Shown: positions 1 through 64,000 of the stretch, piece by piece
Position numbering within the stretch: the first letter of the stretch is position 1
Layout of the letters: every line of letters begins with the position of its first letter
Origin: Rhizaria sp. SCN 62-66
Taxonomy: Eukaryota
Length of the DNA: 64,000 nt
Direction of reading: 5' to 3'
Assembly (NCBI GenBank): GCA_001724265.1
Contig: MEDY01000208.1
Coordinates: 1 to 64,000 of the forward strand
Program-made: the position numbers and the translations under genes
Notes under the pieces: model-generated
Told to the model about the DNA's origin: nothing
The model's input: only the letters and a program-made list of their open reading frames with translations
Databases searched by the model: none

Positions 1-1761
1 TCGTGTTTGTGCGCAAATGGTTAGCAATCTCACATTGTAGTTGCGCACTCTTCGACACCACCTGCCCCGTCCCTTCCGTTGGGGTTCTCAAAATATCACT
101 GCCAGCTTGGCAGACTAAAAGGATTACTACCTCTAGACCTTGAAAGAGAGTCTATTTGAGGACTGATCAGACAAAAGATATCCTCATAAGCCTACATTAC
201 AAGTAAAAAGGAAAAAATGGACTTGAAATATACCTCCGGACTATTATTAGATCTGATTTCCGTGGCCTAAGTTGTTGACGCCTCAAGCTCAACGACTTTG
301 TTGTTGCACAGCTTTAGTAACGGTCGTGATAGCACAGTAATGCAGCAAGCACCAAGATGTCAATGAAGCGTACTTTTCAGGCGCAATGCTTTCCTGTGTA
401 GAAATAAAAAGTGGCTACCTTTGTGGGATACACAAGCAATTTAGGTTGCACAACAACACAACATTGACATCATCTCGCTCGACGGAGTCGACGTCGAAGC
501 AAACAACTATAAACGAAGTCGACCTTGTATAAATCAAAATGTTACACAATTTGTGTATAAAGAATATAGTATATTTTTCATTTCTGCAATTGAATATCGC
601 CGTTGAATTTGAGGTCTATGACTGGAAAATTATTTTTTGATATGCTCATCTTTTATTTTCTTGCATTTAAAATTTGTTGATCGTCAAAACTTGCAACAAG
701 TTTTAAATGTACTTGATACATTGACTAAAATAATTTAAAATGTTGAAACAGTCATAAACAAGGACACATCATGCCTTGTCGAATTTCAACATAAAATGGC
801 GTGAGTCACAGACTTCGTATAAAGGGATTTCACGATGGGTGACTTCGAAGTTTGCGTTTCTTTAGCAAAGCATTTTCAGAAATAAAGGTTGCGTTCAATT
901 AAATGTTCTGATGCTATAGCTATGCTGAGCCTCAGCATATGTTACAACATATGTGATCATATTACGCATCTTGTCTGACATTTTACCACAGTTGCTTTGC
1001 TTGATGTTACAACACAGTTTACGAAGATATTAATGTCATAGGAGCTCTAGTTTCTACATTAACAGGGCAGAACGCGTGATGTAGTCGCTATCACGCAAGA
1101 TAGGCTATTATTTTGATTAATCTGTGTCATCATAAACGGTTTTTCAAGTCACATCGTGGTGTTATTCTCTGTCGTCGCTCTCACATAACTGAAAAACAAA
1201 GTGTTGCATGTGAGTCATTGAGCTACTGGGAACGCGTTTCGGCAGATTGGCATCTCAAACTCAACGTGCAGTGACTGGCTTATTCATATTCACCTAGATA
1301 CACTTGCGCTGGAGCCCTTACGATACGACTTGAATGCCCAACGGTTGAATGTAATCGCACAGAATACAAGATAACAGTACACTCAACAAAAATATGCACA
1401 GCATAGAATTTATCTTGTACATTAGTATCAGATTTGTAAATATGAACTGACAGTGATAATGTTTAGGACATGGAACAGCGGGAAATAAGGCATTTTGAGA
1501 TGAACACTTGGTAAAAAATCGTTTGTGGTGGAGCTTTCCTCGAGCTTTCTCCATATCTTTGACGCTCAGTTGTTCACTTCTACTCAATCGTCATGGATGG
1601 TTGTTGTATCGAATATTTGTAATACATCTTGTTTGAAGCCAGATTATTTCATGAAATCTATCTTACAAGATCAGTACACGTTGTAAGTCTCCATTTTGTC
1701 CTGCAGCCAGCAGCCGTTCAGTGCTGGCGTTGAGCTGCTGTTCTTTATCGCCACACACCCC

Positions 1762-4700
1762 ATGGCAGAGGATGGAGCTTTGTGGGTGACGGAGCTTATT
1801 AAGCCATCGAGCCACACACCCATGTACGGACCTGCGACTCCCACACCACCACAGCTGACCGTGTCATGCGCCCTGCTGCCGTCCGAGAGTAGTGCACCTC
1901 AAGAGCAACTCGCGTTGACTGCCGCGCCCCCTGCGTCTCGCGCCTGGCTCTCGGACCTCACTCCGTGCCCGCTCCCGGCGCTCGTTGCGGGCCCGCCGCT
2001 GTCTTCGCTCTACGCGAACGCGGACCTGCCGCCCGGCGTCGACGGCTCGGCCCGCTCGACGGCCACGGAGCTGTGCATGCGATTTGCCTTTCCGAGCGCT
2101 GCCTCGCACCCTGCGCTTAACACCGTACAGCTCCCCAGCGGCGTCCGCGCGGCGCCCGCCGCCGCCCCCGTGCTTGCACCGGGACTCGAGCTGCTTACTG
2201 ACCCCACGCGCGTGCGATGCGCGGCCTATGAGGCGCTCTACGCATGGTCTTCCAAAGCTTCAGTTTCTCCGCAGCCTCCACAGCAACCGCAACAGCAACA
2301 GCAACAGCACGAGCAACAGCGGCAGCTTGCGCTCTCGGCGTAGCATCAGTGGGAGCCTATACTACTCCTACCCGACGCCAAATTTCAGCCGAGACTGAGG
2401 CCGCAGTCACCGTATCTGCCGTCTCACTAGTCTTCGTCACCACTGTCCGCCGTATCATCTCTGTCCTCTGTGCCGTCTCTGTTGTCCGCGTCGTCGTCAC
2501 GACCGTCTCTATCGCCCCTGTCGCTGTCCCACTCATCATCGTCCCAGTCGCTGTCCAGACTGGCTATCCGCGCTTCACCCACGCTCGCGGCCGCACTCAC
2601 CGCCGCGCTCAAGCCAACACCTACACCAGCTCCTGCACCCGCGCCAACACACGCGCAAACGCAAGCGCCAGCGCACACTTCGGCACTTTCAGCGCCTTTC
2701 GCGCCTGCGCCCGTCGTGGCGCCCGTTGTTGCAGCATCCGCTGGCGCGGTCGCAGCGCCCGCTGTTGCAGTGCCAGCGGCCGCAGTACCCGCCGTCGCAG
2801 CGACCGCAGTTGTAGTGCCCCTGCCGCCGCGGTTGCCGTTGGTGCCGGCCGTGCCCGCGCGCGCGCCTGCCGCGGCCGCGCTGTCGCAATTCTTCGTCCA
2901 CCACGCGTTTAACACAAGGCTTTCGTGGGCGATGGTGACGCCGCCGGCGCACACGTCCCCGATGGTCCGCGCGATGAAGCGTTTCCTGCGGGCTCACGCT
3001 CGGCACCCTGACACCGCGCTGCTGCCGTTTGTCTTGGCGGAGCCCGACGACGCCAACACTGCCGCCATCTGCGCTCATAACGCCACTATGCGCACTGAGA
3101 ATACCACTGTGCGCACTGCGAATACCAATGATAGCGCTGGAGCTGGTATTCCCAGCGCTGCGAGCGTTCATGCCCCGACAGCACCGTCGCGGCCGCAGCC
3201 GACCGGCGCCGCCGCACTGGCGGGTCTTCTGCCCGCGTTGGCGCCCGGCGGGTCGACCGTCGTTGCACTTGACGCGCTGCTTAACGTGCACGCGCCTGCG
3301 GGGCTCACACCGTCTGCGGCGGAGGCGGCGGGTGCGCGGGCAGCGGCGGGCGCACGTAGAGCGGCGGCGCGTCACGCTGCCGCTGCTCAGCCGCAGGAGG
3401 CGAGTGTGCCGCGCCACCAGCAGGCGCAAGATGTTAATCCCGCGGCGATTGCGCAGGGCTGGGAGGCTGAGAAGAACGAGCGCGTGGCGGCGATGTTCGC
3501 GGCAATCATTGCGGATGCGGCCTCGGTCGCTGTGGAGTTGCTCGACGCAAACGCCGAGTCAGACGAAGAGGAGGTCGCACACACTGGCACTGACGTAAGC
3601 GGCGGTGAAAGCGCGCATCCCAGTGAGATGAGCGGTCATGAGTCATACGATGACTGCGCTGTTGTTGCCGACAGTGACGAGGATTGTGTTGAGGCCGTGT
3701 TTACTCCATCTGAGGTTGAATCCGGGTCACATTCACCAGCTGAGGATGCAAACGCGAGTCACAGTGCAAACGATGCGGGTGAAGATGGCTTTGCCACTCG
3801 CCAAGATGACAGTAGCCACTATAATGACTATGGCAGCGACAATGACGGTCATGTCGCTGGCGGGCTTGACCCTACTTGCGCGACTGCAGCTGAAGATGAT
3901 CCCGCCCGTGAGCACGAACACGACACAGGCGGCCTTGAGAGCGAGCATGCGAGTCGAAGCACCCGTGAGAGTGAAGGTGACCGCGCTAGTTTTGCTGACA
4001 ATATGGATGCGAGTGGCAATGCAAGTGCGGATGACAGTGGCAGTAGCAGTACGACTGATGCGGAGGTTGATGATGTTAGTTCGGATCGTGACAGTCCTAG
4101 TGCGAGTGCCAGCGCCAGCACGAGTCACAGCGACCATGACACTGACCGGTCTCGCGCGAGTGCCCGCGATGGTGAGAGTGCCAGCGCGAGTGAAAGTGAC
4201 GGCGACACCGACAACGGCAGCGACAGCAACTATGCCCGATACCTCTCATTTACGGCCAGGGCGACGCAGCGGGTCAAGGCCCGTATTGCCCGCGCGCTCC
4301 CGGCCGCCCGTGCCGCCGCCGCGCTGGCCCGTGCCTCGGCGGCCGCGGACAGCAGCACGGCCTCGCTCACTACTCTGGCCGCCGGCTCTGGCTTCACTGG
4401 CTCCGGCTCTGACCCCAACCCCGACGCAGATCTTGTTTCCGCCGAAGCTGCGGACGCTGCAGACGCCATGACCAGCCTGCGGTTTGCTACGCTGTGCTTC
4501 GGGACGGCGATGGCACAGCCGCTGTTTCTGGCGCTGCCGCGTGCCGCGCTGAGGCGCTTCCTGCGCTCCAGCGAGCTCAACTGCGGGAGCGAGTTTGCGC
4601 TGCTCCAGGCCGTGGTGCGCTGGGGCCGCTTCCGCCTGCGCGCGTATGGTCTTGACGACACGGACCCCGCGCTGGTGCGGCTCGAGCTGCATGATCTACT

Positions 4701-7560
4701 GCCGTTGATCCGCTTCGGCGCGATGACTGCGGACCAGATCGCGATTGTCACGCAGGGCGGCGCGCTGGCGGAGGACTTTGACGCCGCGCTCTTCCGCCGC
4801 TGCCGCGCCACCGATGTCATCCGGATGCCCGCCGAGTACATCGCGTGCGCGGACCACGTCACGTTTAATTATACGACACAGCCGCCGTCGTCGTTGCCGC
4901 CGCCGAGCTCCGAGTCAACCACTGGTGGTGGTGGTGGTGGTGGTGCTGCTGCTGCGACGGTGAAACCGCCAGCGTCAGGCCCGACGGAGAGTATGAAATA
5001 GCTGGCGCGTGACGACAAATTCCTCTCGGAGCTCCGGCCCCCGACAGCGGGGCTGGCGTGGTCGGCGGACGCGCCCACGGCGGCGGAGGTATACCTGCCT
5101 CGCTTCGCTGCCCCGCGCCGTCTTCGCCGCGATGCTGTGACAGACATTGATACAACAGCGGACCTAGACGCGCATTAGGAGACGACACCGCGCTGTCTGT
5201 TTACTGCCAGCGAGGTTCGGTCACTGCGCAGTCTCAGCGAGGCCGCCAACCGGGGCTGGGCCCCGCTGTTGCGCGCCACCGCGGCCGCCGCGTCGCAGGA
5301 CCACAACTTCGCGGTGCAACACCGCTCCGCAGCGGCCGCCGCACGTGATCGCAGCGCCGCGGCGCCGCGGCGCCGCCTTGTCGACTCGAGCGACGACGAC
5401 GACGACAGTGACAACGACGGCAACCGCGATGATGACGAACGCAGGCGCCGTGAGCGTGAAATCGCCACAGCGCCTTTGATGCCGCTGTTTATTCGCGCCG
5501 CGCCGCTGCTCCCGGGCGCTCTGGAGACGCTGTACCCTGCGGTGGAGGCCCAGCCGTTCTCCGGCTTTCGCTCTTGCTCTGGTGACGACGAGGAGACAGC
5601 GGGGGCGAAGGCGAGGGCCGCGGCTGCAGATAGCTTCACGCCGTGGGTGCTGCGCTGCGCGGGCGACTAGGCCACGACGGCGATCAGTCCCCCAGTCATT
5701 GTGTCGCACTCACAGACGCCCAGGGCGGCCGCGTCGCGGTTCGAAAGCCGTGCGCCAAAGTCGTACTCCGCGATTGTAGCCAATCTGCGCATGAGGCAGT
5801 GTCACATGGGCGGAACCGCTGCGATGCTGCGGCATCTGACCGCTGACGCTGAGAGCAAGATTCATCCCACGTCTCATCAGCTACCCAATTTGGCCACAAC
5901 ACCTGTGTTTACAGCAACGGCTCCGCCGATATGCGCAGAGGAGTTGAACACCGACGGAGAGCTCTCCGACTGCAGCCGAAGCGCTCATGGCGCGAGCGAG
6001 TCCGCGCATCAGTTGCCGCGCGTGCCACGTGTACCTGTGCTGTGCACGATGTACACACTGTCGGTACCTGTGACTACGCTCGCAAATCGCCCTGCTGACT
6101 GCCACAGCGCCTCGGCGACGCTGACTGTGCGCCACTGCTACGGCGCGTGCACAGGCATCAACACGAATTACTCAGATAACGGCGGTTTCGACTGCGGCTG
6201 CTCTGGCCCCGCGCCGCCGCTGCCACATGGCTGCGCGCGCGCTACGCTGGCGCTGCCCGGTGCGGCGTTTCTGCGGGCCCGCAACGCGCGCGCGGTGATG
6301 TGTGCGTGCGTGCGTGGCGTGCACTGGCCGCCCGAGGCGTTGCGCCGCGGCTCCTTTGAGCTGCTGCCGCTGATCGCGCTCCTGTGCGTTAGCTGCGGCC
6401 TCCTCCCGCGCATGGCCACGGTGTGGGGGCCGATGTTCCTTGGCGCCAGTCTCGACCGGCTCGCGCCGCCGGTGCTGCTCGCCGCACTCTCACGGCTGCT
6501 GCCCGTGGACCCCGGGGCGAGCGAGCCGCTGCCGAAGACGGGCCGCGTGCGGCCTGAGCAGCTGCACGGCGTGGCCAACGAGCTTGCGCGGCCGCTGGTC
6601 GGCCCGCTCGCGCCGTGGATGATACGCGCGCGCTGGGGCCTTGGCTGCATGGCGCGCGGTCTGCTCGGTCTGTCGTACACGCTCGTGACGACGCCCGCGC
6701 TGGGCACGCTCGCGGGCGTTCTTGCGCCGGGGCTGCACGGGACGTTCCTCATTCTCTACGGCGGCGTCGTGCACGAGGCGCTGCTTCGCTATGTCTCGCG
6801 CCAGCGCTACCGCAAGTCGACCTGGCGCGAGGCGCTGAGCGGGCTGCCCTGGCTGACACTCTCGGCCACGACAGCCTCGATCGCGCTTGTGCACATGAAG
6901 CTTGCGGGTGTGCTGGCGATATCAAGCACGGTCGCGCTGGCGCCCGCGATCGCCGTTGCCTCCGGGCTGCATCTGCTGCGCGGCACGGACTGGGTGCGGC
7001 GCTCTCCGTGGCGCGAGGCCGTGGTGCGTAACGAGATCGCGGACCGCTACGGGACGCTAATGTGCTTCACGCGCCTGCTCGCCGCGCTGGCGTTGCGCCA
7101 CATGCTCGCTGTGCGCTTCGACGGCGAGTCCGTGACGCCCGACATCATCCCGCGCCCGGTCAAGGACCTGCTGTGGGCGGGCACGTGGCCGATGCGCGCG
7201 CTGTTCACCTGGTCCTTCTCGTGGGACGGACTGCGCGGGGTTGCCGATGCCGTGCGCGCCGCGCTGCTCGCGCCGTGGGGCAGCGGCGACGCGGTGCGCT
7301 GGTACTCGCCGCTTTGCCAGCTGCCACGGCCCTACTACCGCGGCCTTGCGCGGCGGCTCAACCCGCTGCTGTGGCTGCGCAACTGGCTCAGCCCGCCGCG
7401 CATCTTCGCCGCGGTCCCGCTGCTCGAAGTGTATTTCGGCACCTCGCTGGCGCTCTCCAAGACGGACTTTGGCGACAGCGGTGACAACTCAACCGTCGAC
7501 AGAGATCCTATCGATATTGCAGCGCATTTGAATGTTGCTGTTACTTGCGCGTTTCCCTAA
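1762..7560 (+). CDS. Large BACK-domain protein (~1932 aa) with low-complexity regions and a hydrophobic multi-TM C-terminus. It is one reading frame only if five in-frame TAG codons are read as sense; otherwise a pseudogene.
   Basis: Track ORFs 1696-2343, 2470-5001, 5269-5670 and 5701-7560 share one frame. They are separated only by TAG at 2341, 2428, 4999, 5176 and 5668, with no TAA/TGA until TAA 7558-7560. BACK-like motif PLFLALPRAALRRFLRSSELNCGSEFALLQAVVRWG...LHDLLPLIRFGAMTADQI at ~4520-4745. The start ATG is tentative. Confidence 0.6.
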
Positions 7561-8693
7561 ATGCACAAACTGAGTGGTGACTAGCTAAGCTTTGCTCTTC
7601 GGTTCTGTTGCATGTAATACAGTACTACGGACTAGTTTTAACTTAAGCTTATCGATTTATAATATAAAGTAAGGATACATATGATTCGAGTGATTTAGCA
7701 ATATGTACGCGTACATAACTGTTGTTGTGGGATGCAAAGGTATGAGGTTGTGTATTGAGCGCTGCAAAACTGGCGCACGATTGTAATTGTGAAAAGAATG
7801 GGTGGTTTTGATGATACGATACGATACGATTGACTGTGCTACTACTATTGGTGAAGAACAACGACATGCGGTGTCGCGTTGCAGTGCGCGGGACTCTCTG
7901 TACCAGTGAGCTAGATACAGAGAAAGGTCCACCGCGCACTGGACGCAAATCAGAGAGACTGCGTACTGCGCGTGGTGCGAAAATCGCACTCCAGACAGGC
8001 AGTGTCTTCACCAAATCATCTCACACACACCACACACTAAACACACACAGATCTCGATGGATTTAAAACAACGGTTGTTGTGTTGAATATGAACTGAGAG
8101 AAAAACAGACAAAGAAGAACCTAAAATAATAACATTACTTTACTAAGGAAAGAAGGCAACAAGAGAACAAACAACGCGAGATAGATTTATCTCACATCTT
8201 CGTCTACACTTGTTGTTGGTGTCTACATACTTGCGACTCACACACGGTTGCTCTGTGAATGACGAACAACACAACCAGAGCGACATCGACAATCACGCCG
8301 AAAACGCGGGTCATCGTCATGTTCATCAAGTACTATTGCTGCAGCAGCTGCTGCTGTTGCTGTTGCTGTTGTCGCAGTAAAGAGAACTACCAAGACACGG
8401 AGGTATCAGATTAGCAAGCTCACGGTACTCAGCCCAAGAAAATAAGGACTTTGTAATAGAAACACATCGCAACACACGAACGTCAATACGAAGGACAGAG
8501 ACTCGCAAAGAGCGTTGTCTAGGAAAGCGCCTATGTGAGCGGAGAGTTTAAAAAGAAACATAATTCTGTGATGGCTTGCTGCGTTACACGCGGCGGGGAG
8601 GCAGTTCAGTTCAGCGCACTGCATTGGGATGATTTACACTACACCACAGTGCGACGCCTGCGCTGGTGGCGGCGGAGCGTCTCGCTGGCGCGC

Positions 8694-11186
8694 TTAGTAG
8701 TGGCGCTCAAGAACGTACCAGCCGAAGGAGCGGATCATGACCTTGTAGTACGAGTCCGGGATGGCGGCGTCGAGCAGCTTCCAGGCGTCCTCGACCATGT
8801 CGCGCGCCACCGCCGCGGAGCCCTCGATGGCGTCGACGGACTGCAGCTTCTGGATAAGCTTGCCCACCACGGCCGGGTCCTGGGGCTTGGTCTTGAGCAC
8901 GGACCAGAACTCGGTGCGGTCGGCGGCCGACAGCTTGGTCATGCCGAACGCGACGGGGTAGGTGACCTTGCCCTCGCGGAGGTCCTCGCCCTTGGTCTTA
9001 ACGTCGCCCTCGAAGCCCTTGAGGTTGAGCACGTCGTCGATGATCTGGAACGCGATGCCGATCGACTCCATGTACCGGCCGATGACCTCGATCTGCGTGG
9101 GCGTCGCGCCGCCGATGAGCGCGCCCATGCGCGCGAGGTTGCCGGCGGGAACGGCCGACTTGAGGCGGTGCGTGCACGTGACGGCGCGGAGCAGCTCCTG
9201 CGGGTCCTGCTCGCCAGAGCAGATGGCGTCCATGCGGTAGTCCTGGCCGTAGATGTCAAAGGCCTGGCCGGAGTGGCCCGCGCGCAGGGTGAGGAAGTAG
9301 AGCTCGTAGAGGCGCAGACGCATCTCGGGGGTCAGGTCGGGCGTGCGCGACTGGAGGACGTCCATGGCGAGGAAGTAGGCCGAGGTGCCGACGTTGATGG
9401 CGATGGGCTCGCCGTGCTTCAGGTGGCACGTGGGGCCGCCGCGGCGCGTGACCGACTTATCCTGGATGTCGTCGACGATGAGGGAGCCGACGTGCATGAG
9501 CTCGGGCATCGCGAGCCAGTGCTGGAACTTGAGCGAGTTGCCGCCGACGCAGTCGATGCAGAGCAGGCAGGCGTAGGAGCGCCAGGCCTTGCCGCCGCGG
9601 TCGATGATCTCGCGCATCGGCAGGATCATCGTGTCGTTAAAGACCTTGAGGTCGGCGCCGTCCATGTAGTGGTCGTTCTGCTTGTCGGCGAGCAGGTCAC
9701 GCGCCTGCTCGTACGTGGGGTTTAGCGGCATCACGTTGCGGACCTCGTCGCGGACGACATTGGAGATGATCTTGAAGAACTCATCAAGCGAGCCCGTGTC
9801 GCCGAATCCGTGGCGCTCGAGGAAGGCGTTACCCGTGACAGGGACGCCGTCGATGGAGCCCGTGACGCGCATGCGGCCCTCCCAGAAGGACGGCTTGGCG
9901 ATCAGAGTCATGATCTCCTGCTGCGGCATGATGGCCTCGAGCTGGAGGTCGATCTTGCCCGACGGCACGGTGAGCTTCCACGACAGCGGGTATTTGGCCG
10001 AGGAGCGGACCGAGGTCCAGAAGTTGGTGCCCTCGAGCTCGAGGTCGGGGTACTCGACGCGGGACGAGTCGGCGCCGATGACGATGGCGAAGTTGTCGTA
10101 GATCTCGCCAGTGCGCCAGTCGACGAGGTTCGTCGCAGTGATGTCGCGACCGTCCTCGAGCTGCATCGAGAACCAGTTCCACGCGTATGAGGCGTCCTTC
10201 TCAGCCTTGGACTCCTCCTCGACCTCGAGCTTGGGGGCGGCAGCGGGGGCGTCGGAGTCCGTTGCGGCGGCGCCAGCAGCGCCGGTGGTCGCGGTGGCGG
10301 CGGCGGCGCCGTCGGCGTCGGAGGCCTTGAGCTCCTCGTTGTGCTGCTTGGTGTAGACGTTGTCGCGGATGCCGCCGCCGAACTCGTGGTCGTACCACGC
10401 GGCGCCCGTGATGGGGATCTTGCGATCACCGAGCGTGATGGAACCCACCATCTGGTTGCGCGGGATGAAGTAGTAGAACATCGTCTCCTGCTTGACGCCG
10501 ACCTGGACGACGCCGCCGTGGCCCTGGCGGGTGGGCTTCTTCTGCGGAGTCAGCACGACCTCGAACGAGACCTTGGTGGTGGGGAAGTTGACACCCATCG
10601 AGTACGTGGTGTTGTCGGCGTTCTTGCGGAAGTAGTTGCCGTTGCCGTAGTCAAGGTTGAGCTCGGTGGTGGAGACAACGCAGGCCTTCTCCATGGGCAC
10701 GTCTGGAAGGGGGACATGGCCCTTGTTGGCGATCTCGAGCATGGCGCGCGCGAGACGCGAGTCGAGGTCGTACATGCCGTTCTCGAGCTGATACTTGAGC
10801 ACCTTGGGCGTCTCGGCGTCAACGTACGTGACGGGGTAGTAGGCCTTCTTGGCGACATCGAGGACGCCGCCGGAGAGAGCGTGAAGGTGCTGCGGGTTGC
10901 CGTCCTTGTCCTTGCCCTTGAAGACGCGGAAGAAGGACGCAAAGACGGAGAACTCGTTGCCTTCGGCGTCCTTGGCGTGCGAGTTGACGTACCACCACTC
11001 GGTGTTAGCGGAAGCGTGGGGCAGGTCCGCAGTCATGAGGTCGATGTCGCCCTCGGCGGCAGGCCAGTCGGACGGGCGGACGTAAGTCTTGTTCAAGGCC
11101 TCGGCGGTGGCGTGGGCCATGCGCTGACGCTTCTTGTCGTTGCCAATCAGCTCATCGGCAGGGCGCACCTGCTGGGTAGACGACAT
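8694..11186 (-). CDS. Fusion protein (830 aa): N-terminal AttH/CrtC-like (lipocalin-like double beta-barrel) domain plus C-terminal trans-prenyl diphosphate (GGPP-type) synthase
   Basis: N-part motifs: LPHASANTEWWY, AWYDHEFGG, YAWNWFSMQL, FWTSVRSSAKYPLSWKL, FWEGRMRVTG. C-part motifs: RGGKAWR, FARM LIVDDIQDKSVTRRG, GQAFD, SARM FQIIDDVLN, GEDLREGKVTYP. Intronless, strong C/G third-position bias, TAA stop. Confidence 0.9.
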   Translation of the reverse strand: MSSTQQVRPADELIGNDKKRQRMAHATAEALNKTYVRPSDWPAAEGDIDLMTADLPHASANTEWWYVNSHAKDAEGNEFSVFASFFRVFKGKDKDGNPQHLHALSGGVLDVAKKAYYPVTYVDAETPKVLKYQLENGMYDLDSRLARAMLEIANKGHVPLPDVPMEKACVVSTTELNLDYGNGNYFRKNADNTTYSMGVNFPTTKVSFEVVLTPQKKPTRQGHGGVVQVGVKQETMFYYFIPRNQMVGSITLGDRKIPITGAAWYDHEFGGGIRDNVYTKQHNEELKASDADGAAAATATTGAAGAAATDSDAPAAAPKLEVEEESKAEKDASYAWNWFSMQLEDGRDITATNLVDWRTGEIYDNFAIVIGADSSRVEYPDLELEGTNFWTSVRSSAKYPLSWKLTVPSGKIDLQLEAIMPQQEIMTLIAKPSFWEGRMRVTGSIDGVPVTGNAFLERHGFGDTGSLDEFFKIISNVVRDEVRNVMPLNPTYEQARDLLADKQNDHYMDGADLKVFNDTMILPMREIIDRGGKAWRSYACLLCIDCVGGNSLKFQHWLAMPELMHVGSLIVDDIQDKSVTRRGGPTCHLKHGEPIAINVGTSAYFLAMDVLQSRTPDLTPEMRLRLYELYFLTLRAGHSGQAFDIYGQDYRMDAICSGEQDPQELLRAVTCTHRLKSAVPAGNLARMGALIGGATPTQIEVIGRYMESIGIAFQIIDDVLNLKGFEGDVKTKGEDLREGKVTYPVAFGMTKLSAADRTEFWSVLKTKPQDPAVVGKLIQKLQSVDAIEGSAAVARDMVEDAWKLLDAAIPDSYYKVMIRSFGWYVLERHY

Positions 11187-13314
11187 TGTCTGTACGGAGT
11201 GTCAAAAACAAAGAAGGACAGGTGAGCGGACGCGAAACTGGAAATGGCGAACGACGGGCGGAGAGGGGGTTCGTCAGCGGAACTCGGAAGACCGCGTTAC
11301 ACGGGCAGGCGAACTTTGGGCACGATGAAAAAAGATATTTAAATAAAAAACAACTCGTTACATTTGGATCTTTAACTTTTTCGTCGGTTGAAAGAGCTTT
11401 CGGGCCTAATTTATGCAGGTGCGCGGGGTCGACGTCGACAGCCCTGCCTCCTGCCCCGTCGAGAGCTCGCAAAGTAAGGGCCAGGGACTGTGAGCACCGA
11501 AGACCGATCAGAGACTTTGGCTGGCGACGCGCCACTGGCGGCCAGCGCGCCGTGGGGCGACGGGCCATGCAGGCGCAGCGGCCACCCGCGCGATCTCGGC
11601 CAGATCTCCGTCAATAAAGGATCTAGCTTGGAATAACGGGATTTATTGCAGATTGCTCCGGATGACGCTTTAGATCCGTTCCGCATGGAGGGCTTGTTGC
11701 TCCTTCGCATCGCCCCAAAGGAGGCCCTTGCGAGTAGCAGATCAAACCATTTTGGAGAAGCAAATTAGATTCGCGTAGGATATCCTTTAAGTATATTATT
11801 ATCGCCGGCTGTTTTCATGCTGAGATTCAATTTTATCTCTTTCCGCGCTCATCTTGCCTGTCGAGCGGCGGGTTCCGGCGATGACCGTTTCCAATTCGTC
11901 ATCACCTCGATTTCCCGCGCCACTCCTGCCTGTGCTGCTGCTTGTCGCCGAGCGCGCGTCACAACACCGAAAGCTGCGCTGCACGCTACCGGCTGAAGTT
12001 TGCTTCTGATTGCGCACGGTGACGCTGCTTCACTGCGTGGTTGCGCGGCGACAGAGCTGTTCGGCCATATACCGACGAAGGGTGCGGATTGCTGGGTGGT
12101 GCGTGGTCTCGCTGCTATCAACCCGCGCGTGAAGACTGCAACGTGCGATTTTATCGCAGTTTTTGACTGCAGACAATGCCTTAGAGCTATTATTAGTAAA
12201 CACGGACGCATTTTTTATTCGATGTCGATATTCGCGTGGGTGCTGCGGATGAAACGGTGACTCCGCCTGAGAATGACGTAAGATTTGTCCTGCTCGATTG
12301 GACTGCAAGTGATATTTTTTGTTGCCTAAGTGATATTTTGAGACTCGAACTGTAGACGAAGGCTGGGTATATGGTGATTTCAACTGATCGTTTTAGTATT
12401 CATGAACGATATTGTCAGTTACTGTGTTGAGATATGATGCTTTCGTTCTGGGGCACTTCAGTCGCCGCTATTTAAGACGCGTCGCTCGAGTTAGAATGAA
12501 CTTTATGTTGTCCTGCGGGATGTTCACATCGATGTGTAGAACCTATCTTCGTCTGTGCTTGCCACTATTTGAGTTCATTCGCAATTGGACGCTCCTACGA
12601 CTCGCTGTCAAGTACTATGACGCCATACTGAAGAACGAAGAACAACCGTATCCGAGGCCGCGGCAATTTGAGGTACTTGAAGATACATAATTAGCATTGG
12701 AGACTGGAAATAAAGCACTATCGGATACCTGGCCCTTAAGTGGCAGGTGGGTACAGGGGAGCGCTGCCGAGATACACTTCGTTATTTTCAAGTTCTGGAG
12801 GGCGACAACGAGCCTCACAGCGTGTCGACTTCAAGCTTGAAGAAAGTACCGTGACATGACTTATACGCGATATATATTTGGATTGTAGTGGGATATTCTA
12901 GTGTATCCAAGTCGAATTTACTCAAAATGCAAATTTCAGATTTTCTATAAGCATTCTTAGCGCACGCAAAGTGACTTGACGTGACACGAGGAGCAGCGGG
13001 GGTGTTACGAGCTTCACAAGTAACGTATTTTCAAACCTAATTGGGGACCTTCTCTGACCGTCAATGAGGCAGAGACACGCAAATTCAGGGGAACTAGCAT
13101 GTTTTATATGCTATATATAGTCATTTATTTTCGCCCTGCTGGTTCTCGGAGCGACGTAGACACTACCAACGTCGCCGACCGAAGTTGGGGTCGGGACCGA
13201 AGTTGACGTCGTAATTTTTGTTTCTCACACCGAGTTTTTTCCTGTATTGCCTTGACTATGCACCGCCTAGGAGGTGCGTCGTACAACTCGACCGGCATTC
13301 ACTCTCCACTCCAG

Positions 13315-15996
13315 ATGGACGACTCTGACTCGCCCCCTTCGCTGCTGAAGCTGGCGGAGGTGTCAACGACTTTGCCCGTGCGCTCTGAGCTCTGCGCAGA
13401 ACCGTTGCGGGTACTCACAACGCGCGTCCTCGTGTATGACGAAGCCTCGGACAGCGAGGCCGCATTGCCTTGGATTCTGCGCAAGGACCCGCTCAACGGC
13501 GGCTACAAGTATATTGTTCTGTTTGCCTCAACAGTGACCATGCTTGCGTTTTCGTCCGTGCTCTCGGGCTCTGTGTATATCATTCCACTCGAGGACGAGT
13601 TCTCGCTCACGCGCTCCGACGCCTCGCTCTTCGTCTCGCTCTCGCTGGGCATCTTCTGCGCCGCGACAATTTTCATCTCCAAGATTGCTGACCGCATCGG
13701 CATGTACGCCACCACGGTCATCGGCTACCTCGCACTCTGTCTGGGCTACTTCGTGCCGTCGTTCCTGCACTCGTACGGCGGCGTGCTGGGCGTGTACATC
13801 GCCTTCATCGGGCTCGGCGCCGCCGCGCTGCAGATGATGCCGATGCTCTTCGTCCAGGACTGGTTCGAGCCGCAGGGCCGCGTGGGCTTCGCGCTCGGCG
13901 TCTCTCTCTCCGCCGTCGGCCTCGGTAACATCGTCATGACGCTCTACATGGAGCACTTCATCGACACGGCATCCTGGCGCGTCTCGCTCCGCTACATGGC
14001 GCTGCTCACGCTCGCGCTGGGTGTCGTCTCGCTCGCCGCCCTCCGCGCGCGCGCGCTGCACCCGCACCGCCAGCGCGGGCTTGCACTCGCCGCCGTCTCT
14101 CTCTTCCGCGCCGCGCTGCACGGCGGCGACGCGGCCGTGCGCGCGCCGCCCGCGTGCTGCCCGCCCGGCGCCGCGCTGCACCACTGCCTCGGCCACCAAC
14201 CGCCTGCGCCCGCCGTTGCCGCCGCCGCTGCCGCGAGCGCGGGCGCGCGCGCGGGCGGCGTGACTGGCGGCGGCGTGCGCCACGAGCTAGACTGCTCGTA
14301 CCCCGGCTTCGAGGCACTCCGCGCGCACGCCGACGTCGTCGCCGCAGGCCCCGCGCAGCCGCACGAGGTCTCCGCCACGGCCACCGTCGCTGTCGCCGCC
14401 GGCGCCGCCCCCGGGGCGGGCCCGCGGCAGTCGCCGGCTGCGGTGTGGCTGAAGGACGCGGAGCTGGATGACGTGGACACCACCGCCGCGGAGGCCGCCG
14501 CAGAGGCGCTGCACGATGGGCTGACCGCGGGCGAGCCTTTCTTCCGCGTGAGCATGTTCTACCGTCCGCGGTTTGTGCTGTTCTTTGTCGCCGCGCTTGT
14601 CGGCACGTTCAACTTCTACTTGCCGACGGTGCACTTGGTGCCACACGCGGAGGATATGGGCGTCGGCGACCCGTCTTTCTTGCTTATCATCATGGGTATC
14701 GTCACGATTTGCTCGCGTATCATCTTTGGGCTTGCCGCAGACCGCATTGGTGGCGTTAACGTGTACACCATCGCGTGCACACTGCAGCTCGCGCTCATGA
14801 TACTCTGGCGCTACTCGACCACTACCGCGCACTTCCAGGTACGTTTGGAAAGAATCTTCGGAATTGTTTAATTGTTTCACTCTGTCCCGCTGCAACATTT
14901 TTTTTTGCGTTGAATCTACTGTATTTCATTGAATTATCTTCTGTTGCATGTATCTACATGTGTTTCAACACAATTGGATATCAGTTCACAACTTGCAATT
15001 CTGATGCACTCTATTCGATCTTACTTTGGCTTTTTTTTTGCTGCTCAGGCTGTGGCCGCGATGTACGGCTGCGTCGGTGGCGCGTACATTGTTGGTATCA
15101 CGGCCACAATTCGCATGATGAGCTTGCCGATCGAGCTGTCGAACTCAATGGACTGGGTGCTGGGCGTTGGTTTCGCCCCCGGCGCGACGCTGGGTGGCCC
15201 CATCACGGGCTGGGCCTACGCTGCCGAGAACGAAAACTACGTCCCCGTGCTCACGGGCTTCACCATCTCGTCCGCCATCTCCGTCGCTATCATGCTCGTG
15301 CTCGCGCTCTACAAGCCGCGCGCCAACACCCCGCGGCCGCCGCAGCCGCGGGCCGTGGCGACGGACTCCGCGGCCGTTTCGCTGCACGGCGGCGCGGCCT
15401 TCTCCGGCGACGACGCCGCGCGCTTGGAAGCCGCCCGGCCCTTAGACGCCGCACCGGCGCCCACGGTGGACATGCCCGCGCGCCGCCCGCCGCTCGCGTC
15501 GCGCATTGGCGCCTTTAACGACGACGGATCACACTCGGACGCGCACTCGGAGACCAACTCGGACGCGCCTCTCGACGCCACCGCGGGCGCCACGGGCGCT
15601 GCTGCGTTGTCCTCGACGAGCTCTGCGCACACCAGCGAGGGCGATATCGTGCGCAAGCCAATCGGCGCGCGTTCGTCGAGCGATATCTCAATCGCGATGA
15701 CTGACGGCTCGGGCTCCGGCTCCGGCTCTGTTGCCGGCACTGCCTCTGTTGCTGAGGGCCAGAGTGGGCTGACCAAGAGCTCGACCGCTAAGTCGACAGG
15801 CACCCTGAGTCCCGCGGGTTCCACGGTTGGTGAGCATTCGCTGGCGCCAGTGCTGGTGAAGTCCGAGTACATGTCGGGTCGCATGTATATCTCACGTGTT
15901 CTCTCGCTTTTGCGCACAATGGCCGTGCGCAGCGCCCGGGCGAGCAAGCTCGCGGCCACGGCGCCGAGGGACTCCACGGCCGCTCCACCAGTCTGA
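13315..15996 (+). CDS. MFS transporter, monocarboxylate porter (SLC16/MCT-like), ~823 aa; exons 13315-14838 and 15049-15996
   Basis: Two hydrophobic helix bundles with MFS motif A variants (SKIADRIG, GLAADRIG), QDWF..RVGFALG and FNFYLPTVHLVPHA. Intron CAG|GTACGT...CTCAG (14839-15048, AT-rich, phase 0) joins track ORFs 13252-14871 and 14929-15996. An alternative upstream ATG lies at 13258. Confidence 0.85.
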
Positions 15997-16852
15997 GTTC
16001 TAGGACCTGCGTCTTTCATTACACAACTGCGCTCTCAGTCAATCAGTCAATCGCGCGTTGCGCAACGCAGAAGTTGAAGTGCTGTTCGCGCATGACTCGC
16101 ACCAACCATATCATGATTTCAAACTGTTCTTCATTACCACTTTCTTCATACTTGTTTGGGAATTAATATTATGTCTGTCACCAGCAATCTTTAGGCTTCT
16201 CTTTATTCATGACTCAAGTTTGTCTTCGCTCAGTGCTTCGGCATGTCTGCCTTTAAAATCTCCATGCTGGCACACTATTTGTTAATGCAGCTGTTCGTTC
16301 AACTACTTGACATATGACTGTCTTCTGCGACCTTTCCTCTATCTATTAATCTCTTGTACATTACAACAACAATAACAACAATAGCAGCAACAACAACAAC
16401 AAAAATTGTCCTGACATTGTCACATCATATCGTCACTGTTACTGTGTAAGGATGCTGAGATCCTCCTCGTTGTCACGCAAGCGCGGATACACTGACATGA
16501 TGACACTATACTCAGTCAGCGCGCTGAGTGTTGTCTGCAGTGTGTGTCTGTGCCCTTCAGACAGGTCTTTGGTCTGTAAACACAGCGCGGCCCATCTCAC
16601 GCATGTACACGTGATTGCGCCTGCGACAGAGTCTGTCTAAAACAACGACGTCGTGGTAACGGCACCGGCCATTTGAACTGTTTTTAACGAATGTTCTCGC
16701 TTGTAGGAGAACGGATTAACACACGATTCATACAAATTTCAACACTATGATATTCACACTCAAGATCACAACTGATTGACCTTCACGGCAGACAGCAGTC
16801 GACCCGCGCGATGCCACTCAATCGCTTTTGTCACATGCACTAAACACTGCGC

Positions 16853-17449
16853 TCAACCCTCGCGGTCGAGCCGCGCAAGCTCCGCCGCCAGGTCAAACTT
16901 CCCAGCGTTAGCGTTGTTGCTCTTGTTGATACGGTCGAGATCTTTCTCAGTGAGAATGCCCACCACCAGCGGCTTCTCAGCACCAGCGCCTGCGCCCGAG
17001 TCAGCCGCAAACTCTGCCTCTTGCGCCTCGTGGCCGTAGCGCTCGCGCAGGTGGCGGTAGCGCTTGAAGCGCGCGCGGCCCTGCTCCTCGCGCAAGTGCC
17101 AGCGGCCCTCAACCACGGCTGCGCGAACAGCGGCGTCGTCCGTCAGGTGCGCGTGCTTCGCCAGCTCGCGGCGCGCGGCCGCGCGGAGGTAGTCGGGGTC
17201 GTAGTGGTCGCGGGTGAAAAGCGCCACGCGCTGAGGCGGGTGGTGCGGGCGAGGTCGGGGTGTGAGCGTAACGGAGTTTGGTCAGAAGATGTGAGAAGGA
17301 GGTCAGCGAAGGATTTCGAGAGAGATCTGTCACGCACATTCTAGCAAAAAGTAATACAAACAACTAGATCACCGCATACTACGCACCTTGAGAAGGTCTT
17401 TAACCATAGCCTTGGTCTTGGCGGTCACGGGCGTGGGGGCAGCGGACAT
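16853..17449 (-). CDS. ETFRF1: LYR-motif protein, ETFRF1/LYRM5-like, 146 aa; exons 17449-17387 and 17230-16853
   Basis: Spliced product MSAAPTPVTAKTKAMVKDLLK|RVALFTRDHYDPDYLRAAARRELAKHAHLTDDAAVRAAVVEGRWHLREEQGRARFKRYRHLRERY fits the LYRM5 pattern (LYK..L...RDY...; KYR.MK.RY). Intron AAG|GTGCGT...TCAG, 156 nt. Confidence 0.7.
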
Positions 17450-18288
17450 GGCTGCAGAAGCAAAGTGTGGTGCTGCTTGGATAAGAAGGGATCTATGGAG
17501 GTAAAACAAGTCCTATGAAGCATAAGGCAACACAATTTTAATGTTAGATCAATGGGCAGTGACGTGCATCCACGTGCAGTTCTAGTTAGCGACAAAATCC
17601 ACCTCTGCACCGCTAAGTGGACGACGTTCGCGGCAGCCAATCATCACAGCAAAGATATTTGTGAAAAATATGGGTAGCGCTTGATATTTGCGTTCACAGA
17701 AGATGTAATTTTGGAAACATATACAATTACGCGCATGAGTTTCAGATCGAGGCAGGGAAAGGGTATTGACGAAGAAAGTCAACGGATTTTTATGTTATTA
17801 AGGAGCTCTTTTGCACAGGTTGGGGAGACACAGCAGTGACAGCGCACCGCACGAACAACTAGAATAACGAGATGACACATTATACAGATTCATTTCGCCT
17901 AGAATTAGTAAAGAGGGGATTGATATTGAGTTAATGCACCACTAGATAGTACTACGCGGTCTTCATGACCCGCGCGACGAAACATAACATAATTGGACGC
18001 CTCAGGACGTCTCGGTAGCACCAGCGACTGCGCGCAGCTGCGCACCAAACGAGGACGCCCCTTGCTGAAGACGCGACAAGGCCGCGGGGGCAAACGCACC
18101 GGTGCTAGGGCTGATGCCGCTGTCAGGGGAGCGATTATTAGCAATGACGCCATTATCTGCGAAGACACAACCGCTGCTAACTTTGTGGTCGGCAGCGTGA
18201 GCGCGGAGGAGAGCAAAGCCGTCATCACTTGCAGCATTCACGCGCTCAACCAACCTGTAGTGCGCCCGCCTGCTCTGCGACAGCTTAC

Positions 18289-20906
18289 TCAAGCCTTTGA
18301 CGCAAGGTAGGCCTCGTGGTCGGCGCGTGTCGCCAGGCGCGCGCCCTCCTGCCCAATCTGCGTGCGCAGACACTCGAACCCGAAGCTCTGCATCGAGCTC
18401 TCGAGCGCGCTCACCGGATCCATCACAGCGGCGGCGTCGGTCGAGGCAGAGGCGGCGGCGGCGGCGGGCGCGGCGGTAGGGACTGCGGCGACGGGACCCG
18501 TGGCGGCGCGGGACGGAGCAGAGACCGACGCACTCGCGGAGCCGCTGAGCGGACTAGGGCTGGGGCTCGGGCTGCTGCCACGCTCGCTGGACCCGCCCTC
18601 GGAGGCCGCAGTCGCGGGCGCGGGGCACGTTGTCGGCGCGCCCGCAAACACCGCGCCCGCGATCGCCGCAGGCGGGGGCTGCGCGCGGCCGCTGCCGTTG
18701 CCCGCGGCGGCGGCGGCGGCGGCGGCGGCGGCTGCGCGCTCTGAGGCGGGTTCGTGGATGAGCGAGGGCGCCGACGTGAGCGCAACTGCGGCCAGCGCGG
18801 AGGCCGACGCGCCGGCGCTGGAGCCCGAGGAGAGCGCGGACAGGGACGCCGCGGACGGGATCGTGGGCAGTGTGAGCGCGATGGTGCTCAGAGCGCTGCG
18901 CTTGAGGCCCGTGGTGGAGCCAGACTGCGCGCGCACGGGCTCGTACGCCTTGAGTGCCACACGGCCGCTCGCGGGGCCGCCGTTGGCGGCGCCGGCACCA
19001 GCCCCGGCGGCGGCGGCGCCGGAGGCGAACTCGGTGATGGCGGAGCGCGGGCTGGTGACGCCGCCGCTGCTGCTGGCGACGGAGGATGCGCCGTCGAGCG
19101 CGGGCACGACCTGCCCTGCGGCCGAAGCGAGCGCGCTCTTCTTGTTGACGAGCGGGGGCAGTAACGTGATTGCGCAGCCGCCGCCGCCGGCGCCAGTGAG
19201 CTTGGTGGGCATGCTCATGGCCTCCGCGCAGCGCACGACACGGTCCAGCGCGGGGTGCCCCACGCCCAGCAGCGTCAGCAGCTCGTGGTTCTTGCTCAGC
19301 AGCGGGCCTACGCACTTAAAGAAGCCCTGCGCCAGCGCGGGAGCTGGCGGGCCGACGCGCGCCGGTACGAGACCAGCGGCTGGCCATCGGCGTCAACGAC
19401 CGGCATCGCGGTGGCGTCGGCGTCGGCGCTGTCGTCGCTGTCGTCATCGTCATCATCGTCGTCGTCGTCGTCGTCGTCGTTGTCGAAGTCGATGGCGTCG
19501 TCGTCGTCGTCACTCTCGCTGTCATCGGGACCCAGCCGGTCATCGCGGCGGTCCTTGGCCTCCGCGGCCTCTGCGGCGGCGAGCTGCTTGCGCGCGCGCG
19601 CGATGGCGGCGTCTGCGTCCCCGGCGACGCGCTGGAAGGCGGCGGCAAACTCGCGGTCCGCGTCGGGCGATGATGGCACCGCGGCGGCGGCGGCGTCCGA
19701 GTCGAGTCCGGCCACCCCTGCGAGCCTGCAGTAGGCCTTGATGGCCGAGACGACGCGCGTGGCGATGCCGTCGATGGCCATGAAGACGGGCGTCGCCACC
19801 TCGGGCATCGCGGCCTTGAGCGCGGCCACGCGCGCCACGAGTTGCCGCGTGTCCTTGGGCACGCGCGTATTCGTGATCACGAGTTCCACAGACGGGGGGA
19901 TGCAGCCGGACGGTAGGAAATGCATCACAGGCTGCACCGGCGCAACGACGGACGCAGCAGGGGCCGATGCCACAGCAGCGAAGGCAGGAGTGACCGCCGG
20001 AGTGCTGATGCAGTCCTTGCTGTTACTGTTCGCCGCGCTGGCGGAGGCGTGCGCAGTGGGGTGGCACTGGCGCGTGGCGCTGACGACGGTGTCGAACAGG
20101 CGCGCGGCGGCCTCCGCGGGGTGCTCCATGCGGCGGCGAAAGACGACGACGCCGCCATAGACGCAGACGGTGTTGTCGAGCCCCGAGCACACGCCGTGCA
20201 CGAGGCGCTCGCCCTCGTACGCCCACGCGTTGACCAGCGCGCGGTCCAGCGCCACGGCCGCGGGGCTCTCGGGCGCCGCGGCGGTCGGCGCGGCCGCCGT
20301 CGGCGCAGTGGCGCGGCAGAGCGCGAAGAAGCCTGTGGCGAGCGCAGAGCAAAACGACGCCGAGGAGCCCAGACCGGAGCCGATGGGGAGGTCCGAGGTG
20401 ATGGAGACCGACATGGCGTGCGCGGCGCGCGACATAAGCAGGCAAAGCATGAGAAAGATCTGCGCAGGCGCGGCGTCGTGCAGCCGGCCGCCGTTGGCGC
20501 GGATCTGCTCCATGCGCGCAGCCACTTGCGCGGGCGGCGCGGCGGGCAGCGGTGTCAGCGTCAGCACACTAGGGACCGCGTCGAAGTTGTCGCGGACATA
20601 GTCCACCGCGGCAGCCATCTCGGCCGGCGAGGACAGAACAGCGTCAATGTCCCAGGCCGAAGGGAAGAGCGCGTCGAGCTGCTGGCGCGTCTGCTCCAGG
20701 TCCGACAGGCGCCAGGTGCGGGCGATGTGAAGTTCCTTATCGCTGTGGGCGAAGGAAACCGTCGTCGGGTCGTTCGAAGGCTAAAAGTCAGCGTACGTGC
20801 GACGGTCAACCACGGCCGCAATGGCATGTGAGCCGTGCACGACGCTGTGTTCACCGGAAAGAATCATCTTTCCGGGTGCCGAGGCCACAAAAGGTTCGAA
20901 GTACAT
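18289..20906 (-). CDS. MVK: Mevalonate kinase (GHMP family), ~870 aa with long insertions; contains an in-frame TAG at codon 42 and one frameshift around 19310-19395
   Basis: ATG 20906 gives [25 protein letters not shown] (GHMP motif 1), followed by [36 protein letters not shown] and [10 protein letters not shown]. After the frameshift come [20 protein letters not shown] and [13 protein letters not shown] stop. Confidence 0.9.
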
Positions 20907-21376
20907 GGTCCTCTGCCGTTTGGGGACTGCCCGATTTTGAGTCGCGAGAGCGGTTTACCCTATAAAATGTGTGGTGTAAAAATAGAAGATGCGAGTAAAT
21001 TTAAACGCAAGTTTGTTATAACACACAGTTTCATTCATAATGACGATCTCCACCTCTCCACCGAAGACGATTCTTTTCGAATTGCGGATGTCGCTTGTTG
21101 GCACGTCGCTGTCTCGCTTTTTTGCGAACCCCTTTTCAACCTTCAAGCATAAACAGACTGACAACAATCAAATTAGATCAGATAACACGTCAATTCGAAC
21201 AGCCAGCGGAAAATGTCAACTTGAACATGATAATTACATTCTGTATTCTATCAGTAAAGCGCGTTATTATTACGAATATCCCGCGCAGTGAGTCGACCCT
21301 AACCTTAAATTGAAGCGTGTACAACAAGAAGTCAAACTTGCTTTTGCTTTAGCTTGAGCTTGCTCGTGTTGCGCGC

Positions 21377-22894
21377 TCACAGCTCGTCCTTGTTCTCCTT
21401 GCCGATCTTTGACGTATCAACCTTGCGCGCCTCGGCGGGCTTGGGTACGTAATCGCCCTCGTCAGCCTCTGCGCTGCCCAAGAACGCGTTGGTGAGCCCT
21501 TTCTCGGCCGCCGCGTTGACCATGCGACGCCACACGCGGTCCAGCTTCGCCTCGTTCTCCGCCTTGGCCCAAAAGCCCGCGTCGTGCCACTCGGCAAACA
21601 GCGCGCCGTGGCCCAGCTCCTCAGCAGCGCCCAGCGCGAGCTCAACCCAGCTCCACACCGCTGGCGACGCCGTGTCGCGGAAGGTACCCGCGAGCTCGCG
21701 TACGCTCGAGCGGCCGCCGTGCAGCCGCAGCGCCATCTTGGGCGTGTGCTTGCGCCCCACGGGGTGGTACGACAGCGCGGACCCGTGCACCGTGTCGAGA
21801 GGCGCGGGCATCTGGTTCGCGCGGACGTTGATGACGCCGATAACTGGTTCCGTGAAACCCTTGGCCAGGCGCGCCAGAACGCGGACCGTGGGGTAGAGTG
21901 CCTCATGTACGCCGTCCTCAGCCGCGTCGGGGTCCTCCGCGCACGCCATGCGCTCGGACGCCGCGGTCGGCGCGGACGTAAAGCCGATGGCGGGGTCACG
22001 GAAGCACTCGCCCTGGGGCGCAGCGTAGTATAACAGCAGCTCGCGGTGCTCGGTGTTGGCGCCATCGTGGCCCAGCAGGAAAGGGAAGATGGTCGCGCCG
22101 ACCAGAATGTGGGGCTCGCCGGGGTTCACGTCGGGAGGGAAGCGCACGTGCGGCACGTGCTACGGCGCGAAAAAAAGCAAGAACAACGATACGGGATGAG
22201 GATCGAGTTACAAATATGAGAAGATATCGCATTAGGAGCTGATATGATCACCACAGGAGCAATTGAAGAGATTCTGTGAACTTACCTGCGTCTGTTGGTC
22301 GTAGGTCTGCTGAACACGGGCAATCTCGCTCTGCGCGTCGACTTCCGGCAAGTCTTCGAGCTTGCAGACGTTGAGTGTGTTGGCGCAGAGCTCGCGGGCC
22401 AGCCACTGCGACGACTCGATGAGGTCGACCATGTAAATCATCTTGGCCTCCTCGCTGAGCCCGTCCATGGTCTTGAGCCCGGCGCGCGGGTTCGCCTCGT
22501 AGACGTCCTTGGCGGTCGTCCAGGAGGACAGGAACGCGACAACATCATCAGTGCTGGCGAGAAGCAGGTCCTCGCAGGCCGCGATCTGGGCCGGGCGAGA
22601 CTGCACCTGCGCAGACTGGCAGCCGCGCGAGACGGCGTCCTCGAGGAATTCGGCGATCTCGCCCTTGGACGTGCGCGCAGAGTGGGCGCCCGCCGCGCGC
22701 AGCTCGGCCGCGCGGGCACGCATGTCCTTGAGGCGAGGAATTGTATCTTCGTTCAAGCTGCGCACAAGGTTGCGGCACGCCTCGCAGCGGTCAGTCGTGC
22801 CAACGCGCGTGCGGCGAGGCTTCGCGGCAAGGACGGCCGGGATCAAAAGACCCAGGAAGAGCAGAATGAGAACGCGACGGGAGAAACGAACCAT
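21377..22894 (-). CDS. ER-lumenal protein (463 aa): signal peptide, saposin-B/Canopy-like domain, thioredoxin-like domain, C-terminal KDEL; exons 22894-22286 and 22159-21377
   Basis: Signal MVRFSRRVLILLFLGLLIPAVLAA. Six-Cys pattern CEAC...GC...AC...LC...VC. PDI-like segments ILVGATIFPFLL, ELLLYYAAPQGEC and VIGVINVRANQMP. Ends ENKDEL*. Intron CAG|GTAAGT...CGTAG, 126 nt, phase 0. Confidence 0.75.
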
Positions 22895-23191
22895 TGGTAT
22901 CTGCAGTGGTCCAAGTGGAGTGTGAAGAAAGGAAGGATTCACCATAAATAACGAATCATTGTTGAGATATCAATTTGCGAGAAGATAGATATATAAACAA
23001 ATACTTCACAACATATACGTGCTTTCCTTGTGACGTTCAATTCGACGATGTTTCAATGGTCAACGTTCTGCTGACACATACATGTTTTTCGCGAGGCTCT
23101 CCTCTGAGGTGACTGTGAGCAAACTAGTTTTAAAGTTGTTTAGGTTGAAGAACAGAGTTATTTTTATTAATAAATAAGTTTAACAAATAAG

Positions 23192-26100
23192 TTAAGCAAC
23201 CCGGCGCAGATCGACAACTGTCTCAATGCTACCCGAGTTAGGGAACATGTCCGCCGGCTGTGCGTAGACCAGCTCGTACACCGCATTCGGCAGTCCCATC
23301 ACGGCCTTCTCCGCCCCCTCCGCGCTCTGACCGCTGCCACTTGCGCCGCGGCCCAGCGCGGCGTTAACAACAGCGACTGCCTCCCCACCCGCGGGGTCGC
23401 ACAGCAGCGCGAGGTCCCGCGCCAGCGTTGTGGGGTCACACGACACGTACACGATCTGCTGCGGACCGGCTTTGCGCAGCGCCGCGACCGTGGCGGGGTC
23501 GAGCCCGGCGCGCGGGGGGTCCACCACCGCAGTCGTCAGCCGAGGCCGCCACTGCAGACGCGCGCTCGCGGTCTCGGCGTTGTTCTCAGCGGCGGCGTCG
23601 TTGGTGTTCACGGAGTCGCTGTCGATGCGGAGTGAGGGCGCACAGAGGCGGGACAGGACTGCATCAGCCGCGTCCGCGATGAAGACGCCACGCGTCTCCA
23701 GCGGGCCCAGTGCCTCCGCATCGCTCTCGCGTCCGTGCTCTGGTCCAGGCTCGCCGTTATCGTTGTCAGCGGCGGCGCAGGCGTCTTCGTAGGCGATGTC
23801 TTCGCGGAGCATCTGCAGCGTCTCCGCGTTAGCCGCGGCGGCCTCGATCGCGAGCGGGTTCACCTCGACGCCAAGATACGTCGACACACACCAGTCATCG
23901 TCGTCTTCGCCCACGGCAAACGGCTTTCGACTGTTATGCTGATGCTGCTGCGGTGGTAAGAGAGAAGCTTCGAGAACGCGCTGCGGCAGCGCGAGACCGA
24001 GCGAGAACAACCCGACTCCGCAGTGCAGATCGAGCACGTGCCGCGGCAGCCCCTTGCTCGGCGGTCCGAATGCGTCGCCGACCGCGGCCTCAGACTCGGC
24101 CGCGTCGCGCACGCGCGCACGCACGGCGGCGACCAGCGGCGGCAGCGCGGAGACGTTGGTCTGGAAGAAGGCGTCCAGCGGTGCGTGCCAGTGGCCAACG
24201 CGCTGGCCTCCACTGCTAACGCCGCCGCTAGTTGCGCTGAACCGGTCTCCGAGCGCGGTGCCACTGGTCGCGTTGCCATCACCAGCAGCGATACTTGTGG
24301 TGGTACGCGTGGTGAAGGTGGAGACTTCGGCGAGCGAGAGCTGTGCGCGGCGCACGTACGCGCCAGAGTGCAGCTTCAGCGGCCGCCGCAGCAGCACACG
24401 CACACAGGGATCACCGCTGTTGTCATTGTTAGCTGCAGCAGCAGCAGGGATGTCACCGCGAGCCAGCGCGGCTGCGAGCGCGGTCATCGCGGCGGGCGAG
24501 GCGGCCGCGCGGGCCAGTGCCGGAGCCAGGGCGCGCGCGAGGGTGTCCGCTGCGCCGTACGCATCGGCCCCACCGGGACCCGCGGTCGCGAGTACCGTCG
24601 CGCACACCAAGTCAGTCGCGGCGCGCAGCGCGGCGGTGAGCGTTGGCGGCAGCGCGTGGTGCCAGGCGAGCGCGTCGGCGGCCTCGCCCGCGGCGGCCTG
24701 GGCTTCGGCTAGCGCCTCAGCGGCCGCGTGCTGCGGACTCAGCGACGCGCTCGCAGTCACGCCATCGCCGCTCTGCACAGTGCCGCGGTGGCTGCGCGGG
24801 TCGTAGCTCGATGGCGCACCGCCACCGCTACCGCCGCGGCCGCCGCCACGACCGTTGAAGCCGTCGCCACGGCTGTCGCTGTGGCGCGAGTCGTAGCGGG
24901 ACACGTAGCGTTTCTCTGCTTCCCCGGGCACGTGCGCGCCGCGGTGCGCGTGCAGCGGACCGCGGCCGGCACCGTGGTGACCGTGTTGCGCATTGTGCGC
25001 GGATACTGCGCGGCGCGTGTCGACGGCGGCGGCCAGGTCGCACGACGCCAGAGTCTCGGGCCGCATCACGAGTGCCGCCAGCGCTGCGCCAACGCTCAAC
25101 AACACGGTCAGCGGCCGGCCCTTGGACTGCTGGCCTCCGGGCGCCGCACCCGCACTCGCACTGTTGCTGTTGCTGTTGCTGTTGCTGTTGTTGGAAGCGA
25201 CTGTGGGCTGATCCCAGAGCTCGTCGGCGTCGCTGACTGCACCGGGGTCGCGAGCCTCGCCGTCTTCGTCACGGTCACGGTCATTGCCACGACCACGCTT
25301 GTTACTGTTCCCGTTAGCAGCCTTATCGCGGCCACGCGCCCCCGGCGCCTTACTATTGCCGCCGTTGCGCGGCGCATTGGCGGGCCCCGCAGCGCCATTG
25401 CCGGTGAGCGCGCTTGTGAGCGCCAGCCGCACGCCGAGCTCCCTCTCAGCACGCGCGGCGGCCGCGGCGACCGCGAGCGCAAGCGCGGGCCGGTCTGCGA
25501 GCGCGGCACGCGTGGGCAGGAGTGCGAGCGCGGCGTTGAGCCCCGCGCTGAGCACCGCGCAACCCGCGGCGCCGTCGCTGCGCACGGGGGAGACGAGGAC
25601 ACCGCCGCCCGGAAGCACGCGCAAACCTTCCAGCGCACTGCCGTTGCTGGTGATGACGTCAGCAGCGAAGGTGCTTGCGTTGCTGTGCCCGTAGTGGCCG
25701 ACGGTGAGCAGCCACGACGTTCCGTGGTCGAACCCGGTCGCGAGCGCGTGCGCCGTCGCCTCGTCAGCGCCGCAGTCGGCGAGGACCGCGGCGAGCGGCG
25801 GCAGCAACGGCAGCGCAGCGCGCACGGCGGCGGGCGCGGTCTGGAGCGCGGACTGCAGCGCGGAGTAGCGCGCGGCGTGGGCGTGGTCGACGGCGACTGT
25901 GAGCGCGTGCAGGCGCGCGCGTGGGCGGAAGCCGAGCTGGTGCGGTGACGGCAAAGTTGGACGCACCAGCGTGGCAATCGTCTCGGGCTTCTGACTCTCT
26001 GCAGTATCACCTGCAGTCTCAGTCGCAGTGGCAGTGGTAGTGGGGTGAGATACGGAGCCGGGGTAGCCGCGGACTGCGGCCAAAGGCAGCAGCGGCGGCA

Positions 26101-27724
26101 GACGCGGGCGCGAGCGGCCGGCCGGACCAGCAGCACCAGCAGCAGCAGCGGCGGAGCCAGCAGCATTGCTGCCGCGGGTTCGGACGGGCTCGACCCCAAT
26201 CAGGTCCAGATCCTCTGCGCCGTCAGTGCTCCGAACGGATTTGGCGCGGTCCGCGGCAGCTTTGGCGTCGGCCGCGTCGGCTGCGTCAATGGCGTCGAGC
26301 GCGGCCTTGTGCGCGGGGTCAAGCAAGCGCGCCAACGGCACCGTAGCGCCACAGCCGCCACTGCTGCTGAACACATCAACTGCAGCACTCGCAGGCACCG
26401 TCGCCGAGTTGTTGCTGTTGCTGTTCGCGTGAGCGCTGAGTTGCGGTGCGCGGAAGCGACCAAGGCGTTCGAGCGTGTCCACGAGTTGCGCGCGCTTGGC
26501 CGCGAGCTGGGCTGAATACGGTAAGTGCATGTATGCGCAGCCGCCGCAGCGGCCAAAAGAGCCGCACACAGGCGCGGCGCTGCTCCGTGTGATCAAAGCT
26601 GGACTCGCACTCGCAGGCACACGCGCAGTCGCAGTCGGACTAGAGCAAGGAGACTGCGCGTTCGCCACTGCCACAGTCGCTGCATTCTGCGTCTGTCGCG
26701 AGTTGCTGTCAGCGGCTGTGTTCTTGCTGACTACAACAGGCGTGACGGGGTGCGCGAGGACCGTAAGCAGCGCGGCCTCGGCGAAAGAGGCCGCGTCGCG
26801 AGTCACGGTCACCAGCGCCACGTCGCCAGGGCACGTCAGCGGCACAAAGATCGACTTGCCGGGCGCAGGCGCAGGTCCCGCCGGCATAGACTGTACCTGC
26901 GCCTGCTGCTGCTGAGTCTGTGAACCGCTGGTGGCTGCGAGGTAGCGTTGCTTCGCCTCGGCTTCAGTCACCGCAGACGCCACACTACTATGCTGTTGTT
27001 GTTTCTGCTGCAGCTGTTGCGCGTTGCCGCTGTTTTTCTGATTCTGGCTCGGCAGCGGCGCCAACGCGTCGAGCTCGGCCTGCGGGACGGCCATGGCGAC
27101 GCCGCGCCCGGGGAAGCCGAGCCGCAGCACCCGCACCACGAGAGCGCCCGGCCGCTGCACGTGGCCCGCCAGCGCGCGCGGCAACGCCACGACCGCTGCG
27201 GTCTCGGCCAGTTGCGCCGCTGCGGCACCGCTCGCGGCGCTAGACTGCTGCTGCAGTTGTTGCTGTTGTTGCAGGCGCTGGACTGCGGTGACCTGTGCGG
27301 TGACGAACGCAGCGCGGCGGCGGAGCGAGGCCGCAGCGGCCTCGACGGCGGCGGAGGACGCGGCCGCGGTGGCCTCGCGCCGGGCGGCCTTCTCCGCGCG
27401 CCCAGGGTGCACGCGCTTACGCCCCAAAGTGGGCCGAGAGCCGCGAAACGCGCCGCGCGACTGGTGGCTCTGACCGGAGACTGCGGAGACAGCAGAGCGA
27501 GAGCCGTCGGAGACTTCGTGGTGCGCACAGTCGGCGTCGGCGTCGGCGCTAGAAGACAGGATGGTTTGGGCGGTGCTGCTCTCAGCGTGCATAAACACGG
27601 CGACGGGGGGTGCTGCAGAGCGCAACCTAGCTTGCAGCGAGGCTGTGGCGAAGACGTGGCCTGGGACGCCGGAGAGGGCGCTGCCGCTCGATGTAGGCAG
27701 CCTTCGCAGAGCGGCCGCAAACAT
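23192..27724 (-). CDS. RlmD/TrmA-family RNA (uracil-5)-methyltransferase, ~1510 aa with large low-complexity insertions, probably organelle-targeted
   Basis: TRAM-like IFVPLTCPGDVALV; Fe-S motif CGSFGRCGGCAYMHLPYSAQLAAK; AFFQTN; VLDLHCGVG; GVEVNPLAIEAA; VVDPPRAGL; IVYVSCDPTTLARDL; DMFPNSGSIETVV. The N-terminus MFAAALRRL is presequence-like. Start chosen at the ATG directly after CACAG. Confidence 0.9.
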   Translation of the reverse strand: MFAAALRRLPTSSGSALSGVPGHVFATASLQARLRSAAPPVAVFMHAESSTAQTILSSSADADADCAHHEVSDGSRSAVSAVSGQSHQSRGAFRGSRPTLGRKRVHPGRAEKAARREATAAASSAAVEAAAASLRRRAAFVTAQVTAVQRLQQQQQLQQQSSAASGAAAAQLAETAAVVALPRALAGHVQRPGALVVRVLRLGFPGRGVAMAVPQAELDALAPLPSQNQKNSGNAQQLQQKQQQHSSVASAVTEAEAKQRYLAATSGSQTQQQQAQVQSMPAGPAPAPGKSIFVPLTCPGDVALVTVTRDAASFAEAALLTVLAHPVTPVVVSKNTAADSNSRQTQNAATVAVANAQSPCSSPTATARVPASASPALITRSSAAPVCGSFGRCGGCAYMHLPYSAQLAAKRAQLVDTLERLGRFRAPQLSAHANSNSNNSATVPASAAVDVFSSSGGCGATVPLARLLDPAHKAALDAIDAADAADAKAAADRAKSVRSTDGAEDLDLIGVEPVRTRGSNAAGSAAAAAGAAGPAGRSRPRLPPLLPLAAVRGYPGSVSHPTTTATATETAGDTAESQKPETIATLVRPTLPSPHQLGFRPRARLHALTVAVDHAHAARYSALQSALQTAPAAVRAALPLLPPLAAVLADCGADEATAHALATGFDHGTSWLLTVGHYGHSNASTFAADVITSNGSALEGLRVLPGGGVLVSPVRSDGAAGCAVLSAGLNAALALLPTRAALADRPALALAVAAAAARAERELGVRLALTSALTGNGAAGPANAPRNGGNSKAPGARGRDKAANGNSNKRGRGNDRDRDEDGEARDPGAVSDADELWDQPTVASNNSNSNSNSNSASAGAAPGGQQSKGRPLTVLLSVGAALAALVMRPETLASCDLAAAVDTRRAVSAHNAQHGHHGAGRGPLHAHRGAHVPGEAEKRYVSRYDSRHSDSRGDGFNGRGGGRGGSGGGAPSSYDPRSHRGTVQSGDGVTASASLSPQHAAAEALAEAQAAAGEAADALAWHHALPPTLTAALRAATDLVCATVLATAGPGGADAYGAADTLARALAPALARAAASPAAMTALAAALARGDIPAAAAANNDNSGDPCVRVLLRRPLKLHSGAYVRRAQLSLAEVSTFTTRTTTSIAAGDGNATSGTALGDRFSATSGGVSSGGQRVGHWHAPLDAFFQTNVSALPPLVAAVRARVRDAAESEAAVGDAFGPPSKGLPRHVLDLHCGVGLFSLGLALPQRVLEASLLPPQQHQHNSRKPFAVGEDDDDWCVSTYLGVEVNPLAIEAAAANAETLQMLREDIAYEDACAAADNDNGEPGPEHGRESDAEALGPLETRGVFIADAADAVLSRLCAPSLRIDSDSVNTNDAAAENNAETASARLQWRPRLTTAVVDPPRAGLDPATVAALRKAGPQQIVYVSCDPTTLARDLALLCDPAGGEAVAVVNAALGRGASGSGQSAEGAEKAVMGLPNAVYELVYAQPADMFPNSGSIETVVDLRRVA

Positions 27725-27872
27725 CTGTGCATTGAGGCAAGGAGGTATCATCATAGAGTATAATTTATGATTAATGATTTAGTTTGTCTTAAATATTCGC
27801 TCACAAAATATTATTGCTGTTAACGGATGTTCTCGCCTCATACGCCTTCTTCAAGCAGGTCGCTCGCTGCAG
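27725..27872. promoter_or_regulatory. 148-bp AT-rich divergent intergenic region (probable bidirectional promoter) with CAG|ATG junctions facing outwards on both strands
   Basis: Head-to-head ATGs at 27724 (-) and 27873 (+). AT-rich core tataatttatgattaatgattt...aaatattattg. GCACAG|ATG on the minus strand and CTGCAG|ATG on the plus strand. Confidence 0.6.
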
Positions 27873-29768
27873 ATGTCCAAAGCAGCTGCCGCCGCGGCCC
27901 CGCAGCCCGAGGCGCAGAGGGATCGCCTGAGCACGCGCCAGCTCAAGGGCCACACCGGCTCGATCAACTCGCTTGCTGCCGGGTCCCCCGTGATGCCGCT
28001 CTTCGCGGACACGCTGCTGAGCGGTTCCGACGACGGCACGGCGCGTCTCTGGGACCTCCGCAGCTCTGCCGCCGGTGCGACAGTATTTACGCTGCCGCGC
28101 CGCCGTCCCGCCGTCACGCCCAGCGTCTCCACCGTCGCGTACTCCGTGCCGCTGCTCTTCCGCGCCGCGCCCGGCTTTGGCCCCGGCCTCGGCTCTGACG
28201 CTACAGCGGGCAATTGCGATATCGCGTCAGTGTTCGCTGCGGTGGGTCGCCACGTGTACGAATACGACCCACGCCGCCCCGAAGCGCCGCTGGCGACTCT
28301 TCCACGCGCGGCCGACGCCGTCTCCGCGCTCGCCGCGTTTCCCGGCAGCCGCGGCGCCGTGCTGGCCCGCGGCGACGACTCGGGCGCGGTCTCAGTCTTC
28401 GCACGCACTCCAGTTACGATAACAGCAACTACAGCTGCAGCGAGCTCCGACGCTATCGCTGCGACTGCTGCTGGCGCGACAGCGAGTGCGGAGTGGCGTG
28501 TGCTGTGCGAGCGGCCGGCCGCGCACCGCGGCGCGCTGGTTTCCAGTCTGGCGTGGTGGCCGCAGCAGCGCAGTCTCTTCTCCGCCGGCTCGGACCGCGT
28601 GATCGCCCTCTCAACAACATACACTGCAGCAACACAGTGCCCGCGCACTGCTGCGACACAGGGCGGCGCGGTGCAGAGCGCGGCGCAGAGTGGGACCGCG
28701 CTGGTTTTGGAGGCAGAGAAGCACGGTGACGTGAAGCGCACGTGCACGATGAACATGCCCATGATCACAAGCGTCACATGGATCCCTCCTTGTGCACTTA
28801 ACAGCGACGACACGAAGATCGCGAGCGCCAACACGGGTAGCGCGGGCAGCACTGCGAGTGCTGCGCCTGCCGTGGGTGCGAGCGGCGCGGGACTGCTGGC
28901 CGCCGGGTCGCACACCGGTGCAGTCCTCCTCTACGCCGTGGAGCCCTCTTCTTCCTCTTCTGCTGACTCGGCGGGATCACAGACAGCGCCGTCGCCGGTG
29001 TATTACGAGCTGGGCTCGCTGTTGGGCCACTCGCACGGCGTCGTCGCAGTCGAGGCGCCCCCCGCTCTCGCCCCTTTCACTGCCTCACCAGCGTCAGCGT
29101 CAGCGTCGGCGTCATCGGCGAACCAGCTCAAGGGCGGCGCCGCCGCTGCCGCTGCCGCGCTGGCGGCCGCACCGGGCGGGTTTCCCGACGCGCTCCTGAC
29201 CGCGGGGCTCGACTCGACGCTCGTGCTCTGGGGTGGACTCGCCGCGCCGCTGCGCGCGGTTTGGGAGTCGCGCGCGCGGGCGGCCGGGGCTGCGGCGGCT
29301 AAGGCGGCGCTCAAGGCGCGCGCGCAGAGCAAGGGCGGCAAAGCGGGCGCTGCCGTTGCCCCTGCAATTGCATCGAGCCGCACTGCAAGTGCAGCGAAGC
29401 AGGCTCCGTGGTTTGAGTCTCTGTGGGGCGACAGCAATGCTGACACTGCTGCTGCGGATGATGAGGACAACGATGATGGCAACGGCAAGGATGACGACGA
29501 CGACACTGATGCTGACCCGGAGCAGGACACGAGCAGCACTGCGCAGCGCCGTGGGAAGCGGCGCGCGGTGCGGCACGGTCTGTCGTCGTTCGTGCAAGGG
29601 CTGTACAAGCCGCTGCGGGAGTTCGCGGACGAGTTTGACTGTGGGCTCATTCGCGCGCGCGTGCCGTTGGCGGGCAAGCCCTCTGCCCTGGCCTCGGACG
29701 CCGCGGGGTGGGCTTGGGTCGCGGGCACGGGGGCGGACGTGCACGGCTATTTTTTACTGCGTGGTTGA
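27873..29768 (+). CDS. WD40-repeat protein (possibly WDR53-like), 631 aa
   Basis: LKGHTGSINSL...LLSGSDDGTARLWDLR; AHRGALVSSLAWWP...LFSAGSDR; LLGHSHGVVAV...LLTAGLDSTLVLW. Intronless, TGA stop. Confidence 0.85.
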   Translation: MSKAAAAAAPQPEAQRDRLSTRQLKGHTGSINSLAAGSPVMPLFADTLLSGSDDGTARLWDLRSSAAGATVFTLPRRRPAVTPSVSTVAYSVPLLFRAAPGFGPGLGSDATAGNCDIASVFAAVGRHVYEYDPRRPEAPLATLPRAADAVSALAAFPGSRGAVLARGDDSGAVSVFARTPVTITATTAAASSDAIAATAAGATASAEWRVLCERPAAHRGALVSSLAWWPQQRSLFSAGSDRVIALSTTYTAATQCPRTAATQGGAVQSAAQSGTALVLEAEKHGDVKRTCTMNMPMITSVTWIPPCALNSDDTKIASANTGSAGSTASAAPAVGASGAGLLAAGSHTGAVLLYAVEPSSSSSADSAGSQTAPSPVYYELGSLLGHSHGVVAVEAPPALAPFTASPASASASASSANQLKGGAAAAAAALAAAPGGFPDALLTAGLDSTLVLWGGLAAPLRAVWESRARAAGAAAAKAALKARAQSKGGKAGAAVAPAIASSRTASAAKQAPWFESLWGDSNADTAAADDEDNDDGNGKDDDDDTDADPEQDTSSTAQRRGKRRAVRHGLSSFVQGLYKPLREFADEFDCGLIRARVPLAGKPSALASDAAGWAWVAGTGADVHGYFLLRG

Positions 29769-29825
29769 GAAGTTCAACACATTCACTCGAAGATTTGTGC
29801 ACTCATGAATTGAACACGACATATT

Positions 29826-29867
<42 letters not shown>
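29826..29867. repeat. (ATG)14 trinucleotide microsatellite between two convergent genes
   Basis: Perfect atg repeat read directly from the sequence. Confidence 0.95.
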
Positions 29868-30154
29868 CTCGATATAGTCGTGAAAGCGGAAGACGAACAT
29901 AGTGACCATTGTGTATTGGACAACTTGCATTTGCAGTAATTTCATTCCACGACGAATAACCAAGACAAATCAACAAGAACAACAGCTAGATGTCCGTTAT
30001 TCGGGCACATGTTTAACTCCCGATCTTCGATGAGATATATGGCCCGAAACAATATAATACATAGATAACGCATTCAACAACAAGCACAGCACGAATCGCC
30101 TCGTCTAGCTTTGCCACAAGAACTTCGCTCGCTCACCGTCATTCATTGATAACT

Positions 30155-31960
30155 TCACTTGGCCTTCTTGCTATCAGAACTTTTAGCGTCCTCACTCTTC
30201 GCTGATGTCTCGCCGTCTTTGGCAGCGGTCTCGTCCTCAAGCTTCGCCTCCTGAGCATCAGCTGCGGGAGCAGCAGTCGTAGTCGCCGTCGTCTCAGCCT
30301 TCGTCTTCGCATCCCTAGCCTTGGCCTCAGCGGCCTCATCGACCACCTTGGCTTCGTTGGCGGCCTCCTTGGCAAGCGCAGCCTGCTCATCCTTGTGCTC
30401 CGCGACCGCGAAGGCCACAGCGTCCACCTTGGCCTGCGCGGCCGCCTCCGTCGCCGCGTCCGCCACAGGCGCAGTCGCGGTTGCGGCGGCGGGGACAACT
30501 GGGAGATCCTCGAAACGGCCTTCCTGCGCAGCGAACCGCATAAGGCGGTCAAGCGCGGTCACATCCTGCATGCCGCGGAAGTAGAGCGGGTGCAGCGCGC
30601 CGACCCGCTTGCTGTAGAGCGTGTAGGCCCAGCGGCGCGCCCACGGCAGCCAGCGGCGCGCGCGCGCGGACGGGGCTGCCCACTGCACGCGCGGGGTGAG
30701 GTACACGAGCTTGAGGTCCTCGGGGTACGTCGCGTAGACGTATGGCTTGAGGAACGGAAACGGGACTGACTCGATGACGACGACGTCGGGCAGAAGGGGC
30801 GGGTTCTCGACTACTGCGGCGTCCTCGGCTGCGTCAGCCTCGGCCTCAGCCTTAGCACCGTCAGCGGCCTTGGTCTCAGTGTCGGGCTTCGAGTCGGTCT
30901 GCGTCTCAGCCTTGGCGTCCTTCGTGGTGTCTTCAGCCTTCGCCGCGCCGTCCTTCTTGGCGTCCTCAGCCTTGTCGCCAGCCTTGGCAGCCGCGGCCGC
31001 CTCGGCCTCCGCGGTCTTGGCAGCCGCGGCCGCCTCGGCCTCCGCGGTCTTGGCCTCCTTCTCCGCGGCCTCCTTCTCAGCCGCTTCCTTCGCAGCCTTC
31101 TCCGCGGCCTTGCGCGCCGCCACCAGCACCGCGCCCTGCCGCGCCGTCTCCTCGCCCCACAGAAACGTAACCTTGCTGGGCACCGTGCGCGCCTTGCGCA
31201 GCCCGTGCAGCGGCGGGAGCGCAACGGCGCCCGCGAGGACCCACTCCAGGTTGTACGTCGTTAGCCAGCCGAGGTCGGGGAACGCGCACAGGGCGAACGG
31301 GACCACGGCGGACATGGCCATCAGCGCACCGCCCCAGAGCTTGTGCGCAGAGTTGAACCGGTCAGACGTGCGGTACACCTCCGCGCGGGCGGTGGCGCGG
31401 GCAAGCAGGTCCGTCTGCTCGGCCTCGCTGAGGCGCGCGCCGGGAGACTTGAGCAGCAGCTCGAGGGAGACGCGCACCGGCACCGGCTTGGGGGCCGGGG
31501 GAGCCTTGGGCTTGCGACGGAACAACGAGCGCGGACTTAGACGCGACAGAAGCGCGGAGACGCGCGATGGGGGCTTCGCGGGGGCGGCGGCGCCGGTGGT
31601 GGCGGCTGCGGTGGCGTCGGCGGTGGTGGCGGCGGAGGCGGCCTCGGCAGCGGCGGCCGCGGCGGCGGCGGCCTCCTTGAGGGCCTTGGACTTCTTCTCG
31701 GCGCGCTCGGCCAGCTGCTTCGGCGTGAAGTGCTTGCGCACGCGCTTCATCTTCGGCGGCTCAGGCACTTCGTCCGCCAGCGGCTCCGCGTTGGGGTCAG
31801 CAGCGGCAGCGTCTGCGGCGGTAGCGGTAGCGGAAAAGTCCTGAGGCTTGGCGCCGTCAGTGGGCGGGGCGGTCGACGCCGAGAAGGGGCGCAGGGCCGG
31901 AAGGCGGGGCTGCAAGGGCAGGCCGCGCAGGGCCAGGCCGGAGATGTGCCGGCTCAGCAT
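30155..31960 (-). CDS. Putative mitochondrial membrane protein (TMEM70/TMEM186/TMEM223-like layout) with Ala/Lys/Glu-rich spacers, 601 aa
   Basis: Arg/Leu/Ser presequence MLSRHISGLALRGLPLQPRLPALRPFS. Two hydrophobic helices (WGGALMAMSAVVPFALCAF; WVLAGAVALPPLHGL) followed by VPSKVTFLW...VVVIESVPFPF. The CDS is well supported by codon bias; the family call is weak. Confidence 0.55.
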   Translation of the reverse strand: MLSRHISGLALRGLPLQPRLPALRPFSASTAPPTDGAKPQDFSATATAADAAAADPNAEPLADEVPEPPKMKRVRKHFTPKQLAERAEKKSKALKEAAAAAAAAAEAASAATTADATAAATTGAAAPAKPPSRVSALLSRLSPRSLFRRKPKAPPAPKPVPVRVSLELLLKSPGARLSEAEQTDLLARATARAEVYRTSDRFNSAHKLWGGALMAMSAVVPFALCAFPDLGWLTTYNLEWVLAGAVALPPLHGLRKARTVPSKVTFLWGEETARQGAVLVAARKAAEKAAKEAAEKEAAEKEAKTAEAEAAAAAKTAEAEAAAAAKAGDKAEDAKKDGAAKAEDTTKDAKAETQTDSKPDTETKAADGAKAEAEADAAEDAAVVENPPLLPDVVVIESVPFPFLKPYVYATYPEDLKLVYLTPRVQWAAPSARARRWLPWARRWAYTLYSKRVGALHPLYFRGMQDVTALDRLMRFAAQEGRFEDLPVVPAAATATAPVADAATEAAAQAKVDAVAFAVAEHKDEQAALAKEAANEAKVVDEAAEAKARDAKTKAETTATTTAAPAADAQEAKLEDETAAKDGETSAKSEDAKSSDSKKAK

Positions 31961-32562
31961 TGTGCGTGGTGCGGAGAAGCGGCGCGACGAATGCGGATCG
32001 TGGGCGACGGCGGGAGCAGAAGTCGAAGTCGGGTTTGCAATCCGAACGCCGTTGGGTTAAAAGTGGTCGAGTCTACGCACAATAACAACAATTTTGAAAA
32101 CAATTTCAATCAAATAAAATATTTGAGCACATTTTATAAAGAGACAAAGTTATAGTTTCGTTAAACAAGAAGGATGCTACATGATTTCTATGCTCAAAGA
32201 TTCAACGCACTCTCGACTTGTCGCTCGCCGTTCGCAGCTGACCGAGCCAGCCTACCACAGCCGCAAATCAGCCACAGGAATGATGAACAATACGATAATT
32301 ATGACAGGCAAAACATCACGACCGAGCAGAAATAGATAGAAATAATAACTGTATATCAAACAAATAAACTAATGTCAATCGCGCTCTAAACCGCGCTTTC
32401 AAACTGGACCTAAGAGGTCCGCATGTCTTGTGTGTTTTGTTTTCGCATGTTATGTTGTTGTGTTCGTGTTAGGTTAGACTACTGTAGCTAGCTTGTTATT
32501 GTTGTTGCGTCATGACTCATCACTACCGCATAGGCATCTCTTTCTTTCTCTGCGCTTTGCGT

Positions 32563-34119
32563 TTAGTCGAAGATGCTGAGCGCGTCGCCGTCATCATCGT
32601 GCCCGCCAGTGTGATCCGGCACCGCCAGTGCGCGCTTGCGCCGGGCCGTCTTTTTGGCAACCTTCGTATCCGCGCCCGTGCTCGCCGCGATCACCCCCGC
32701 CGTCGCCGTCGCCGCGGCGCCGCGCGCGCGCTTGGAGGGCCCCCACTGACGCGGGTTCTCGGCCGCGAGCTGCTCGGCCTTAGCGACCATCTCGGCCGCG
32801 TCCGTGACGTGCCAGTCGCCCTTGCGCTCCAGCACGCGCTTCTTGTTCGGCCGCACGCGGCGCGCAGTGCGCGGCGTCGGGATGATGTTCTTGCGCTGCA
32901 GCTCGGAGAACGAGTCCCCGGCGACGTTGGCTGCGACGGGCGCACGGCGCAGCGAGGAACCCGCGCTCGTGAGCTCCTCAGCCAGCGGGACCGCGGGGAA
33001 CGGCTGTACGAACCGCTTGCCACCAAAGTGAATCGTCTTGGGGCCGCGCAGTACGCGCGCCTCCGCACTGCGCTGGCGGCGCAGCTCGAGGCGGGCCTCC
33101 TCGGCGTCGACCTCGGCAAGGAAATCGGGGATCTTGTCGATCTCAGCCAGCTTCTTCTCCTGCAGGCGCGCACGGACCTCAGCCACGCGCGCCGCCTTGG
33201 CCTTGCGCTCGCGGTTGCGGTCCTGGCGCGTCTTCTCAGGCGTGGGCACTGCCACCGCGGGCTCGTAGAGGTGCGCCATCGCAGCGATCTGGTGCGCGCT
33301 GGGCAGCAGCTTCTCGGGCAGGCGGACCTGGTAGTCCTCGGGGATGTGGGTGCGCGTGTCGAGCCGCTGCTTGCGCAGGGCCTCGCGGCGCGCACGCTCC
33401 TCAGCGATCTCAACTAGCTCTGCGTAGGCCGCAGGGTGCGGGTTGACTGAGGTGCCGGCGGGCGCGATGCGCGTCTCCTGGATCACGTGCTCACGGGACG
33501 GCGCGGCGTCGCGGAAGCCCTTCTTGCCCTCGGCGGCCAGGCGCCGAAGCGGCTCCAGGTTAGCGAGGCGGCGGACAAGCGCGTCGGGTAAGGAGGCGGC
33601 GGTGCGCGTGTCGGCCTTAAGTTTCTGCATCGCGACGGGCTCCTCGTCCCAGAGGTCGTGCGCGGGGGCGTCGAACGTTTCGTCCGAGGCAGTCACGCAG
33701 TTAAGCGCGCGGCGCGACACGATGCTGTTCGCGAGCGCGAGGGCCTCGCTGACCGTCATGTTCTGCTCGGCGAGCTGGCGGTCGATCTCGGCGCGGTGGG
33801 CCGCGAGCTCGGCCTGGGACTTGCTGCGGGCCGCGCGCTCGTGCCGCGTAAGGGTGACGCGCGGGGTGAAAGGCTTCGGCGCCGGGCGCGGCGGCTGGTA
33901 GGTCGAGGCGACGGTGGCCTTGCCGCCCGAGGAGACGGCGACGTCGGGCGTGGACTTCTTTGAGTGTTTGCGGGACTGAGTCTCGCCGACAACGTCCTCG
34001 AAGAAGAGGTCCTTGTCCGAGGCAGTCTCGATCTCGTGCGAGGCGGCCGACGCCGCAAGCTTGTCGAGGAGGACGCTGTCGTCCGTCTTCTTCAGCTTCG
34101 TCTTGCGCTGCTTCGACAT
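32563..34119 (-). CDS. NOP53: Ribosome biogenesis protein NOP53 (GLTSCR2), 518 aa
   Basis: N-terminal AIM-like DKDLFFED, HDLWDEE, PAGTSVNPHPAAYAEL, KTRQDRNRERK, and PLAEELTSAGSSLRR...DSFSELQRKNII. Confidence 0.85.
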   Translation of the reverse strand: MSKQRKTKLKKTDDSVLLDKLAASAASHEIETASDKDLFFEDVVGETQSRKHSKKSTPDVAVSSGGKATVASTYQPPRPAPKPFTPRVTLTRHERAARSKSQAELAAHRAEIDRQLAEQNMTVSEALALANSIVSRRALNCVTASDETFDAPAHDLWDEEPVAMQKLKADTRTAASLPDALVRRLANLEPLRRLAAEGKKGFRDAAPSREHVIQETRIAPAGTSVNPHPAAYAELVEIAEERARREALRKQRLDTRTHIPEDYQVRLPEKLLPSAHQIAAMAHLYEPAVAVPTPEKTRQDRNRERKAKAARVAEVRARLQEKKLAEIDKIPDFLAEVDAEEARLELRRQRSAEARVLRGPKTIHFGGKRFVQPFPAVPLAEELTSAGSSLRRAPVAANVAGDSFSELQRKNIIPTPRTARRVRPNKKRVLERKGDWHVTDAAEMVAKAEQLAAENPRQWGPSKRARGAAATATAGVIAASTGADTKVAKKTARRKRALAVPDHTGGHDDDGDALSIFD

Positions 34120-34678
34120 TCGCGACCTGGAGAGCGGGAGCCGAGCGCAAGGGGAAGCGGCAACACGGTGAGTTAGGGGAGAAAGGGTATTGTGAGGGGG
34201 AAAGTCTCCTTTAAAGAGGTGTTATGCAAAAATATAAATAGAAAATCACACGAGCTTCTCTGGAAACAATGTACTATCGCCATTGACGGTGTCTTGATAA
34301 AGTATATCACGTTTGCCGAGCCCGCTCATCGCTTCGGTCTGAGACCAACCAAAACTTTTTGCGAACCATCCAAAATCATTTTGGTTTGGCGACAACAGCA
34401 GTCTCGGTCAAGAACGAGCCGTTACAAGAGCGAGTCAAAGGCCTTTTTTCGATCATCGGGTTCTCGATGGTTTTATCGTCATTTGAATATTTCTTAACTG
34501 TATATAACTTACAAGCTTTAATACGTTGATGTAGAATACTAGTCCTCCAGACGGTGCATTACTGGTCCAGATGTACTGCTTTGAAGTCACTCACCAGTCG
34601 TTATCCTTTTTGCCCCTCGGTCGCACCAACCACGCCTTCCCCAAAACGCTTTCCGTGCGATTGGCAGTCCGTCCAGCC

Positions 34679-36510
34679 ATGTCTCGCGACGTCGTTGAGA
34701 TTGTGCACGACCTTAAGACCCAGCTCGGGCGCAAGTGTGGCACGCAGGGCCTGCGTCTGCTGGGCCGCGCTTTCGTCGTCAACGACGCCTCTGGCTCTTG
34801 TCAGTTTAACTTCTACTCTTTCGCCAGCATCATCGCCAAGGCGGGCGTCTTCCTCCCGCGCCAGGAGGCCTCGAAGCTCTACCGTTTCTTTGACGTCTCC
34901 GGCACCGAGCGCGTTGACTACCGCGAGTTCATGCGCGGCCTCGTCGGCGACGTCTCTTCCCGCCGCGCCGCGCTCATCGAAAAGGCCTTCTTCACCCTTT
35001 CCGGCGGCGCACCCTCTGTGCCCATGGCCAAGCTTGTCGCGGCCTTTGCCCCCGAGCTCCACCCGCGCGTTGTTACGGGCGAGTTCACCGCCCGCGCCGT
35101 TTTTGAGGAGTTCTGCAACGCCTTCGAGGGCGCCGCGCCCGGCCGCTCCGGCGTCGTGTCGTTTCAAGAGTGGCAGGATTATTTCGCCGATCTCTCCGCC
35201 GTCTCGCCCTACGACGATGACGCATTTGCCTCCTCCATTGCCGCGTGCTTCGGCGTCAAAGAGGCCCCGGGCGCGTCGGCCGCGGCCACGGCCAAACTCA
35301 ACAAGTCCGTCCAGGGTGTGCGCGACATGATCGTGAGCAAGATCCAGCAGCGGTCCAAGTCGGGCGGCTCCGAGACCGATACGCTGCGCAAGTGCTTCAA
35401 GACCTACGACCTGGAGGATCAGGGCCGTCTCGCTGAGGTGCCATTTTACTCCGCGCTCGCTACGTTTGGCATCTTCCTTGACCCCGCCACACAGAAGACA
35501 TTCTTCGCCTCCGTCGCCGACCAGGTACTTTTTCTTCTCATTATTGAACAATTTCTATGAATTGCTGCTTAAACAACGCGTGGTTTATATTTGTATTTGT
35601 TTTTTAATATTGTATACTAGACTCATTATTTGGTTTCAGTGCCCAACGCTCACATGTCTTCAATCTCTTTTCATTCTGATCATTGTTTTCTTTGCTGTAC
35701 GGACAACAGGATGGCCTCGTTGAGTACCAGGGCTTTACCAACGCTCTCTTCGAGGGCGACGGCCAGTACGGCCCCGGCTCCACCTTCGCCGCCGCCAGCA
35801 ACACCGCTGCGAGCCGCTCGATCCCCCGCCCCAATACTATTGCCCCTGCCCGCGGCGCCGCCTCCCAGTCTCAGTCCCAGTCCCAGTCCCAGTCTGCTGC
35901 TGCTGCTGCTGCCGCTGCCGCCAGCGACGCGTCCGGCGAGTTTCCCCTCGTTGTGTTCCCCATCGGCGGCCCCGGCGCTGGCAAGAGCACCCAGTCTGCT
36001 CTCCTCTCAGCTCGCCTCGGTTTCGCCCTCGTCTCGTGCGAGGCCGAGCTCTCTGCGGCGCTTGATGACCCCGCGTCGCCGTACGCGGGCGCGATCCGCC
36101 AGGCCGCCGCCGCGGGCCGTCTCGTGCCCGTCGACGTGGTCGTCGCCGTGCTGCGCGACGCGATGGAGCGCCACTTCCAGCAGGGCCGGCTTAACTTCGT
36201 CGTCGACGGGTTCCCGCGCTCGGTGGCACACCTGGCCGCGTGGACGGATCTCATGGGGAAGTATACCCAGCCGCCGCTGTTCGTGCTGCTTGACTGCCCG
36301 CCCGAGGCGCTGATCGGCCGCGCCGACGACGCGCTGGACGCCGTCGATGCGCCCCCGCTCGAGGCCCGTTTGCGCGCGTTTGAGCAGGACACGCTGCCGC
36401 TGTGTGAGGCGCTCGCACAGCAGGGCCAGCTGCTCGTGGTCGACGGCGTGCAGAGCCCCAACGCGGTTTTTTCCGCGATTGCTGAGGCCATGGGCGCGCC
36501 CGCTAACTAA
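34679..36510 (+). CDS. Calcyphosin-like multi-EF-hand protein fused to an adenylate/UMP-CMP kinase-like domain, 548 aa; exons 34679-35524 and 35710-36510
   Basis: EF-hand loops FDVSGTERVDYREF, GRSGVVSFQEWQDYF, YDLEDQGRL and ADQ|DGLVEYQGF; calcyphosin-like HPRVVTGE and LSAVSPYDDDAF. Kinase P-loop GGPGAGKSTQ, GRLVP and FVVDGFPRS. Intron CAG|GTACTT...AACAG, 185 nt. Confidence 0.85.
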
Positions 36511-37582
36511 GCCTTTGTCCACACGCGCATGCTATCGAAGCACGCGCACGCGACAAAGCGTCGTTTCACACGTGTATGTAAACGCCGCGCACTGCAGCTG
36601 GCTTTTTGTGCCTGATGTTGTCGCTCAGAGGAAGACTCTGGGCGCAATGGCGGCACGGTCTAGCTGCATGCGCTGTGTCACAGTGTGGGATTTGTCATGG
36701 TGCAGTCGATGCTTCGGGCAAGGCAAGACGAAGCGAGATGCTTTGCTTCGGTGCAATGAGGGGAGCTGTCTCATGAGCTGACCTTACACGCGCACCCTTT
36801 GCGAAAGTCAGTCGTCGTTGACAAAGTTGCTGTTTATTTTGTTATAGGTTTTTCTTCTGTTGATCTTTTCTTTTTCTTTTTTATCTCTGTTGTCTTAGCT
36901 CTAAGTTACTAGATACCCATGCTGGCCGACACGTGTCTTGTGTCAGTGCAGACACAATTTTACATATACACCCACATATTGTTTGATAAAGGCGTTAGTA
37001 GCGTGTATTTTTTATTGTTTCACTTGTAAGATGACAGCTATAAGCTCACGATTAGCGACTGTGAGCAAAGGAGAACTCGCTTGTCAACTTGAAGTCAAGC
37101 CGTGCAAAGTCGGTCGGCTGGCTGAGGTTGGGTCAGTCGAACTCTGACTTAGCACTCACTGTTCTCAATGAATGTCCGGCGAGACGTTATTTAAGCAGGT
37201 TAGTATGGCGTATTTAATATAACCCTTGAAAGGGCTTTCTGGTTCTTTCATATAACATTGATATCATGCGGTTTGAAGCTGATTTAAGTTGGCCCCTCCC
37301 CGAGTCAACCTGAACAGCCAAGCTATACTCACATTTTTATGTGTACCGCAACTTGAATGCCATTTCAAGTGCGTTGCAACTTAGGGCGAACTAAGAACAT
37401 AATATCTATATATCAACATACTACTCACATCTTCATATGTACCATTTATACCCTTTGATTGCTAACTCCCATGCTCAGACCCGACACGAGTCTCAACGTA
37501 GCCTCATCGTTTTTCTTCATATCCCTTTCATCCACATCTTGCTAAACGAGACCTTATCTACTTAAAGCGCACGCGCCCTGCA

Positions 37583-39851
37583 ATGATCCACCGTCCCCGC
37601 TCCGTGTGGGCTCTGGTGTTGCTGGCGTGCGTCGGTCTGGGCCTGTTTGCATCGCCGACCTCTGCCCAGTCTGCGGGTAAACTCGTCGGCACCTACACGC
37701 CCGACGGCAAATGCGTGCCTTCGAGCACGTGCTGCTGCTCCACGGGCCCCATGTCTATTTCATCGCAGCCCCCCAACGACTCCGTGAACGTGAACGGTGA
37801 TCTTGACGGCGGCACGGGCTGCCACGGCTTCACGTCACTTCAAGCAGTCTTTCAGGTACGAACATTTAATCGCATAGATAAGGCAAAATATATTTACATT
37901 TCAGAAAAATAACTTGAAGACGAGTTTTCTGAAATATGAATCAAGATATGCATTGGATTTGTAGCGATTTGCAACGATAATCAGGCTCATCCCCAGCCCC
38001 GACTAAACCTCTGTCTCACTTGTTCGACGTCAGTACTTCCCCAACCTCTTCTACCAGACGATCAACGCGACTGCGGCGTCGTGGACCGTGCCCGTGTACG
38101 GTGACCGCTACGTCGCGGTCTCCAACGCCGAGTACACCAAGATCCAGGTTAAGCGCAGCGATATCTCCTCCACCTGCACTAACGTGCTGAACCGCCAGTC
38201 GGGCTCGGCGGTCGCGGTGACTGACGGCACTGCGACGACACCGACGACGACGAACTCGACAACGAACACTGGCACCGCGACGAGCGGCACGACGAACGTA
38301 GTGACTGACTTATCCAAGTGCCCCACTGTGAACGCAACGACTGATCTCGGCACCGGCAAGTTCGACGCCACTGGCACGCCGATCTCCATGGACGTCGGAG
38401 CTTACGAGGGCTATATCCAGCCCGACTCATCGCATTATGCGCGCTACGGCGTGATCAAGTCCACTAGCACGGCCGACAAGTACGATATCTGGCTTATTCT
38501 GGATCCCACGTCTTCGTTGTTCGCGTCGTCGCTGCAGGGTGCCTACGCCACTGTGCACTATATTGCACCAACGACCAACAACGCCGACACGGCGGCCGCG
38601 GCGCTGCCGCTGACGCGGTCCATGACGGCCGCAGACTCGAGTTCCACGGCGCGGCAGTGGAAATTCGGGCAGGTTCGCGTGCCCAGTACCGCTGGGTTCG
38701 GAATGCGGTTCAGCTTCACGTATAAGCTGACTACGAGCGACGTGATTATGACGCCGACGTTCTATTTCCAGCCCACAACCGCGGCGGCGTCCACGGGCAC
38801 GACGACGACGACGACGCCGACCACAAGTACCGGCACGGGCACCACAAGTACTGGGGGCGTGACTACGACGGTACCGATCAGTACTGAGGCGGCGCGGCTG
38901 GCTAAGTGGCTTGGCACGTTCAAGGTCGACTCCCGTTGCATCAAGTCCGACCAGTGCTGCTGTGCGACCGACAACATCGTGGCTGAAGCTGTGACGGGCT
39001 CGCCAGGGTTGGTGCGGCTCAAGTCGAAGCTGGACGGCAGCCAAACGTGCGGCGGTATGACCGACGTGACAGGCGACTTCACCATCACGAGCGATACCAC
39101 CGCGACGTACACATATCCGGATACACCGCTCGTGCTATCGGCCGGGCTAAGTACAGATGGTAACGAGCTGTCGTTCAGCAACAACATGTACACGTGCAAG
39201 TCGTACGCGCAGCGCATCGCTACTACGGCGCTGCCGTCGTCGATGCTCACCGCCACGAGTTCCACGAGCACAGGCACGAGTACCACAAGTTCCGCGAGTT
39301 CCGTCAACCGCGAGAACTTTGTCGGCCAGTGGGTGTCGGACAACAGCTGCAAGCCGTCGACCAACTGCTGCTGCATGGTTGGCTCCATGCACGTGCTGAC
39401 CCCGGATAACGCGCGCGCGCTGTCGACCTTCCAGGCTCCAACAGACACCTCGCTCATGACGGACCCTCGCGCGCTGTACGCTTACGGAAAGCTCGACGGC
39501 GGCATCGCGTGCTTCCGTCGGACGGACATGGCGGGCATGTGCGTAATCGACTCCACATCGCAGGGCTCGTGCAAGCTCGAAGGGATCAACTTCAACGCCA
39601 CGCTGTCGGGCGGCACCAAGCTCACAATCACGAACTCGATGTACCAGAACTGCGAGACTGTTGTCAACAAGGCGGTGACGCACACGTCGGCCGCGCCTGC
39701 GCTCACCAGACCCGTCGGCGGGGCGTCGCTGCTTGCGTACGCGGCCTATGCGGCGGGCGTTGCGCTGTGTATCGCGCTGTACGTCGGCGTCAACAACCAT
39801 AACCATAACAACAAGAGGCGCGGCAACAACGAGCGCGAGATCTTTGATTAA
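37583..39851 (+). CDS. Secreted/type-I membrane protein (688 aa) with three Cys-rich repeats, Thr/Ser linkers and a CBM56-like module; exons 37583-37855 and 38058-39851
   Basis: Signal peptide. Three copies of G(T/Q)(Y/F/W)xxDxxCxxSxxCCC...LDG...C. C-terminal hydrophobic helix LLAYAAYAAGVALCIALYVGV with a short tail. Intron CAG|GTACGA...ACCAG, 202 nt. Confidence 0.8.
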
Positions 39852-40319
39852 GAACAGACCTAGAATGAGGTCAGGTCACCGTCAGTGAACGGTTCATTCA
39901 GTTATACACGTGCATATTTGAGATTTATTCTTTCGCACAATATAATATTCTCTGAATTGCGCTTTCTCGCAACTTTCACATCTTTTCCGCAAATGCTTTC
40001 GACTCAGCTATGAGACTCGTCCTCTAAGTCGATACTTTTTCCGTGTCGGCTTTTGATGAACAGTGCAAGAACGTATTCTATAATATATCATTTACACGTT
40101 TATATTGATTACATATCACTTGCTTATTTGCGACTTCCACGCTATCATACGGCATGCACCGAGTTCTCCGCACTCGCACCGTCCTTCAATGCGTTTCACC
40201 AACATTCCCGCTTTTCTGAATGCACGCTCTCCCCTGTCTGATTGTATTAAAACGACACAAATCCCAGTTAGTCCCCACTCTTACGGAGCACTTGCTGACT
40301 GATTTCAGAGCTTAGCACC

Positions 40320-41027
40320 ATGGTTTCGTTCGTGTGCGACAACTGCCAGACGACTCTGAAGAAGAACAAAGTCCCCACTCACCGCTGTGGCGGGCGCGCG
40401 ACTTTCTCCTGCGTCGACTGCTGCCTCTCTTTTACCATGGAGTCGCACCGCACGCACAACGAGTGCATTTCTGAGGCCGAGAAGCACCAGGGCTCGATGT
40501 TCAAGGGTAAGCGTTTTGACGGCGGCGCCAGCGCGAACTCCACCGGCGGCTCTGACGGTGTCAAGCCTAAGATCAAGCGCGATAAGAAGCCTGCCAAGGA
40601 TAAGTACGACGACTCTGACTCCGACAGTAGCGACGACGACCTCTCCTCGCTTACCGCGCCCCGCGGCTTTGCCCCCGTTGCCGCCGCCGTCACCAAGCCC
40701 GCTGCTTCGAAGCCCGCCGCTGTCGAGACTGCGAGTAAGGAGGACAAGAGGGACAAGAAGGATAAGAAGGACAAACGCGAGAAGCGTCCGTCCCCCGGCA
40801 GCGACGACGATGGCGCCGACGCTGCGCCCGCTGCTGCGGCCGTTACGAGCGAGAGCGCCGCTGACGCGCTGGCTGCAGAGGTCAAGAAGACGCTGACGAA
40901 GAAGGGGCCCATGACCATCGCGAAGCTCTGCAGGCGTCTGGAGCGCGCGGACGACGTCGCGGTCGTGTGCGCCGCGCTGGCGGCGATTGCGGGCGACGTC
41001 ACAGTCTCAATCGCGGCCGCTGAGTGA
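40320..41027 (+). CDS. LYAR: LYAR-type C2HC zinc-finger nucleolar protein, 235 aa
   Basis: MVSFVCDNCQTTLKKNKVPTHRC...FSCVDC..SF....HRTHNECISEAEKHQG followed by a Lys/Asp-rich region. Confidence 0.9.
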   Translation: MVSFVCDNCQTTLKKNKVPTHRCGGRATFSCVDCCLSFTMESHRTHNECISEAEKHQGSMFKGKRFDGGASANSTGGSDGVKPKIKRDKKPAKDKYDDSDSDSSDDDLSSLTAPRGFAPVAAAVTKPAASKPAAVETASKEDKRDKKDKKDKREKRPSPGSDDDGADAAPAAAAVTSESAADALAAEVKKTLTKKGPMTIAKLCRRLERADDVAVVCAALAAIAGDVTVSIAAAE

Positions 41028-41767
41028 TCATTACACTCGCAGTGACTTGTAGGCGCTCGCAGAATGCACACGGCGCCAGTACGAGGCGAGACTTTCGGAA
41101 CGGATGTCTCGCTGGTATGAGCTAGGTCTGAGATATAAATATCGGATCCATGATAGCCAATACACGAATTCTCTTAAAATCTTGCTTATGTGCATTAATA
41201 CTCTGATTGGACGTAGATATTAAACTACATGTAAATTTTCGCATTGTCACGCGCGGTCATCCTTGGCCTGGCGACTTAACTTCCCTTACCTAGCGCGAGG
41301 AATCTGGAATTCGGCAAATTGCCCTCAATGCAGGCCAATACTCAATGTTTTTGCGTCAATATATGCATTAAACGCAGTTGTTGCACACTTATTATCTATG
41401 CATCGCTTTGTTTTGATTACCGACGGTTAGTACGCGGTGTATTATACTCGTTTGAACCTCAGAGGAGGGAAACAGAGAAACCATGTTGCTCTTGAATTCC
41501 CTTCTTTTCCGCCGATCTTGCGATAACACTATGTCGATTTCCATTCTTTTTTAACCAAGAACAGATACGGAAGAACTGAGTCGCACTATCTTTTTTGTCT
41601 AGATACGCTCTTCTACCGCATAATCTCAGTTCCGAGCTCCTGTCTTCAACCTATCCTTACGCTCCTGCGTTTCCCTCTCTCACTGCCCGTTTTGCCCCCT
41701 GCTTCCTGCTTTCTCACTTCAACCTCTCATTGACAATCTTCTTTGCGCCACGCCCTCAGAACCGCCT

Positions 41768-43378
41768 ATGTCCACCCCCAGCGGCTACATCATCGGTATC
41801 ACTGAGCCCCTGACGAAGTTCTACGAGCTGGGCCAGGCGCTCGGCTCGGGCCAGTACGGCGCCGCCTCCGTCGCTGTCGACAAGCGCTCCGGCCGCAAGG
41901 TCGCCGTCAAGACGATCAACAAGGCGCGTTTCCGCTCCTCGGACGTGGCGTACCACTTCGAGGCGATGCGCAACGAGATCGCTGTGATGCGCTCCGTCGA
42001 CGACCCGCACATCATCAAGCTGCTCGACGTGTTCGAGTCTGAGACGGAGCTTCACCTCGTCATGGAGCTCTGCGAGGGCGGCGAGCTGTTTGACCGCATC
42101 AAGGAGAAGCGTCAGTACTCGGAGAAGGAGGCGCAGGAGGTGCTCCGCCAGATCTGCCTCGGTCTGCAGACGCTGCATGCGGCCAAGATCGCTCACTGCG
42201 ACCTCAAGCCCGACAACTTCCTCTTCGTCGACCGCTCCGACGCCTCGCTGATCAAGATCATTGACTTCGGCATGTCCAAGGCGCTGCGCCGCCGCGAGTA
42301 CCTTAAGCACCTCCGCGGCACGCCCTACTACATCGCGCCTGAGGTGCTGTCGGGCAACTACGCCGAGCACTGCGACATGTGGTCCGTCGGCGTCGTCATG
42401 TTCGTCATGCTCTTCGGCTTCCCCCCGTTCCACGGCGACTCTGACCCTGTCATCTTTGCCGCCATCCGCAACGGCTTTGATCCTACCGTCAAGAAGGGCT
42501 GGGGCCCCTGGTTCCCGGCCCAGATCGCGTGCTCCGCCGCCGCCCGCGACCTCATCTCGAAGCTCCTCACCAAGGACGCCTCTGCGCGTCTGACCGCTAA
42601 GGAGGCCCTCGACCACCCCTGGATGAAGGGACAGGTGCGTCATAGCATAACCCTAGCGTAACACACGTCGCAACTATCATTGTTTTGCTCACTCATATTG
42701 CAAGACTGTTTATCTTAACTTAAATCTACTCTCTATCACGTGTTCCGCAACTTCCTAACTTTAAATCTCTTTTTGCTTGTGATGTTTGTATCTGCGCTTT
42801 AGGACGTGCCCCTGCACCCGCTGCCGCTGACTGTGGTCTCCAACCTCAACAACTTCGTCCGCAAGACGCGCTTCTCCAACGAGATCCTCGCCTACCTCAC
42901 CCAGTCGTCGATGCAGACGGACGAGTACGTCGCTCTCGCCAAGACGTTTCGCTACATCGACAAGAACAACGACGGCGTGCTCTCGGTCGATGAGTTCCGC
43001 CAGGCGCTGGTGGAGACGGAGAACTCGAGCCTCGACGAGCACGCGCTCATTAAGGCCATCCAGCACGCCGACATGGACGGCGACGGCACCATCTCCTGGA
43101 AGGAGCTGCTCCTGGCCACCACGGCGCGCCGCCTCGCCGCTAAGGAGGAGCGGCTTTGGAACGCGTTCCGCAAGATGGACCTCAACGGCGACGGCAGGCT
43201 TTCTGTGTCGGAGCTGGAGCAGGCGCTGGGCAAGGATGCCTCCGAGGTTAAGGCGCTCATCTCCGAGGTGGACAGCGATAACAACGGCGAGGTCGATTAC
43301 GAGGAGTTTCTCAGCATGTTCGGCGCCTTCGAGGGCCAGAACAACGAGAACTTGCTCAACGACGCCCTCGGCAAGTAA
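41768..43378 (+). CDS. CDPK: Calcium-dependent protein kinase (kinase + junction + four EF-hands), 480 aa; exons 41768-42634 and 42803-43378
   Basis: LGSGQYG, VAVKTI, MELCEGGELFDRI, HCDLKPDNFLF, IIDFGMS, GTPYYIAPE, DMWSVGV. EF loops DKNNDGVLSVDE, DMDGDGTISWKE, DLNGDGRLSVSE and DSDNNGEVDYEE. Intron CAG|GTGCGT...TTTAG, 168 nt. Confidence 0.95.
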
Positions 43379-45409
43379 GCGAGTGACGTATTCCGCCTAC
43401 CATAGCAAACAAGCCAGCGTAACGATTCAGCAGGCAACGAGCGATCAAGTTAGCGGTTAGTAACTGGTGTTTAAGCAGGCTGCGAAGTGGTTTATTTAAA
43501 CAGCGTTGCTTTGTCACTTAGCTCTTCACTTGTCTTGGTTGTTGTTGCGCTTTTTGTTTCGCTGGACAATGTAACGTGAATGAAAAAGCAATTCGCAGTG
43601 TATGTATGTTAACTCGGAGCAACTGCGATGTTTCTGTGTCGTTCTATCTTGTCTTGTTCTCTTCTCTTCTATCTTTTCTCTTCTCGTTTCTTCTTTTCTT
43701 TGATTTTTCACTTTGTTTTTCTTAATTTCTCTCAAACCCAACACAAGCATGTTGTCTGCACTCACTCTGTCCGTTCAGTTCACTCTGCGCTATACAACAC
43801 ACGTATATTTTGCCCGTTAGCGAGTGCTCCTGTCAATTTTGCCACTCTCTTAAAGTGGCAAATTGCTTTTGTTCTATCATCTCCGCTTTCTTACCCTCCG
43901 TACAGTACAGTGCAGTGTAATATGCCGTGCCACGCAATGCAGTCAGTCCAGTCCAGGTCTTGTTTGAGTCCAGTGTGAAAGCCTCCTGACAAGGACTCCT
44001 GGCTGACCGACTGAGTGCGCCGTTTTGTTGTGGCAAACTCGGCAGCGCAAGTCAAGTCCGACTGACTGCGTCCGCAACGGGATTGGTCAAATCATCACTC
44101 ATCAATCGTGTGGTAGCTGCGGTCAAGCCAAGTTAAGTCAAACAGTCAAGTCAAGTCAAATTTTAATCATGTCAGTACAGTACATTATTTTCGTCGCTAA
44201 TAACTTTCGTCAACTCTTAAGATTGTGTTGTTGAACCTCTATAAAAACGACTACTTTTAGAATACAGAGTTACTATTATTGTATTGTTATTAAAAATAAG
44301 AATACCAATCAAGTAAATAGGAAATTATCATATGGTTGAATTGAATTGAAATGCAAAAAAACGGAACAAAGTTTTCCACAAAGGATCATCACATCACCCA
44401 CACAAAAGCATGCGGCGTGCGCGCGTGTTGCATGCATGAAGACGCGTCCTAGCCGGACCGCGCAAGGCATACACACAGCGCATGGCATGAGATAGAGCCG
44501 CAGCTCTGTTCATTCTTGGTGTGTGGTAATTGGGCGACTACTTGTGTCCACAAAACTGTGTCCAAATCAAGATCTTATCATGTGAGGCAACACAGGATAC
44601 GCAATCATCAGAGATTTGCAACGTGGGAGCAGGGCAAAACAAAAGACGTTGTGGTGACAGCAGTTATCGTTCTGCAAAGCTCCTTCTCGTTGCCTCTGTG
44701 CGTGTGCGTCGAGACCGGTGTGCCGATGGTTCAGTGTTACTTCTTCTTTTGGCTTCCCGCAAGCGTCCATGTCCGTTTGCCATCGCTGGCGAGACACAGA
44801 GGAGCGTGCATTTTAGCTCACAGCGGGACATACAGACAGAGCAAACAGGCCGTACCAGTTAATCAGTCCGTCGGGCGCCGTCGTCTGCAGAAGGGCAAAC
44901 TATGTGAGCGCAAACGCAGTGAATGCTGTACGCTTGCAGTGTGAAGTGCCGTGCTGCACTGCCGTCACATAACAGCAGAGCGTATCGTGTATGTCGAGTC
45001 GGTCGGTGGCCGGCGGGTACGGCGCCAGCTCGCGTCATCGGAGGAGGTGGGTGGGTGGTGGTTGTGAGAGCTCTCTGAGTTTAGCAGTATCTATCTGCGG
45101 AAGGCTAACCAAGAGCGCTCGGTCAGCGATGCTTTGGACGAAAGAACAGTATTTAGTGACTGTACAACTTGCATGAGAGTACTTATCTCAAGCGCTCTGT
45201 CGACGCGCATAGAAGGCCGCTGCGATGCGCGAGGAGAACATGCTGTGTTGTGGTGACAAGATGGTGTGCCATTTTGAAACACCTCATGTGTGCACAACAC
45301 AGACAACGCAATCAGGCGCCGCACTACTGAGTGCAATGCGCACGCGGCCTTACTTGCTAGCATCACGGCTAAACTTCACAACGGGGCGGCTTCACTTATC
45401 GCTAGTCGC

Positions 45410-46336
45410 TTACGCGGAAGCGGGCGTCTCGGCCGGGGGCGGGATGGCGGCCGGGGGCGCAGCAACCTCCGGCACAGCCTCTGCGACAGAGGAGGCAGCA
45501 GAGGGCGCAGAAGCCGCGGCAGAGGCAGAGGGCGCGGGAGCGGAGGCGGAAGCGTCGGCGGCAGCGTCAGCGTCGGCGGCAGGGGCGACGGTGGTGGTGG
45601 CCTTGGGAGTGGCGCTCTTGCGGGGAGACTGCTGCTTCTTGCCGTCAGCCTTGTCTTCAGCCTTATCCTCGGCCTTAGCGTCAGCCTTGGGAGCCTTGGC
45701 GGCAGCCTCGCCCTTGCCCTTGGGGGTCTTGGGGGCGGCGTCACCCTGAGCGTCGGCCTTAGGGGTGGCGGCGTCCTTGGGCTCAGCAGCAGCCTTCGGG
45801 GTCTTAGCCTCAGCAGCCTTAGGGGTCTTGGCATCGGCACCCTTGGCGGCGCCCTTGGCGGGAGTAGCAGTGGCAGCGGCCGCATCAGTAGCGGCGGCGG
45901 CGGCGGGCTTAGCGGCGGTATCCTTGGCCGGGGTGGCCTTGGCCGTGGCGGGGCGGCCCTTCTTCGCAGACTGGGGCTCCTTGTTCCCGTTGTTGTTGCC
46001 GTCGGCGGCAGCGCCGTCCTGCTGCTTCTTCTCAGAACCCTGATCAGACTTCTTAGCATCCTTAGCAGCGCCATCCTTCGAAGCAGCGGCAGTCTTGTCG
46101 TCCTTCTTGACATGCTCCTTCTTGGCAGCAGCGCCGTCCTTAGAGGTGGCAGTAGCATCCTTGGCAGCGTCATTCTGCTGGTTCTGGTTCTGGTTCTTCT
46201 TGTTGCCCTGCTTGTTACCGTCCTTCTTAGCATCACCGGCGGCGGGGGCAGCGGCAGCGTCCTTCTTGCCCTGCTGCTCCTGCTGCTGCATCTGCTGCTT
46301 CTGCTTGCCATCCTTGCCCTGAGCCTGGCCCTGAGC

Positions 46337-46368
<32 letters not shown>

Positions 46369-48434
46369 TGACATCGCTAGCCTTGTCGCCCGTCTTCTTG
46401 TTGCCGTCCTTCTTGTTGCCGCCCTTGCTGCTGTCGTTCGACATGTCCACAAAGGCCTGTGCGAGCGCAGAGGTCGAGGCGTTGCCCTTGCCCATAGTCT
46501 TGCCGACAGTGATGTTGATGTGCTCGTCCTGAGCAGCCTTCTTGTGGCCGCCCTGGTCCCTGCTTTGGCGACCCTTAGACTGCTCACCCTTACCCTGACC
46601 CTGCTCCTTGAAGTCCTTGGTGTTGCCACCCTTGTGGTCCTTCGCGGCCGCGGGGCCGGAGCCACTGGTGTTGCTGCCGCTGCCACTCTCGTTGCGACGC
46701 GCGTGCCCGCCGTCCGAGGTGTACGCCACGCGCGGGCCCTTGCCGCCGCCGACGTAACCGCTGTAATTGCCGTTGCCGTTGCCCGCAGCCGCGGCCGCGG
46801 CGTTATTGTTGGCGGCGGCGACGGCGGCCGCGGTCGTCGGCGCGCGGCCGCCCGCGCGGGACAGGGCCGCGCCGAGGTAGTTGTTGGCCGTGGGGCGGTA
46901 GGGCCGGCGCTCGCCGTCATTGTTGCTGCCGCGGTCGCTCGCGTAGGCGATGCCGGCGCTGGAGCGGAGCTCGCGGACCTTGTTCATGTTCTCGTGGGTC
47001 TCGGCGCGCATGTTCTGGAAGATCCGCGCAAAGCCCACAGTCTCATTGACGAGAGCGATGGCCAGCTCCACCGCGGCGACGCGGCCGACGAGGACAACGG
47101 AGACGAGGGCCTCGGGGTTGCGGGCCGCGCGCTGCTCGAGCGCGTGCTGCTGCTGCTGCTGCGCCTGGTGAACGCCACGATAGTTGTTGTTGTAGTTGTG
47201 GTGGGCGTCTGAGCCATCGTCGCGGAGGACGCGGATCTTGACGTTACCGGCCTTCTCCTCGATCGTCGCGATGTTCTGCTGGGTGAGCGCGGGCAGCGCG
47301 AGGGCGGGGATCTCGACGCGGCGGCGCACGATCTCGAGCATCTCAGCCGCGGCCTGCAGACCGGCCTCCGAGGTGCCGCGGATGGAAACGGCGCCGTCCT
47401 CGCCGACGTTGATCGTCGCCACGCCCTCATTGGCCTTGGCGAGCTTGATGTTGGCGCCCTGCTTGCCGATGACGAGGCCGATAAGCTCGGGCTCGACGTG
47501 GATGACGCGCTCGAGCATCGCGGCGTACGTCTGCTGGAAGTCCTGCAGGGAGTGCTGCGAACGTTGGTGCGCAGCCGTGTAGTGCTGCAGCTGCTGCATC
47601 ATGACGAGCGAGTACGACATGAGAGCGGCGAACTTCTGCAGAGCGGCGCGGTCGCCGAGGGCAAGCATGCCGGTCGACGTCTCGTTGAGCGCAACGGAGA
47701 GGACGGAAGACTCGTGCTGTGCGCGGGTGACGGCGGCGGCGTCCACGTCGGCGGGCTGCAAACCCTCGGGGAAGGGGACCTCGATGCGCTCGATCGCCGC
47801 CAGGGACAGCGCGGGGTTGGGGTTATACGGGCGGAGCAGGTCCTTCTCGTAGACCTCCTGGTAAGGGGTCTTGAGGTCGAGGAACTGGACGAGATAGAAC
47901 TCGCCCTTGACCGTCATGATCTGCACGCGCCACCACGACACGGGCTCGGCGCCACCCGCCGAGTCGGCGGCCTGGGCCTCGACGATCTCCCCAGCCTGGG
48001 GCACCCAGCCGTCGTAGGGGGCGGGCGGGAAGCGGACGAGGACGGGGTCCACGAAGTGGGACTCGCGCCAGTTGTCCGGGTACGACACCATCACCTGGCC
48101 GTGCTTCACGTCATGCAGCAGAGCCTGGTGAGGAACGGGGGGCGGGAGGTGGGCGGGGTTCAGAAGGAGCGCGAAGGAAGGAAGGAAGGAAGGGGGGGGA
48201 GGGGGGCGGGAGCGGGAGACGAGAGTACAGAGGAGGAATCAGGGTTAGCAGGTGTCCTGATAAAGTATAGGATGCTTGAGATCAATAGATGCGCGATGAA
48301 CTCATGGTTGGACCTGTAGTTGTTCGAGAGAGGCGCGATCTGTCGGTGCGAAAGGTGCGCAGATGGGTATTTAGACTTACCGAGTGGTAGGAACTGGTGT
48401 CCACGTTCTTGACCTCAACACGAGCAAGAGACAT
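45410..48434 (-). CDS. FMR1/FXR-like RNA-binding protein (tandem Agenet/Tudor, KH0, KH1, degenerate KH2, NES-like helix, long low-complexity tail), 922 aa; exons 48434-48381 and 48124-45410
   Basis: MSLARVEVKNVDTSSYHS|ALLHDVKHGQVMVSYPDNW...VRFPP...EIVEAQ...EPVSWWRVQIMTVKGEFYLVQF...YQEVYEKDLLRPYNPNP; KH1 LIGLVIGKQGANIKLAK. Intron TCG|GTAAGT...ACCAG, 256 nt, with a CTAAC branch-like site and a long pyrimidine tract. Confidence 0.85.
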
Positions 48435-48971
48435 GTCGAATGACCCTATAGACAAAGAAAGAAACGTCAAAAAAACGCAGATCTTGTGCTGGTTAGCGGG
48501 GTGCCTCGGTCATAGAGCGAGTGGCATCAATATCCAAAATAAAATGCCGCCACCACAAGATCGATGACAGGGAGATAAGGACGCGATATCGTCCCCAGGG
48601 GACTCGATACCCGGCCAGTAAAAATAGATTTCGACGAAAAAGTCAAAGTTCTACCACGGGAAACCGCTCGCAACACTATTTTCGGCAGTCCAGACCGTCT
48701 ACGGGACCTGATTTGCCGGGCTGGTCCTGCTCCCGCCCTGCTGCTGTTTCGACTATCGCTCGTCGATCAGTGACTGTGGGGCGGCTTGGATTTAAACACA
48801 CGCTCACCACAGTCGCATTGGCAGCCGAAAAAAGTCATGTCTAACTTTGTTTCTCGATGAAAGAAACGCATATCCGGTCGAATTTAGAATATCACGTGAA
48901 ATTCGTAGTTCTGTATTCAATAAACAATATATAGGTGTGTAATCATGTAGTATTCCAGGATTATACCGGAT

Positions 48972-51900
48972 TTACTCAGCGGCGGGCGCAGCGGAGGCAC
49001 TGGTCGACGCACTACTACTGCTGCTAGACGCGGCCGCTGGCGCCGTGTGCACGAACACGCGGAGTTCCTTGCAGAGCCCGGGGATCTTGGTGACGTAGAG
49101 CAGTCGGTCGAGCAAGTACGCGACGTTGGCGTGTGTACGCTCTTGCACCACCGGGTGGCCCATATCAAGCCGCGTGAGGTACTTAAAGCAAATCCCGGTG
49201 AAGAGCGATGCAATCTCGCGGAAAATTGCGTCGCGGTGACTCGGGTTCAGCAGCTCACTCAGCGCCTTGTGTAACGCCGCGGTCTGACGCAATAGCATGC
49301 GGATGCACTGGTCCGGCTTACCCGCCTCGTTCTGGTCCTTATCTTTGCTCTCGGTGTTGTTGTCCGCCGCAGCCGCGGCCGACACGGCGGCCTCAGCGGT
49401 CACGGCGGCGGCAAGTGACGGCGCCGCCGCAGCCGCACGCGCCCAGTCCGTCACGAGCAGCTTCTGGCACGCGGCTTCGCAGATCGATCCAACCATGTTC
49501 GCGAGCTTCGAAAACACCTCCGCGCGGTGGTAGTCTAGATCGCGGCCCAGCGCATCAAGAGCCTGGAGCAATACGGCCTGTTTGCCGGAGAGCCGGCGGG
49601 CAAGCGCGCGGCGCAGCACGGGCAGCTGCGACAGTGCAAAGCCCACGGCCTGCGCCGCGAGCGCGAGATGCGTTGCCGTGACGGCCTTGACACCGACCGT
49701 CTGCATGCACTGCGCGCCGAGCACGAGCTGGCAGGACCGCGTGTTGAACAGCTTGATGAGCTCGGCGGCCTTTTGCACCGCGGCGGCGGCCACGGCGGGG
49801 ACCTCAGTGGCGCATTCGACGTGTTCCCGCAGAGCGTCGACGAGCACGAACACGGCCTTAACCGCGGGGAAACCACCGCGCACGAGCTCGTTGCCGCTAG
49901 CGCTGCCGATGCTGCCGCCGACGCCGCTGACGCCACTGAACGCGTTGCTGAAGCTACGATTAGATGACGAAGGCAGAGGTGAGGTCGAGGTCGGACCGAA
50001 GCCGGCGACGGCGGACGCAGGCATGACCACATACAACATCGGTGTAGCGGTCGTAGCGGTCGCCGCCGTCGCGGGAGCAGTCGCGTTTTCACCACCACCA
50101 TCAGCAGCGGCAGCGGCAGCAGTGCTGGCAGCAGCGGCGGCGGCAGCGGAAGCGGCGGCGTTGGCCTCGGCGGTGGCTGCTAACGCCGCCGTGACGGCCT
50201 CGTCGACTTCCTCCTCCGGCCCCGGCGCCAGATTAGGCGTATACGCGCAGTCTAGCGCGCGTTGCACGCTCTCGGGCGCGGGGACGGGCGCCCAGAGTTC
50301 AGCGTCGAGCGCGGCCGAAAGCTCAGACATCGCGCGGGCACTGGCGGCGGCCAAGAACGCCTTAGCTTGATCTAAGAGAGTCGCGCGGAGACCGTAAAAG
50401 GCGCGCCCGCAGAGCTGTTCGGCGTCGGCGACAAGGTCCAGTGCTTTGTCGACAACTTGGCGCAGCTCCTCCAGAGTCAGCGAGGCGTGGGCGGCGGCGC
50501 GCGCGGACAGCATGCGGCCGACACGGGCCTGTGAGGCGAAAAGCAAGATTTAACACAAGTAGATATAGAGCGGTTTAGATGTGAGTATTGGGAATTTGTA
50601 GTTTGAAATACGACTAAAATAAATCGTTTCGCAAAACTTGATATTCATTTCAATAATTAGATCTTTTGATCGAGAGAAATGTTGTAATCGTACCTGGAGG
50701 AACTCTGCGAGCTGGTAGAGTGAGCCCGTCAGCTCGGCGGACAGAGCCGCTGAAGACGCCGCGGCCGCCGTACAGCAGCGGTCGGCGGGCGGGCCCCAGC
50801 GCACGGGCTGCAGCCGCGGGGGCGCCAGGACCGCGTTCGCCGCCGCCGTCGCGGCAGCGGCCGCGGCGTTGGTGGGGCTTGGCTCAGGAGACTTCTGCTG
50901 CTGTTGCTGCTGTTGCAGCTGTTTGCTGTTGGTGTGATTATTCACAGCGTGAGCGTTGTTGGCGCTGCTCATCACGGGGTAGGGCTCCGCGGGGACGGGA
51001 TCCATCGCCCGCGCCACGGCAGCCAAGTGCACCACGACAGTCACGCCTTCCTCGGCCTCGACTGCACCCGCACTCTCACACGCGTCCAGACCGTGACCGT
51101 GAGCGTCGTCAGCCGTCGTTGCGGCGGGTGTCGCGTGGGTCACGGCGGGGTACCAGGGCCGCAGCCGACCGCGCGCGACGTCAACCACCGTCACCCCAGT
51201 GCCAGTGGGCCCAGTCAGCGCCGCGTCAAACGCCGCACGGAGGGCCGTGGGCGCGGCGGCCTCTGCGGCGACGCCTGCGACGAGTAACGCAAGGGCATGG
51301 GTACGGGTAAGGAGCGCCGTGAGCGTGCCGCACAGAGGCACAAAGAAGAGCATGAAGCGCGCGTGGCTCAGCGCGGCCAACCTGGCCGCCAGCGGCCGCG
51401 GGCCGCCGTCATTTGCAGCTGGATTCGCGACGGATGCACTCGCAGTGTCTGCGTTGGTGTCGGTGGCGGACTGGACAGGTGTGCCGACGGCAGTACTTGT
51501 GGTACTCATGGTACTCGTGGGGCCCGGAGAGCCAGCGGTGGCGTTGTTGTGCGGCGTCGGCGGCGCAGACTGGGTCAGAGGCGTCGTCCCCGCCTCCGTA
51601 GTATGGACCAGGAGCGCCGAGTTGTTGCTCGCATCTGCTGCGGCGGTGTCGGCGGGCTCGACCACCGCAAGCAGCTCCGACACGGCGCGCGCCAGAGTGA
51701 GCTTCACCGCGTCACCGAGCGCGTCCTTGAGCGGGCTCGCCAGCGCGGTGAGGCCGCCAAGTGAGAGGAGGATGCGGAGGTGGGCGCGCGCGGTGCGGGC
51801 CTCGGCGCGGGTCAAACCGCCCGCGGCCGCCACCGGGTCCTCGTCCTCCTCTTGATCCTCGCGATCGGCATCATTAACCTCAGTCTTGGACTTTGCGGTG

Positions 51901-52266
51901 CCATTTGCAGAAGAGGACTCGCTGTCGTCTTGCTTTTGCTCACCGTGACGGGTGCTGTCACTCGTGATGTTGCTGTTATTGTTGTTTTTGTTGTTATTGT
52001 TGTTGTTTGCATTGTTAGAGGGCAAGAACGCGGACAGTGGGTCAGCGCCCGTCGCGACCGCAACAACCGCGGCGACCGACAGCGCGACGAGCGAGTCGAC
52101 CACAGGCCCTAGCACGCGCGCGCGCACCGGCGCCAGCGCGGCGAGCCCCCACAGCGGGCCGTCAGACAGCTGCAGAAACGCGTGCAGAAGACTAACGCGT
52201 GTCGCGGCAGGCAAAAGCTCAGTCTTGGCGAGGGCGTCGGCCGACGGGCGCGGAAGAGGGGCCGTC

Positions 52267-52300
<34 letters not shown>

Positions 52301-53864
52301 GCGTGCCGGGGGCCGCCCTCGCCACGGCGTCCCCGGCAGCGGCAACAACCTGCGTCTCGAGTACAGAGGCAAGAGCAAGCGCGCGCCTGAGCACGAGCGC
52401 AGCGGTTTCGGCGCGCGCGGCGTTGTCCCCAGCGCGGGCGGCCGCGAGAGTGGCCAGAGGGGGCCCGACGGCGCCGCCGCCGACCTGCGCGACGGCGCCG
52501 CGAATCAGCGAGATTTCGGCCAAACACGCGGACACGTCGTCGTGGAGCGCCTCAAGCGTGTGCAGCGACTGGAAGAAGAACGGCGCCTTGGCCGCGACCT
52601 GCGTCTGCAGCGCGGCTTCGACCTTGTCGGCGTAGGTAGTGAGCTCTTCCTGGAGCGCGGCGACGGCGGCGGCGCCCGCGGCGTCTGGGGACGTGGACCC
52701 GCCGACCGCGGAGCGGGCGCGAATGAGCTCGGCGCTCGTGGCGGCAGTCGCGCCCGCGCCGGTGCCGCCGCCGCCGTCGTCATCGTTGTTGCTGCCCCCG
52801 TAGCCGCTGGGGCTGTGGCCGTGGTCGAGAGCGCCGCGTTGAGATGATAGCGCGGACGGGGCCGGGCGCGGGGCGGTCGACGACGATGACCTGTTGTTGA
52901 GGCCGCCGTATGTCACGGAGGACTGCGGGTCAACGGCGGTGCCGGCGAGAATGCTCTCCGTGGTCGGGATCCCGATCGAGTGCAGAACTTCGGTCGGCAG
53001 AAGCGCGGGCGCACGGGGCGCGGCGTCCAGATCCGCCAGAAAGGGCTGCTGTGAAAGCGCGTAGGAGCTGAAGAAGAACGGCCGCGGGACGGTGCGCAGA
53101 CAGTCGTCGAGCTGCGCGTCGACGGCAACGCGCGACACCGCTGGCGACACGGACGACGGCGACGACGAGGACGAGGACGATGAAGATGCAGCAGCAGTGG
53201 CGCGCGCCACCGCAGCGTTGGCGTTGCTGTTGGCAAGCGCGGGACCGTGGTACAGCGCGGGTGCCGCTAACCCTGCGGCAGCGATCGCCTCCGCAGTGGC
53301 GGCCGCGATTGACGCTGCGGCGGCGGCGCGCGCGCGGCGTTGAGTGCGCGCGCGTTGCTGCTCGAGCTGGGCGCGGCGGAACGAGCCCGCAAGCGAGCCC
53401 AGATTGCGGAGGTACGCCTTGAACACGGGCAGCGCGGCGGCGGCGTCGTAGACTTCGGGCCTGTGCTCGATCGCCTCATCCGCCGGCGCAGTGTCGTCGT
53501 CGTCGTCGGGGTCGTTGAGCACCGAGGACAGCGACTGCAGCGCGTGGGAGCGGGGGATGCGGGGCGGGCGGGACGCGTCGGCGCTGTGCGGCAGCTGCGG
53601 GAACCGCGTCGCCGGCGCGAGGTCGGCCGCGAAGGGCGAGGGCGCCATGGTCGAGAGGAAGGTGCTGGTGCGGCTGTGGCTCGATGGCGAGCCAGAGCCG
53701 GCCGAGGTGATCGTACTGGCGGAGCGCGGGCGCGCGCGCGCGGCGGACGGGTGGTGCGGCGCGACGTCGAGCTGACCGAAGGTCGGGCCGCGCGCGTCGG
53801 CTGGCGACGGCTGCGGGGAGGCGTCCGTGGCGCTCTCGGCCCAGGGGCCCCAGATCAGGTCCAT
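48972..53864 (-). CDS. VPS54: GARP complex subunit VPS54, ~1575 aa; exons 53864-50694 and 50528-48972
   Basis: LSSVLNDP; LRTVPRPFF; LQEELTTYADKVEAALQTQVAAKAPFFFQSL; FNTRSCQLVLGAQCMQTVGVKAVTATHLALAAQAV; DLDYHRAEVFSKL. Intron CAG|GTACGA...CACAG, 165 nt. Confidence 0.9.
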
Positions 53865-54552
53865 TGCGGCTGTGCCAGGACGCGGGGCGCGGGCAGGGGC
53901 GGGAAGGGCAAAGGGGGCGCGCACCCAGAGCGCTGCAAATGGACGGTGGCGGCAAAGAGCAGCTGAGGACGCAAGGGATGGAACGCAGGAAGGGCAGCCG
54001 GTCTGCCTGAGGTCCAGTTTAGGAGCGAGAGTCGGAAGAGCTATGGATGAAGGACGCGATATAAGAGGGGAGGATTCCCGTGAGCAGCATATCATTTAAA
54101 TAGGGCATATAATCAGCACGATTCAACATCAAAAAGCTTCTCATGTTCGTATTGTCGACGGACATGTAGCGTGGCAGCTCGCTGATTTAAACCTGCTGAC
54201 AGATCCAAGATGAACGAGCGACGACGAGGAGGCGGCCTGGTTCGCAAAAATGTTGGGTAAAGCGACAACAGGGAGTCATTTTCGTTCGACTCACTTTTTG
54301 AAGGCATCTACAACCCGTCTCTGCAGGCTAGTGAAATTGGGGTTATCATATGTTATAGTGCTGACCGGGGTCTATTTATAAACAATATTCACATCCACTG
54401 TTGACACGACCTTCTCCTTCCATACTCTCACAATGAACGCCCTTCGACCCTTTCTTTGTGTCTCCTTCCATCCTCTCTTTGCCGCTTCTTTCCATCTCTC
54501 TTCAACCTCCATGAATCTTTTCACTGACGCGTATGCTGCACCTTACAGTGAA

Positions 54553-55272
54553 ATGCGTGTGCAGTTCGTTATTGCGGCTGTCGCGCTGCTGCTCGGGCTC
54601 GTCGCGGCTGTTGAGCAGGACAAGTGGGCGGGCGTGAGCGTCGCTTCCGGTCCCAAGAACGACATTGCGCGTACGATCATGCAGCCCGGCCGCCCGATCG
54701 TCGTGCACCCGTTCGTGGAGCCCGTGGAGAAGGTTTATAACAAGACCAAGACCACCCCCGGCGTCCTCTGCGAGACGAGCTCCGACTGCGAGGCCTGCAT
54801 CGGCAAGCACTACTGCCTCTGGACCGAGGACAGCAAGTGCGTTAACTCTGCCAAGTCGTCGTCCCGCGCGCTCGTCTTCCAGGGCAAGGCGTCCAACGTC
54901 TGCGTCTCCAAGGACGCCATCCTTAAGCGCACCATTGTGAAGCAGCAGCTGCACCGTCTGTCGCGCGCCACCGAGGTCCAGCCCCTGCCCCCGCTGATCA
55001 AGGCCCTCCGCAACCCTGAGGCCGTGCCCCCTCTTAACTACGGCGGCGTGCCCCTGTACGTCAACAAGGCAATCAAGCTCGACATCCCCGTTGCCGCCAA
55101 GCCCGTCTTCCCCCCCGGGTTCGCTGCCGAGCACCTCCTGGCGAAGGACGCCAAGACGTTCTCGTCCAACACCACTGCGCAGGTCAAGATCGCCGCGCCC
55201 CAGGGCTCCAAGAACGTCCAGTTCGTCGAGTCCGCGGCCGAGGTCGAGCAGGCCGCCGAACACATCCTCTAA
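54553..55272 (+). CDS. Secreted protein with PSI-like Cys motif, 239 aa
   Basis: Signal MRVQFVIAAVALLLGLVAA; PGVLCETSSDCEACIGKHYCLWTEDSKC...VC; very strong codon bias; TAA stop. Confidence 0.75.
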   Translation: MRVQFVIAAVALLLGLVAAVEQDKWAGVSVASGPKNDIARTIMQPGRPIVVHPFVEPVEKVYNKTKTTPGVLCETSSDCEACIGKHYCLWTEDSKCVNSAKSSSRALVFQGKASNVCVSKDAILKRTIVKQQLHRLSRATEVQPLPPLIKALRNPEAVPPLNYGGVPLYVNKAIKLDIPVAAKPVFPPGFAAEHLLAKDAKTFSSNTTAQVKIAAPQGSKNVQFVESAAEVEQAAEHIL

Positions 55273-55967
55273 ACACACCGCTGGGTAACGCTTAACTGAC
55301 GCAGTGCGCTTGATGGATCGATGGTGGACGACATGAGTGATTGGTAGAGTTTGTCGTCTTAAGTTGTTGTTGATGAGCAGAGACATTCAGGCTTTATTTT
55401 GAAAAGAGTCGTTGTGTTCTGTTCTGTTTTGTACAATAGATGTTGTTACAATGTAAATTATTACATGTATAATACAACACCATTTCAATTCAAGTGTAAT
55501 GAATGCCCAAACAAACTAGTTTGATCATGTACTGTGTGCGGTGACAAATGGAATCACGCGAGAATATGAAATGTATTCTTTTTTAACAATGTCAATACAG
55601 ACGATTGTTCTCTCTCTTCGCGAGGTTACAATGCGCAGTATTACGCTCTCGACGTCTCTCGCTGTCGTTGATGTGCACGCCCTCTCACGCCACAGCGCAG
55701 CTCTTCAGTGCAAAGGCCAAGGGCGTCCACGGCGGCGGCGGCGGTGTGTTGCGTCAGAAGAGACTGGGGAAAGCGGAACACGCGCGCGATTGGTGATGGA
55801 TGGGTTTACAGACAGGCGGAGAGAGAGGGGAAACATCGTGGACAGACATGGGGAGAGATATTGCGCAGACACGCGCACACGCACACTCACTTTACACGCA
55901 CTCAAACAGCATCAGCAGGGGGGTTGGTTAAACAAACAACTCAAACGGGGGCTGGTTGCCGGTGCAT

Positions 55968-57033
55968 TTAGAGCTCCTCCTCAAACTCGGCGTCGAGCTC
56001 GACGTCGAACTCGGCGTCGATCTCGGCCTCGGCCTCAGCCTCGAGGTCCATCTCGGCCTCAGCCTCAGCCTCGATCTCAGCCTCGGCGTCGACCTCAGTC
56101 TCGAGCTCGGCCTCAGCGTCAACCTCAGCCTCGGCATCAACCTCAGCCTCGGCATCAACCTCAGCCTCGGCATCAACCTCAGCCTCGGCATCAACCTCAG
56201 CCTTCAGCCTCGGCCTCAGCGTCAACCTCAGCCTCGGCCTCGGCGTCAACCTCGACCTCGGCCTCGGCGTCAACCTCGAGGAAGGCGGGGGCCTCCTCCT
56301 CAGACTCGGCCTCAGCCTCGGCCTCAACCTCCTGCTCCTGCTCAGCCTCGCCCTCAGTCTCCTGCTCGGCGTCGGCCTCAGCCTCCTGGTCGGCGTCAGC
56401 ATCGCCCTCCTCCTCAGCCTCAGCCTCAGCGTCGACCTCAGTCTCGGCCTCAGCCTCGAACTCGGCATCAGCGTCGAGCTCGAAGAAGGCGGCAGGCACG
56501 ACAGCGGGCTGGACGAAGCCGGGGCGCTTGACAGCGACGCCGGCGGGGAGCACGTCAACGACGTCAGCGGTGGCGATGACGAGGTCGGCGGCGTCCTCCT
56601 CCTGACCCACAACGGCGGCCTCGGCGATGTCGAGCTCGCGGCGGGGCTGGGGGATGGTGAAGGAGCGCTTGCCAATCTGGACGGACTTAGCGCAAGAGTT
56701 CAGGGCAAGGTTCGAGTCCTTGGCACGCAGCTTCTCCACGGCCTCGGACGACTCGTCAAGGCAGGCGTTAGCGGTGGGAGCCCAGACGCAGTTGTGGAGG
56801 GTGACGCAGGTGTCGCACGACTTGGCGGTGACGCACTGGACGCCGGGCACCTTGCGGGTGGCCATGATGCCGTCGAGCTTGGGGGCAGCGACAACCTCGG
56901 GCTTCGCGGGCGCGGGCGCAGCCGCGGTAGTGTTGGCAGCCGGGGTGGTGGTGCTGTTAGCAGCCACATCGGCGGACACGAGCGCGGCCATGACGGCAGC
57001 GATGAGGAGCACAAGGACAGAGCGACCCTTCAT
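55968..57033 (-). CDS. Secreted PSI-like paralogue with a long acidic AEAEVD-repeat tail, ~354 aa; +1 frameshift at ~56203
   Basis: Signal MKGRSVLVLLIAAVMAALVSA; PGVQCVTAKSCDTCVTLHNCVWAPTANAC...SC. The acidic repeat continues from track ORF 56197-57045 into the frame of 55968-56675 once one base is removed from gct gaa ggc tga. Confidence 0.75.
56119..56203. repeat. 18-bp coding tandem repeat (tcaacctcagcctcggca) x4 plus a partial copy, inside a ~500-bp degenerate array (55975-56480) encoding AEAEVD
   Basis: Four exact copies read directly at 56119, 56137, 56155 and 56173. Confidence 0.9.
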
Positions 57034-57784
57034 TGCTTCACACACTGCAGAGTTGACAAGAGGGGAAGGGAAAAGTGGTTCATAAGTGGTATCAAGGATA
57101 AGCTATAGATCTGGCAGGTCTCATGTGAAATTCTCTACAGGTGAAATTATCAATTTCAAATACTAAATCGCGCAAATGAGTTTACTACGAAGTGGTAAAG
57201 ACGCTTGGAGAAGGGCAAAGGAGAGGTTGGATGGCATCCCCCACCAAGCAGACTTGGCGGTCCATACAGCTTCAGTAAGAGGTGAAAGCAAAGATTCTAT
57301 GCAATATAGTAATAATAGGAAATGCAACCTATATCATAAACGAGTCACAGTTTCATCGAGCGTCGTTTGGGTCTCGTGTAGACACTTTATTTGACCAGCC
57401 TCCCATCGGTCGATTGAGCTTGGTAGCGAAGTTAAGCCGCCCAAGACAAGAAGCACCGATCGAGACTGAGAGCAATGAGGAGCAAGCCCAAGTCGTCCCC
57501 AAGGAGGTCGGTGGTGAAATTGAGGCGTAGGATATGACGGCCTCAAAAGCTGTTGCGGCACCTAGAATTAAAAGCTAGTGCAGGGGCGACTTGATTCTAT
57601 GTTGTCGCTATTGAACTATCTTCACTGTCGGATGATACACCCTTTTCTTTGTCCATTTTAGTGCATTTCTCATTGCTCACTCACTGCTTTGCCTGTCCGC
57701 TCCCCTCTCGGTCCCCTCTGGACGCCCTCTTGTTGGGGTCTCGTAGTCACCCTTCGGAGGTCTAACAGTCGCAGTACGCAGGCC

Positions 57785-60700
57785 ATGACGACTCCGGCCG
57801 CTGTTCTGGACTTGTCCGATGCGGCGCGGGTCATGAACGGGCCCCTGCGCGTGTTGTGCCCGGATCCCTACCGCAGTCCCGACGACCGTGACGCGCAGAA
57901 CCACAAGCTTTTCACGCTACTGTGCAACTACCTTTCGCTCAGCCAGTTCGAGCTTGCCCGTCCCGTTATTACAGAGCTTTTCTTTGCATGTCCCGAGCGC
58001 ATTCTGCACCTTTTGCGCTCAATCATCGCCAAGACGATCCCCGACCAGTGGCTCTTCAACAAAACGGTTCCCTCGATCGGCCACCTGCAGTGGCTCGCTC
58101 TTGTCGAGTACGGCCAGCTCTACGCTAACGTCTTCGACAAGGCCACCGCGCTTACGCCCTCAGTCCCGCTCATCGTCGCCTCCAAGGACCCGCGCTTCGC
58201 CGCGCTGGCGCATTCGAGCGCGGTGACGCGTCACCCGATCAACCCGCTCGGTTTCATCACTCACGACCAGCTCGTGGTGCAGGTCATGGCGCTGGAGCTG
58301 CGCCGCGTCACCGCCGCGGGCTGCTTTGTGCGCGTTGAGCAAGAAGGCGACCAGGACGGCTTCTTCACCACGCCCGTCACCGCGCTCACAGCGGCCGGCC
58401 ACGCGGAATACCCCACGGCGACCCCGCCCAAGTGCAAGCTCGAGGTCAACATCGCCGATGCGCAGCTCGTCTTCACCGTCGCTACCACCGCCAAGCTGCC
58501 CCAGTCCGCCGCCAACAAGTCCGGCGCCGCCGCCGGCGCGCAGTCGAACAACAGCAGGTCTGGCGGCGGCAGCGGCACTGGCGCGACGACGCTCTTTGCG
58601 AAGGCCGTCATCGGGCTACACCAGCTCCGCGCCAAGGACAAGTACCACATCTGGGTGCCTCTGATCCCGCTGCACGCCAGCGACACCGCTGCTGCGGACC
58701 AACAGCTCGGCCGCATCCGCATCCGGCTCCGCTGGCGCCAGCAGTCGCTCGCCCCGCGCCGCGACGGATCGGCGCGCCTCTTCTCGGACCGCGCGATGTT
58801 GCTCATGGAGACAGACATCCTCCTCGCGCACGCCGCGGTCACCTACCCCGCGCTGCCGCCCGCCGCCGCGCTCGCCGCTGCCGAGTCGGGCTCAGGCGCC
58901 GCCGGGGCCCGCGGCGCGACCGCCGCCCGCAACACGGCCCGCGAGCCTTTGCTGCGGCCGGAGCATGTGAGCGAGATCCGCTCCTACTGCCTCGAGGCCG
59001 TGGGGCGCAAGGACCCCTCGCTGCTCATCTACCAGCGCCCCGCCGCGGATCCCACTGCGGCGCTGCTCCGCGGCGACGAGCCCGCGCCCGACGACGACGG
59101 CAACGGCAATAACGCGGACGGCAACGGTGCCGATACGGGCGCCGCGGGCGGGCTGCGCGGCAAGTACAAGCCGACGCACCGTATCCAGCACTCGCTGTCG
59201 GCGCTGCGTCGGCTGGTCCGTGAACACCCGTCGCTCGGACATGCGCTGTGCGCGCACTTGGCCGCGGTCCGCCCGCAGGACCCGACGTGGGTGTACCTCT
59301 ACGCCGAGCTCATCTTCGAAATGCTGCTGCGCCAGGAGCACCCCCAGGCCCTGCAGGCGCTGCTGACGCTCGTGCACGACATCTACCCCGGCGACGAGTT
59401 CTTCGCGGCGCTGTCGAACAACACGCCCGAGGCCGCCGCCGCGGCCGTGGCTGCCGCGGCGGGTGCGGGCCCCGGCGCCGCGGGCGTGCAGCAGCTCACT
59501 GGTCCGCGCGCCATGATGCGCGAAGTCTACCGCGCGCTCGTGCACTACGTGCACGACGACCCGGCCGCGCGCCAGCACCTCTTCCGCCTGCTGTCGCACA
59601 AGCGCCTCGTCACGGGGCTCGACGCGCCCGAGCTCTCCGGCCAAGAGCTGCTGCTGCTGTCGCGCGAGGAGGTTCTCGCCCGGCAGCGCCGCGTGCTGTC
59701 GCGCAAGTGCCGTGTGTACGGCGCACTTGTCGGAAACGAGCAAGTGCTCAAGCAGTTCTGCGCGCTTGAGGACTTTTACCTCCACGGCACCGCGGCCGCC
59801 GCCAAGGGCATCATCGCTGCGCGCACGCTGCAACTCCAGCCCGGCACGTCCGCCGCCGCGGCCAGCACCGGTGCCGCGGCGCCGCAGAGCAAGATCGCGC
59901 TGCTTCCGGGCACGCCGCGTGAGGGCGTCGAGCTCGACGTGCCGCTGTTTTTCCACTCGCTCGCCGACGCGCTGCGCGAGGTCGAGACGCTGCAGGCGCG
60001 CGCCGTGCGCGACTACGGCGTTGCCCCCGCGCAGCTGCCGGCGCACGTGCGCGAGCCGCTCTTCTCACTGCGCGAGGAAGCGTTCTCTGCGTTCTGGAGC
60101 GACTACTACAGCTTCACGCGCTCGCGCCGCGTGCATGTGTACGAATTCCCGCTTAAGTGCGCTCTGGAACTCGTGGGGACGATCTCGCGCATCGAGCTGG
60201 CGCCCGCCTGGCACGTCAAGGGCTACCCTTGCGCCGAAGGTACCGCGGGAGTCGTCACGGCGGCCGAGCGTGCGGCACTGACGGAGCTCTTCTGGTCCGC
60301 ACTTGAGACGCTGCTTGCACCGTTCAACTTCCTGCGTCCGCTGGTCGCGCTGCTGGCGTGGGACCGCGTCGACGGCAGCGCCGCGCTGCGCGGGGACGTG
60401 ATGCGCCGTGTGTGGCGGCCGTACCACCAGACGCTCGCCAACGCCGCCGTGTTCGAGTCGCTCATGGGGTCCGTGCTGGACACTGACGCCACGCCCGCGC
60501 ACGCCGCGTCAGAGGCCGCGCGCGCCGCCATGGGCAACGGCAGCAGCGAGCGTGCGGACAGCTTGACGGCGTCTGCGGCGACGGCGCCGGCCAGCGCGCG
60601 GCGGTCGCTGCAGCGGTTCGAGTGTGCGGAGCCGAAGCTCGTGCTGCACTGCAACCGGCTGGAGCTGGCTGTGGAGCTGAGCGAGATGGTCACCAACAAG

Positions 60701-63700
60701 GCGCCCTCGATGCTGCGCAAGTCACCAGAGGAGAAGGAGCGGCTCGGCCAGTGGCTCCTCACCCAGCTTACGCAGCAGTCGATTGTGCGCGCGCTCCAGC
60801 CGTACCTGGCGGAGCTCGATCCCGCGCTGCTCGTGCATGCGGTGAAGCGCCACATCGAGCTCGAGCTAAACGTGCGCTACGCCGAGGACGGCAGCAACGG
60901 CACCACTAACGCCGCCGGCGCCCCCGACGCTGACGCCGACGTCGACGCTGGCTCCGGTGCTTCTGTCGCCGCCGCTGCCGCCGGTGGCGACGCCAAGAAC
61001 GCTGACGGGGCGAAGGCCGACTCCACCAGCACTGCTGCCGCGGGCTCCGCTGCTTCCGCCGACGGCAGCGGCGCCTCTGCCTCTGGAGCCGCTGCTAGCG
61101 CTGATGCCAAGCCCGGGGACGCGCGGTTCGCTTCCACCATGGCGACCTGGCTCCCGGAGCAGCGCGCGCTGTTCGAGGCCACGGGTCTCGCGCCCGATGG
61201 TCAGATCCTCAACCCTACCCGCGTGCTGCGCGCTGCCGACGCCACGCTCGCGGCCGCGCGCGGCGGGTCCCGCGGCGTCGCGCGCACTGCGCTCGGTCAA
61301 ACGGCCGTGACGGAGCTGGTGCACGACCTGCACGTGCTGTGCGCGTACTACGCCGTCCGCAGCGTGCTCCGCGTTCTGCGTGCGCACTCAAGCGGCCGTG
61401 TGGTCAAGCCGGCCGTGCAGAGCGAGGCGCTCGAGGCGGCACGCATGTTCATGCTGTCGATGCAATACCGCGCGTACCAGGTGTCGACGCTGGAGAAGAT
61501 CTACTGCTTGCTCTTCACCACCGAAGCCGATCTGCGATCCTCGGTGGCGACCGACGGCGAGGACCCTGACGCGCCTCTGCTCTCGGCCGTCAAGGACAAA
61601 GCCGCCAAGAAGTCCGGCGGTAAGGGGAGCGGTGACAAGAAGGACGCCGCGGCGAGCGCGGATGAGGAGCTGCGCCAGCTCGACGCGCTGATGGACACCG
61701 GTGCATTGGGCAAGCAGGCGGGCGACCGCTTTGTCCTGCGCGGTGAAGTTCTCCTCTCGCTGCTGCAGTTCCTCGCTGACACGACCAAGACGATGCTCGC
61801 GGCCGTTGCGCGCGATGACGCGCCCATCGACGTCGCCGCGGCGGGCGCGTCCCCGGCGACCGCGGTGGCCGAGGTGGCGCAGCTCAAGCACCGCCTGCAC
61901 GCAGTCGCCGCGCAGGTCGAGGAAGGGCTGTGGCGCGCGCACAAGCTTCACGCCGTGCTCCAGGGCGAGGCGCCGACGACGCAGGGCACGCTCCTCGCGC
62001 GCAACTTCACCATGGGCCACGTCGTCGCCCCTCTGCACCACTTGTCTTCTTACCTCGTCCACATGGAGCAGCTCGACGATCCCGCCGCCCGCCTCTGTGC
62101 GCCTGTGCTGCCCGACGCACTGGCCGAGCATTCGCGCGAGTTTGCCGCCACGCTCAACAAGGCCGTCACGGACGCTGTGGCCATCGCCGCCGCGGCCGCC
62201 AACGTGTCGGCGTCGTCCACCGGCGTCGAGCACCTCAAGAACGCGATGGCCGCGATGGTGTCCGGTCAAACGGACCTCAGTTCGCAGGTTGTGCACGCCG
62301 AACGCATGAAGCAGGACGCGACGCTGTGGCGCGCGCTGTGCGAGCTGGTTGAGCGCCGCATCGACGAGAGCTCTGGCAACACCACGCTCAACGCCACTCT
62401 CGGCGGCGACACGAGCGACGCCGACATGGCGCTGGCCCGCCGCGCGCAGGCGTTGCTAGACGGCGTGCGGCCGCACTCGATGGTAGGCATCGCAATCGTG
62501 CCCGCGCCAGACCGTGCCACGGGATCCGGCAAGGCCGTGTCTGCGGCGTCGTTCGTGCAGTCGATCGACGCCTTCATCGAGAACCACTACCTCGCGCTGC
62601 AGTCCTCGGCCGCGGCCGGGCCTGGAGCCCCCGCGGCGGTGGCGCGCGCGCCCAAGCACGATGAGCTGCTCGAGCAGAAGTACCTCTTCGCAGTTGACCT
62701 CGCTGTGTCGTACGCGTCTGCGCTCACGCTCGAGCAGTACCAGTGCCTGCTCGACCTCGGTGTGCAGGCCGCGACGCAGCTGGGCCAGTACTGCGAGACC
62801 GCGCTCTTCTCGTACCTGTCCGAGCCCGCGCTTAACGCCGTCGAGGCCGCGATGCAGGACGCGCCGGAGCGCACGCGCCTCGCCGCGCAGGCCGCGCTCC
62901 GCGCCCAGCGCGCGCTCAAGGATACGCTCGCCGTGCGCGCGCGGCTGTGCGCGCTGTACATCAGCTACGCGCAGCGCCGTCGCGCCGAGAAGGACGGCGT
63001 CGCCGTCGCGCTGCTGCCCGAGACGCTCGGCGGCCCCGCGGGCAACGGCGGCATTTCCTCAGCGCAGCTGCTGTCGGGCAGCGCGGGCACCGCCAACGCC
63101 ACGGGCGCGTACTTGGCTGGCGTGAGCGCGGGCGACTTTACCGCCGCGTGGCGCCACTACACCAAGTCGATCGAGTCGTCGGCGGCGCAGCACGAGGCGC
63201 TGCTGCCGCCGTGCCCATTCACGGCCAAGACTGCGATCCACGTGGTCCGCTACCTGGCCGAGAGCTCTGCGCGCGAGGCGCTGCTGGCGTCGCGCGAGCA
63301 GATTGACTCGGCCGGTGCGCTCGCGGCCGCGCTGTCCACGGCGCCCACGTCCGCGGTCGCGGCGTCGCTCATGTCGGCAGCGTCGGTGCTGTCCCCGACC
63401 GGCGGCAACAACGCGCCCCACCGCGGCGCGGTCTCGGCGATCGACGCGCTGACCACGGACGGCACCGTCGACGCAGTCGTCGGCACGGTCGACTCGCGGC
63501 TCTACGCCGTGCTTGCGCGCGCCATGCTGCCCGCGCTGGCCGCCGTGCGCTTCGCTATGCCCGCGGCCGTGAGCACGCTGCTCGAAGCCGTCGAGGCCGT
63601 CACGCCCGCCAACGCCGTGCCCGGCGAGACGCGCATCGCCGTCGCCAACAAGACGGTGCCGTCGGCGCTCGATGAGGCGATCGCGGTGTCGACGCAGTAC

Positions 63701-64000
63701 TCGCGCTTTCTCCCCACGCTCGCGCGCTGGGTGCAGTGGCGCGCGCAGGCGTACCAGCGCCTCGCGCAGTGGGTCGAGCTCGTCGTGCGCCCCGGGCTCC
63801 TCGTGCTCGCAGACGGGTCGCTCGTCAACGTGCACTCGGGCGCCGTCTCGGTCGTGCAGACGCTGACTGACCTTCTGGCCAAGGAGAACGCGTACCGCGA
63901 TGCCCAGGCGTACACGCAGATGTTTCTGTCGTACATCGAGACGATCCGCTGGCTTGCTCAGCGCGGCGCCTCTGCGGCGAGCTCTGTGGGCGCCAACACT
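57785..64000 (+). CDS. ZFYVE26/SPG15 (spastizin)-like large helical protein with a C2-like insertion; 3'-truncated by the window end (2072 open codons)
   Basis: Missing from the ORF track because there is no stop in the window; no listed + ORF here uses this frame. N-terminus KLFTLLCNYLSLSQFELARPVITELFFACPERILHLLRSII...VPSIGHLQWLALVEY resembles the ZFYVE26 N-terminus; later FLRPLVALLAWD and SPTLARWV. Strong coding codon bias. Confidence 0.7.
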   Translation, partial: MTTPAAVLDLSDAARVMNGPLRVLCPDPYRSPDDRDAQNHKLFTLLCNYLSLSQFELARPVITELFFACPERILHLLRSIIAKTIPDQWLFNKTVPSIGHLQWLALVEYGQLYANVFDKATALTPSVPLIVASKDPRFAALAHSSAVTRHPINPLGFITHDQLVVQVMALELRRVTAAGCFVRVEQEGDQDGFFTTPVTALTAAGHAEYPTATPPKCKLEVNIADAQLVFTVATTAKLPQSAANKSGAAAGAQSNNSRSGGGSGTGATTLFAKAVIGLHQLRAKDKYHIWVPLIPLHASDTAAADQQLGRIRIRLRWRQQSLAPRRDGSARLFSDRAMLLMETDILLAHAAVTYPALPPAAALAAAESGSGAAGARGATAARNTAREPLLRPEHVSEIRSYCLEAVGRKDPSLLIYQRPAADPTAALLRGDEPAPDDDGNGNNADGNGADTGAAGGLRGKYKPTHRIQHSLSALRRLVREHPSLGHALCAHLAAVRPQDPTWVYLYAELIFEMLLRQEHPQALQALLTLVHDIYPGDEFFAALSNNTPEAAAAAVAAAAGAGPGAAGVQQLTGPRAMMREVYRALVHYVHDDPAARQHLFRLLSHKRLVTGLDAPELSGQELLLLSREEVLARQRRVLSRKCRVYGALVGNEQVLKQFCALEDFYLHGTAAAAKGIIAARTLQLQPGTSAAAASTGAAAPQSKIALLPGTPREGVELDVPLFFHSLADALREVETLQARAVRDYGVAPAQLPAHVREPLFSLREEAFSAFWSDYYSFTRSRRVHVYEFPLKCALELVGTISRIELAPAWHVKGYPCAEGTAGVVTAAERAALTELFWSALETLLAPFNFLRPLVALLAWDRVDGSAALRGDVMRRVWRPYHQTLANAAVFESLMGSVLDTDATPAHAASEAARAAMGNGSSERADSLTASAATAPASARRSLQRFECAEPKLVLHCNRLELAVELSEMVTNKAPSMLRKSPEEKERLGQWLLTQLTQQSIVRALQPYLAELDPALLVHAVKRHIELELNVRYAEDGSNGTTNAAGAPDADADVDAGSGASVAAAAAGGDAKNADGAKADSTSTAAAGSAASADGSGASASGAAASADAKPGDARFASTMATWLPEQRALFEATGLAPDGQILNPTRVLRAADATLAAARGGSRGVARTALGQTAVTELVHDLHVLCAYYAVRSVLRVLRAHSSGRVVKPAVQSEALEAARMFMLSMQYRAYQVSTLEKIYCLLFTTEADLRSSVATDGEDPDAPLLSAVKDKAAKKSGGKGSGDKKDAAASADEELRQLDALMDTGALGKQAGDRFVLRGEVLLSLLQFLADTTKTMLAAVARDDAPIDVAAAGASPATAVAEVAQLKHRLHAVAAQVEEGLWRAHKLHAVLQGEAPTTQGTLLARNFTMGHVVAPLHHLSSYLVHMEQLDDPAARLCAPVLPDALAEHSREFAATLNKAVTDAVAIAAAAANVSASSTGVEHLKNAMAAMVSGQTDLSSQVVHAERMKQDATLWRALCELVERRIDESSGNTTLNATLGGDTSDADMALARRAQALLDGVRPHSMVGIAIVPAPDRATGSGKAVSAASFVQSIDAFIENHYLALQSSAAAGPGAPAAVARAPKHDELLEQKYLFAVDLAVSYASALTLEQYQCLLDLGVQAATQLGQYCETALFSYLSEPALNAVEAAMQDAPERTRLAAQAALRAQRALKDTLAVRARLCALYISYAQRRRAEKDGVAVALLPETLGGPAGNGGISSAQLLSGSAGTANATGAYLAGVSAGDFTAAWRHYTKSIESSAAQHEALLPPCPFTAKTAIHVVRYLAESSAREALLASREQIDSAGALAAALSTAPTSAVAASLMSAASVLSPTGGNNAPHRGAVSAIDALTTDGTVDAVVGTVDSRLYAVLARAMLPALAAVRFAMPAAVSTLLEAVEAVTPANAVPGETRIAVANKTVPSALDEAIAVSTQYSRFLPTLARWVQWRAQAYQRLAQWVELVVRPGLLVLADGSLVNVHSGAVSVVQTLTDLLAKENAYRDAQAYTQMFLSYIETIRWLAQRGASAASSVGANT

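Follow-up and report, generated by a model that had tools for sequence, protein, structure and literature searches.

Probable reassignment of UAG alone, with UAA and UGA kept as stops, in a GC-rich eukaryote from wastewater metagenomes

In the stretch of DNA analyzed here (64,000 nucleotides in total, hereafter the window), UAG has probably been reassigned from stop to sense, while UAA and UGA remain stops. A preliminary description, made from the sequence alone, had counted six in-frame TAGs, and this count was borne out: the frame at 1762–7560 (gene 1) contains exactly five stops, all of them TAG, and the gene for mevalonate kinase (MVK) contains the sixth at codon 42. The TAGs lie inside single, otherwise intact genes, they are real and recur in other assemblies and runs, and at least one of them is carried in a polyA-RNA contig. 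Under the proposed code, UAG would not act as a terminator in this organism; ribosomes would insert an amino acid at this codon and would terminate at UAA or UGA only. Decoding would presumably proceed via a tRNA with the anticodon CUA or via a near-cognate tRNA, and eRF1 would have lost recognition of UAG. The evidence base is small and comprises eight TAGs in three genes (the window's six, and two in a homologue of gene 1) and 19 to 20 stop codons. The window itself is an intron-poor eukaryotic contig of 62% GC and of metagenomic origin. Its host is an uncultured microbial eukaryote of wastewater and bioreactor metagenomes.

Five of the six TAGs belong to gene 1:

1762..7560, + strand: gene 1, 1,932 codons, ATG at 1762, TAA at 7558–7560, five in-frame TAGs
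2341..2343, + strand: TAG at codon 194, within an insertion absent from the homologue L002/P0010
2428..2430, + strand: TAG at codon 223, no in-frame intron candidate with the 5′ splice motif of the window
4999..5001, + strand: TAG at codon 1080, aligned with R in P0010 and P in P0011
5176..5178, + strand: TAG at codon 1139, aligned with N in P0010/L002 and with A in P0011
5668..5670, + strand: TAG at codon 1303, crossed by a polyA-RNA contig of run X5

The predicted protein is of low complexity and has a BACK-like domain (residues ∼905–958; Pfam, 1.4e-4) and a C-terminal multi-pass membrane domain. The five TAGs are the only interruptions of the frame; neither TAA, TGA, nor a frameshift occurs in its 1,932 codons. 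The coding score was best in frame +1 over most of 1750–7400, except near 2200–2650 and 3550–3900. Gene 1 is fast-evolving and has weak codon bias. Its TAGs were found again in sequences assembled independently: those at 2341 and 2428 in an X1 contig covering 1500–4583 (no differences) and in an X4 contig covering 1858–2575 (one mismatch, the position of which is not placed), and those at 4999, 5176, and 5668, all three, in contig L001 of a different assembly. P0009, a database protein found on four contigs, ends at the TAG at 4999; P0010, too, terminates at an in-frame TAG. Contigs as long as 162,918 nt are on record that encode P0009 and P0012, both proteins of the window itself.

Comparison with two homologues shows that gene 1 is one gene rather than several. 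In P0011 (1,492 aa), the BACK and membrane domains are present, uninterrupted, in one protein. L002, a homologue on another contig and 41% identical to gene 1, is open over 1,844 codons (1–5532) apart from two in-frame stops, both of which are TAG (2452 and 2779) and neither of which coincides in position with a TAG of gene 1. A C-terminal AFP motif, which in gene 1 lies beyond the last of the five TAGs, is retained in all three sequences (gene 1, L002, and P0011). In gene 1 and L002, TAA follows shortly after this motif, and in L002 the TAA gives way to AT-rich sequence. L002 may be a paralogue from the same genome rather than a representative of a second lineage.

The sixth TAG lies in a gene of known function:

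18289..20906, − strand: MVK, ATG at 20906, TGA at 18289–18291, in two frames in the window, with the break at ∼19336–19340
20781..20783, − strand: TAG at MVK codon 42, between the conserved N-terminal APGK..GEH motif and the remainder of the enzyme
19336..19340, − strand: 37-nt gap in the window's MVK, an apparent frameshift, from comparison with an X1 contig

GHMP_kinases_N was detected in the upstream frame (A) and GHMP_kinases_C in the downstream frame (B), and the product matched mevalonate kinases of the PDB (7e-29). It is 88% identical to P0134 over 192 aa (169/192); the match with P0134 runs in frame A as far as residue 681 and resumes in frame B at residue 693. Across the TAG, the alignment is ungapped both with P0134, which has alanine opposite, and with the PDB kinases, and the codon is found without any difference over 20505–21400 in X1 and X3 contigs. 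The TGA follows the IGQEGARL motif by 12 residues, as judged by comparison with P0003. Of the two frameshifts described previously, the one in MVK was located at ∼19336–19340 and equals a gap of 37 nt in the window sequence: at this site (19340 to 19336), the X1 contig contains 32 additional letters and repeats five bases, and the gap is flanked by a 5-base direct repeat. Intact MVK-like sequence is present in X1 and X3 at a depth similar to that of the window copy, and the intact form also occurs in a close relative. Among the long pieces listed, none spans 19131–19554, so that the 37-nt gap is a putative feature of the window's own strain. Given this gap and the presence of another MVK-like sequence of comparable depth, the window's copy of MVK could represent a defective allele, and its TAG could have arisen as a nonsense mutation.

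The terminal codons of the window agree with the proposed code. Among 19 complete gene units, 11 end in TAA, eight in TGA, and none in TAG. The absence of TAG ends and the 11 TAA had been stated before and hold, but the total is 19 units with eight TGA, not 18 with seven. If TAG made up 15–30% of terminators, the probability of finding none among 18–22 stops would be 0.0004–0.05. After internal TAGs, GC content is 0.67–0.73, whereas after most true stops it drops to 0.32–0.57. The role of UAA and UGA as terminators is backed by homology at three gene ends, namely the TAA of gene 1 and L002, the TGA of MVK, and the TAA of a GGPPS fusion that is covered to 99% by P0012 and to 93–99% by relatives. 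The named relatives of this GGPPS/CrtC fusion are Myxococcota metagenome-assembled genomes and one euglenid transcriptome entry. A kinase query of the Atlas search matched generic eukaryotic kinase clusters only, and relatives of P0002 and A1 were absent from the scanned genome contigs, those of A1 also from viral contigs. ARAGORN detected no tRNA gene in L001, L002, or the window; among the window's main open reading frames, Pfam scans revealed no eRF1, and Rfam yielded no match.

Internal TAA and TGA codons had been reported to occur solely where frameshifts expose them. Gene 1 has none, but four other genes do contain such stops, all in AT-rich stretches starting with a GTAMGN 5′ splice site:

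50529..50693, − strand: intron of VPS54 (control), 165 nt, in-frame, AT-rich, containing TAA, from GTACGA to CACAG
50550, − strand: in-frame stop in VPS54, AT-rich stretch, GTAMGN 5′ site, 3′ AG read
14869 and 14911: in-frame stops in an MFS gene, AT-rich stretch, GTAMGN 5′ site
35558: in-frame stop in an EF-hand/ADK gene, AT-rich stretch, GTAMGN 5′ site, 3′ AG read
22232: in-frame stop in a fourth gene, AT-rich stretch, GTAMGN 5′ site, 3′ AG read

Of these junctions, the VPS54 intron alone was delimited and measured (165 nt), and it serves as the model of a stop-hiding intron in this genome.

A scan of all open reading frames that result from reading through TAG identified internal TAGs within coding-scored sequence in gene 1 and MVK only. 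TAG accounts for 60 of the 657 off-frame stop triplets in coding sequence; with a share of only 9%, a frame of 1,932 codons that is interrupted by TAG exclusively is thus not a chance open reading frame. A model of random nonsense substitution, in which TAG is expected in 55–65% of the single-step nonsense changes of these genes, yields a probability of ∼0.01 that all eight in-frame stops (the two of L002 counted) are TAG, a criterion that is weak when taken alone. Inside genes, in-frame TAG is very rare, six in ∼15,000 codons (about 0.04%). The location of five of the six in a single gene has a probability of 2e-4 under uniform usage, which indicates that some factor specific to gene 1 is involved.

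The residues aligned with the TAGs bear on the amino acid that would be inserted. In the MVK column, 110 homologues most often have glutamate (24), serine (17), threonine (13), glutamine (12), arginine (11), alanine (8), or lysine (7); the closest relative has alanine and the next one serine. Sites in gene 1 align with arginine or proline, asparagine or alanine, and serine or leucine. Neither among the MVK homologues nor in the gene 1 alignments was a TAG found at a conserved column. Since every TAG occupies a variable position, glutamine would be the likeliest meaning by precedent only; the UAG-to-Gln assignment is NCBI table 15. The earlier proposal is supported in the part that makes UAG a sense codon beside UAA and UGA stops, for which the TAGs of L002, the independent assemblies, the colinear RNA, the lack of intron features at the TAGs, and the conserved C-terminus argue, but not in its choice of glutamine, given the variable columns.

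Among the other explanations considered, an ambiguous UAG, acting as terminator in some contexts and being read through efficiently in others (in the manner of Condylostoma or Blastocrithidia, or in a programmed fashion), is unlikely, although it fares best. The great rarity of TAG and its clustering in one gene would fit such a codon, and with 19 stops sampled, TAG terminators could exist elsewhere in the genome. A cytosine following the stop codon makes termination leaky; four of the eight TAGs are followed by C. However, five readthrough events per mRNA would leave almost no full-length protein unless each were efficient, and the region downstream is conserved and codon-biased. TAG ends none of the 19 genes, and neither a common local structure nor a common sequence signal is apparent near the TAGs: a hairpin or other recoding signal was considered and is unsupported, with none of the eight contexts folding better than shuffled sequences at z < −2 (range −1.4 to +2.0).

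The same folding result bears on a second explanation, namely that the standard code is in force and the UAGs are repaired in the mRNA by site-specific editing, either A-to-I (giving UGG) or U-to-C (giving CAG), which is a rather improbable scenario. Fungal A-to-I editing is described as preferring U at position −1, as often targeting UAG, and as leaving genes with TAG as their sole defect (PMC11156358). The 5′ ends of the window's introns (GTAAGT, GTACGT, or the like) would be compatible with an organism resembling fungi. The single RNA contig crossing a TAG has one mismatch, and editing remains conceivable because the position of this mismatch is not placed. Editing does not, however, predict the absence of TAG from all 19 terminal positions. 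Tryptophan, the residue that UGG would specify, is not found opposite the MVK TAG in any of the 110 homologues, nor does it occur at any aligned site of gene 1. A>G and T>C changes stand at 18:7 in the X5 RNA run, much as in the DNA runs (12:6, 10:7, and 12:5). The one fungal protein named among the matches of MVK shares only 31% identity with it.

Decay is less probable still. According to this explanation, gene 1 and the window's copy of MVK are pseudogenes or null alleles under the standard code, and TAG is simply the commonest nonsense outcome at high GC, as its share of the possible single-step nonsense changes would allow. The 37-nt gap of MVK with the direct repeat at its flanks, and the intact MVK-like sequence at similar depth in the same runs, would be in keeping with a null allele. 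For gene 1, five nonsense codons would imply ∼100 substitutions and several indels (a rough estimate, not computed), yet the frame lacks any frameshift, TAA, or TGA, and L002, with 1,844 codons and two TAGs, repeats this pattern. Downstream of the TAGs, codon bias persists and the C-terminus is conserved; the TAGs themselves were stable across runs dated 2015 to 2025, and no TAG is found among the 19 stops. Moreover, polyA-RNA contigs of X5 cover gene 1 at 2854–3134, 5513–5871, 6081–6674, and 7066–7330; X5 polyA-RNA depth was recorded in 25 of 30 bins, the five empty ones being mostly intergenic. Removal of the TAGs by splicing of unrecognized in-frame introns, for which the VPS54 intron provides a precedent in this genome, is extremely improbable and was rejected: real introns here are AT-rich and start with GTAMGN, whereas every 100-nt segment of gene 1 has at least 50% GC, none of its five TAGs has an in-frame candidate with this motif within 400 nt, candidates in MVK would delete conserved residues that align without gaps, and the X5 contig 5513–5871 runs across the TAG at 5668 without a joint.

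Returning to reassignment of UAG, its rarity and its concentration in a fast-evolving gene of weak bias fit either a reassignment that is still young or a codon that is decoded inefficiently. It is tentatively suggested, as a reading with somewhat less than even support, that an early stage of a code change has been captured, in which GC-rich eukaryotes of wastewater, forming an uncultured lineage or a small clade, dropped UAG as a terminator and UAG is now returning as an infrequent sense codon, so far accepted almost exclusively in genes that evolve fast and are weakly expressed. If so, this would be the intermediate state that is predicted by the codon-capture and ambiguous-intermediate models and that is seldom observed, and models of code evolution could be tested on a natural reassignment in its early stage. 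It would also contribute independent information on how eRF1 can lose a single stop codon. In practice, gene calling with the standard code would truncate proteins on eukaryotic contigs of wastewater metagenomes, as exemplified by P0009 and P0010.

Nuclear codes that separate UAG from UAA are known from a handful of lineages: two non-ciliate cases have been described (PMC5304391), followed by cases in ciliates (PMC11687900; PMC10553269). Literature searches turned up no earlier description of UAG as a sense codon in a GC-rich eukaryote from wastewater, and the code proposed here is probably a further case of this rare kind. In Iotanema spirale (Fornicata), UAG is read as glutamine and uncoupled from UAA (PMC5304391). 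As in Iotanema, UAG alone would be reassigned and UAA and UGA still terminate; in contrast to it, glutamine is assigned here by precedent only, and UAG, at ∼0.04% of codons, is nearly confined to one fast-evolving gene. The present organism is GC-rich and intron-poor and comes from wastewater or bioreactor metagenomes. In the sainouroid rhizarian exLh, UAG encodes leucine, with 384 in-frame UAGs in 71 genes at conserved leucine positions; its low usage in highly expressed genes was taken to suggest inefficient decoding (PMC5304391). Both would be UAG-only reassignments outside the ciliates, but the window has six UAGs in ∼20 genes, none at a conserved column, and leucine appears once among the aligned residues. 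Among ciliates, UAG has been reassigned in phyllopharyngeans, and an oligohymenophorean is reported with UAA as lysine and UAG as glutamate (PMC11687900; PMC10553269). With these the present code would share a meaning of UAG that is independent of UAA. Ciliate genomes are AT-rich, whereas the window has 62% GC, its gene content bears no sign of a ciliate, and TAA is its main terminator. In filamentous ascomycetes, finally, premature UAG is converted to UGG by A-to-I editing (PMC11156358). There, too, in-frame TAGs are the only lesions of the genes concerned, but the remedy acts at the RNA level, the code is standard, and TAG still ends genes, whereas here it ends none of 19, and folding of the eight contexts brought no hairpin to light.

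In the source organism of this DNA, UAG has probably been reassigned to sense. As the preliminary description had claimed, in-frame TAGs interrupt two genes: gene 1 (1762-7560, plus strand) contains five, every internal stop in frame +1 from 1762 to 7560 being TAG, and the mevalonate kinase gene (MVK; 18289-20906, minus strand) contains one. When the window was scanned reading through TAG, internal TAGs in coding-scored sequence were confined to these two genes. TAG makes up just 60 of 657 (9%) off-frame stop triplets within coding sequence; a frame with TAG-only interruptions is therefore not a chance ORF. The proposed absence of TAG from gene ends was also borne out, the 19 complete gene units ending in TAA (11) or TGA (8) and never in TAG. 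Assuming that TAG makes up 15-30% of terminators, the probability of finding none among 18-22 stops is 0.0004-0.05. The sole long TAG-terminated ORF (55972-57108, plus strand) was rejected as a gene; it is antisense to a minus-strand gene that scores far better (0.05 versus 0.59 per codon). On this small sample, three defining features of a UAG-only code are present: UAG in frame in intact genes, UAG absent from gene ends, and UAA and UGA as terminators.

The most serious rival explanation is RNA editing of UAG, of the A-to-I type described for fungi (PMC11156358). Editing would predict normal TAG terminators, hairpin contexts, and Trp at the affected positions, but none of the 19 terminators is TAG, no hairpin was detected in folding tests of the eight TAG contexts (six in the window, two in a homologue of gene 1), and Trp is absent at the aligned TAG positions. 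UAG may also be ambiguous and read depending on context, given that just 19 stops were sampled.

The window (GC 62% overall, 0.54 to 0.71 per 4 kb) carries nuclear eukaryotic genes, as identified by Pfam.

Genes identified by Pfam in the window
Nop53
Vps54
WD40
Protein kinase
Adenylate kinase
MFS transporter
tRNA U5-methyltransferase-like protein, 1,528 aa
KH protein
Mevalonate kinase (MVK)
8694-11201, minus strand: CrtC-lipocalin/polyprenyl-synthase fusion, 835 aa

Codon bias is strong (GC3 0.74-0.93 in 12 trusted ORFs) and intergenic spacers are AT-richer than genes (GC 0.34-0.52); over the window in its entirety, a sharp contrast separates coding sequence, with GC3 reaching 0.93, from the DNA of spacers and introns (GC 0.34-0.52). 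Although codon usage is GC-rich, TAA is the preferred terminator. Introns are few and far AT-richer than exons, with a 5′ start of GTAMGN; the introns and junctions read in the window are AT-rich and begin with GTACGA, GTACGT, GTACTT, or GTAAGT. A stop codon splitting stop-to-stop ORFs was found within each of four intronic stretches.

Intronic stretches
50529-50693, minus strand: VPS54 intron, in frame, 165 nt
14841-about 14913, plus strand: intronic stretch with ORF-splitting stop
about 35525-35710, plus strand: intronic stretch with ORF-splitting stop
about 22160-22231, minus strand: intronic stretch with ORF-splitting stop

The fusion gene joins CrtC-type lipocalin domains to a polyprenyl (GGPP) synthase and has 820 database matches. 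Named matches share 43-45% identity and are proteins from Myxococcota MAGs; closer, unnamed matches (50-58%) are metagenomic, and a euglenid transcriptome set contributes one more (49%). It may be a bacterial gene gained by this eukaryotic lineage. Metagenome runs from bioreactors, wastewater, and activated sludge (several studies, 2015 to 2025) contain DNA of the window; the source organism is therefore uncultured.

The TAGs recur in independent assemblies. Contigs from metagenome run X1, which may be the source sample, showed no differences from the window across 1500-4583, 4964-18125, and 20505-21400. Because a contig from X3, a separate study, was likewise identical over 20505-21400, the TAG in MVK is independently confirmed. 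For gene 1, a contig of 1,767 nt belonging to a different collection differs at 2 of 1,767 positions and keeps the TAGs at 4999, 5176, and 5668, and an X4 contig (2025) spanning 1858-2575 has a single mismatch, at a position not located. The database protein P0009, known from four contigs, has its C-terminus exactly at TAG 4999.

A replicate was provided by L002, a 6,305-nt contig encoding a gene 1 homologue (41% identity; database protein P0010 represents this gene). Bases 1 to 5532 form one open frame interrupted by exactly two in-frame stops, TAG 2452 and TAG 2779, at positions that differ from those in gene 1, and the frame terminates at TAA 5533, beyond which GC drops to 0.45-0.49. The C-terminus of P0010 coincides with the first of these TAGs, and the prediction was therefore truncated by a standard-code gene caller. 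L002 represents either a gene of a related organism or a paralogue from the same genome; in both cases, it is another gene with TAG-only interruption. Public predictions P0009 and P0010 (from the organism and a relative; L002 1-2454) both end at in-frame TAGs, and gene 1 is thus stored as fragments of 689 aa and 985 aa, versus full lengths of ∼1,930 and ∼2,010 aa. That the TAG-bearing genes are pseudogenes is unlikely. Random nonsense substitution would yield TAG in 55-65% of outcomes in these genes, so that TAG at eight of eight sites (P about 0.01) is only suggestive; a much stronger argument against decay, inferred from typical indel-to-substitution ratios, is that 1,932 and 1,844 codons are free of frameshifts and of stops other than TAG.

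Several observations indicate that gene 1 is a single gene. Its 1,492-aa homologue P0011 combines a BACK-like region and a C-terminal membrane domain in one unbroken protein. The motif AFP is common to the window protein, L002, and P0011, at the C-terminus or a few residues from it, which places all five TAGs upstream of the conserved protein end. In coding score, frame +1 ranked first through most of 1750-7400 but was weaker at 2200-2650 and at 3550-3900. Contigs from the polyA-RNA run X5 covered gene 1 in four places; most intergenic bins had none. Splicing-out of TAG, which the preliminary description had named as a refutation, was checked in RNA at one TAG: the X5 contig 5513-5871 crosses TAG 5668 without a joint (one mismatch, position not located). 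Hidden introns around the TAGs are unlikely, as GC is at least 50% in every 100-nt window inside gene 1 and a search around the five TAGs found no in-frame GT..AG pair whose 5′ end fits the splice motif of the window. Gene 1 holds five of the six TAGs in the window (P = 2e-4 if usage were uniform). It has the weakest codon bias (GC3 0.67-0.82) and evolves fast (39% and 33% identity to homologues), and this clustering fits a poorly decoded codon tolerated chiefly where selection is weak.

In MVK (ATG at 20906), the TAG (20781-20783) is codon 42, past the conserved N-terminal motif and ahead of the GHMP_kinases_N domain. Frame A terminates at TAG 19308; GHMP_kinases_C is encoded in frame B (18292-19392). 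Compared with P0134, an unbroken 1,035-aa MVK with 88% identity over the first 192 aligned residues, the window matches in frame A to residue 681 and in frame B from residue 693, 11 residues of P0134 having no counterpart. Exactly at 19336-19340, an X1 contig (depth 50) is longer than the window by 37 nt (32 additional letters plus five repeated bases), a length of the class that would restore the frame; the inserted stretch, translated by hand, appears to match the missing P0134 segment. X1 and X3 also contain a second MVK-like sequence (many variant positions, 19164-20454) at a depth similar to the window version, and this sibling may be the source of the contig that carries the insertion. 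If the 37-nt gap is real, the window copy could be a defective allele, and its TAG would weigh less than the seven of gene 1 and L002. The second sequence may come from a sibling strain or be a divergent allele or a paralogue, and P0134 (88% identical at the N-terminus, with large insertions) may represent it. X4 shows the window's version alone at 20409-20454. At 19893, all four runs compared have T where the window has C; two similar sequences may be combined in the MVK region of the window.

Regarding the inserted amino acid, solved kinases have Q (human), R (rat), T, and S opposite the MVK TAG, P0134 has A, and the homologue P0002 has S. Among 151 homologues searched for the N-terminal motif, the 110 matching ones were aligned; the column comprised E24 S17 T13 Q12 R11 A8 K7 V4 and others, and no W. 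For the TAGs of gene 1 and L002, which lie in stretches of low conservation, the aligned residues are R/P, N/A, S/L, V, and R. Of the earlier proposal, UAG as sense is probable, given the TAG-only interruptions and 0/19 TAG ends, whereas the choice of Gln, the TAG sites being variable in alignments, is unproven and favored only by precedent.

No report of a UAG-sense code in a GC-rich wastewater eukaryote was found in the literature. UAG is still very rare in the window, which may reflect an early stage of reassignment. The same rare pattern, reassignment of UAG only, is described for Iotanema spirale (UAG=Gln) and the rhizarian exLh (UAG=Leu; both PMC5304391), and a similar one for some ciliates (PMC10553269, PMC11687900).

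Follow-up and report, generated by a model that had tools for sequence, protein, structure and literature searches.

In-frame TAG codons in a 5.8-kb eukaryotic gene point to UAG as a probable sense codon

From the 64-kb window analysed here (the whole stretch of DNA under study), we infer that TAG is probably translated in this GC-rich microbial eukaryote and does not act as a stop, because a 5.8-kb gene is interrupted by TAG alone, a neighbouring housekeeping gene, encoding mevalonate kinase, also carries an in-frame TAG, and no nearby gene ends in TAG.

A single frame interrupted by five TAG codons

The gene occupies a single coding frame of the plus strand, running from the ATG at 1762 to the TAA at 7558-7560 and comprising 1,932 codons, five of them TAG. 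Translation confirmed the description, made in an earlier note on this DNA, of a frame interrupted solely by TAG (at 2341, 2428, 4999, 5176, and 5668), and it reproduced the peptide contexts quoted there; as also stated, there are 0 frameshifts and 0 TAA or TGA across the 1,932 codons. The same note took four open reading frames to be the pieces of the frame, but five TAGs give six pieces. The frame is strongly depleted in stops, since the remaining two plus-strand frames hold 34 and 79 of them within 1762-7557 (stops-per-frame count), or 41 and 86 over 1500-7700. Its start and end coincide with those of a block of approximately 0.65-0.72 GC, the flanks being at approximately 0.42. Under a codon model, five of the six inter-TAG segments were coding in frame 0 (LLR +16 to +403). 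The gene nevertheless has the weakest codon bias and is the least coding-like of the window, with negative scores in 19%/21% of its 191 windows versus 0-9%/0-19% in the other genes.

The product is a long protein rich in Ala, Ser, Pro, and Asp, with a BACK-like domain, a hydrophobic C-terminal domain, and hydrophobic segments at residues 1530-1548 and 1707-1733. Its sole relative found, the uninterrupted protein P0008 (1,492 aa), is colinear with it in both BLASTP and MAFFT comparisons, from the BACK-like domain through a linker motif to the C-terminal domain, and therefore covers TAG3 to TAG5 and marks 1762-7560 as one gene, as the earlier note had held. The best-conserved part is the BACK-like domain (residues 892-1015; 4435..4806, plus strand), at 54% identity to P0008 (E = 5e-35). 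Pfam PF07707 matched the target there with E = 1.4e-4 and 22.3 bits against a cut-off of 20.9 (23.5 bits for the sub-ORF), and P0008 itself scored 24.7 bits, likewise just above the cut-off. A BACK domain is usually preceded by BTB; in the Pfam search, neither BTB nor Kelch gave a match at E <= 1. The linker segment (residues 1102-1229; 5065..5448, plus strand) has motifs shared with P0008 on either side of TAG4, in a colinear BLASTP HSP (E = 0.017) and in MAFFT. The C-terminal domain (residues 1567-1892; 6460..7437, plus strand) is homologous to the P0008 C-terminus, with 28% identity over 356 columns and a GC3 of 0.84-0.94.

The five sites differ in how firmly they can be placed in exons. 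TAG1 (codon 194; 2341..2343, plus strand) lies 9 codons past a poly-Gln tract and inside a candidate intron at 2212-2430, and TAG2 (codon 223; 2428..2430, plus strand) is the possible YAG 3′ end of that candidate, preceded by the tract TATCTGCCGTCTCACTAG with a pyrimidine fraction of 0.64 and a T fraction of 0.24. TAG3 (codon 1080; 4999..5001, plus strand) follows the BACK domain, in a part of the linker that has no counterpart in P0008 in the alignment; its local frame-0 score is positive, and the sequence upstream, with a T fraction of 0.12, is not acceptor-like. TAG4 (codon 1139; 5176..5178, plus strand) is flanked within 24 residues by the P0008-conserved motifs …EVYLPRFAAP… and …P.R.LFT…, and the P0008 residue aligned to it is Q in BLASTP or A in MAFFT. 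TAG5 (codon 1303; 5668..5670, plus strand) has positive local coding scores and aligns to L of P0008 in two different low-confidence alignments. Since the stretch around TAG1 and TAG2 is non-coding in the target frame under the local codon model, and a 219-nt candidate intron could remove both, a firm exonic placement is limited to TAG3, TAG4, and TAG5, and the first two may be intronic.

TAG in the other genes of the window

The 18 genes together have 14,687 confident codons, among which TAG occurs in frame six times and TAA and TGA not once. Terminators were counted for 17 genes (uncertain ORF regions at 14914-16034, 16844-17515, and 55457-57141 and a gene running off the window were set aside), giving TAA 11, TGA 6, and TAG 0. 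If TAG is assumed to account for 25-15% of gene ends, the probability of finding 0/17 is 0.0075-0.063. The in-frame TAGs are confined to two of the 18 genes, with five of the six in the target, a gene that makes up 13% of the codons. Such clustering has P = 2e-4 if usage were uniform, and Fisher p = 5e-5 relative to Gln codons. The other 17 genes, approximately 12,750 codons including three long low-complexity proteins, contribute one TAG only. In all, the case comprises six codons over 64 kb, and the set of terminators is a small sample.

That TAG is codon 42 (20781..20783, minus strand) of the mevalonate kinase gene (18289..20906, minus strand), which has all three family motifs and typical codon usage (0%/1% of 81 windows negative). 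Upstream of it is the conserved, essential ATP-site motif of the N-terminus, and downstream the remainder of the enzyme. Solved mevalonate kinases (human, rat, and three more) show homology to both sides, and their alignments are continuous over the site (for human, query 3-93 to human 3-86); the PDB match score rises from 74.9 to 104.1 bits once the TAG is read through. The aligned column holds Q (human), R, T, S, and a gap, and is thus polar in four of the five aligned solved homologues, the fifth being the gap. The same gene has a frame switch at 19327..19373 (minus strand), either an indel or a GC-rich GT..AG span of 47 nt. Mevalonate kinase may for this reason be a pseudogene too, and the strongest individual line of evidence would then lose weight. 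The codon 42 site and TAG4 are the two well-flanked TAGs, the other four having no close flanking homology.

Introns and splicing

The three real introns of the window (165, 168, and 126 nt) are all multiples of three with in-frame stops, and they have a GC of 0.32-0.42, CAG/GTRMGT donors, and T-rich acceptors (T fraction 0.44-0.52) before YAG. The earlier note saw no AT-rich gap at the TAGs, which is upheld, since every 60-nt window near them has a GC of at least 0.52; a search at the five sites for the features of the real introns (126-168 nt, AT-rich) found none, with a partial candidate at TAG1 and TAG2. This candidate (2212..2430, plus strand; cgc/GTGCGA...CTCACTAG/T) is in frame, begins at a GTGCGA donor and ends at a TAG acceptor rich in pyrimidines, in a stretch where coding signal is absent, and would remove both TAGs. 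However, its GC is 0.59 compared with 0.32-0.42 in the real introns, and its coding-versus-noncoding score (-23.6 over 73 codons) falls between those of real introns and real exons. The earlier note saw no comparable donors at the TAGs other than TAG4; TAG1 is the only one of the five with a GTRMGW donor within reach. Its one proposed alternative, a 90-nt intron at 5089-5178 ending at TAG4, fails, as it would delete AAEVYLPRFAAP, a motif common with P0008, and the tract upstream is not acceptor-like. That all five TAGs are spliced out by atypical GC-rich introns of 3n length, some ending in TAG, is very unlikely. Such splicing would agree with the 3n length and in-frame stops of the confirmed introns, 6-34 frame-preserving GT..AG spans surround each TAG, and the 47-nt span would also restore the mevalonate kinase frame; yet TAG3 to TAG5 differ from real introns in GC (at least 0.50 in every GT..AG span), in upstream T fraction (0.12-0.16), and in lacking a GTRMGW donor, the sequence around TAG3 and around TAG5 scores as coding, and the conserved motifs that enclose TAG4 are only 24 residues apart. 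For the TAG of mevalonate kinase an intronic position is impossible, given that the homologue alignment passes through it.

Decay, leaky termination, and artefact

It is unlikely that the code is standard and that the target is a pseudogene in decay, with all five of its nonsense codons being TAG by chance, the mevalonate kinase TAG being a separate lesion in a dead or dying gene. The clustering of five of the six TAGs in one gene would fit, as would the weak codon bias of the target, which is expected of a decaying gene too, and the mevalonate kinase frame switch that comes without a convincing intron. Moreover, because 55-56% of single-base nonsense mutations give TAG under the target's codon usage, finding TAG only is less remarkable than had first been assumed: under decay, the probability of five TAGs out of five is 0.052-0.056, and of six out of six approximately 0.03 (0.55^6, by hand). 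The earlier argument against decay thus keeps its force in one half, the absence of TAA and TGA being a weak point (P = 0.055) and the absence of frameshifts the stronger one, since five nonsense hits imply about 214-241 substitutions and 4.5-17 frameshifting indels, whereas 0 frameshifts are present (P <= 0.011). Decay also sits poorly with the GC3 kept in the C-terminal domain, with the intact motifs and typical codon usage of mevalonate kinase, and with the 0/17 TAG terminators; it would be unusual for a compact region of 18 genes to include two dead ones, and a RIP-like signature was looked for and not found. A UAG of ambiguous meaning is quite unlikely; it would be a leaky stop, avoided as a terminator, that a suppressor or near-cognate tRNA reads through with high efficiency, so that truncated products would occur alongside full-length ones. 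Such a codon would account for the avoidance of TAG both within genes (six in 14,687 codons) and at gene ends, and ciliates and Blastocrithidia provide known cases of context-dependent codes; nonetheless, any inefficiency would multiply over five serial UAGs, for which reason five serial programmed read-throughs had rightly been called implausible. CARYYA is a read-through motif, and none of the six downstream contexts has a known one; the window, moreover, gives no positive evidence of UAG ever terminating. Sequencing, assembly, or base-calling artefacts, such as systematic C-to-T errors or a chimeric assembly, could have produced the mevalonate kinase frame switch as an indel error, but are extremely improbable as a general explanation: the 18 genes, with approximately 14,700 codons, otherwise have neither stops nor frameshifts, P0007 and P0001 (predicted proteins) are identical on 5 and 4 contigs, respectively, and six independent errors, all of them in-frame TAGs, are not credible.

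TAG as a sense codon and comparison with known code changes

If TAG is a sense codon, the source of the window would be a eukaryote of high GC content and few introns, where UAG specifies an amino acid and UAA and UGA stay terminators. The region 1762-7560 would then be one intact gene for a fast-evolving, largely disordered protein, and its TAGs would be rare sense codons accumulated in weakly constrained linkers. Decoding would fall to a CUA-anticodon tRNA, in the simplest case a tRNA-Gln that arose from the CUG isoacceptor, and eRF1 would recognise UAG poorly; the 64-kb window holds 0 tRNA genes and 0 Rfam matches, and an eRF1 gene was not found among the window ORFs scanned with Pfam. The low usage, 6 TAG per 14,687 codons, suggests a recent or inefficiently decoded reassignment. 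We tentatively propose that UAG alone is at an early, low-usage stage of reassignment in this GC-rich eukaryote with introns; if this were true, UAG would have gone as a terminator and would just be reappearing among the sense codons, chiefly in a single fast-evolving gene, and the window would catch codon capture under way in a nuclear genome.

Codes in which UAG alone became Gln are reported for Iotanema spirale (Fornicata) and some phyllopharyngean ciliates (PMC5304391, PMC11687900). They resemble the present case in that nuclear genes carry UAG in frame and end in UAA, the dominant terminator, or UGA, and in requiring a decoder tRNA with a CUA anticodon; in addition, the one well-aligned site here, that of mevalonate kinase, falls in a polar column with Q in the human enzyme. 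They differ in having hundreds of UAGs at conserved Gln positions, compared with six sites here (approximately 0.04% of codons), and the genome here, unlike theirs, combines a high GC content with AT-rich spliceosomal introns. A precedent among Rhizaria is exLh (Sainouroidea), where UAG encodes Leu and there are 384 in-frame UAG in 71 genes, with UAA 56 times and UGA 15 times as terminator; UAG is the commonest Leu codon in proteasome genes, and its strongly uneven abundance across gene classes was taken as a sign of inefficient decoding (PMC5304391). The likenesses are UAG as the sole interrupter, terminators UAA and UGA without UAG (56/15 in exLh, 11/6 here), an uneven spread of UAG over genes, and the alignment of TAG5 to Leu of P0008 in two weak alignments. 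Unlike in exLh, which uses it heavily, UAG is rare here, and the unevenness documented there does not reach the degree seen here (five of six in one gene).

The mevalonate kinase site is polar in four of five solved homologues, and therefore Leu is not favoured. The earlier note had expected Gln in orthologues, which amounts to TAG being decoded; decoding is independently backed by the mevalonate kinase TAG and the 0/17 terminators, but as to the identity the aligned residues are mixed (Q, R, T, S, and gap in mevalonate kinase; Q or A, and L, in P0008). As a guess and not a computed value, Gln stands about evenly balanced against everything else, Leu is unlikely, and another residue is somewhat less unlikely than Leu. 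Codes in which UAR became Gln are listed for ciliates, Hexamita, Streblomastix, ulvophytes, and Amoeboaphelidium (PMC11687900). With these the present case has in common a stop made sense and a TAG one transition away from CAG, although here TAA is clearly a terminator (11 of 17 genes) and never in frame. Processed or unitary pseudogenes share several premature stops in one gene and relaxed codon usage with the target, which, unlike them, has a single kind of stop, no frameshift, and full-length colinearity with a homologue, in a window whose other genes independently support TAG as a sense codon.

Antisense frames

An antisense shadow of a GC3-rich gene would be expected to have GC1 lower than GC2, third positions in common with a genuine gene on the other strand, and TAGs derived from NNC/TAY. 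The possibility that the target frame is such a shadow was considered and rejected: its GC1 (0.67-0.69) exceeds its GC2 (0.56-0.59), the minus-strand frames are fragmented, and the Pfam and homologue matches lie in the plus frame. As a separate observation, antisense shadow frames of GC3-rich genes in the window are also broken by TAG only, for example that at 8572-10788 (plus strand), with 17 TAG.

A Reading Frame Interrupted Only by TAG Codons

UAG is probably, though by no means certainly, decoded here as an amino acid while UAA and UGA terminate, the frame at 1762-7560 (plus strand) then being one live gene. Translation over 1,932 codons bore out that five TAGs, at 2341, 2428, 4999, 5176, and 5668, are its sole interruptions before a TAA at 7558; these split it into six pieces, not the four ORFs of the earlier note. 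The remaining two plus frames carry 34 and 79 stops over 1762-7557 (41 and 86 over 1500-7700), and a GC-rich block (~0.65-0.72) is coextensive with the frame between flanks of ~0.42 GC. Of the six segments delimited by the TAGs, five were scored as coding in frame 0 (LLR +16 to +403) by a codon model fitted to the remaining genes of the window; the exception was the 28-codon piece between the first two TAGs.

When the last ORF (629 aa) was compared with 1.84 billion representatives in an exhaustive profile-free search, only itself and P0008, a protein of 1,492 aa, were recovered. P0008 is colinear with the frame in four places: the BACK-like domain (residues 892-1015; 54% identity, E = 5e-35), a linker segment spanning the TAG at 5176 (residues 1102-1229), the hydrophobic C-terminal domain (residues 1567-1892), and the extreme C-terminus. 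The colinearity runs across the TAGs at 4999, 5176, and 5668, and the pieces between them therefore belong to one protein in a relative. A word-index search with residues 880-1932, saturated by low-complexity words, gave no match, the C-terminal domain as query returned only the protein itself, and a contig scan with an alignment as query produced 47 pattern matches and no confirmed relative. The N-terminal half of the protein is long, Ala/Pro/Ser-rich, and acidic; no BTB or Kelch match accompanies the BACK-like domain; and the C-terminal domain is Leu/Ala-rich, with two or more segments of strong hydrophobicity. BACK was the sole family recognised, no fold emerged from Atlas searches, and confidence in the Atlas model for the C-terminal ORF is low (pLDDT 0.36).

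Stop Codon Usage Across the Window

About 18 eukaryotic genes can be recognised in the window, distributed over the two strands (exon GC3 0.74-0.93), among them those for polyprenyl synthase, an MFS transporter, mevalonate kinase, a tRNA methyltransferase, Nop53, adenylate kinase, a kinase with four EF-hands, and Vps54. Among 17 gene ends in the window there are 11 TAA, six TGA, and no TAG, an absence with a probability of 0.0075-0.063 if TAG is assumed to have a normal share of 25-15% of gene ends. The 14,687 confident codons include six in-frame TAGs, with no TAA or TGA. This agrees with the pattern reported for the rhizarian exLh, in which UAG is the only in-frame stop and UAA (56) and UGA (15) are the terminators (PMC5304391). 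TAA predominates at gene ends despite 74-93% GC at third codon positions; UAA is likewise reported to be dominant in the two UAG-reassigned protists of the same source (PMC5304391). The WD40, EF-hand, and 57.6-kb genes have TAGs close to their starts, in AT-rich leaders outside the coding sequence, and all counts omit 55457-57141 and 14914-16034, which are repetitive and of low complexity with ORFs open on both strands. The ORF at 56200-57030 (minus strand) has a signal-peptide-like start.

The sixth TAG lies in the mevalonate kinase gene (18289-20906, minus strand), at 20781-20783 (codon 42), immediately downstream of the conserved N-terminal motif SAPGK..GEH. Alignment with solved mevalonate kinases is unbroken at this codon (query residues 3-93 to human 3-86), and reading it through raises the score against PDB sequences from 74.9 to 104.1 bits. 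The gene keeps all three family motifs whole, and its codon usage is like that elsewhere in the window. There is, however, a frame switch between the N-terminal part and the exon with GHMP_kinases_C and KLTGAGGGG, for which an indel, a frameshift, or an unusual intron are the candidate causes. Enumeration of 324 GT/GC..AG joins yielded none that was AT-rich and none that was convincing; the sole short phase-correct join, 19327-19373 (minus strand; 47 nt, GT..AG, GC 0.81), is unlike the window's introns. A true frameshift at the switch could mean a dead gene and would weaken the best witness for a sense TAG. A second apparent TAG in this gene (19308-19310) is out of frame given the frame of the C-terminal exon and was dropped from the counts.

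Introns and the TAG Sites

Three introns could be placed from homology and frame: in the Vps54 gene (50693 to 50529, minus strand; 165 nt), in the kinase/EF-hand gene (42635-42802, plus strand; 168 nt), and in a gene whose product ends in KDEL (22285 to 22160, minus strand; 126 nt). All three have a CAG/GTRMGT donor, a T-rich tract before YAG, and a GC content of 0.32-0.42. Their lengths are all multiples of three, for which the chance expectation is 1 in 27, and they contain in-frame stops. The Vps54 gene (48975-54095, minus strand) shows an apparent 1,706-codon frame with one TAA, which falls in the AT-rich intron; the database prediction P0001 (Vps54) runs into that intron and ends there. 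In the kinase/EF-hand gene (41624-43378, plus strand), the single intron connects a protein kinase domain with four EF-hands in a CDPK-type architecture, which, along with the presence of an enzyme of the mevalonate pathway, may be of use in placing the organism.

None of the five TAGs lies at anything resembling these introns. The earlier claim that no AT-rich gap occurs at the TAGs held, every 60-nt window around them having at least 0.52 GC, and its suggested 90-nt intron at 5089-5178 was rejected, as it would remove a motif conserved in P0008. A low-complexity Ser/Pro/Ala stretch occupies 2212-2909 (plus strand), where the frame-0 score is negative over ~2212-2480, frame +2 scores better over ~2450-2700, and all three plus frames are open over 2399-2909. 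A 219-nt (3n) candidate intron at 2212-2430 (plus strand; cgc/GTGCGA ... TATCTGCCGTCTCACTAG/), with a GC of 0.59 and a coding score between exon and intron values, would remove the TAGs at 2341 and 2428; we give it a real but minor chance of being genuine. It leaves the other three in place. At 4999, 5176, and 5668 the preceding tracts do not resemble acceptors (T fraction 0.12-0.16) and no GTRMGW donor is in reach; local coding scores are positive at 4999 and 5668, and in the comparison with P0008 the TAG at 5176 is flanked by conserved motifs just 24 residues apart. It is thus very improbable that cryptic GC-rich introns splice out all five.

Decay, Ambiguity, and the Clustering of TAGs

A pseudogene read by the standard code could also accumulate nonsense codons, and the restriction to TAG, which the earlier note had treated as special, is a weaker argument than claimed: with the codon usage of this frame, 55-56% of nonsense changes by a single base give TAG, and five of five would be TAG with a probability of 0.052-0.056. 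The companion argument, that random decay should leave indels, fared better. Nonsense makes up 2.1-2.3% of point mutations in the frame, so five such codons imply ~214-241 substitutions; at assumed indel-to-substitution ratios of 0.03-0.1, 4.5-17 frameshifting indels would be expected, whereas there are none (P ≤ 0.011). RIP-like C-to-T hypermutation was rejected as well, TpA/ApT (0.63) and (CpA+TpG)/(ApC+GpT) (1.23) both being in the range of the other genes. On the other side, this is the least coding-like gene of the window, which would fit a dying gene: of its 191 windows, 19 and 21% have negative scores, compared with 0-9 and 0-19% in other genes (leave-one-out). The low score is also compatible with a gene of weak expression and fast evolution in which a poor codon is tolerated, and on balance we regard a pseudogene as unlikely.

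The distribution of the TAGs likewise speaks against UAG as a sense codon. Five of six fall in one gene, whose share of the codons is 13% (P = 2e-4 if usage were uniform; p = 5e-5 by Fisher test against Gln codons), and three other long, low-complexity genes have no in-frame TAG. That UAG is leaky or ambiguous in meaning we consider quite improbable, and an artefact hardly credible.

Candidate Amino Acids for UAG

If UAG is read as sense, the simplest guess would be Gln, since CAG and TAG differ by one transition and Gln is the most frequent outcome in other systems. The mevalonate kinase column has Q (human), R (rat), T, and S, and the Methanosarcina enzymes are gapped there; the TAG at 5176 is aligned to Q or A of P0008, depending on the aligner, and that at 5668 falls opposite L in both of two differing weak alignments.

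Significance for Code Reassignment

Nuclear codes in which UAG and UAA differ in meaning are so far known in no more than a handful of lineages (PMC5304391; PMC11687900). Decoding of UAG is known in kind, and the present case may be new; a full-text literature search found no UAG-only nuclear code in a GC-rich eukaryote outside the ciliates other than those of exLh and Iotanema, which does not show the present code to be unreported. If true, this would be one more example, from a GC-rich genome that uses UAG very sparingly, and would bear on how reassignments start: whether a codon is lost as a stop and then regained, or passes through an ambiguous intermediate phase. Standard-code gene callers split these genes, the database predictions P0007 and P0001 beginning after a TAG or ending within an intron, so that public catalogues list the proteins of this organism in fragments.

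Antisense Shadow Frames

TAG-only frames are frequent in the window as antisense frames sharing third positions with GC3-rich genes; they are rich in TAG and almost devoid of TAA and TGA because NNC/TAY in the gene yields TAG. Examples lie at 8572-10788 (plus strand; 17 TAG), antisense to the polyprenyl synthase gene, at 38007-39848 (minus strand), antisense to a Thr/Ser-rich secreted-type protein, and at 13302-14867 and 58264-59775 (minus strand; 8 and 7 TAG, respectively). Such frames are a pitfall in any scan for frames broken by TAG alone. The frame at 1762-7560 was rejected as one of them: its GC1 exceeds GC2, the minus-strand frames are fragmented, and the Pfam BACK match is above the curated cut-off. 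The polyprenyl synthase gene itself (8694-11186, minus strand) encodes a fusion with CrtC and lipocalin-like domains; the closest Atlas clusters that share this three-domain architecture come from bacteria, chiefly Myxococcota, and gene transfer is therefore possible.

Follow-up and report, generated by a model that had tools for sequence, protein, structure and literature searches.

CAG sites immediately upstream of start codons in a 64-kb eukaryotic window suggest spliced-leader trans-splicing

The window, which is the whole 64-kb stretch of DNA that was analyzed, contains about 19 genes. They are located on alternating strands, with five head-to-head pairs, and leave 17.6 kb of non-coding sequence. 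The GC3 of the coding sequences was 83%, and Rfam and tRNA scans of the complete window revealed no RNA genes. Eight cis introns with a length of 126 to 256 nt were validated by ORF continuity and used as references. They were distributed over eight genes, so that an earlier note on this DNA, which had stated that no coding region holds more than one intron, was roughly right in this respect (Table 1).

The same note had listed 16 strings composed of an acceptor-like motif and the following ATG, and all 16 are present in the window at the genes named. A YAG ended 0 to 11 nt before the start codon in 16 of the 19 genes, as had been claimed, in the form of a CAG in 15 cases and a TAG in one, so that 15 of 19 start codons as chosen in that note followed a CAG at this distance. 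All AGs in this zone were YAGs according to the per-gene test, which inspected the 14 nt before each ATG. The AG adjoined the ATG in three genes, which would leave a leader of 2 nt unless something is added. Three genes, those starting at 1762, 31960, and 37583, were without a nearby YAG and are the exceptions that had been indicated before; no AG at all occurred in about 112 nt upstream of the gene at 31960.

Table 1. Putative 5' acceptor sites and reference cis introns in the window. Y40, fraction of pyrimidines (Y) in the 40 nt before the AG; "G" is the position of the G of the AG.
Gene	Feature	Positions (strand)	Motif	Spacer to ATG	ATG	Y40	AG-free run (nt)	Remarks
GGPPS-CrtC fusion	5' site	11184..11231 (-)	Y-rich tract, TACAG (G 11190)	3 nt	11186	0.75	48	TTGAC at -12; single candidate ATG
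MFS transporter	5' site	13273..13317 (+)	TCCAG (G 13314)	none, adjoining	13315	0.625	41	
LYRM-like	5' site	17447..17493 (-)	TGCAG (G 17452)	cc	17449	0.675		single candidate ATG
Mevalonate kinase	5' site	20904..20954 (-)	GGCAG (G 20913)	aggacc	20906	0.525	14	weakest tract among the 16
Canopy-like secreted protein	5' site	22892..22942 (-)	Y-rich tract, TGCAG (G 22901)		22894		103	ATG opens signal peptide; tract contains in-frame upstream ATG 22945
tRNA-methyltransferase-domain protein (MT)	5' site	27722..27766 (-)	CACAG (G 27725)	none, adjoining	27724			tract contains three upstream ATGs
WD40 protein	5' site	27831..27875 (+)	TGCAG (G 27872)	none, adjoining	27873			
NOP53	5' site	34117..34168 (-)	Y-rich tract, TCCAG (G 34127)	7 nt	34119	0.775	79	CTAAC at -46
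EF-hand/kinase-like	5' site	34635..34681 (+)	TCCAG (G 34676)	cc	34679			in-frame upstream ATG 34571 also preceded by TCCAG
LYAR	5' site	40267..40322 (+)	TTCAG (G 40308)	11 nt	40320			CTGAC at -10; second YAG (TTAG) 4 nt before ATG
CDPK	5' site	41718..41770 (+)	Y-rich tract, CTCAG (G 41759)	8 nt	41768		123	
FMR1-like	5' site	48432..48487 (-)	T-rich tract, TATAG (G 48446)	11 nt	48434			
VPS54	5' site	53862..53911 (-)	C-rich tract, CACAG (G 53870)	5 nt	53864			
Secreted protein "PSI-1"	5' site	54507..54555 (+)	TACAG (G 54548)		54553		190	ATG opens signal peptide; three upstream ATGs in tract; CTGAC at -21
Secreted repeat protein "PSI-2"	5' site	57031..57086 (-)	TGCAG (G 57045)	11 nt	57033			
ZFYVE26-like	5' site	57740..57787 (+)	CGCAG (G 57781)	3 nt	57785			CTAAC, then three CAGs, of which this is the last
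MFS transporter	cis intron	14839..15048 (+)	GTACGT...CTCAG					ORF intact after splicing
LYRM-like	cis intron	17231..17386 (-)	GTGCGT...CTCAG					
Canopy-like	cis intron	22160..22285 (-)	GTAAGT...CGTAG					
EF-hand/kinase-like	cis intron	35525..35709 (+)	GTACTT...AACAG					
Gene starting at 37583	cis intron	37856..38033 (+)	GTACGA...GTCAG					
CDPK	cis intron	42635..42802 (+)	GTGCGT...TTTAG					
FMR1-like	cis intron	48125..48380 (-)	GTAAGT...ACCAG				132	AG-free run is a pyrimidine tract
VPS54	cis intron	50529..50693 (-)	GTACGA...CACAG					

Evaluation of these counts requires the rate at which the same 14-nt test finds a motif by chance. Among all 1349 ATG trinucleotides on both strands of the window, a YAG was found in 27.8% and a CAG in 20.4%; sliding windows between -15 and -300 gave 20.9% and 12.3%, respectively, on the sense strand, and 29.4% and 17.8% on the antisense strand. 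With these null rates, and with the start codons of the earlier note for the 19 genes, the binomial P of the YAG count lay between 7e-9 and 1e-6, and that of the CAG count between 5e-11 and 1e-8. When the trinucleotides at -14 to -1 were compared with those at -15 to -120, CAG was the top trinucleotide in the 19 genes with a frequency of 0.075 versus 0.010, which is 7.5-fold (P = 1.6e-10). In the 13 genes in which the chosen ATG was also the first one, CAG was second (P = 7e-6) behind the overlapping GCA (P = 3e-6). The pyrimidine tracts described before could also be recovered, with a sense-strand pyrimidine fraction of 0.64 to 0.67 between -100 and -2 compared to 0.51 to 0.55 farther upstream. 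Branch-like motifs between -8 and -60 occurred at 5 (CTRAY) or 10 (YTRAY) of the 16 sites versus 10% or 18% of 3286 control YAGs, and both motifs carry too little information to be assessed on 16 sites. An explanation of the Kozak type could be ruled out because the spacing between CAG and ATG varies from 0 to 11 nt.

The importance of the enrichment depends on the choice of the start codon. The caveat in the earlier note that this choice had not been independent of the pattern was real, since 6 of the 19 ATGs were not the first in their ORF. When the standard code was applied and every ORF was started at its first ATG, a YAG was present in 11 of 19 genes (P = 5e-4 to 9e-3) and a CAG in 10 (P = 2.5e-5 to 6e-4). 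The harshest rule, with TAG as a sense codon and the most upstream ATG as the start, left a weak enrichment with 8 of 19 for YAG (P = 0.03 to 0.17) and 7 of 19 for CAG (P = 0.006 to 0.04). Eleven genes possess a single candidate ATG under either rule, and eight of these had a YAG (P = 3e-4 to 4e-3) and seven a CAG (P = 9e-5 to 1e-3). Codon bias independently backed the chosen ATG in five of the six ambiguous genes, Canopy, MT, EF-kinase, VPS54, and PSI-1; for Canopy, for instance, GC3 was 0.35 between the ATGs at 22945 and 22894 and 0.70 afterwards. The start of the MFS transporter remained ambiguous by this measure, with the in-frame ATG at 13258 as an alternative.

Upstream ATGs were not depleted, with 7 observed and 8.2 expected from composition within 50 nt, and 16 observed and 18.5 expected within 100 nt. 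A leader encoded in the genome must therefore be very short. In all 16 genes, the CAG separated the start codon from the nearest ATG upstream of it, even though that ATG was located at -8 in MT and at -20 in PSI-1. In-frame ATGs were somewhat over-represented: of the 41 upstream ATGs within 200 nt, 21 were in frame (P = 0.014). This could mean that the upstream region is partly translated or at least kept in the mRNA.

The 5' sites resemble the cis acceptors of the window, though they differ in detail. The features of both were distinct from those of the 3286 control YAGs, with a Y40 of 0.67 at the 5' sites, 0.73 at the cis acceptors, and 0.50 at the controls, and a median AG-free run of 44.5, 82, and 12 nt, respectively; CTRAY was present between -8 and -60 at four of the eight cis acceptors. 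A joint filter demanding a YAG, a Y40 of at least 0.62, and an AG-free run of at least 35 nt left 9 of the 19 genes with a site not more than 11 nt from the ATG, compared to 0.39 genes expected from the non-coding density (P = 4e-11). The same filter also admitted 99 sites within coding sequences and a further 43 in non-coding DNA: a pyrimidine tract plus a YAG is by itself unspecific. Differences concerned the position four nucleotides upstream of the G of the AG, which was a T (TNCAG) in 11 of 16 5' sites versus one of eight cis acceptors, and the base following the AG, which was an A in 8 of 16 versus none of eight.

Spliced-leader (SL) trans-splicing, by which a shared leader RNA is joined to most messages, is the best reading of the CAG sites and a fairly probable one. 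We infer that splicing occurs at these sites with an SL RNA as the donor. Transcription of each gene would begin some 50 to 200 nt upstream and produce a primary transcript with a pyrimidine-rich, AG-poor leader, often with stray ATGs. The CAG sites would be the 3' splice acceptors of such outrons. A short capped SL, provided in trans by an SL RNA whose gene would lie in another part of the genome, would be attached by the spliceosome to the first CAG that is suitable, 0 to 11 nt ahead of the ATG. The outron would be discarded and nearly the whole 5' UTR supplied by the SL. The part of the original proposal that stands is the signature itself, which fits outron-type 3' splice sites: an acceptor-like YAG after a pyrimidine tract precedes the start codon in 16 of 19 genes, and cis donors were practically lacking upstream, with a single matrix match in 19 times 500 nt, as is to be expected of outrons rather than introns. 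TATA-like hexamers were located 49 to 232 nt upstream of the CAG, or of the ATG in the three exceptions, in 12 of 19 genes, farther away than the roughly 30 nt that usually separate a TATA box from the start of transcription.

SL trans-splicing is defined by a common leader on many mRNAs, not encoded upstream of the genes, and by an SL RNA gene, usually multi-copy, with a leader exon, a GT donor, and an Sm-binding site; for such a gene, there was no candidate in the window. A scan of the 64 kb for a donor combined with an Sm site yielded none that was convincing, and the intergenic donor-like sites at 37199 (+) and 12849 (-) were rejected as SL RNA genes since they are without an Sm-like site. 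Rfam gave no match in the window at the gathering threshold, and nine chance-level matches at E <= 5, none of them an SL; SL genes are normally located elsewhere in the genome. The search for a shared leader-like k-mer or promoter box upstream of the genes returned only pyrimidine-rich 7- to 10-mers. Eight close relatives of the CDPK (65 to 89% identity) all begin at a Met with no translated leader, which is uninformative.

Three other explanations have to be considered. The CAGs may be acceptors of ordinary cis-spliced 5'-UTR introns with gene-specific first exons, the alternative already named in the earlier note, and the acceptor-like features would be identical to those expected under trans-splicing. 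Cis introns of this kind are in general unlikely because the donor signals upstream do not exceed the background. The donor matrix assigned at least 10 bits to all eight true donors, which are similar to G|GTRCGT, and found a single site of at least 8 bits in the 9500 nt of upstream sequence. Relaxed donor hexamers numbered 11 in 7600 nt, which is the background given 0.675 per 400 nt across the window, and none was present within 400 nt upstream in 9 of the 19 genes. At most four genes possess a plausible donor, GTGCGT at -41 in the MFS gene, GTAAGT at -393 in NOP53, GTAAGT at -79 in the gene at 1762, and the matrix match at -384 (position 37199) in the gene at 37583, and the MFS candidate would define an intron of 41 nt. 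The head-to-head genes MT and WD40, moreover, would have to fit two first exons plus two introns into the 148 nt between their ATGs at 27724 and 27873, whereas a validated intron alone measures 126 to 256 nt. This alternative is thus disfavoured and very improbable. The pattern may also have no function in processing and simply result from a 5' UTR or promoter composition rich in pyrimidines that ends near the ATG, together with the choice of the ATGs, for which the result of the harshest start rule, the abundance of acceptor-like sites elsewhere in the window, and the gene at 31960, with its pyrimidine-rich upstream region yet no AG, could be cited. The enrichment in the genes with a single candidate ATG opposes this explanation, as does the 7.5-fold excess of CAG over adjacent, equally pyrimidine-rich sequence and the C before the AG in 15 of 16 sites (P = 1e-5, with a local C content of roughly 40% assumed), and it, too, is very improbable.

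The main alternative, though an unlikely one, is a CAG that serves as an initiator-like transcription start, with the C at -1 and the A at +1, where a pyrimidine-rich core promoter ends, resulting in genome-encoded, unspliced leaders of 2 to 13 nt. Start sites usually consist of a pyrimidine followed by a purine, to which the CA would conform, plant promoters contain pyrimidine-rich patches upstream of start sites, the T in TNCAG and the A that follows the AG seem to set the motif slightly apart from that of the cis acceptors, and a start at the CAG would explain the non-depleted upstream ATGs equally well. Comparison with the initiator consensus YYANWYY, which is the metazoan form and differs between lineages, showed that the A was preceded by a C in 15 of the 16 sites and the G followed by an A or T in 10 of 16, with no pyrimidine preference farther downstream. 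The C itself followed a pyrimidine in just 5 of the 16. This consensus does not require a G after the CA, whereas this G was near-obligatory between -14 and -1 (17 CAG, 13 CAC, one CAA, one CAT). The AT-rich, TATA-like blocks are located 49 to 232 nt upstream instead of about 30 nt, and the AG-free pyrimidine tracts of 80 to 130 nt share their architecture with the validated introns. To our knowledge, leaders of 2 to 13 nt occur only in a few highly reduced parasites, for instance Giardia and microsporidia, and the locus, with its large non-coding portion, is not compact like theirs.

Trans-splicing at the CAG sites can be compared with known SL systems. Outrons of kinetoplastids and nematodes contain a polypyrimidine tract followed by the first AG downstream as the acceptor, often very near the ATG, as in Caenorhabditis elegans. 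Kinetoplastid genes form long polycistronic arrays on the same strand with almost no cis introns, in contrast to the alternating strands, head-to-head pairs, and intron-bearing genes of the window. The cryptomonad Guillardia theta is similar in several respects: a polypyrimidine tract precedes the C/TAG of its proven SL acceptors, the distance to the ATG peaks at 0 nt, UTRs of at most 10 nt were found in 36.6% of the transcripts, and ordinary cis introns are present too (PMC5619915). It differs in that a 17-nt leader and 20 SL genes were found there in transcripts and in the genome, and in that only about 21% of its genes were seen to be trans-spliced (PMC5619915), while the signature occurs in 16 of 19 genes of the window.

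Within the Rhizaria, SL trans-splicing has been reported for a single lineage, Paulinella, where the AG acceptor is likewise located upstream of the ATG and a 33-nt leader is known from cDNA (PMC6053224). The acceptor is one point of likeness; the other is the CDPK of the window, whose nearest named relatives are cercozoan with about 50% identity, among 120 matches listed, of which few are named, including Plasmodiophora brassicae (51%) and Cercozoa sp. M6MM (48%). The SL reading is weakened by the reported lack of SL trans-splicing in Bigelowiella natans, Plasmodiophora brassicae, and Reticulomyxa, which are rhizarians as well (PMC6053224). Eustigmatophytes are likewise a protist lineage in which SL trans-splicing has been recognized recently, at 36 to 61% of the genes in Monodopsis and Vischeria, and their genomes contain both terpenoid pathways (PMC8570151). 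No eustigmatophyte was among the few named matches in the 120 CDPK relatives listed, and the window is therefore probably from another lineage.

To understand the meaning of these data, a wider picture may be drawn tentatively. The window would belong to a eukaryotic lineage new to science, possibly a rhizarian, in which nearly all mRNAs are trans-spliced at a CAG 0 to 11 nt before the ATG, the SL forms almost the whole 5' UTR, the genes are monocistronic, bidirectionally arranged, and intron-containing, and TAG is a sense codon. If true, this would be a further independent and near-universal SL system beyond Euglenozoa and dinoflagellates. SL trans-splicing is scattered over the eukaryotes, and each new lineage informs whether its origin is easy and repeated. 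Near-universal trans-splicing without operons would also test the idea that it persists by trimming leaders with harmful upstream ATGs. Gene callers that select the first ATG would assign wrong starts in this genome, as in 6 of the 19 genes of the window, and a CAG rule combined with the reading of TAG as sense would improve the annotation.

As a side finding, TAG apparently functions as a sense codon in this window. An assignment of its amino acid by an alignment of the mevalonate kinase was impossible, with Q, R, T, or S at the respective position in solved structures. Concerning the other proteins, all relatives found for the GGPPS fusion were of the bacterial type, a "longer" search with VPS54 gave three weak matches, and the leads for the protein encoded at 30158-31960 in the Atlas search were all below 0.9 (TMEM70-like). 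The long protein encoded at 1762-7560 is of low complexity.

All 16 acceptor-like motifs quoted in an earlier note on this DNA were found where it had placed them. A YAG ended 0 to 11 nt upstream of the start codon chosen in that note in 16 of the 19 genes, and 15 of these trinucleotides were CAG. The same test applied to all 1,349 ATG trinucleotides in the window yielded YAG in 28% and CAG in 20% of the cases, and sliding windows placed further upstream of these genes gave 21% and 12% in sense and 29% and 18% in antisense orientation, respectively. Evaluation of these numbers needs to consider the choice of the start codon, which the earlier note had admitted was not always independent of the pattern. 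This caution was justified, since in six genes the chosen ATG was preceded by another one in the ORF. When the first ATG was taken as the start, YAG preceded 11 and CAG 10 of the 19 genes and significance was retained; under the harshest rule, with TAG as a sense codon and the most upstream ATG as the start, the 8 and 7 of 19 genes, respectively, were merely marginal. Eleven genes possessed one candidate ATG under any rule, and eight of them carried the YAG (P 3e-4 to 4e-3) and seven the CAG (P 9e-5 to 1e-3).

Codon use in the coding sequence was strongly biased (GC3 = 83%, with AGA, CGA, ATA, and TTA almost missing), so that a codon log-odds map delimited the coding segments without use of any splice motif. 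Six genes had an ambiguous start, and this bias backed the start codon of the earlier note in five of them, leaving the MFS gene as the ambiguous one. The GC3 of the five supported genes was 0.35 to 0.67 between the two ATGs versus 0.70 to 0.92 past the chosen one, which opened a signal peptide in two of them. A motif-blind comparison of the trinucleotides at −14 to −1 with those at −15 to −120 ranked CAG on top (7.5-fold, P 1.6e-10); among the 13 genes whose chosen ATG was the first one, CAG was second (P 7e-6) after the overlapping GCA. The enrichment of CAG and YAG before start codons is real.

Eight cis introns of 126 to 256 nt with G/GTRCGT-like donors were defined in the window for comparison. 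Splicing regained an intact ORF in all eight, with the ORF stop in the Canopy model falling 10 codons short of the entered end coordinate. Their acceptors, CAG in six and TAG in two cases, followed long pyrimidine tracts devoid of AG, like the sites at the start codons, with a maximum of 132 nt in the FMR1-like gene. The tracts noticed earlier at these 5′-proximal sites were borne out: on the sense strand, aligned on the AG, the pyrimidine content was 64 to 67% at −100 to −2 versus 51 to 55% further upstream, and AG dinucleotides fell from about 6 to 1.5 to 2.8 per 100 nt in the tract. The pyrimidine fraction of the 40 nt before the AG was 0.67 at the 16 5′-proximal sites, 0.73 at the eight cis acceptors, and 0.50 at 3,286 other YAGs; the median AG-free run was 44.5, 82, and 12 nt, and CTRAY occurred within −8 to −60 in 5 of 16, 4 of 8, and 10%, respectively. 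A joint filter (YAG, pyrimidine fraction of at least 0.62, AG-free run of at least 35 nt) was passed by all eight cis acceptors and, among the 16 5′-proximal sites, by 9, but is not specific alone because it also admitted 99 sites in coding sequence and another 43 in non-coding DNA. TNCAG, with a T four positions upstream of the G of the AG, was present at 11 of 16 5′-proximal sites versus 1 of 8 cis acceptors, an A directly after the AG at 8 of 16 versus none of 8, and CTGCAG at the 5′-proximal sites of four genes; a distinct motif may exist at the 5′-proximal sites.

Nine genes had a filter-passing site in the zone of 12 positions versus 0.39 predicted from the non-coding density. A mere by-product of composition is a very improbable explanation of the sites. 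A donor matrix from the eight true donors, which themselves scored 10.1 to 17.7 bits, recognized a single site of at least 8 bits in 19 × 500 nt upstream of the genes, and relaxed donor hexamers (11 in 7,600 nt upstream) occurred at the window-wide background rate, with none within 400 nt upstream in 9 of the 19 genes. The start codons of one head-to-head gene pair are separated by just 148 nt. Donors at the background rate and this spacing make cis introns in the 5′-UTR, the alternative named in the earlier note, unlikely in general, and as an explanation of the CAG sites they are highly doubtful. The gene at 37583 may nevertheless have a true cis 5′-UTR intron because the sole matrix-positive donor is located upstream of it. 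This gene, with an AAG at 15 nt, is one of the three already recorded as being without a nearby YAG, and the same three were found here. Upstream of the gene at 1762, a CTGCAG preceded by a pyrimidine run is located at a distance of 55 nt; for the gene at 31960, the nearest AG belongs to a TAG that follows a T-rich run at about 112 nt. No ATG lies between motif and start codon in either case. The three exceptions do not contradict the model of trans-splicing.

Upstream ATGs were not depleted (7 observed versus 8.2 expected from composition within 50 nt, and 16 versus 18.5 within 100 nt), and in 16 of 16 genes the upstream ATG closest to the start codon was still 5′ of the CAG. This indicates that the genome usually encodes less than a few tens of nucleotides of the mRNA leader, which equally fits transcription starting at the CAG. 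Such an initiator is rather unlikely, since it would give 2-nt leaders in three genes and TATA-like hexamers are located 49 to 232 nt upstream, further than the usual TATA-to-start distance of about 30 nt. Moreover, the architecture of the CAG sites equals that of the validated introns. The same three points argue for spliced-leader (SL) trans-splicing at the CAG, which would remove the region upstream of it, and so does the signature documented at proven cryptomonad SL acceptors (PMC5619915). Judged from the sequence, SL trans-splicing is the best-supported mechanism and reasonably probable. Two observations count against it, a mild excess of in-frame upstream ATGs (21 of 41 within 200 nt of the 19 genes versus one third; P 0.014) and the TNCAG detail, unlike cis acceptors. 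Some of the in-frame upstream ATGs have in-frame stops after them.

SL trans-splicing is reported in Euglenozoa, dinoflagellates, Perkinsea, Paulinella, and several groups of animals, whereas Bigelowiella, Plasmodiophora, and Reticulomyxa were reported to lack evidence of it (PMC6053224); it is also reported in cryptomonads (PMC5619915) and at 36 to 61% of the genes of eustigmatophytes (PMC8570151). The proven cryptomonad acceptors, like the CAG sites here, are C/TAG after a pyrimidine tract, and they most often directly adjoin the ATG, with a peak at a spacing of 0 nt (PMC5619915), compared to 0 to 11 nt here. No rhizarian case beyond Paulinella was found among the listed papers on spliced leaders in Cercozoa, in Rhizaria, in connection with stop codon reassignment, and in protists from 2021 onward; the organism's own genome paper, if any, could describe one. 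If confirmed, this would be a further lineage with a process already known elsewhere.

Positions of individual features in the window
Feature	Position	Strand	Remark
Gene at 1762, TAG read through	1762-7560	+	single frame, 1932 codons, 5 TAG, no TAA/TGA
In-frame TAG codons, gene at 1762	2341-2343, 2428-2430, 4999-5001, 5176-5178, 5668-5670	+	
GGPPS-CrtC fusion gene	8694-11186	-	830 aa
Frame switch, mevalonate kinase	~19330-19400	-	between Asp-rich insert and conserved C-terminal part
In-frame TAG, mevalonate kinase	20781-20783	-	one TAG, within conserved N-terminal region
Head-to-head gene pair	27724/27873		
(ATG)n-like run	just after 29768	+	directly 3′ of the WD40 gene stop
Donor-like site	37199	+	intergenic, cag/GTTAGT, 9.4 bits, 384 nt 5′ of gene at 37583
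Acidic repeat, PSI-2 secreted protein	55971-56260	-	tandem, at C-terminus

The window is eukaryotic nuclear DNA with about 19 protein genes on alternating strands, GC-rich coding sequence, and AT-richer spacers; the tRNA and Rfam scans found no tRNA genes or Rfam families in it. All four coding-potential segments of the gene at 1762 were in one common frame, and the stops at 17 well-defined gene ends were TAA (9) or TGA (8) but never TAG. In-frame TAGs in continuous frames together with this stop usage indicate that TAG probably either serves as an infrequent sense codon or is efficiently read through. A precedent is UAG as a leucine codon in the sainouroid rhizarian exLh, where, unlike here, UAG is abundant (384 codons in 71 genes; PMC5304391).

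Among the 120 relatives listed for the CDPK, environmental proteins reached 89% identity, and the few named matches included Plasmodiophora brassicae (51%) and a Cercozoa MAG (48%). The GGPPS-CrtC fusion combines CrtC/lipocalin-like domains with a polyprenyl (GGPP) synthase; its named relatives were bacterial MAG proteins with deltaproteobacterial and myxobacterial names (41 to 44% identity), and unnamed ones reached 58%. The gene is a horizontal-transfer candidate in the present eukaryote. No recognizable intron was present at the frame switch of the mevalonate kinase, which may reflect a genuine frameshift, a very small unconventional intron, or an indel in the assembly. The spacer of the head-to-head pair has an AT-rich core and, on each sense strand, a pyrimidine tract and a CAG adjoining the ATG. 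In the PSI-2 gene, the repeat frame shifts across several stops.

Follow-up and report, generated by a model that had tools for sequence, protein, structure and literature searches.

The window, meaning the whole stretch of 64,000 nucleotides of DNA that was analysed, carries on its minus strand a gene for an FMRP-like protein (45410–48434), with a stop codon and an ATG lying exactly at these limits. Exon 1 (48381–48434) consists of the ATG and a further 17 codons (MSLARVEVKNVDTSSYHS) and encodes strand 1 of the first Agenet domain and the beginning of strand 2. It is followed by a phase 0 intron of 256 nt (48125–48380, minus strand), which begins with GTAAGT, runs out through CCTCACCAG and ends in CAG, and then by exon 2 (45410–48124, minus strand), which holds 904 codons and the stop codon (45410–45412). 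Joining the 18-codon first exon to the long open reading frame across this GT-AG intron gives a spliced coding sequence of 2769 nt that is translated into 922 amino acids with one terminal stop. The predicted splice takes all of its support from homology, the 18 residues of exon 1 aligning to profile positions 1–18 of a local family HMM. Exon 1 of human FMR1 presumably ends after codon 17, in phase 0; if so, the single intron sits at the homologous position and would be a conserved ancient intron.

The public gene model of this locus, P0001, is without exon 1 and begins at the internal Met of MVSYPDNW, and it is labelled KH_1 only. As the model is N-terminally truncated and bears this one label, the annotation of the locus can be corrected. 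Two open reading frames on the plus strand lie over the gene (644 amino acids, 45278–47212, and 368 amino acids, 47213–48319); their translations are of low complexity and rich in Leu, Gly and Arg, and they were set aside as antisense frames of a gene with high GC3. Searches of the 64,000-nt window with Rfam, at the gathering threshold, and with ARAGORN gave no match.

On the same contig the gene is located between genes for a CDPK, 2 kb away, and for Vps54. The kinase exon of the former matches Pfam Pkinase at 8e-73 and its second exon contains four EF-hands (Pfam EF-hand_1, 9.8e-31, four stretches), in agreement with the earlier note on this DNA, which had called the adjoining gene a CDPK. 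The best PDB match of the kinase is 4mvf, titled 'Calcium-dependent protein kinase 2', in an alignment well under full identity. The GC content of the whole FMRP-like coding sequence is 0.68, 0.49 and 0.84 at the first, second and third codon positions; GC3 is 0.91 in the domain part of the gene and 0.77–0.93 in four neighbouring genes. The intron has a GC content of 0.57 and the two flanks of the gene 0.50 and 0.55.

Domain architecture of the encoded protein

The first 410 residues or so are collinear with FMR1/FXR and comprise Agenet1, Agenet2, KH0, KH1, KH2 and a long helix, and the local family HMM takes spliced residues 1–416 as one domain (profile positions 1–405 of 407). The FMR1-like motifs quoted in the earlier note are all found on the minus strand, VEVKN in the 18-codon exon 1 and DNW, VRFPP, EPVSWWRVQIMTVKGEFYLV, LRPYNPNP and LIGLVIGKQGANI in exon 2. 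An AlphaFold2 model of the protein has a mean pLDDT of 88.5 and a pTM of 0.66.

The tandem Agenet domains are identified by phmmer matches to FMR1/FXR Tudor structures and by Foldseek matches to 3kuf and 3h8z. The exon-2 part of the first Agenet/Tudor domain (48023–48124, minus strand; ALLHDV...DNW...VRFPP) aligns to FMR1 residues 19–51 of 4ova, and strands are modelled at 2–7, 10–14 and 23–25; Pfam Tudor_FRX1 falls under the cut-off when the single protein is searched (E 0.12). The second domain (47813–47995, minus strand; EPVSWW...GEFY...LRPYNPNP) matches the FXR1 Tudor structure 3kuf with an E-value of 3.4e-6 and a TM-score of 0.73. Its aromatic residues are kept, with W82, W83, F94, Y95, F99 and Y106 at the positions of FMR1 W79, W80, F91, Y92, Y96 and Y103. 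Moreover, E108 stands at the position of FMR1 E105 and R116 at that of R113, a position at which all 84 aligned relatives have Arg. The position of FMR1 R138 is occupied by Gln.

Directly after the Agenet pair comes a KH0-like domain without a GxxG motif, together with a long helix that links it to KH1 (47540–47803, minus strand). It is recognised through Foldseek matches to 4ova, 4qvz and 4qw2, the coverage of the hhalign comparison and the alignment of a family profile (A3, described below) to 4qvz; Pfam KH_9 has no match on the window protein alone. KH1 (47333–47518, minus strand) is a type I KH domain that scores above the gathering threshold of Pfam KH_1 (E 5.1e-7) and has 2qnd and 2cpq as PDB matches. 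Its GxxG loop is intact as GKQG (47456–47467). The positions of FMR1 G266 and I304 are filled by G268 and I303.

KH2 (47039–47332, minus strand) is arranged as beta-alpha-alpha-beta, a variable loop (47108–47224) and then beta-alpha. Its GxxG loop is deleted and LTQQ (47276–47287) stands in its place; in the alignment a gap of three residues separates LTQQ---NIATIEEKAG of the window protein from VIGKNGKLIQEIVDKSG of P0032. A KH2 without GxxG had been noted before, and the comparison confirms a three-residue deletion at the loop with the fold kept. The C-terminal helix of KH2 continues through 46958–47038 (minus strand; helix 349–389 of the model), where it aligns with the first part of the animal C-terminal core. 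Only this first helix of the core aligns, up to hhalign template position 394, and Pfam FXMRP1_C_core, FXR_C1 and FXMR_C2 are not detected in the protein at E ≤ 1.

The NES-like helix that the earlier note had seen in VVLVGRVAAVELAIALV is not supported as an export signal; the segment corresponds to the final beta-strand and alpha-helix of KH2 (E340–348 and H349–389 of the model, in exon-2 numbering). The classical NES regular expression gives 12 matches in residues 1–420, against 8.4 ± 3.1 in 500 shuffles, and the matches at 363–383 lie inside KH2 secondary structure. In FMR1 the NES lies in this first part of the C-terminal core, and the same scan finds no NES consensus in the corresponding segment of the window protein.

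The remainder of the protein is a low-complexity tail (45413–46957, minus strand) rich in Lys, Ala, Gly, Gln and Asp, with a net positive charge and runs of Q9, A6 and A5. The last 474 residues are 25.5% A, 14.3% K, 10.3% G and 8.2% Q and contain 68 K against 7 R; at the beginning of the tail (exon-2 residues 398–429) the model has a pLDDT below 50. The tail was correctly described at the outset as Lys/Ala/Gln-rich instead of RGG-rich: it has 68 K against 7–12 R, and the RGG count of the whole 922-residue protein is zero. The DNA of the tail carries short tandem repeats.

Membership of the FMRP/FXR family

When the single protein was compared by phmmer with 177,635 distinct PDB sequences, 13 matches were obtained at E ≤ 1, and ranks 1–9 are all FMR1, FXR1 or FXR2. 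The N-terminal chains of these proteins take ranks 1–6 (1.2e-13 to 3.9e-10) and are followed by FMR1 KH1-KH2 at 7.2e-5 and FXR1 KH1 at 1.5e-4. A HMMER search over 1.84 billion representatives gave 274 matches at E ≤ 1e-3, of which 95 reach ≤ 1e-10 and 8 reach ≤ 1e-30, a similarity well outside what chance would give. Profile A3, which has 59 rows made up of the window protein and 58 non-animal-type relatives, likewise has FMR1/FXR1/FXR2 as its best nine PDB matches. It aligns with the N-terminal structure of FMR1, 4qvz, at 3.8e-54 (profile positions 5–214, 4qvz residues 6–213) and with FMR1 KH1-KH2, 2qnd, at 6.1e-46 (profile positions 220–361), and its tenth match is FUBP2 at 6.7e-16, through KH only. 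Comparison of this profile by hhalign with 24 animal-type sequences gave a probability of 100 and an E-value of 2.4e-87 over 380 collinear columns.

Comparison of the AlphaFold model with FMRP structures, which the earlier note had proposed, leads to the same family, the 12 best Foldseek matches in the PDB all being FMRP/FXR structures. The Tudor1-Tudor2-KH0 structure 4ova is matched with a TM-score of 0.72–0.73 and an rmsd of 3.2 over 181–187 columns, the range for 4ova, 4qvz and 4qw2 together being 0.68–0.73 over 181–187 columns; TM-scores are 0.75–0.78 for 2qnd and 0.68 for 3h8z. The description of the protein as FMRP/FXR-like with a near-complete architecture is backed by sequence, by profile–profile comparison and by predicted fold.

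Since the 380 collinear columns include KH0, the inter-domain helix and the post-KH2 helix, and the best PDB matches in sequence and in fold are all FMR1/FXR1/FXR2, it is exceedingly improbable that this is an independently assembled Tudor/Agenet-KH protein, for example of a TDRKH-like or plant Agenet type, whose architecture has converged on that of FMRP. That explanation is already close to refuted, even though Agenet and KH domains are each widespread, KH_1 is the only Pfam domain above the cut-off on the single protein, and AGDP3 (7yta, 1.5e-2) and extended-Tudor proteins (4.5e-3) appear among the weak Foldseek matches. Unrelated Tudor-KH proteins are not the best matches, and the similarity to TDRKH (1we8, 1.1e-7) is confined to one KH domain.

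Relatives and phylogenetic position

Public protein sets contain at least 52 full-length non-animal-type FMRP-like proteins, which fall into several deep groups. The closest relatives reach an E-value of 4.9e-39 with 33% identity over query residues 8–391, a value that no relative exceeds, and FMR1-like P0032 is 24% identical to the window protein. Pfam FXMRP1_C_core is found in none of the 16 best relatives (P0002–P0017) at E ≤ 0.01. One ESM Atlas cluster is auto-named 'Fmr1-b protein' and has Perkinsozoa as its commonest known phylum; the origin labels of the non-animal-type relatives amount to this Perkinsozoa cluster and one EukProt source tag. With animal families removed, the ESM Atlas gave three unnamed KH_1 clusters whose taxa are unrecorded. 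A protein-only homology search of public proteins returned P0001, the window's own model, as its sole match. Profile A1, with four animal rows included, was dominated by vertebrate FXR2, and the 120 matches listed are all vertebrate. The non-animal profile A2 found three proteins, namely P0040 (EukProt), P0001 and a fungal multi-KH protein, in a search whose word-index step probably lost true relatives.

The phylogeny called for in the earlier note places the window protein outside the animal-type clade, both with FastTree (support 100) and with IQ-TREE under LG+C20 (SH-aLRT 99). Of all terminal branches in the family tree the protein has the longest, at 2.0 substitutions per site, and its composition in amino acids departs from that of the alignment. 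Constraining it beside an animal-type clade of 15 rows lowers lnL by 13.3 units, with a p-AU of 0.097. Given its position outside the animal-type clade and this p-AU value, its membership is of the wider FMRP/FXR family and not of the animal subfamily.

The AU test leaves a placement beside animals unrejected, and animal FMR1 clusters, the first of them chordate, are the top ESM Atlas neighbours (0.90), as would suit an animal FMR1/FXR gene brought in by assembly contamination or by recent transfer from an animal. The chance of such an origin is nevertheless very slender, in that the gene shares a contig with, and lies between, the CDPK and Vps54 genes with a common codon-position GC, has at most 33% identity to any relative, is without the three animal C-terminal Pfam families and stays outside the animal-type clade in both trees. 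The assertion that the host is not an animal is similarly upheld by the CDPK neighbour, the codon-position GC and the tree, and the evidence supports a host that is a GC-rich, intron-poor, CDPK-bearing non-animal eukaryote.

The KH loops and tails vary across the family. The GxxG of KH2 is kept in 31 of 32 animal-type members and in 24 of 52 non-animal-type relatives, the canonical motif being absent from the other 28, whilst 50 of these 52 have an intact KH1 loop. Amongst tails of at least 50 amino acids, 26 of 30 of animal type and 25 of 39 of non-animal type carry one RGG or more. Loss of the KH2 GxxG in 28 of 52 relatives marks it as a lineage trait and not as a sign of decay. This bears on the idea that the protein is a family member whose ancestral RNA-regulatory role has been lost, either through decay or through neofunctionalisation, for instance into a scaffold that does not bind RNA via KH2 or RGG. 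Such a loss would agree with the longest branch in the tree, the skewed composition, the deleted KH2 loop, the lack of RGG and a tail that, at 504 amino acids, is the longest in the compared set. It is judged improbable all the same, as the 922-codon frame is open and has a strong codon bias, the fold is confidently predicted, the KH1 GxxG and core residues are intact, the tail is still net basic and the KH2 change is frequent in the non-animal-type group. It is very likely that the locus holds an intact gene of two exons that encodes a deep-branching FMRP/FXR family member in a non-animal eukaryote, with a presumed FMRP-type role in RNA biology.

Proposed function, age of the family and comparison with known systems

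By analogy with the established biology of FMRP/FXR, the window protein is probably a cytoplasmic mRNA-binding component of polysomes or RNP granules and a modulator of translation or of the fate of mRNAs. Contacts with RNA would be made by KH1 and the polybasic tail, the reading of methylated partners would fall to the conserved aromatic pocket of Agenet2, and KH0 together with the GxxG-less KH2 would have a structural or protein-contact role. The tail, long and of low complexity, would favour condensation. Of the RNA-binding elements of FMRP, two are absent from the window protein, namely the RGG box and the GxxG loop of KH2.

Research on FMRP has dealt with it almost exclusively as a protein of animals, and largely of neurons. 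In the literature searched no paper describing a non-animal FMRP was found, although supplementary orthologue tables of protist genome papers could already list the family. The passages covered of PMC3361156 discuss FMRP in animals only, and in those of PMC4630921, PMC2287173 and PMC6381874 FMR1 occurs only in references or in animal contexts. The novelty is nonetheless below that claimed earlier because such proteins are already in public databases, one cluster even with the automatic name given above; what stands of the claim is that none is described in the papers found. The window protein adds a divergent new member to a known family.

A much older origin of FMRP, as proposed in the earlier note, is plausible to the extent that the 52 full-length non-animal-type sequences fall into deep groups, most of them being without taxon labels; on these sequences, an origin of the family before animals is plausible. 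That a unicellular non-animal genome encodes a full-length homologue, and that there are dozens of non-animal-type relatives, suggests that the whole multi-domain architecture is older than animals. More tentatively, and with the balance tilted slightly against it as a whole, the family (tandem Agenet, KH0, KH1 and KH2, probably with an RGG tail) may long predate animals, be shared with CDPK-bearing protists and possibly be early-eukaryotic. Its large non-animal branch, undescribed in the literature searched, would have the KH2 RNA-binding loop disabled in more than half of its lineages, and the window gene would be an extreme FMRP lacking both KH2 loop and RGG. If this is true, Agenet, KH0, KH1 and a basic disordered tail would carry the ancestral core activity. 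Natural variation across the family indicates the dispensable parts, with the KH1 loop almost always kept, the KH2 loop often lost and RGG present in only some tails, its place in the window protein being taken by a Lys-rich tail. A protist FMRP makes it possible to study the role of the conserved core in a simple cellular setting.

TDRKH, FUBP/KSRP, hnRNP K, IMPs and PCBP have type I KH domains in common with the window protein, and TDRKH also has a Tudor domain. FUBP2 and TDRKH match through a single KH domain at the E-values given above, against 3.8e-54 for FMR1, and no Agenet-Agenet-KH0 block is aligned in multi-KH or Tudor-KH proteins, PCBP2 giving a Foldseek match of 7.8e-4 with a TM-score of 0.33. 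The domain order of TDRKH is KH-KH-Tudor, whereas that of the window protein is Agenet-Agenet-KH0-KH-KH. The plant Agenet reader AGDP3 shares the tandem Agenet fold in a weak match (TM-score 0.50), but plant Agenet chromatin readers, unlike the window protein, have no KH domains.

The non-animal-type relatives (P0002–P0017 and others) have the same architecture as the window protein, are likewise without the animal C-terminal core and give similarly weak scores with Pfam Tudor_FRX1 and KH_9. Most of those without a KH2 GxxG retain a loop of full length with its first Gly (G-x-x-F/Y/W); in the window protein the loop itself is gone, and it has no RGG, in contrast to the 25 tails that do. Unlike animal FMRP, it has a deleted KH2 GxxG loop and a Lys/Ala/Gln-rich tail in place of an RGG box, and unlike animal FXR it has no detectable Pfam C-terminal core. 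At 21–25% identity to animal FMR1, FXR1 and FXR2, it nevertheless shares with them the Agenet2 aromatics, the KH1 GxxG and the G266 and I304 positions, along with the whole succession of Agenet1, Agenet2, KH0, helix, KH1, KH2 with a variable loop, C-terminal helix and disordered tail.

Gene structure and surroundings

An ORF scan places nearly all of the motifs quoted in the earlier note within a stop-to-stop frame of 942 codons (45410–48238, minus strand), with VEVKN lying upstream in a short separate frame. The DNA can be read as two exons. Exon 1 starts with an ATG at 48434 and comprises 18 codons (MSLARVEVKNVDTSSYHS); it is followed by a 256-nt intron with a GTAAGT donor at 48380 and the 3′ end CCTCACCAG at 48125, after which the reading resumes in frame in exon 2 with ALLHDVKHGQVMVSYPDNW. 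Joined by script, the coding sequence is 2769 nt long and encodes 922 amino acids with a single terminal stop. The GC content at codon positions 1, 2 and 3 is 0.68, 0.49 and 0.84, rising to 0.91 at the third position within the domain part. Since these third-position values resemble those of four adjacent genes (0.77–0.93) and exceed the GC of the intron (0.57) and of the gene flanks (0.50 and 0.55), the 942-codon frame is genuinely coding in this genome.

The public protein model of the gene, P0001, has 893 amino acids, starts at the internal methionine of MVSYPDNW and bears KH_1 as its only precomputed Pfam label. It is without exon 1 (48381–48434, minus strand) and 11 exon-2 codons (48092–48124, minus strand), and its first Agenet domain is therefore truncated. 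A locally built family HMM matches the spliced product in one domain over profile positions 1–405 of 407, and because this alignment starts at residue 1 it supports the predicted exon 1. The sole intron lies in phase 0 between S18 and A19, which align opposite FMR1-like K17/A18. Human FMR1 exon 1 presumably closes with codon 17, in which case the host and animals may share this intron position.

The neighbouring CDPK that had been read as a sign of a non-animal host is genuine (~41768–43378, plus strand), with a kinase exon (Pkinase 8e-73), a CAG/GTGCGT donor and four EF-hands in a second exon. Such an architecture is not known from animals or fungi. Elsewhere the window carries eukaryotic housekeeping genes of the ordinary kind. 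A Vps54 gene (~48972–54095, minus strand) consists of two same-frame ORFs of 1181 and 525 amino acids, the second with the Vps54 domain, parted by an AT-rich 162-nt intron (50531–50692, minus strand; GT...CCTCACAG) that has an in-frame stop; both introns inspected end in CCTCAC(C)AG. One 835-aa frame at 8694–11201 (minus strand) is an unusual fusion, in which a CrtC N-terminal lipocalin domain (2.7e-20) is combined with another lipocalin-like domain (1.6e-22) and with a polyprenyl synthetase domain (3.2e-43). In the 1528-aa frame at 23192–27778 (minus strand), Pfam matches nothing but a brief stretch close to the C-terminal end (residues 1415–1459), to tRNA (uracil-5-)-methyltransferase. A frame at 57662–64000 (plus strand), open for at least 2113 amino acids and continuing past the window end, gave no Pfam match at E ≤ 1e-3. 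Throughout the window, spacers and introns are much less GC-rich than coding regions, and GC is 0.42 at 1–2000 versus 0.50–0.73 in all other 2-kb bins.

Relationship to the FMRP/FXR family

The proposal that the product is FMRP-like is borne out by four independent routes: single sequence, HMMER survey, profiles and fold. A single-sequence search against all PDB sequences gave 13 matches at E ≤ 1, of which the best six are N-terminal chains of FMR1, FXR2 and FXR1 (E 1.2e-13 to 3.9e-10) that align exon-2 residues 2–132 with FMR1 residues 19–146; subsequent matches are to FMR1 KH1-KH2 (2qnd, 7.2e-5), FXR1 KH1 (1.5e-4) and FMR1 KH1 (2fmr, 0.029). When HMMER was run in full on 1.84 billion protein representatives, 274 of them matched at E ≤ 1e-3, of which 95 reached ≤ 1e-10 and 8 reached ≤ 1e-30; many of the alignments span query residues 2 to about 400. 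On the protein alone, Pfam gives KH_1 (5.1e-7), a sub-threshold Tudor_FRX1 (E 0.12) and nothing more, which probably explains why the likeness went unannotated.

The 149 non-self relatives were sorted by Pfam, so that animal-type and non-animal-type denote a Pfam pattern and not a species label. Strong KH_9 and Tudor_FRX1 matches define 55 of the 149 as animal-type, with FXMRP1_C_core or FXR_C1 in 22 of these. The remainder, which include every best match of the window protein, have Agenet and two KH_1 domains with weak Tudor_FRX1 and KH_9, without the animal C-terminal core. A few rows, such as the multi-KH proteins P0048 and P0107, are not FMRP-like. Extra C-terminal domains occur in P0021, a zinc finger of CCCH type (zf-CCCH in Pfam, E 4.1e-4), and in P0147, a RING finger (6.3e-9), the latter being matched by the family profile only over positions 4–213.

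With a profile of the window protein and 58 non-animal-type relatives, the N-terminal structure of FMR1 scored 3.8e-54 (positions 5–214 of the profile on chain residues 6–213) and FMR1 KH1-KH2 scored 6.1e-46. The best nine PDB matches of this profile are all FMR1, FXR1 or FXR2; FUBP2 comes next (6.7e-16, KH only), and TDRKH scores 1.1e-7. Aligned by hhalign with 24 animal-type sequences, the profile gave probability 100 and E 2.4e-87 over 380 collinear columns. An AlphaFold2 model covering exon-2 residues 1–430 (mean pLDDT 88.5, pTM 0.66) likewise has only FMRP, FXR1 or FXR2 among its top 12 Foldseek PDB matches, including 4ova (Tudor1-Tudor2-KH0; E 3.9e-12, TM 0.72–0.73, rmsd 3.2, 181–183 columns) and 2qnd (TM 0.75–0.78); PCBP2 is at rank 13 (7.8e-4, TM 0.33).

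In exon-2 numbering (add 18 for full length), the model places Agenet1 in strands 2–25 plus exon 1, and Agenet2 in strands 47–99. KH0, which in FMRP is a known KH domain without GxxG, has a strand at 112–117, a helix at 129–139, strands at 143–157 and a long helix at 159–202. KH1 is formed of a strand (204–209), helices (212–219 and 221–230), strands (235–250) and a helix (253–263), with GKQG at 220–223. KH2 follows with a strand (265–273), helices (274–279 and 282–292), strands (295–300 and 340–348) and a helix (349–389), its variable loop (301–339) containing a further helix; confidence collapses beyond 349–389, into the tail. Alignment to the FMR1-like relative P0032 equates its Agenet aromatics W79/W80, F91/Y92, Y96 and Y103 with W82/W83, F94/Y95, F99 and Y106 of the full-length window protein, E105 with E108, G266 with G268, I304 with I303, and R113 with R116, which is Arg in 52/52 non-animal-type and 32/32 animal-type rows. 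T102 and R138 are substituted, by P105 and Q141. We take these FMR1 positions to be methyl-lysine pocket residues or disease sites.

Phylogeny and departures from animal FMRP

Trees were built with FastTree on the 85 rows that gave one full-length envelope each, and with IQ-TREE under LG+C20 (62 rows, with long-branch P0028, P0135, P0146 and P0148 dropped and 13 of the 32 animal-type rows kept). The animal-type clade is supported at 100 and 99, respectively, and in both trees it nests, along with four or five intermediate rows, within a clade that is only a little larger (support 99). In both, the window protein falls outside it, somewhere among several deep non-animal-type groups. Its composition is deviant and its terminal branch is longer than any other, at 1.5 (FastTree) and 2.0 (IQ-TREE), and a position beside the animal-type clade is not rejected by the AU test (lnL difference 13.3, p 0.097). 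No relative from the HMMER pass is more than 33% identical to it, and the host lineage is therefore sparsely sampled for this gene.

A GxxG loop joining two core helices is described as a hallmark of KH domains in the abstract of PMC9603430. The reported absence of this loop from KH2 is confirmed, the helix-helix loop being deleted (LTQQ / NIATIEEKAG). Among the 85 full-length rows on one HMM, animal-type proteins keep GxxG in KH1 (32/32) and KH2 (31/32); non-animal-type proteins keep it in KH1 (50/52) and in just 24/52 for KH2, the 28 losses being mostly replacements by G-x-x-F/Y/W. Given this count, a degenerate KH2 is a recurrent trait of the non-animal-type group, with the window protein as its extreme form.

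After KH2, a helix alone aligns to animal-type sequences by hhalign, and Pfam detects no FXMRP1_C_core, FXR_C1 or FXMR_C2 in the window protein. The segment that the earlier note had called an NES-like helix is instead the final strand and helix of KH2. An NES regex found no consensus match in the segment aligned with the FMR1 NES region, and was itself uninformative, with 12 matches in residues 1–420 versus 8.4 ± 3.1 in shuffles. The tail is indeed Lys/Ala/Gln-rich, with zero RGG throughout the protein; its final 474 residues contain 25.5% A, 14.3% K, 10.3% G and 8.2% Q, with a net charge of +22. It is the longest among the 85 rows, at 504 amino acids past the domain envelope. For tails of at least 50 amino acids, one or more RGG occur in 26/30 animal-type and 25/39 non-animal-type proteins, and Lys-dominated tails (K at least 3x R) in 0/30 and 4/39.

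Probable role and place in the family

Going by the known FMRP/FXR proteins, the gene most likely encodes a cytoplasmic regulator associated with mRNPs or polysomes. RNA contacts would come from KH1, with its intact GxxG, and from the long polybasic tail, the conserved aromatic pocket of Agenet2 may bind methylated partners, and KH0 and the loop-less KH2 could serve structure or protein contacts. The tail, being of low complexity, would also promote condensates. As the KH2 loop and RGG are both lost, there is room for a shifted function, the less likely reading, in which a family member has left the ancestral RNA-regulatory role through decay or neofunctionalisation. The FMRP family is known, and non-animal homologues are in databases, some auto-named after Fmr1, so that the window gene adds a divergent new member to an established family. 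Two clues bear on the taxonomy of the non-animal-type relatives. A 54-member ESM Atlas cluster is auto-named ‘Fmr1-b protein’ (score 0.90), with Perkinsozoa as its commonest known phylum (phylum known for 4 members), and P0040, another relative, bears a EukProt source tag.

The deepest FMR1 homologue known from publications is cnidarian. A search of full texts, mostly outside the subscription journals, found no paper on a non-animal FMRP, and an earlier description may exist. FMRP is treated in animal contexts in passages of PMC3361156 and PMC6381874, and those of PMC4630921 and PMC2287173 hold only reference-list or incidental mentions. The wider pattern, of moderate interest to FMRP specialists, is of an old and widespread non-animal branch with frequent loss of the KH2 loop and with RGG outside animals. 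Unlike animal FMRP, the window protein has no KH2 GxxG loop, no C-terminal core that Pfam detects and no RGG.
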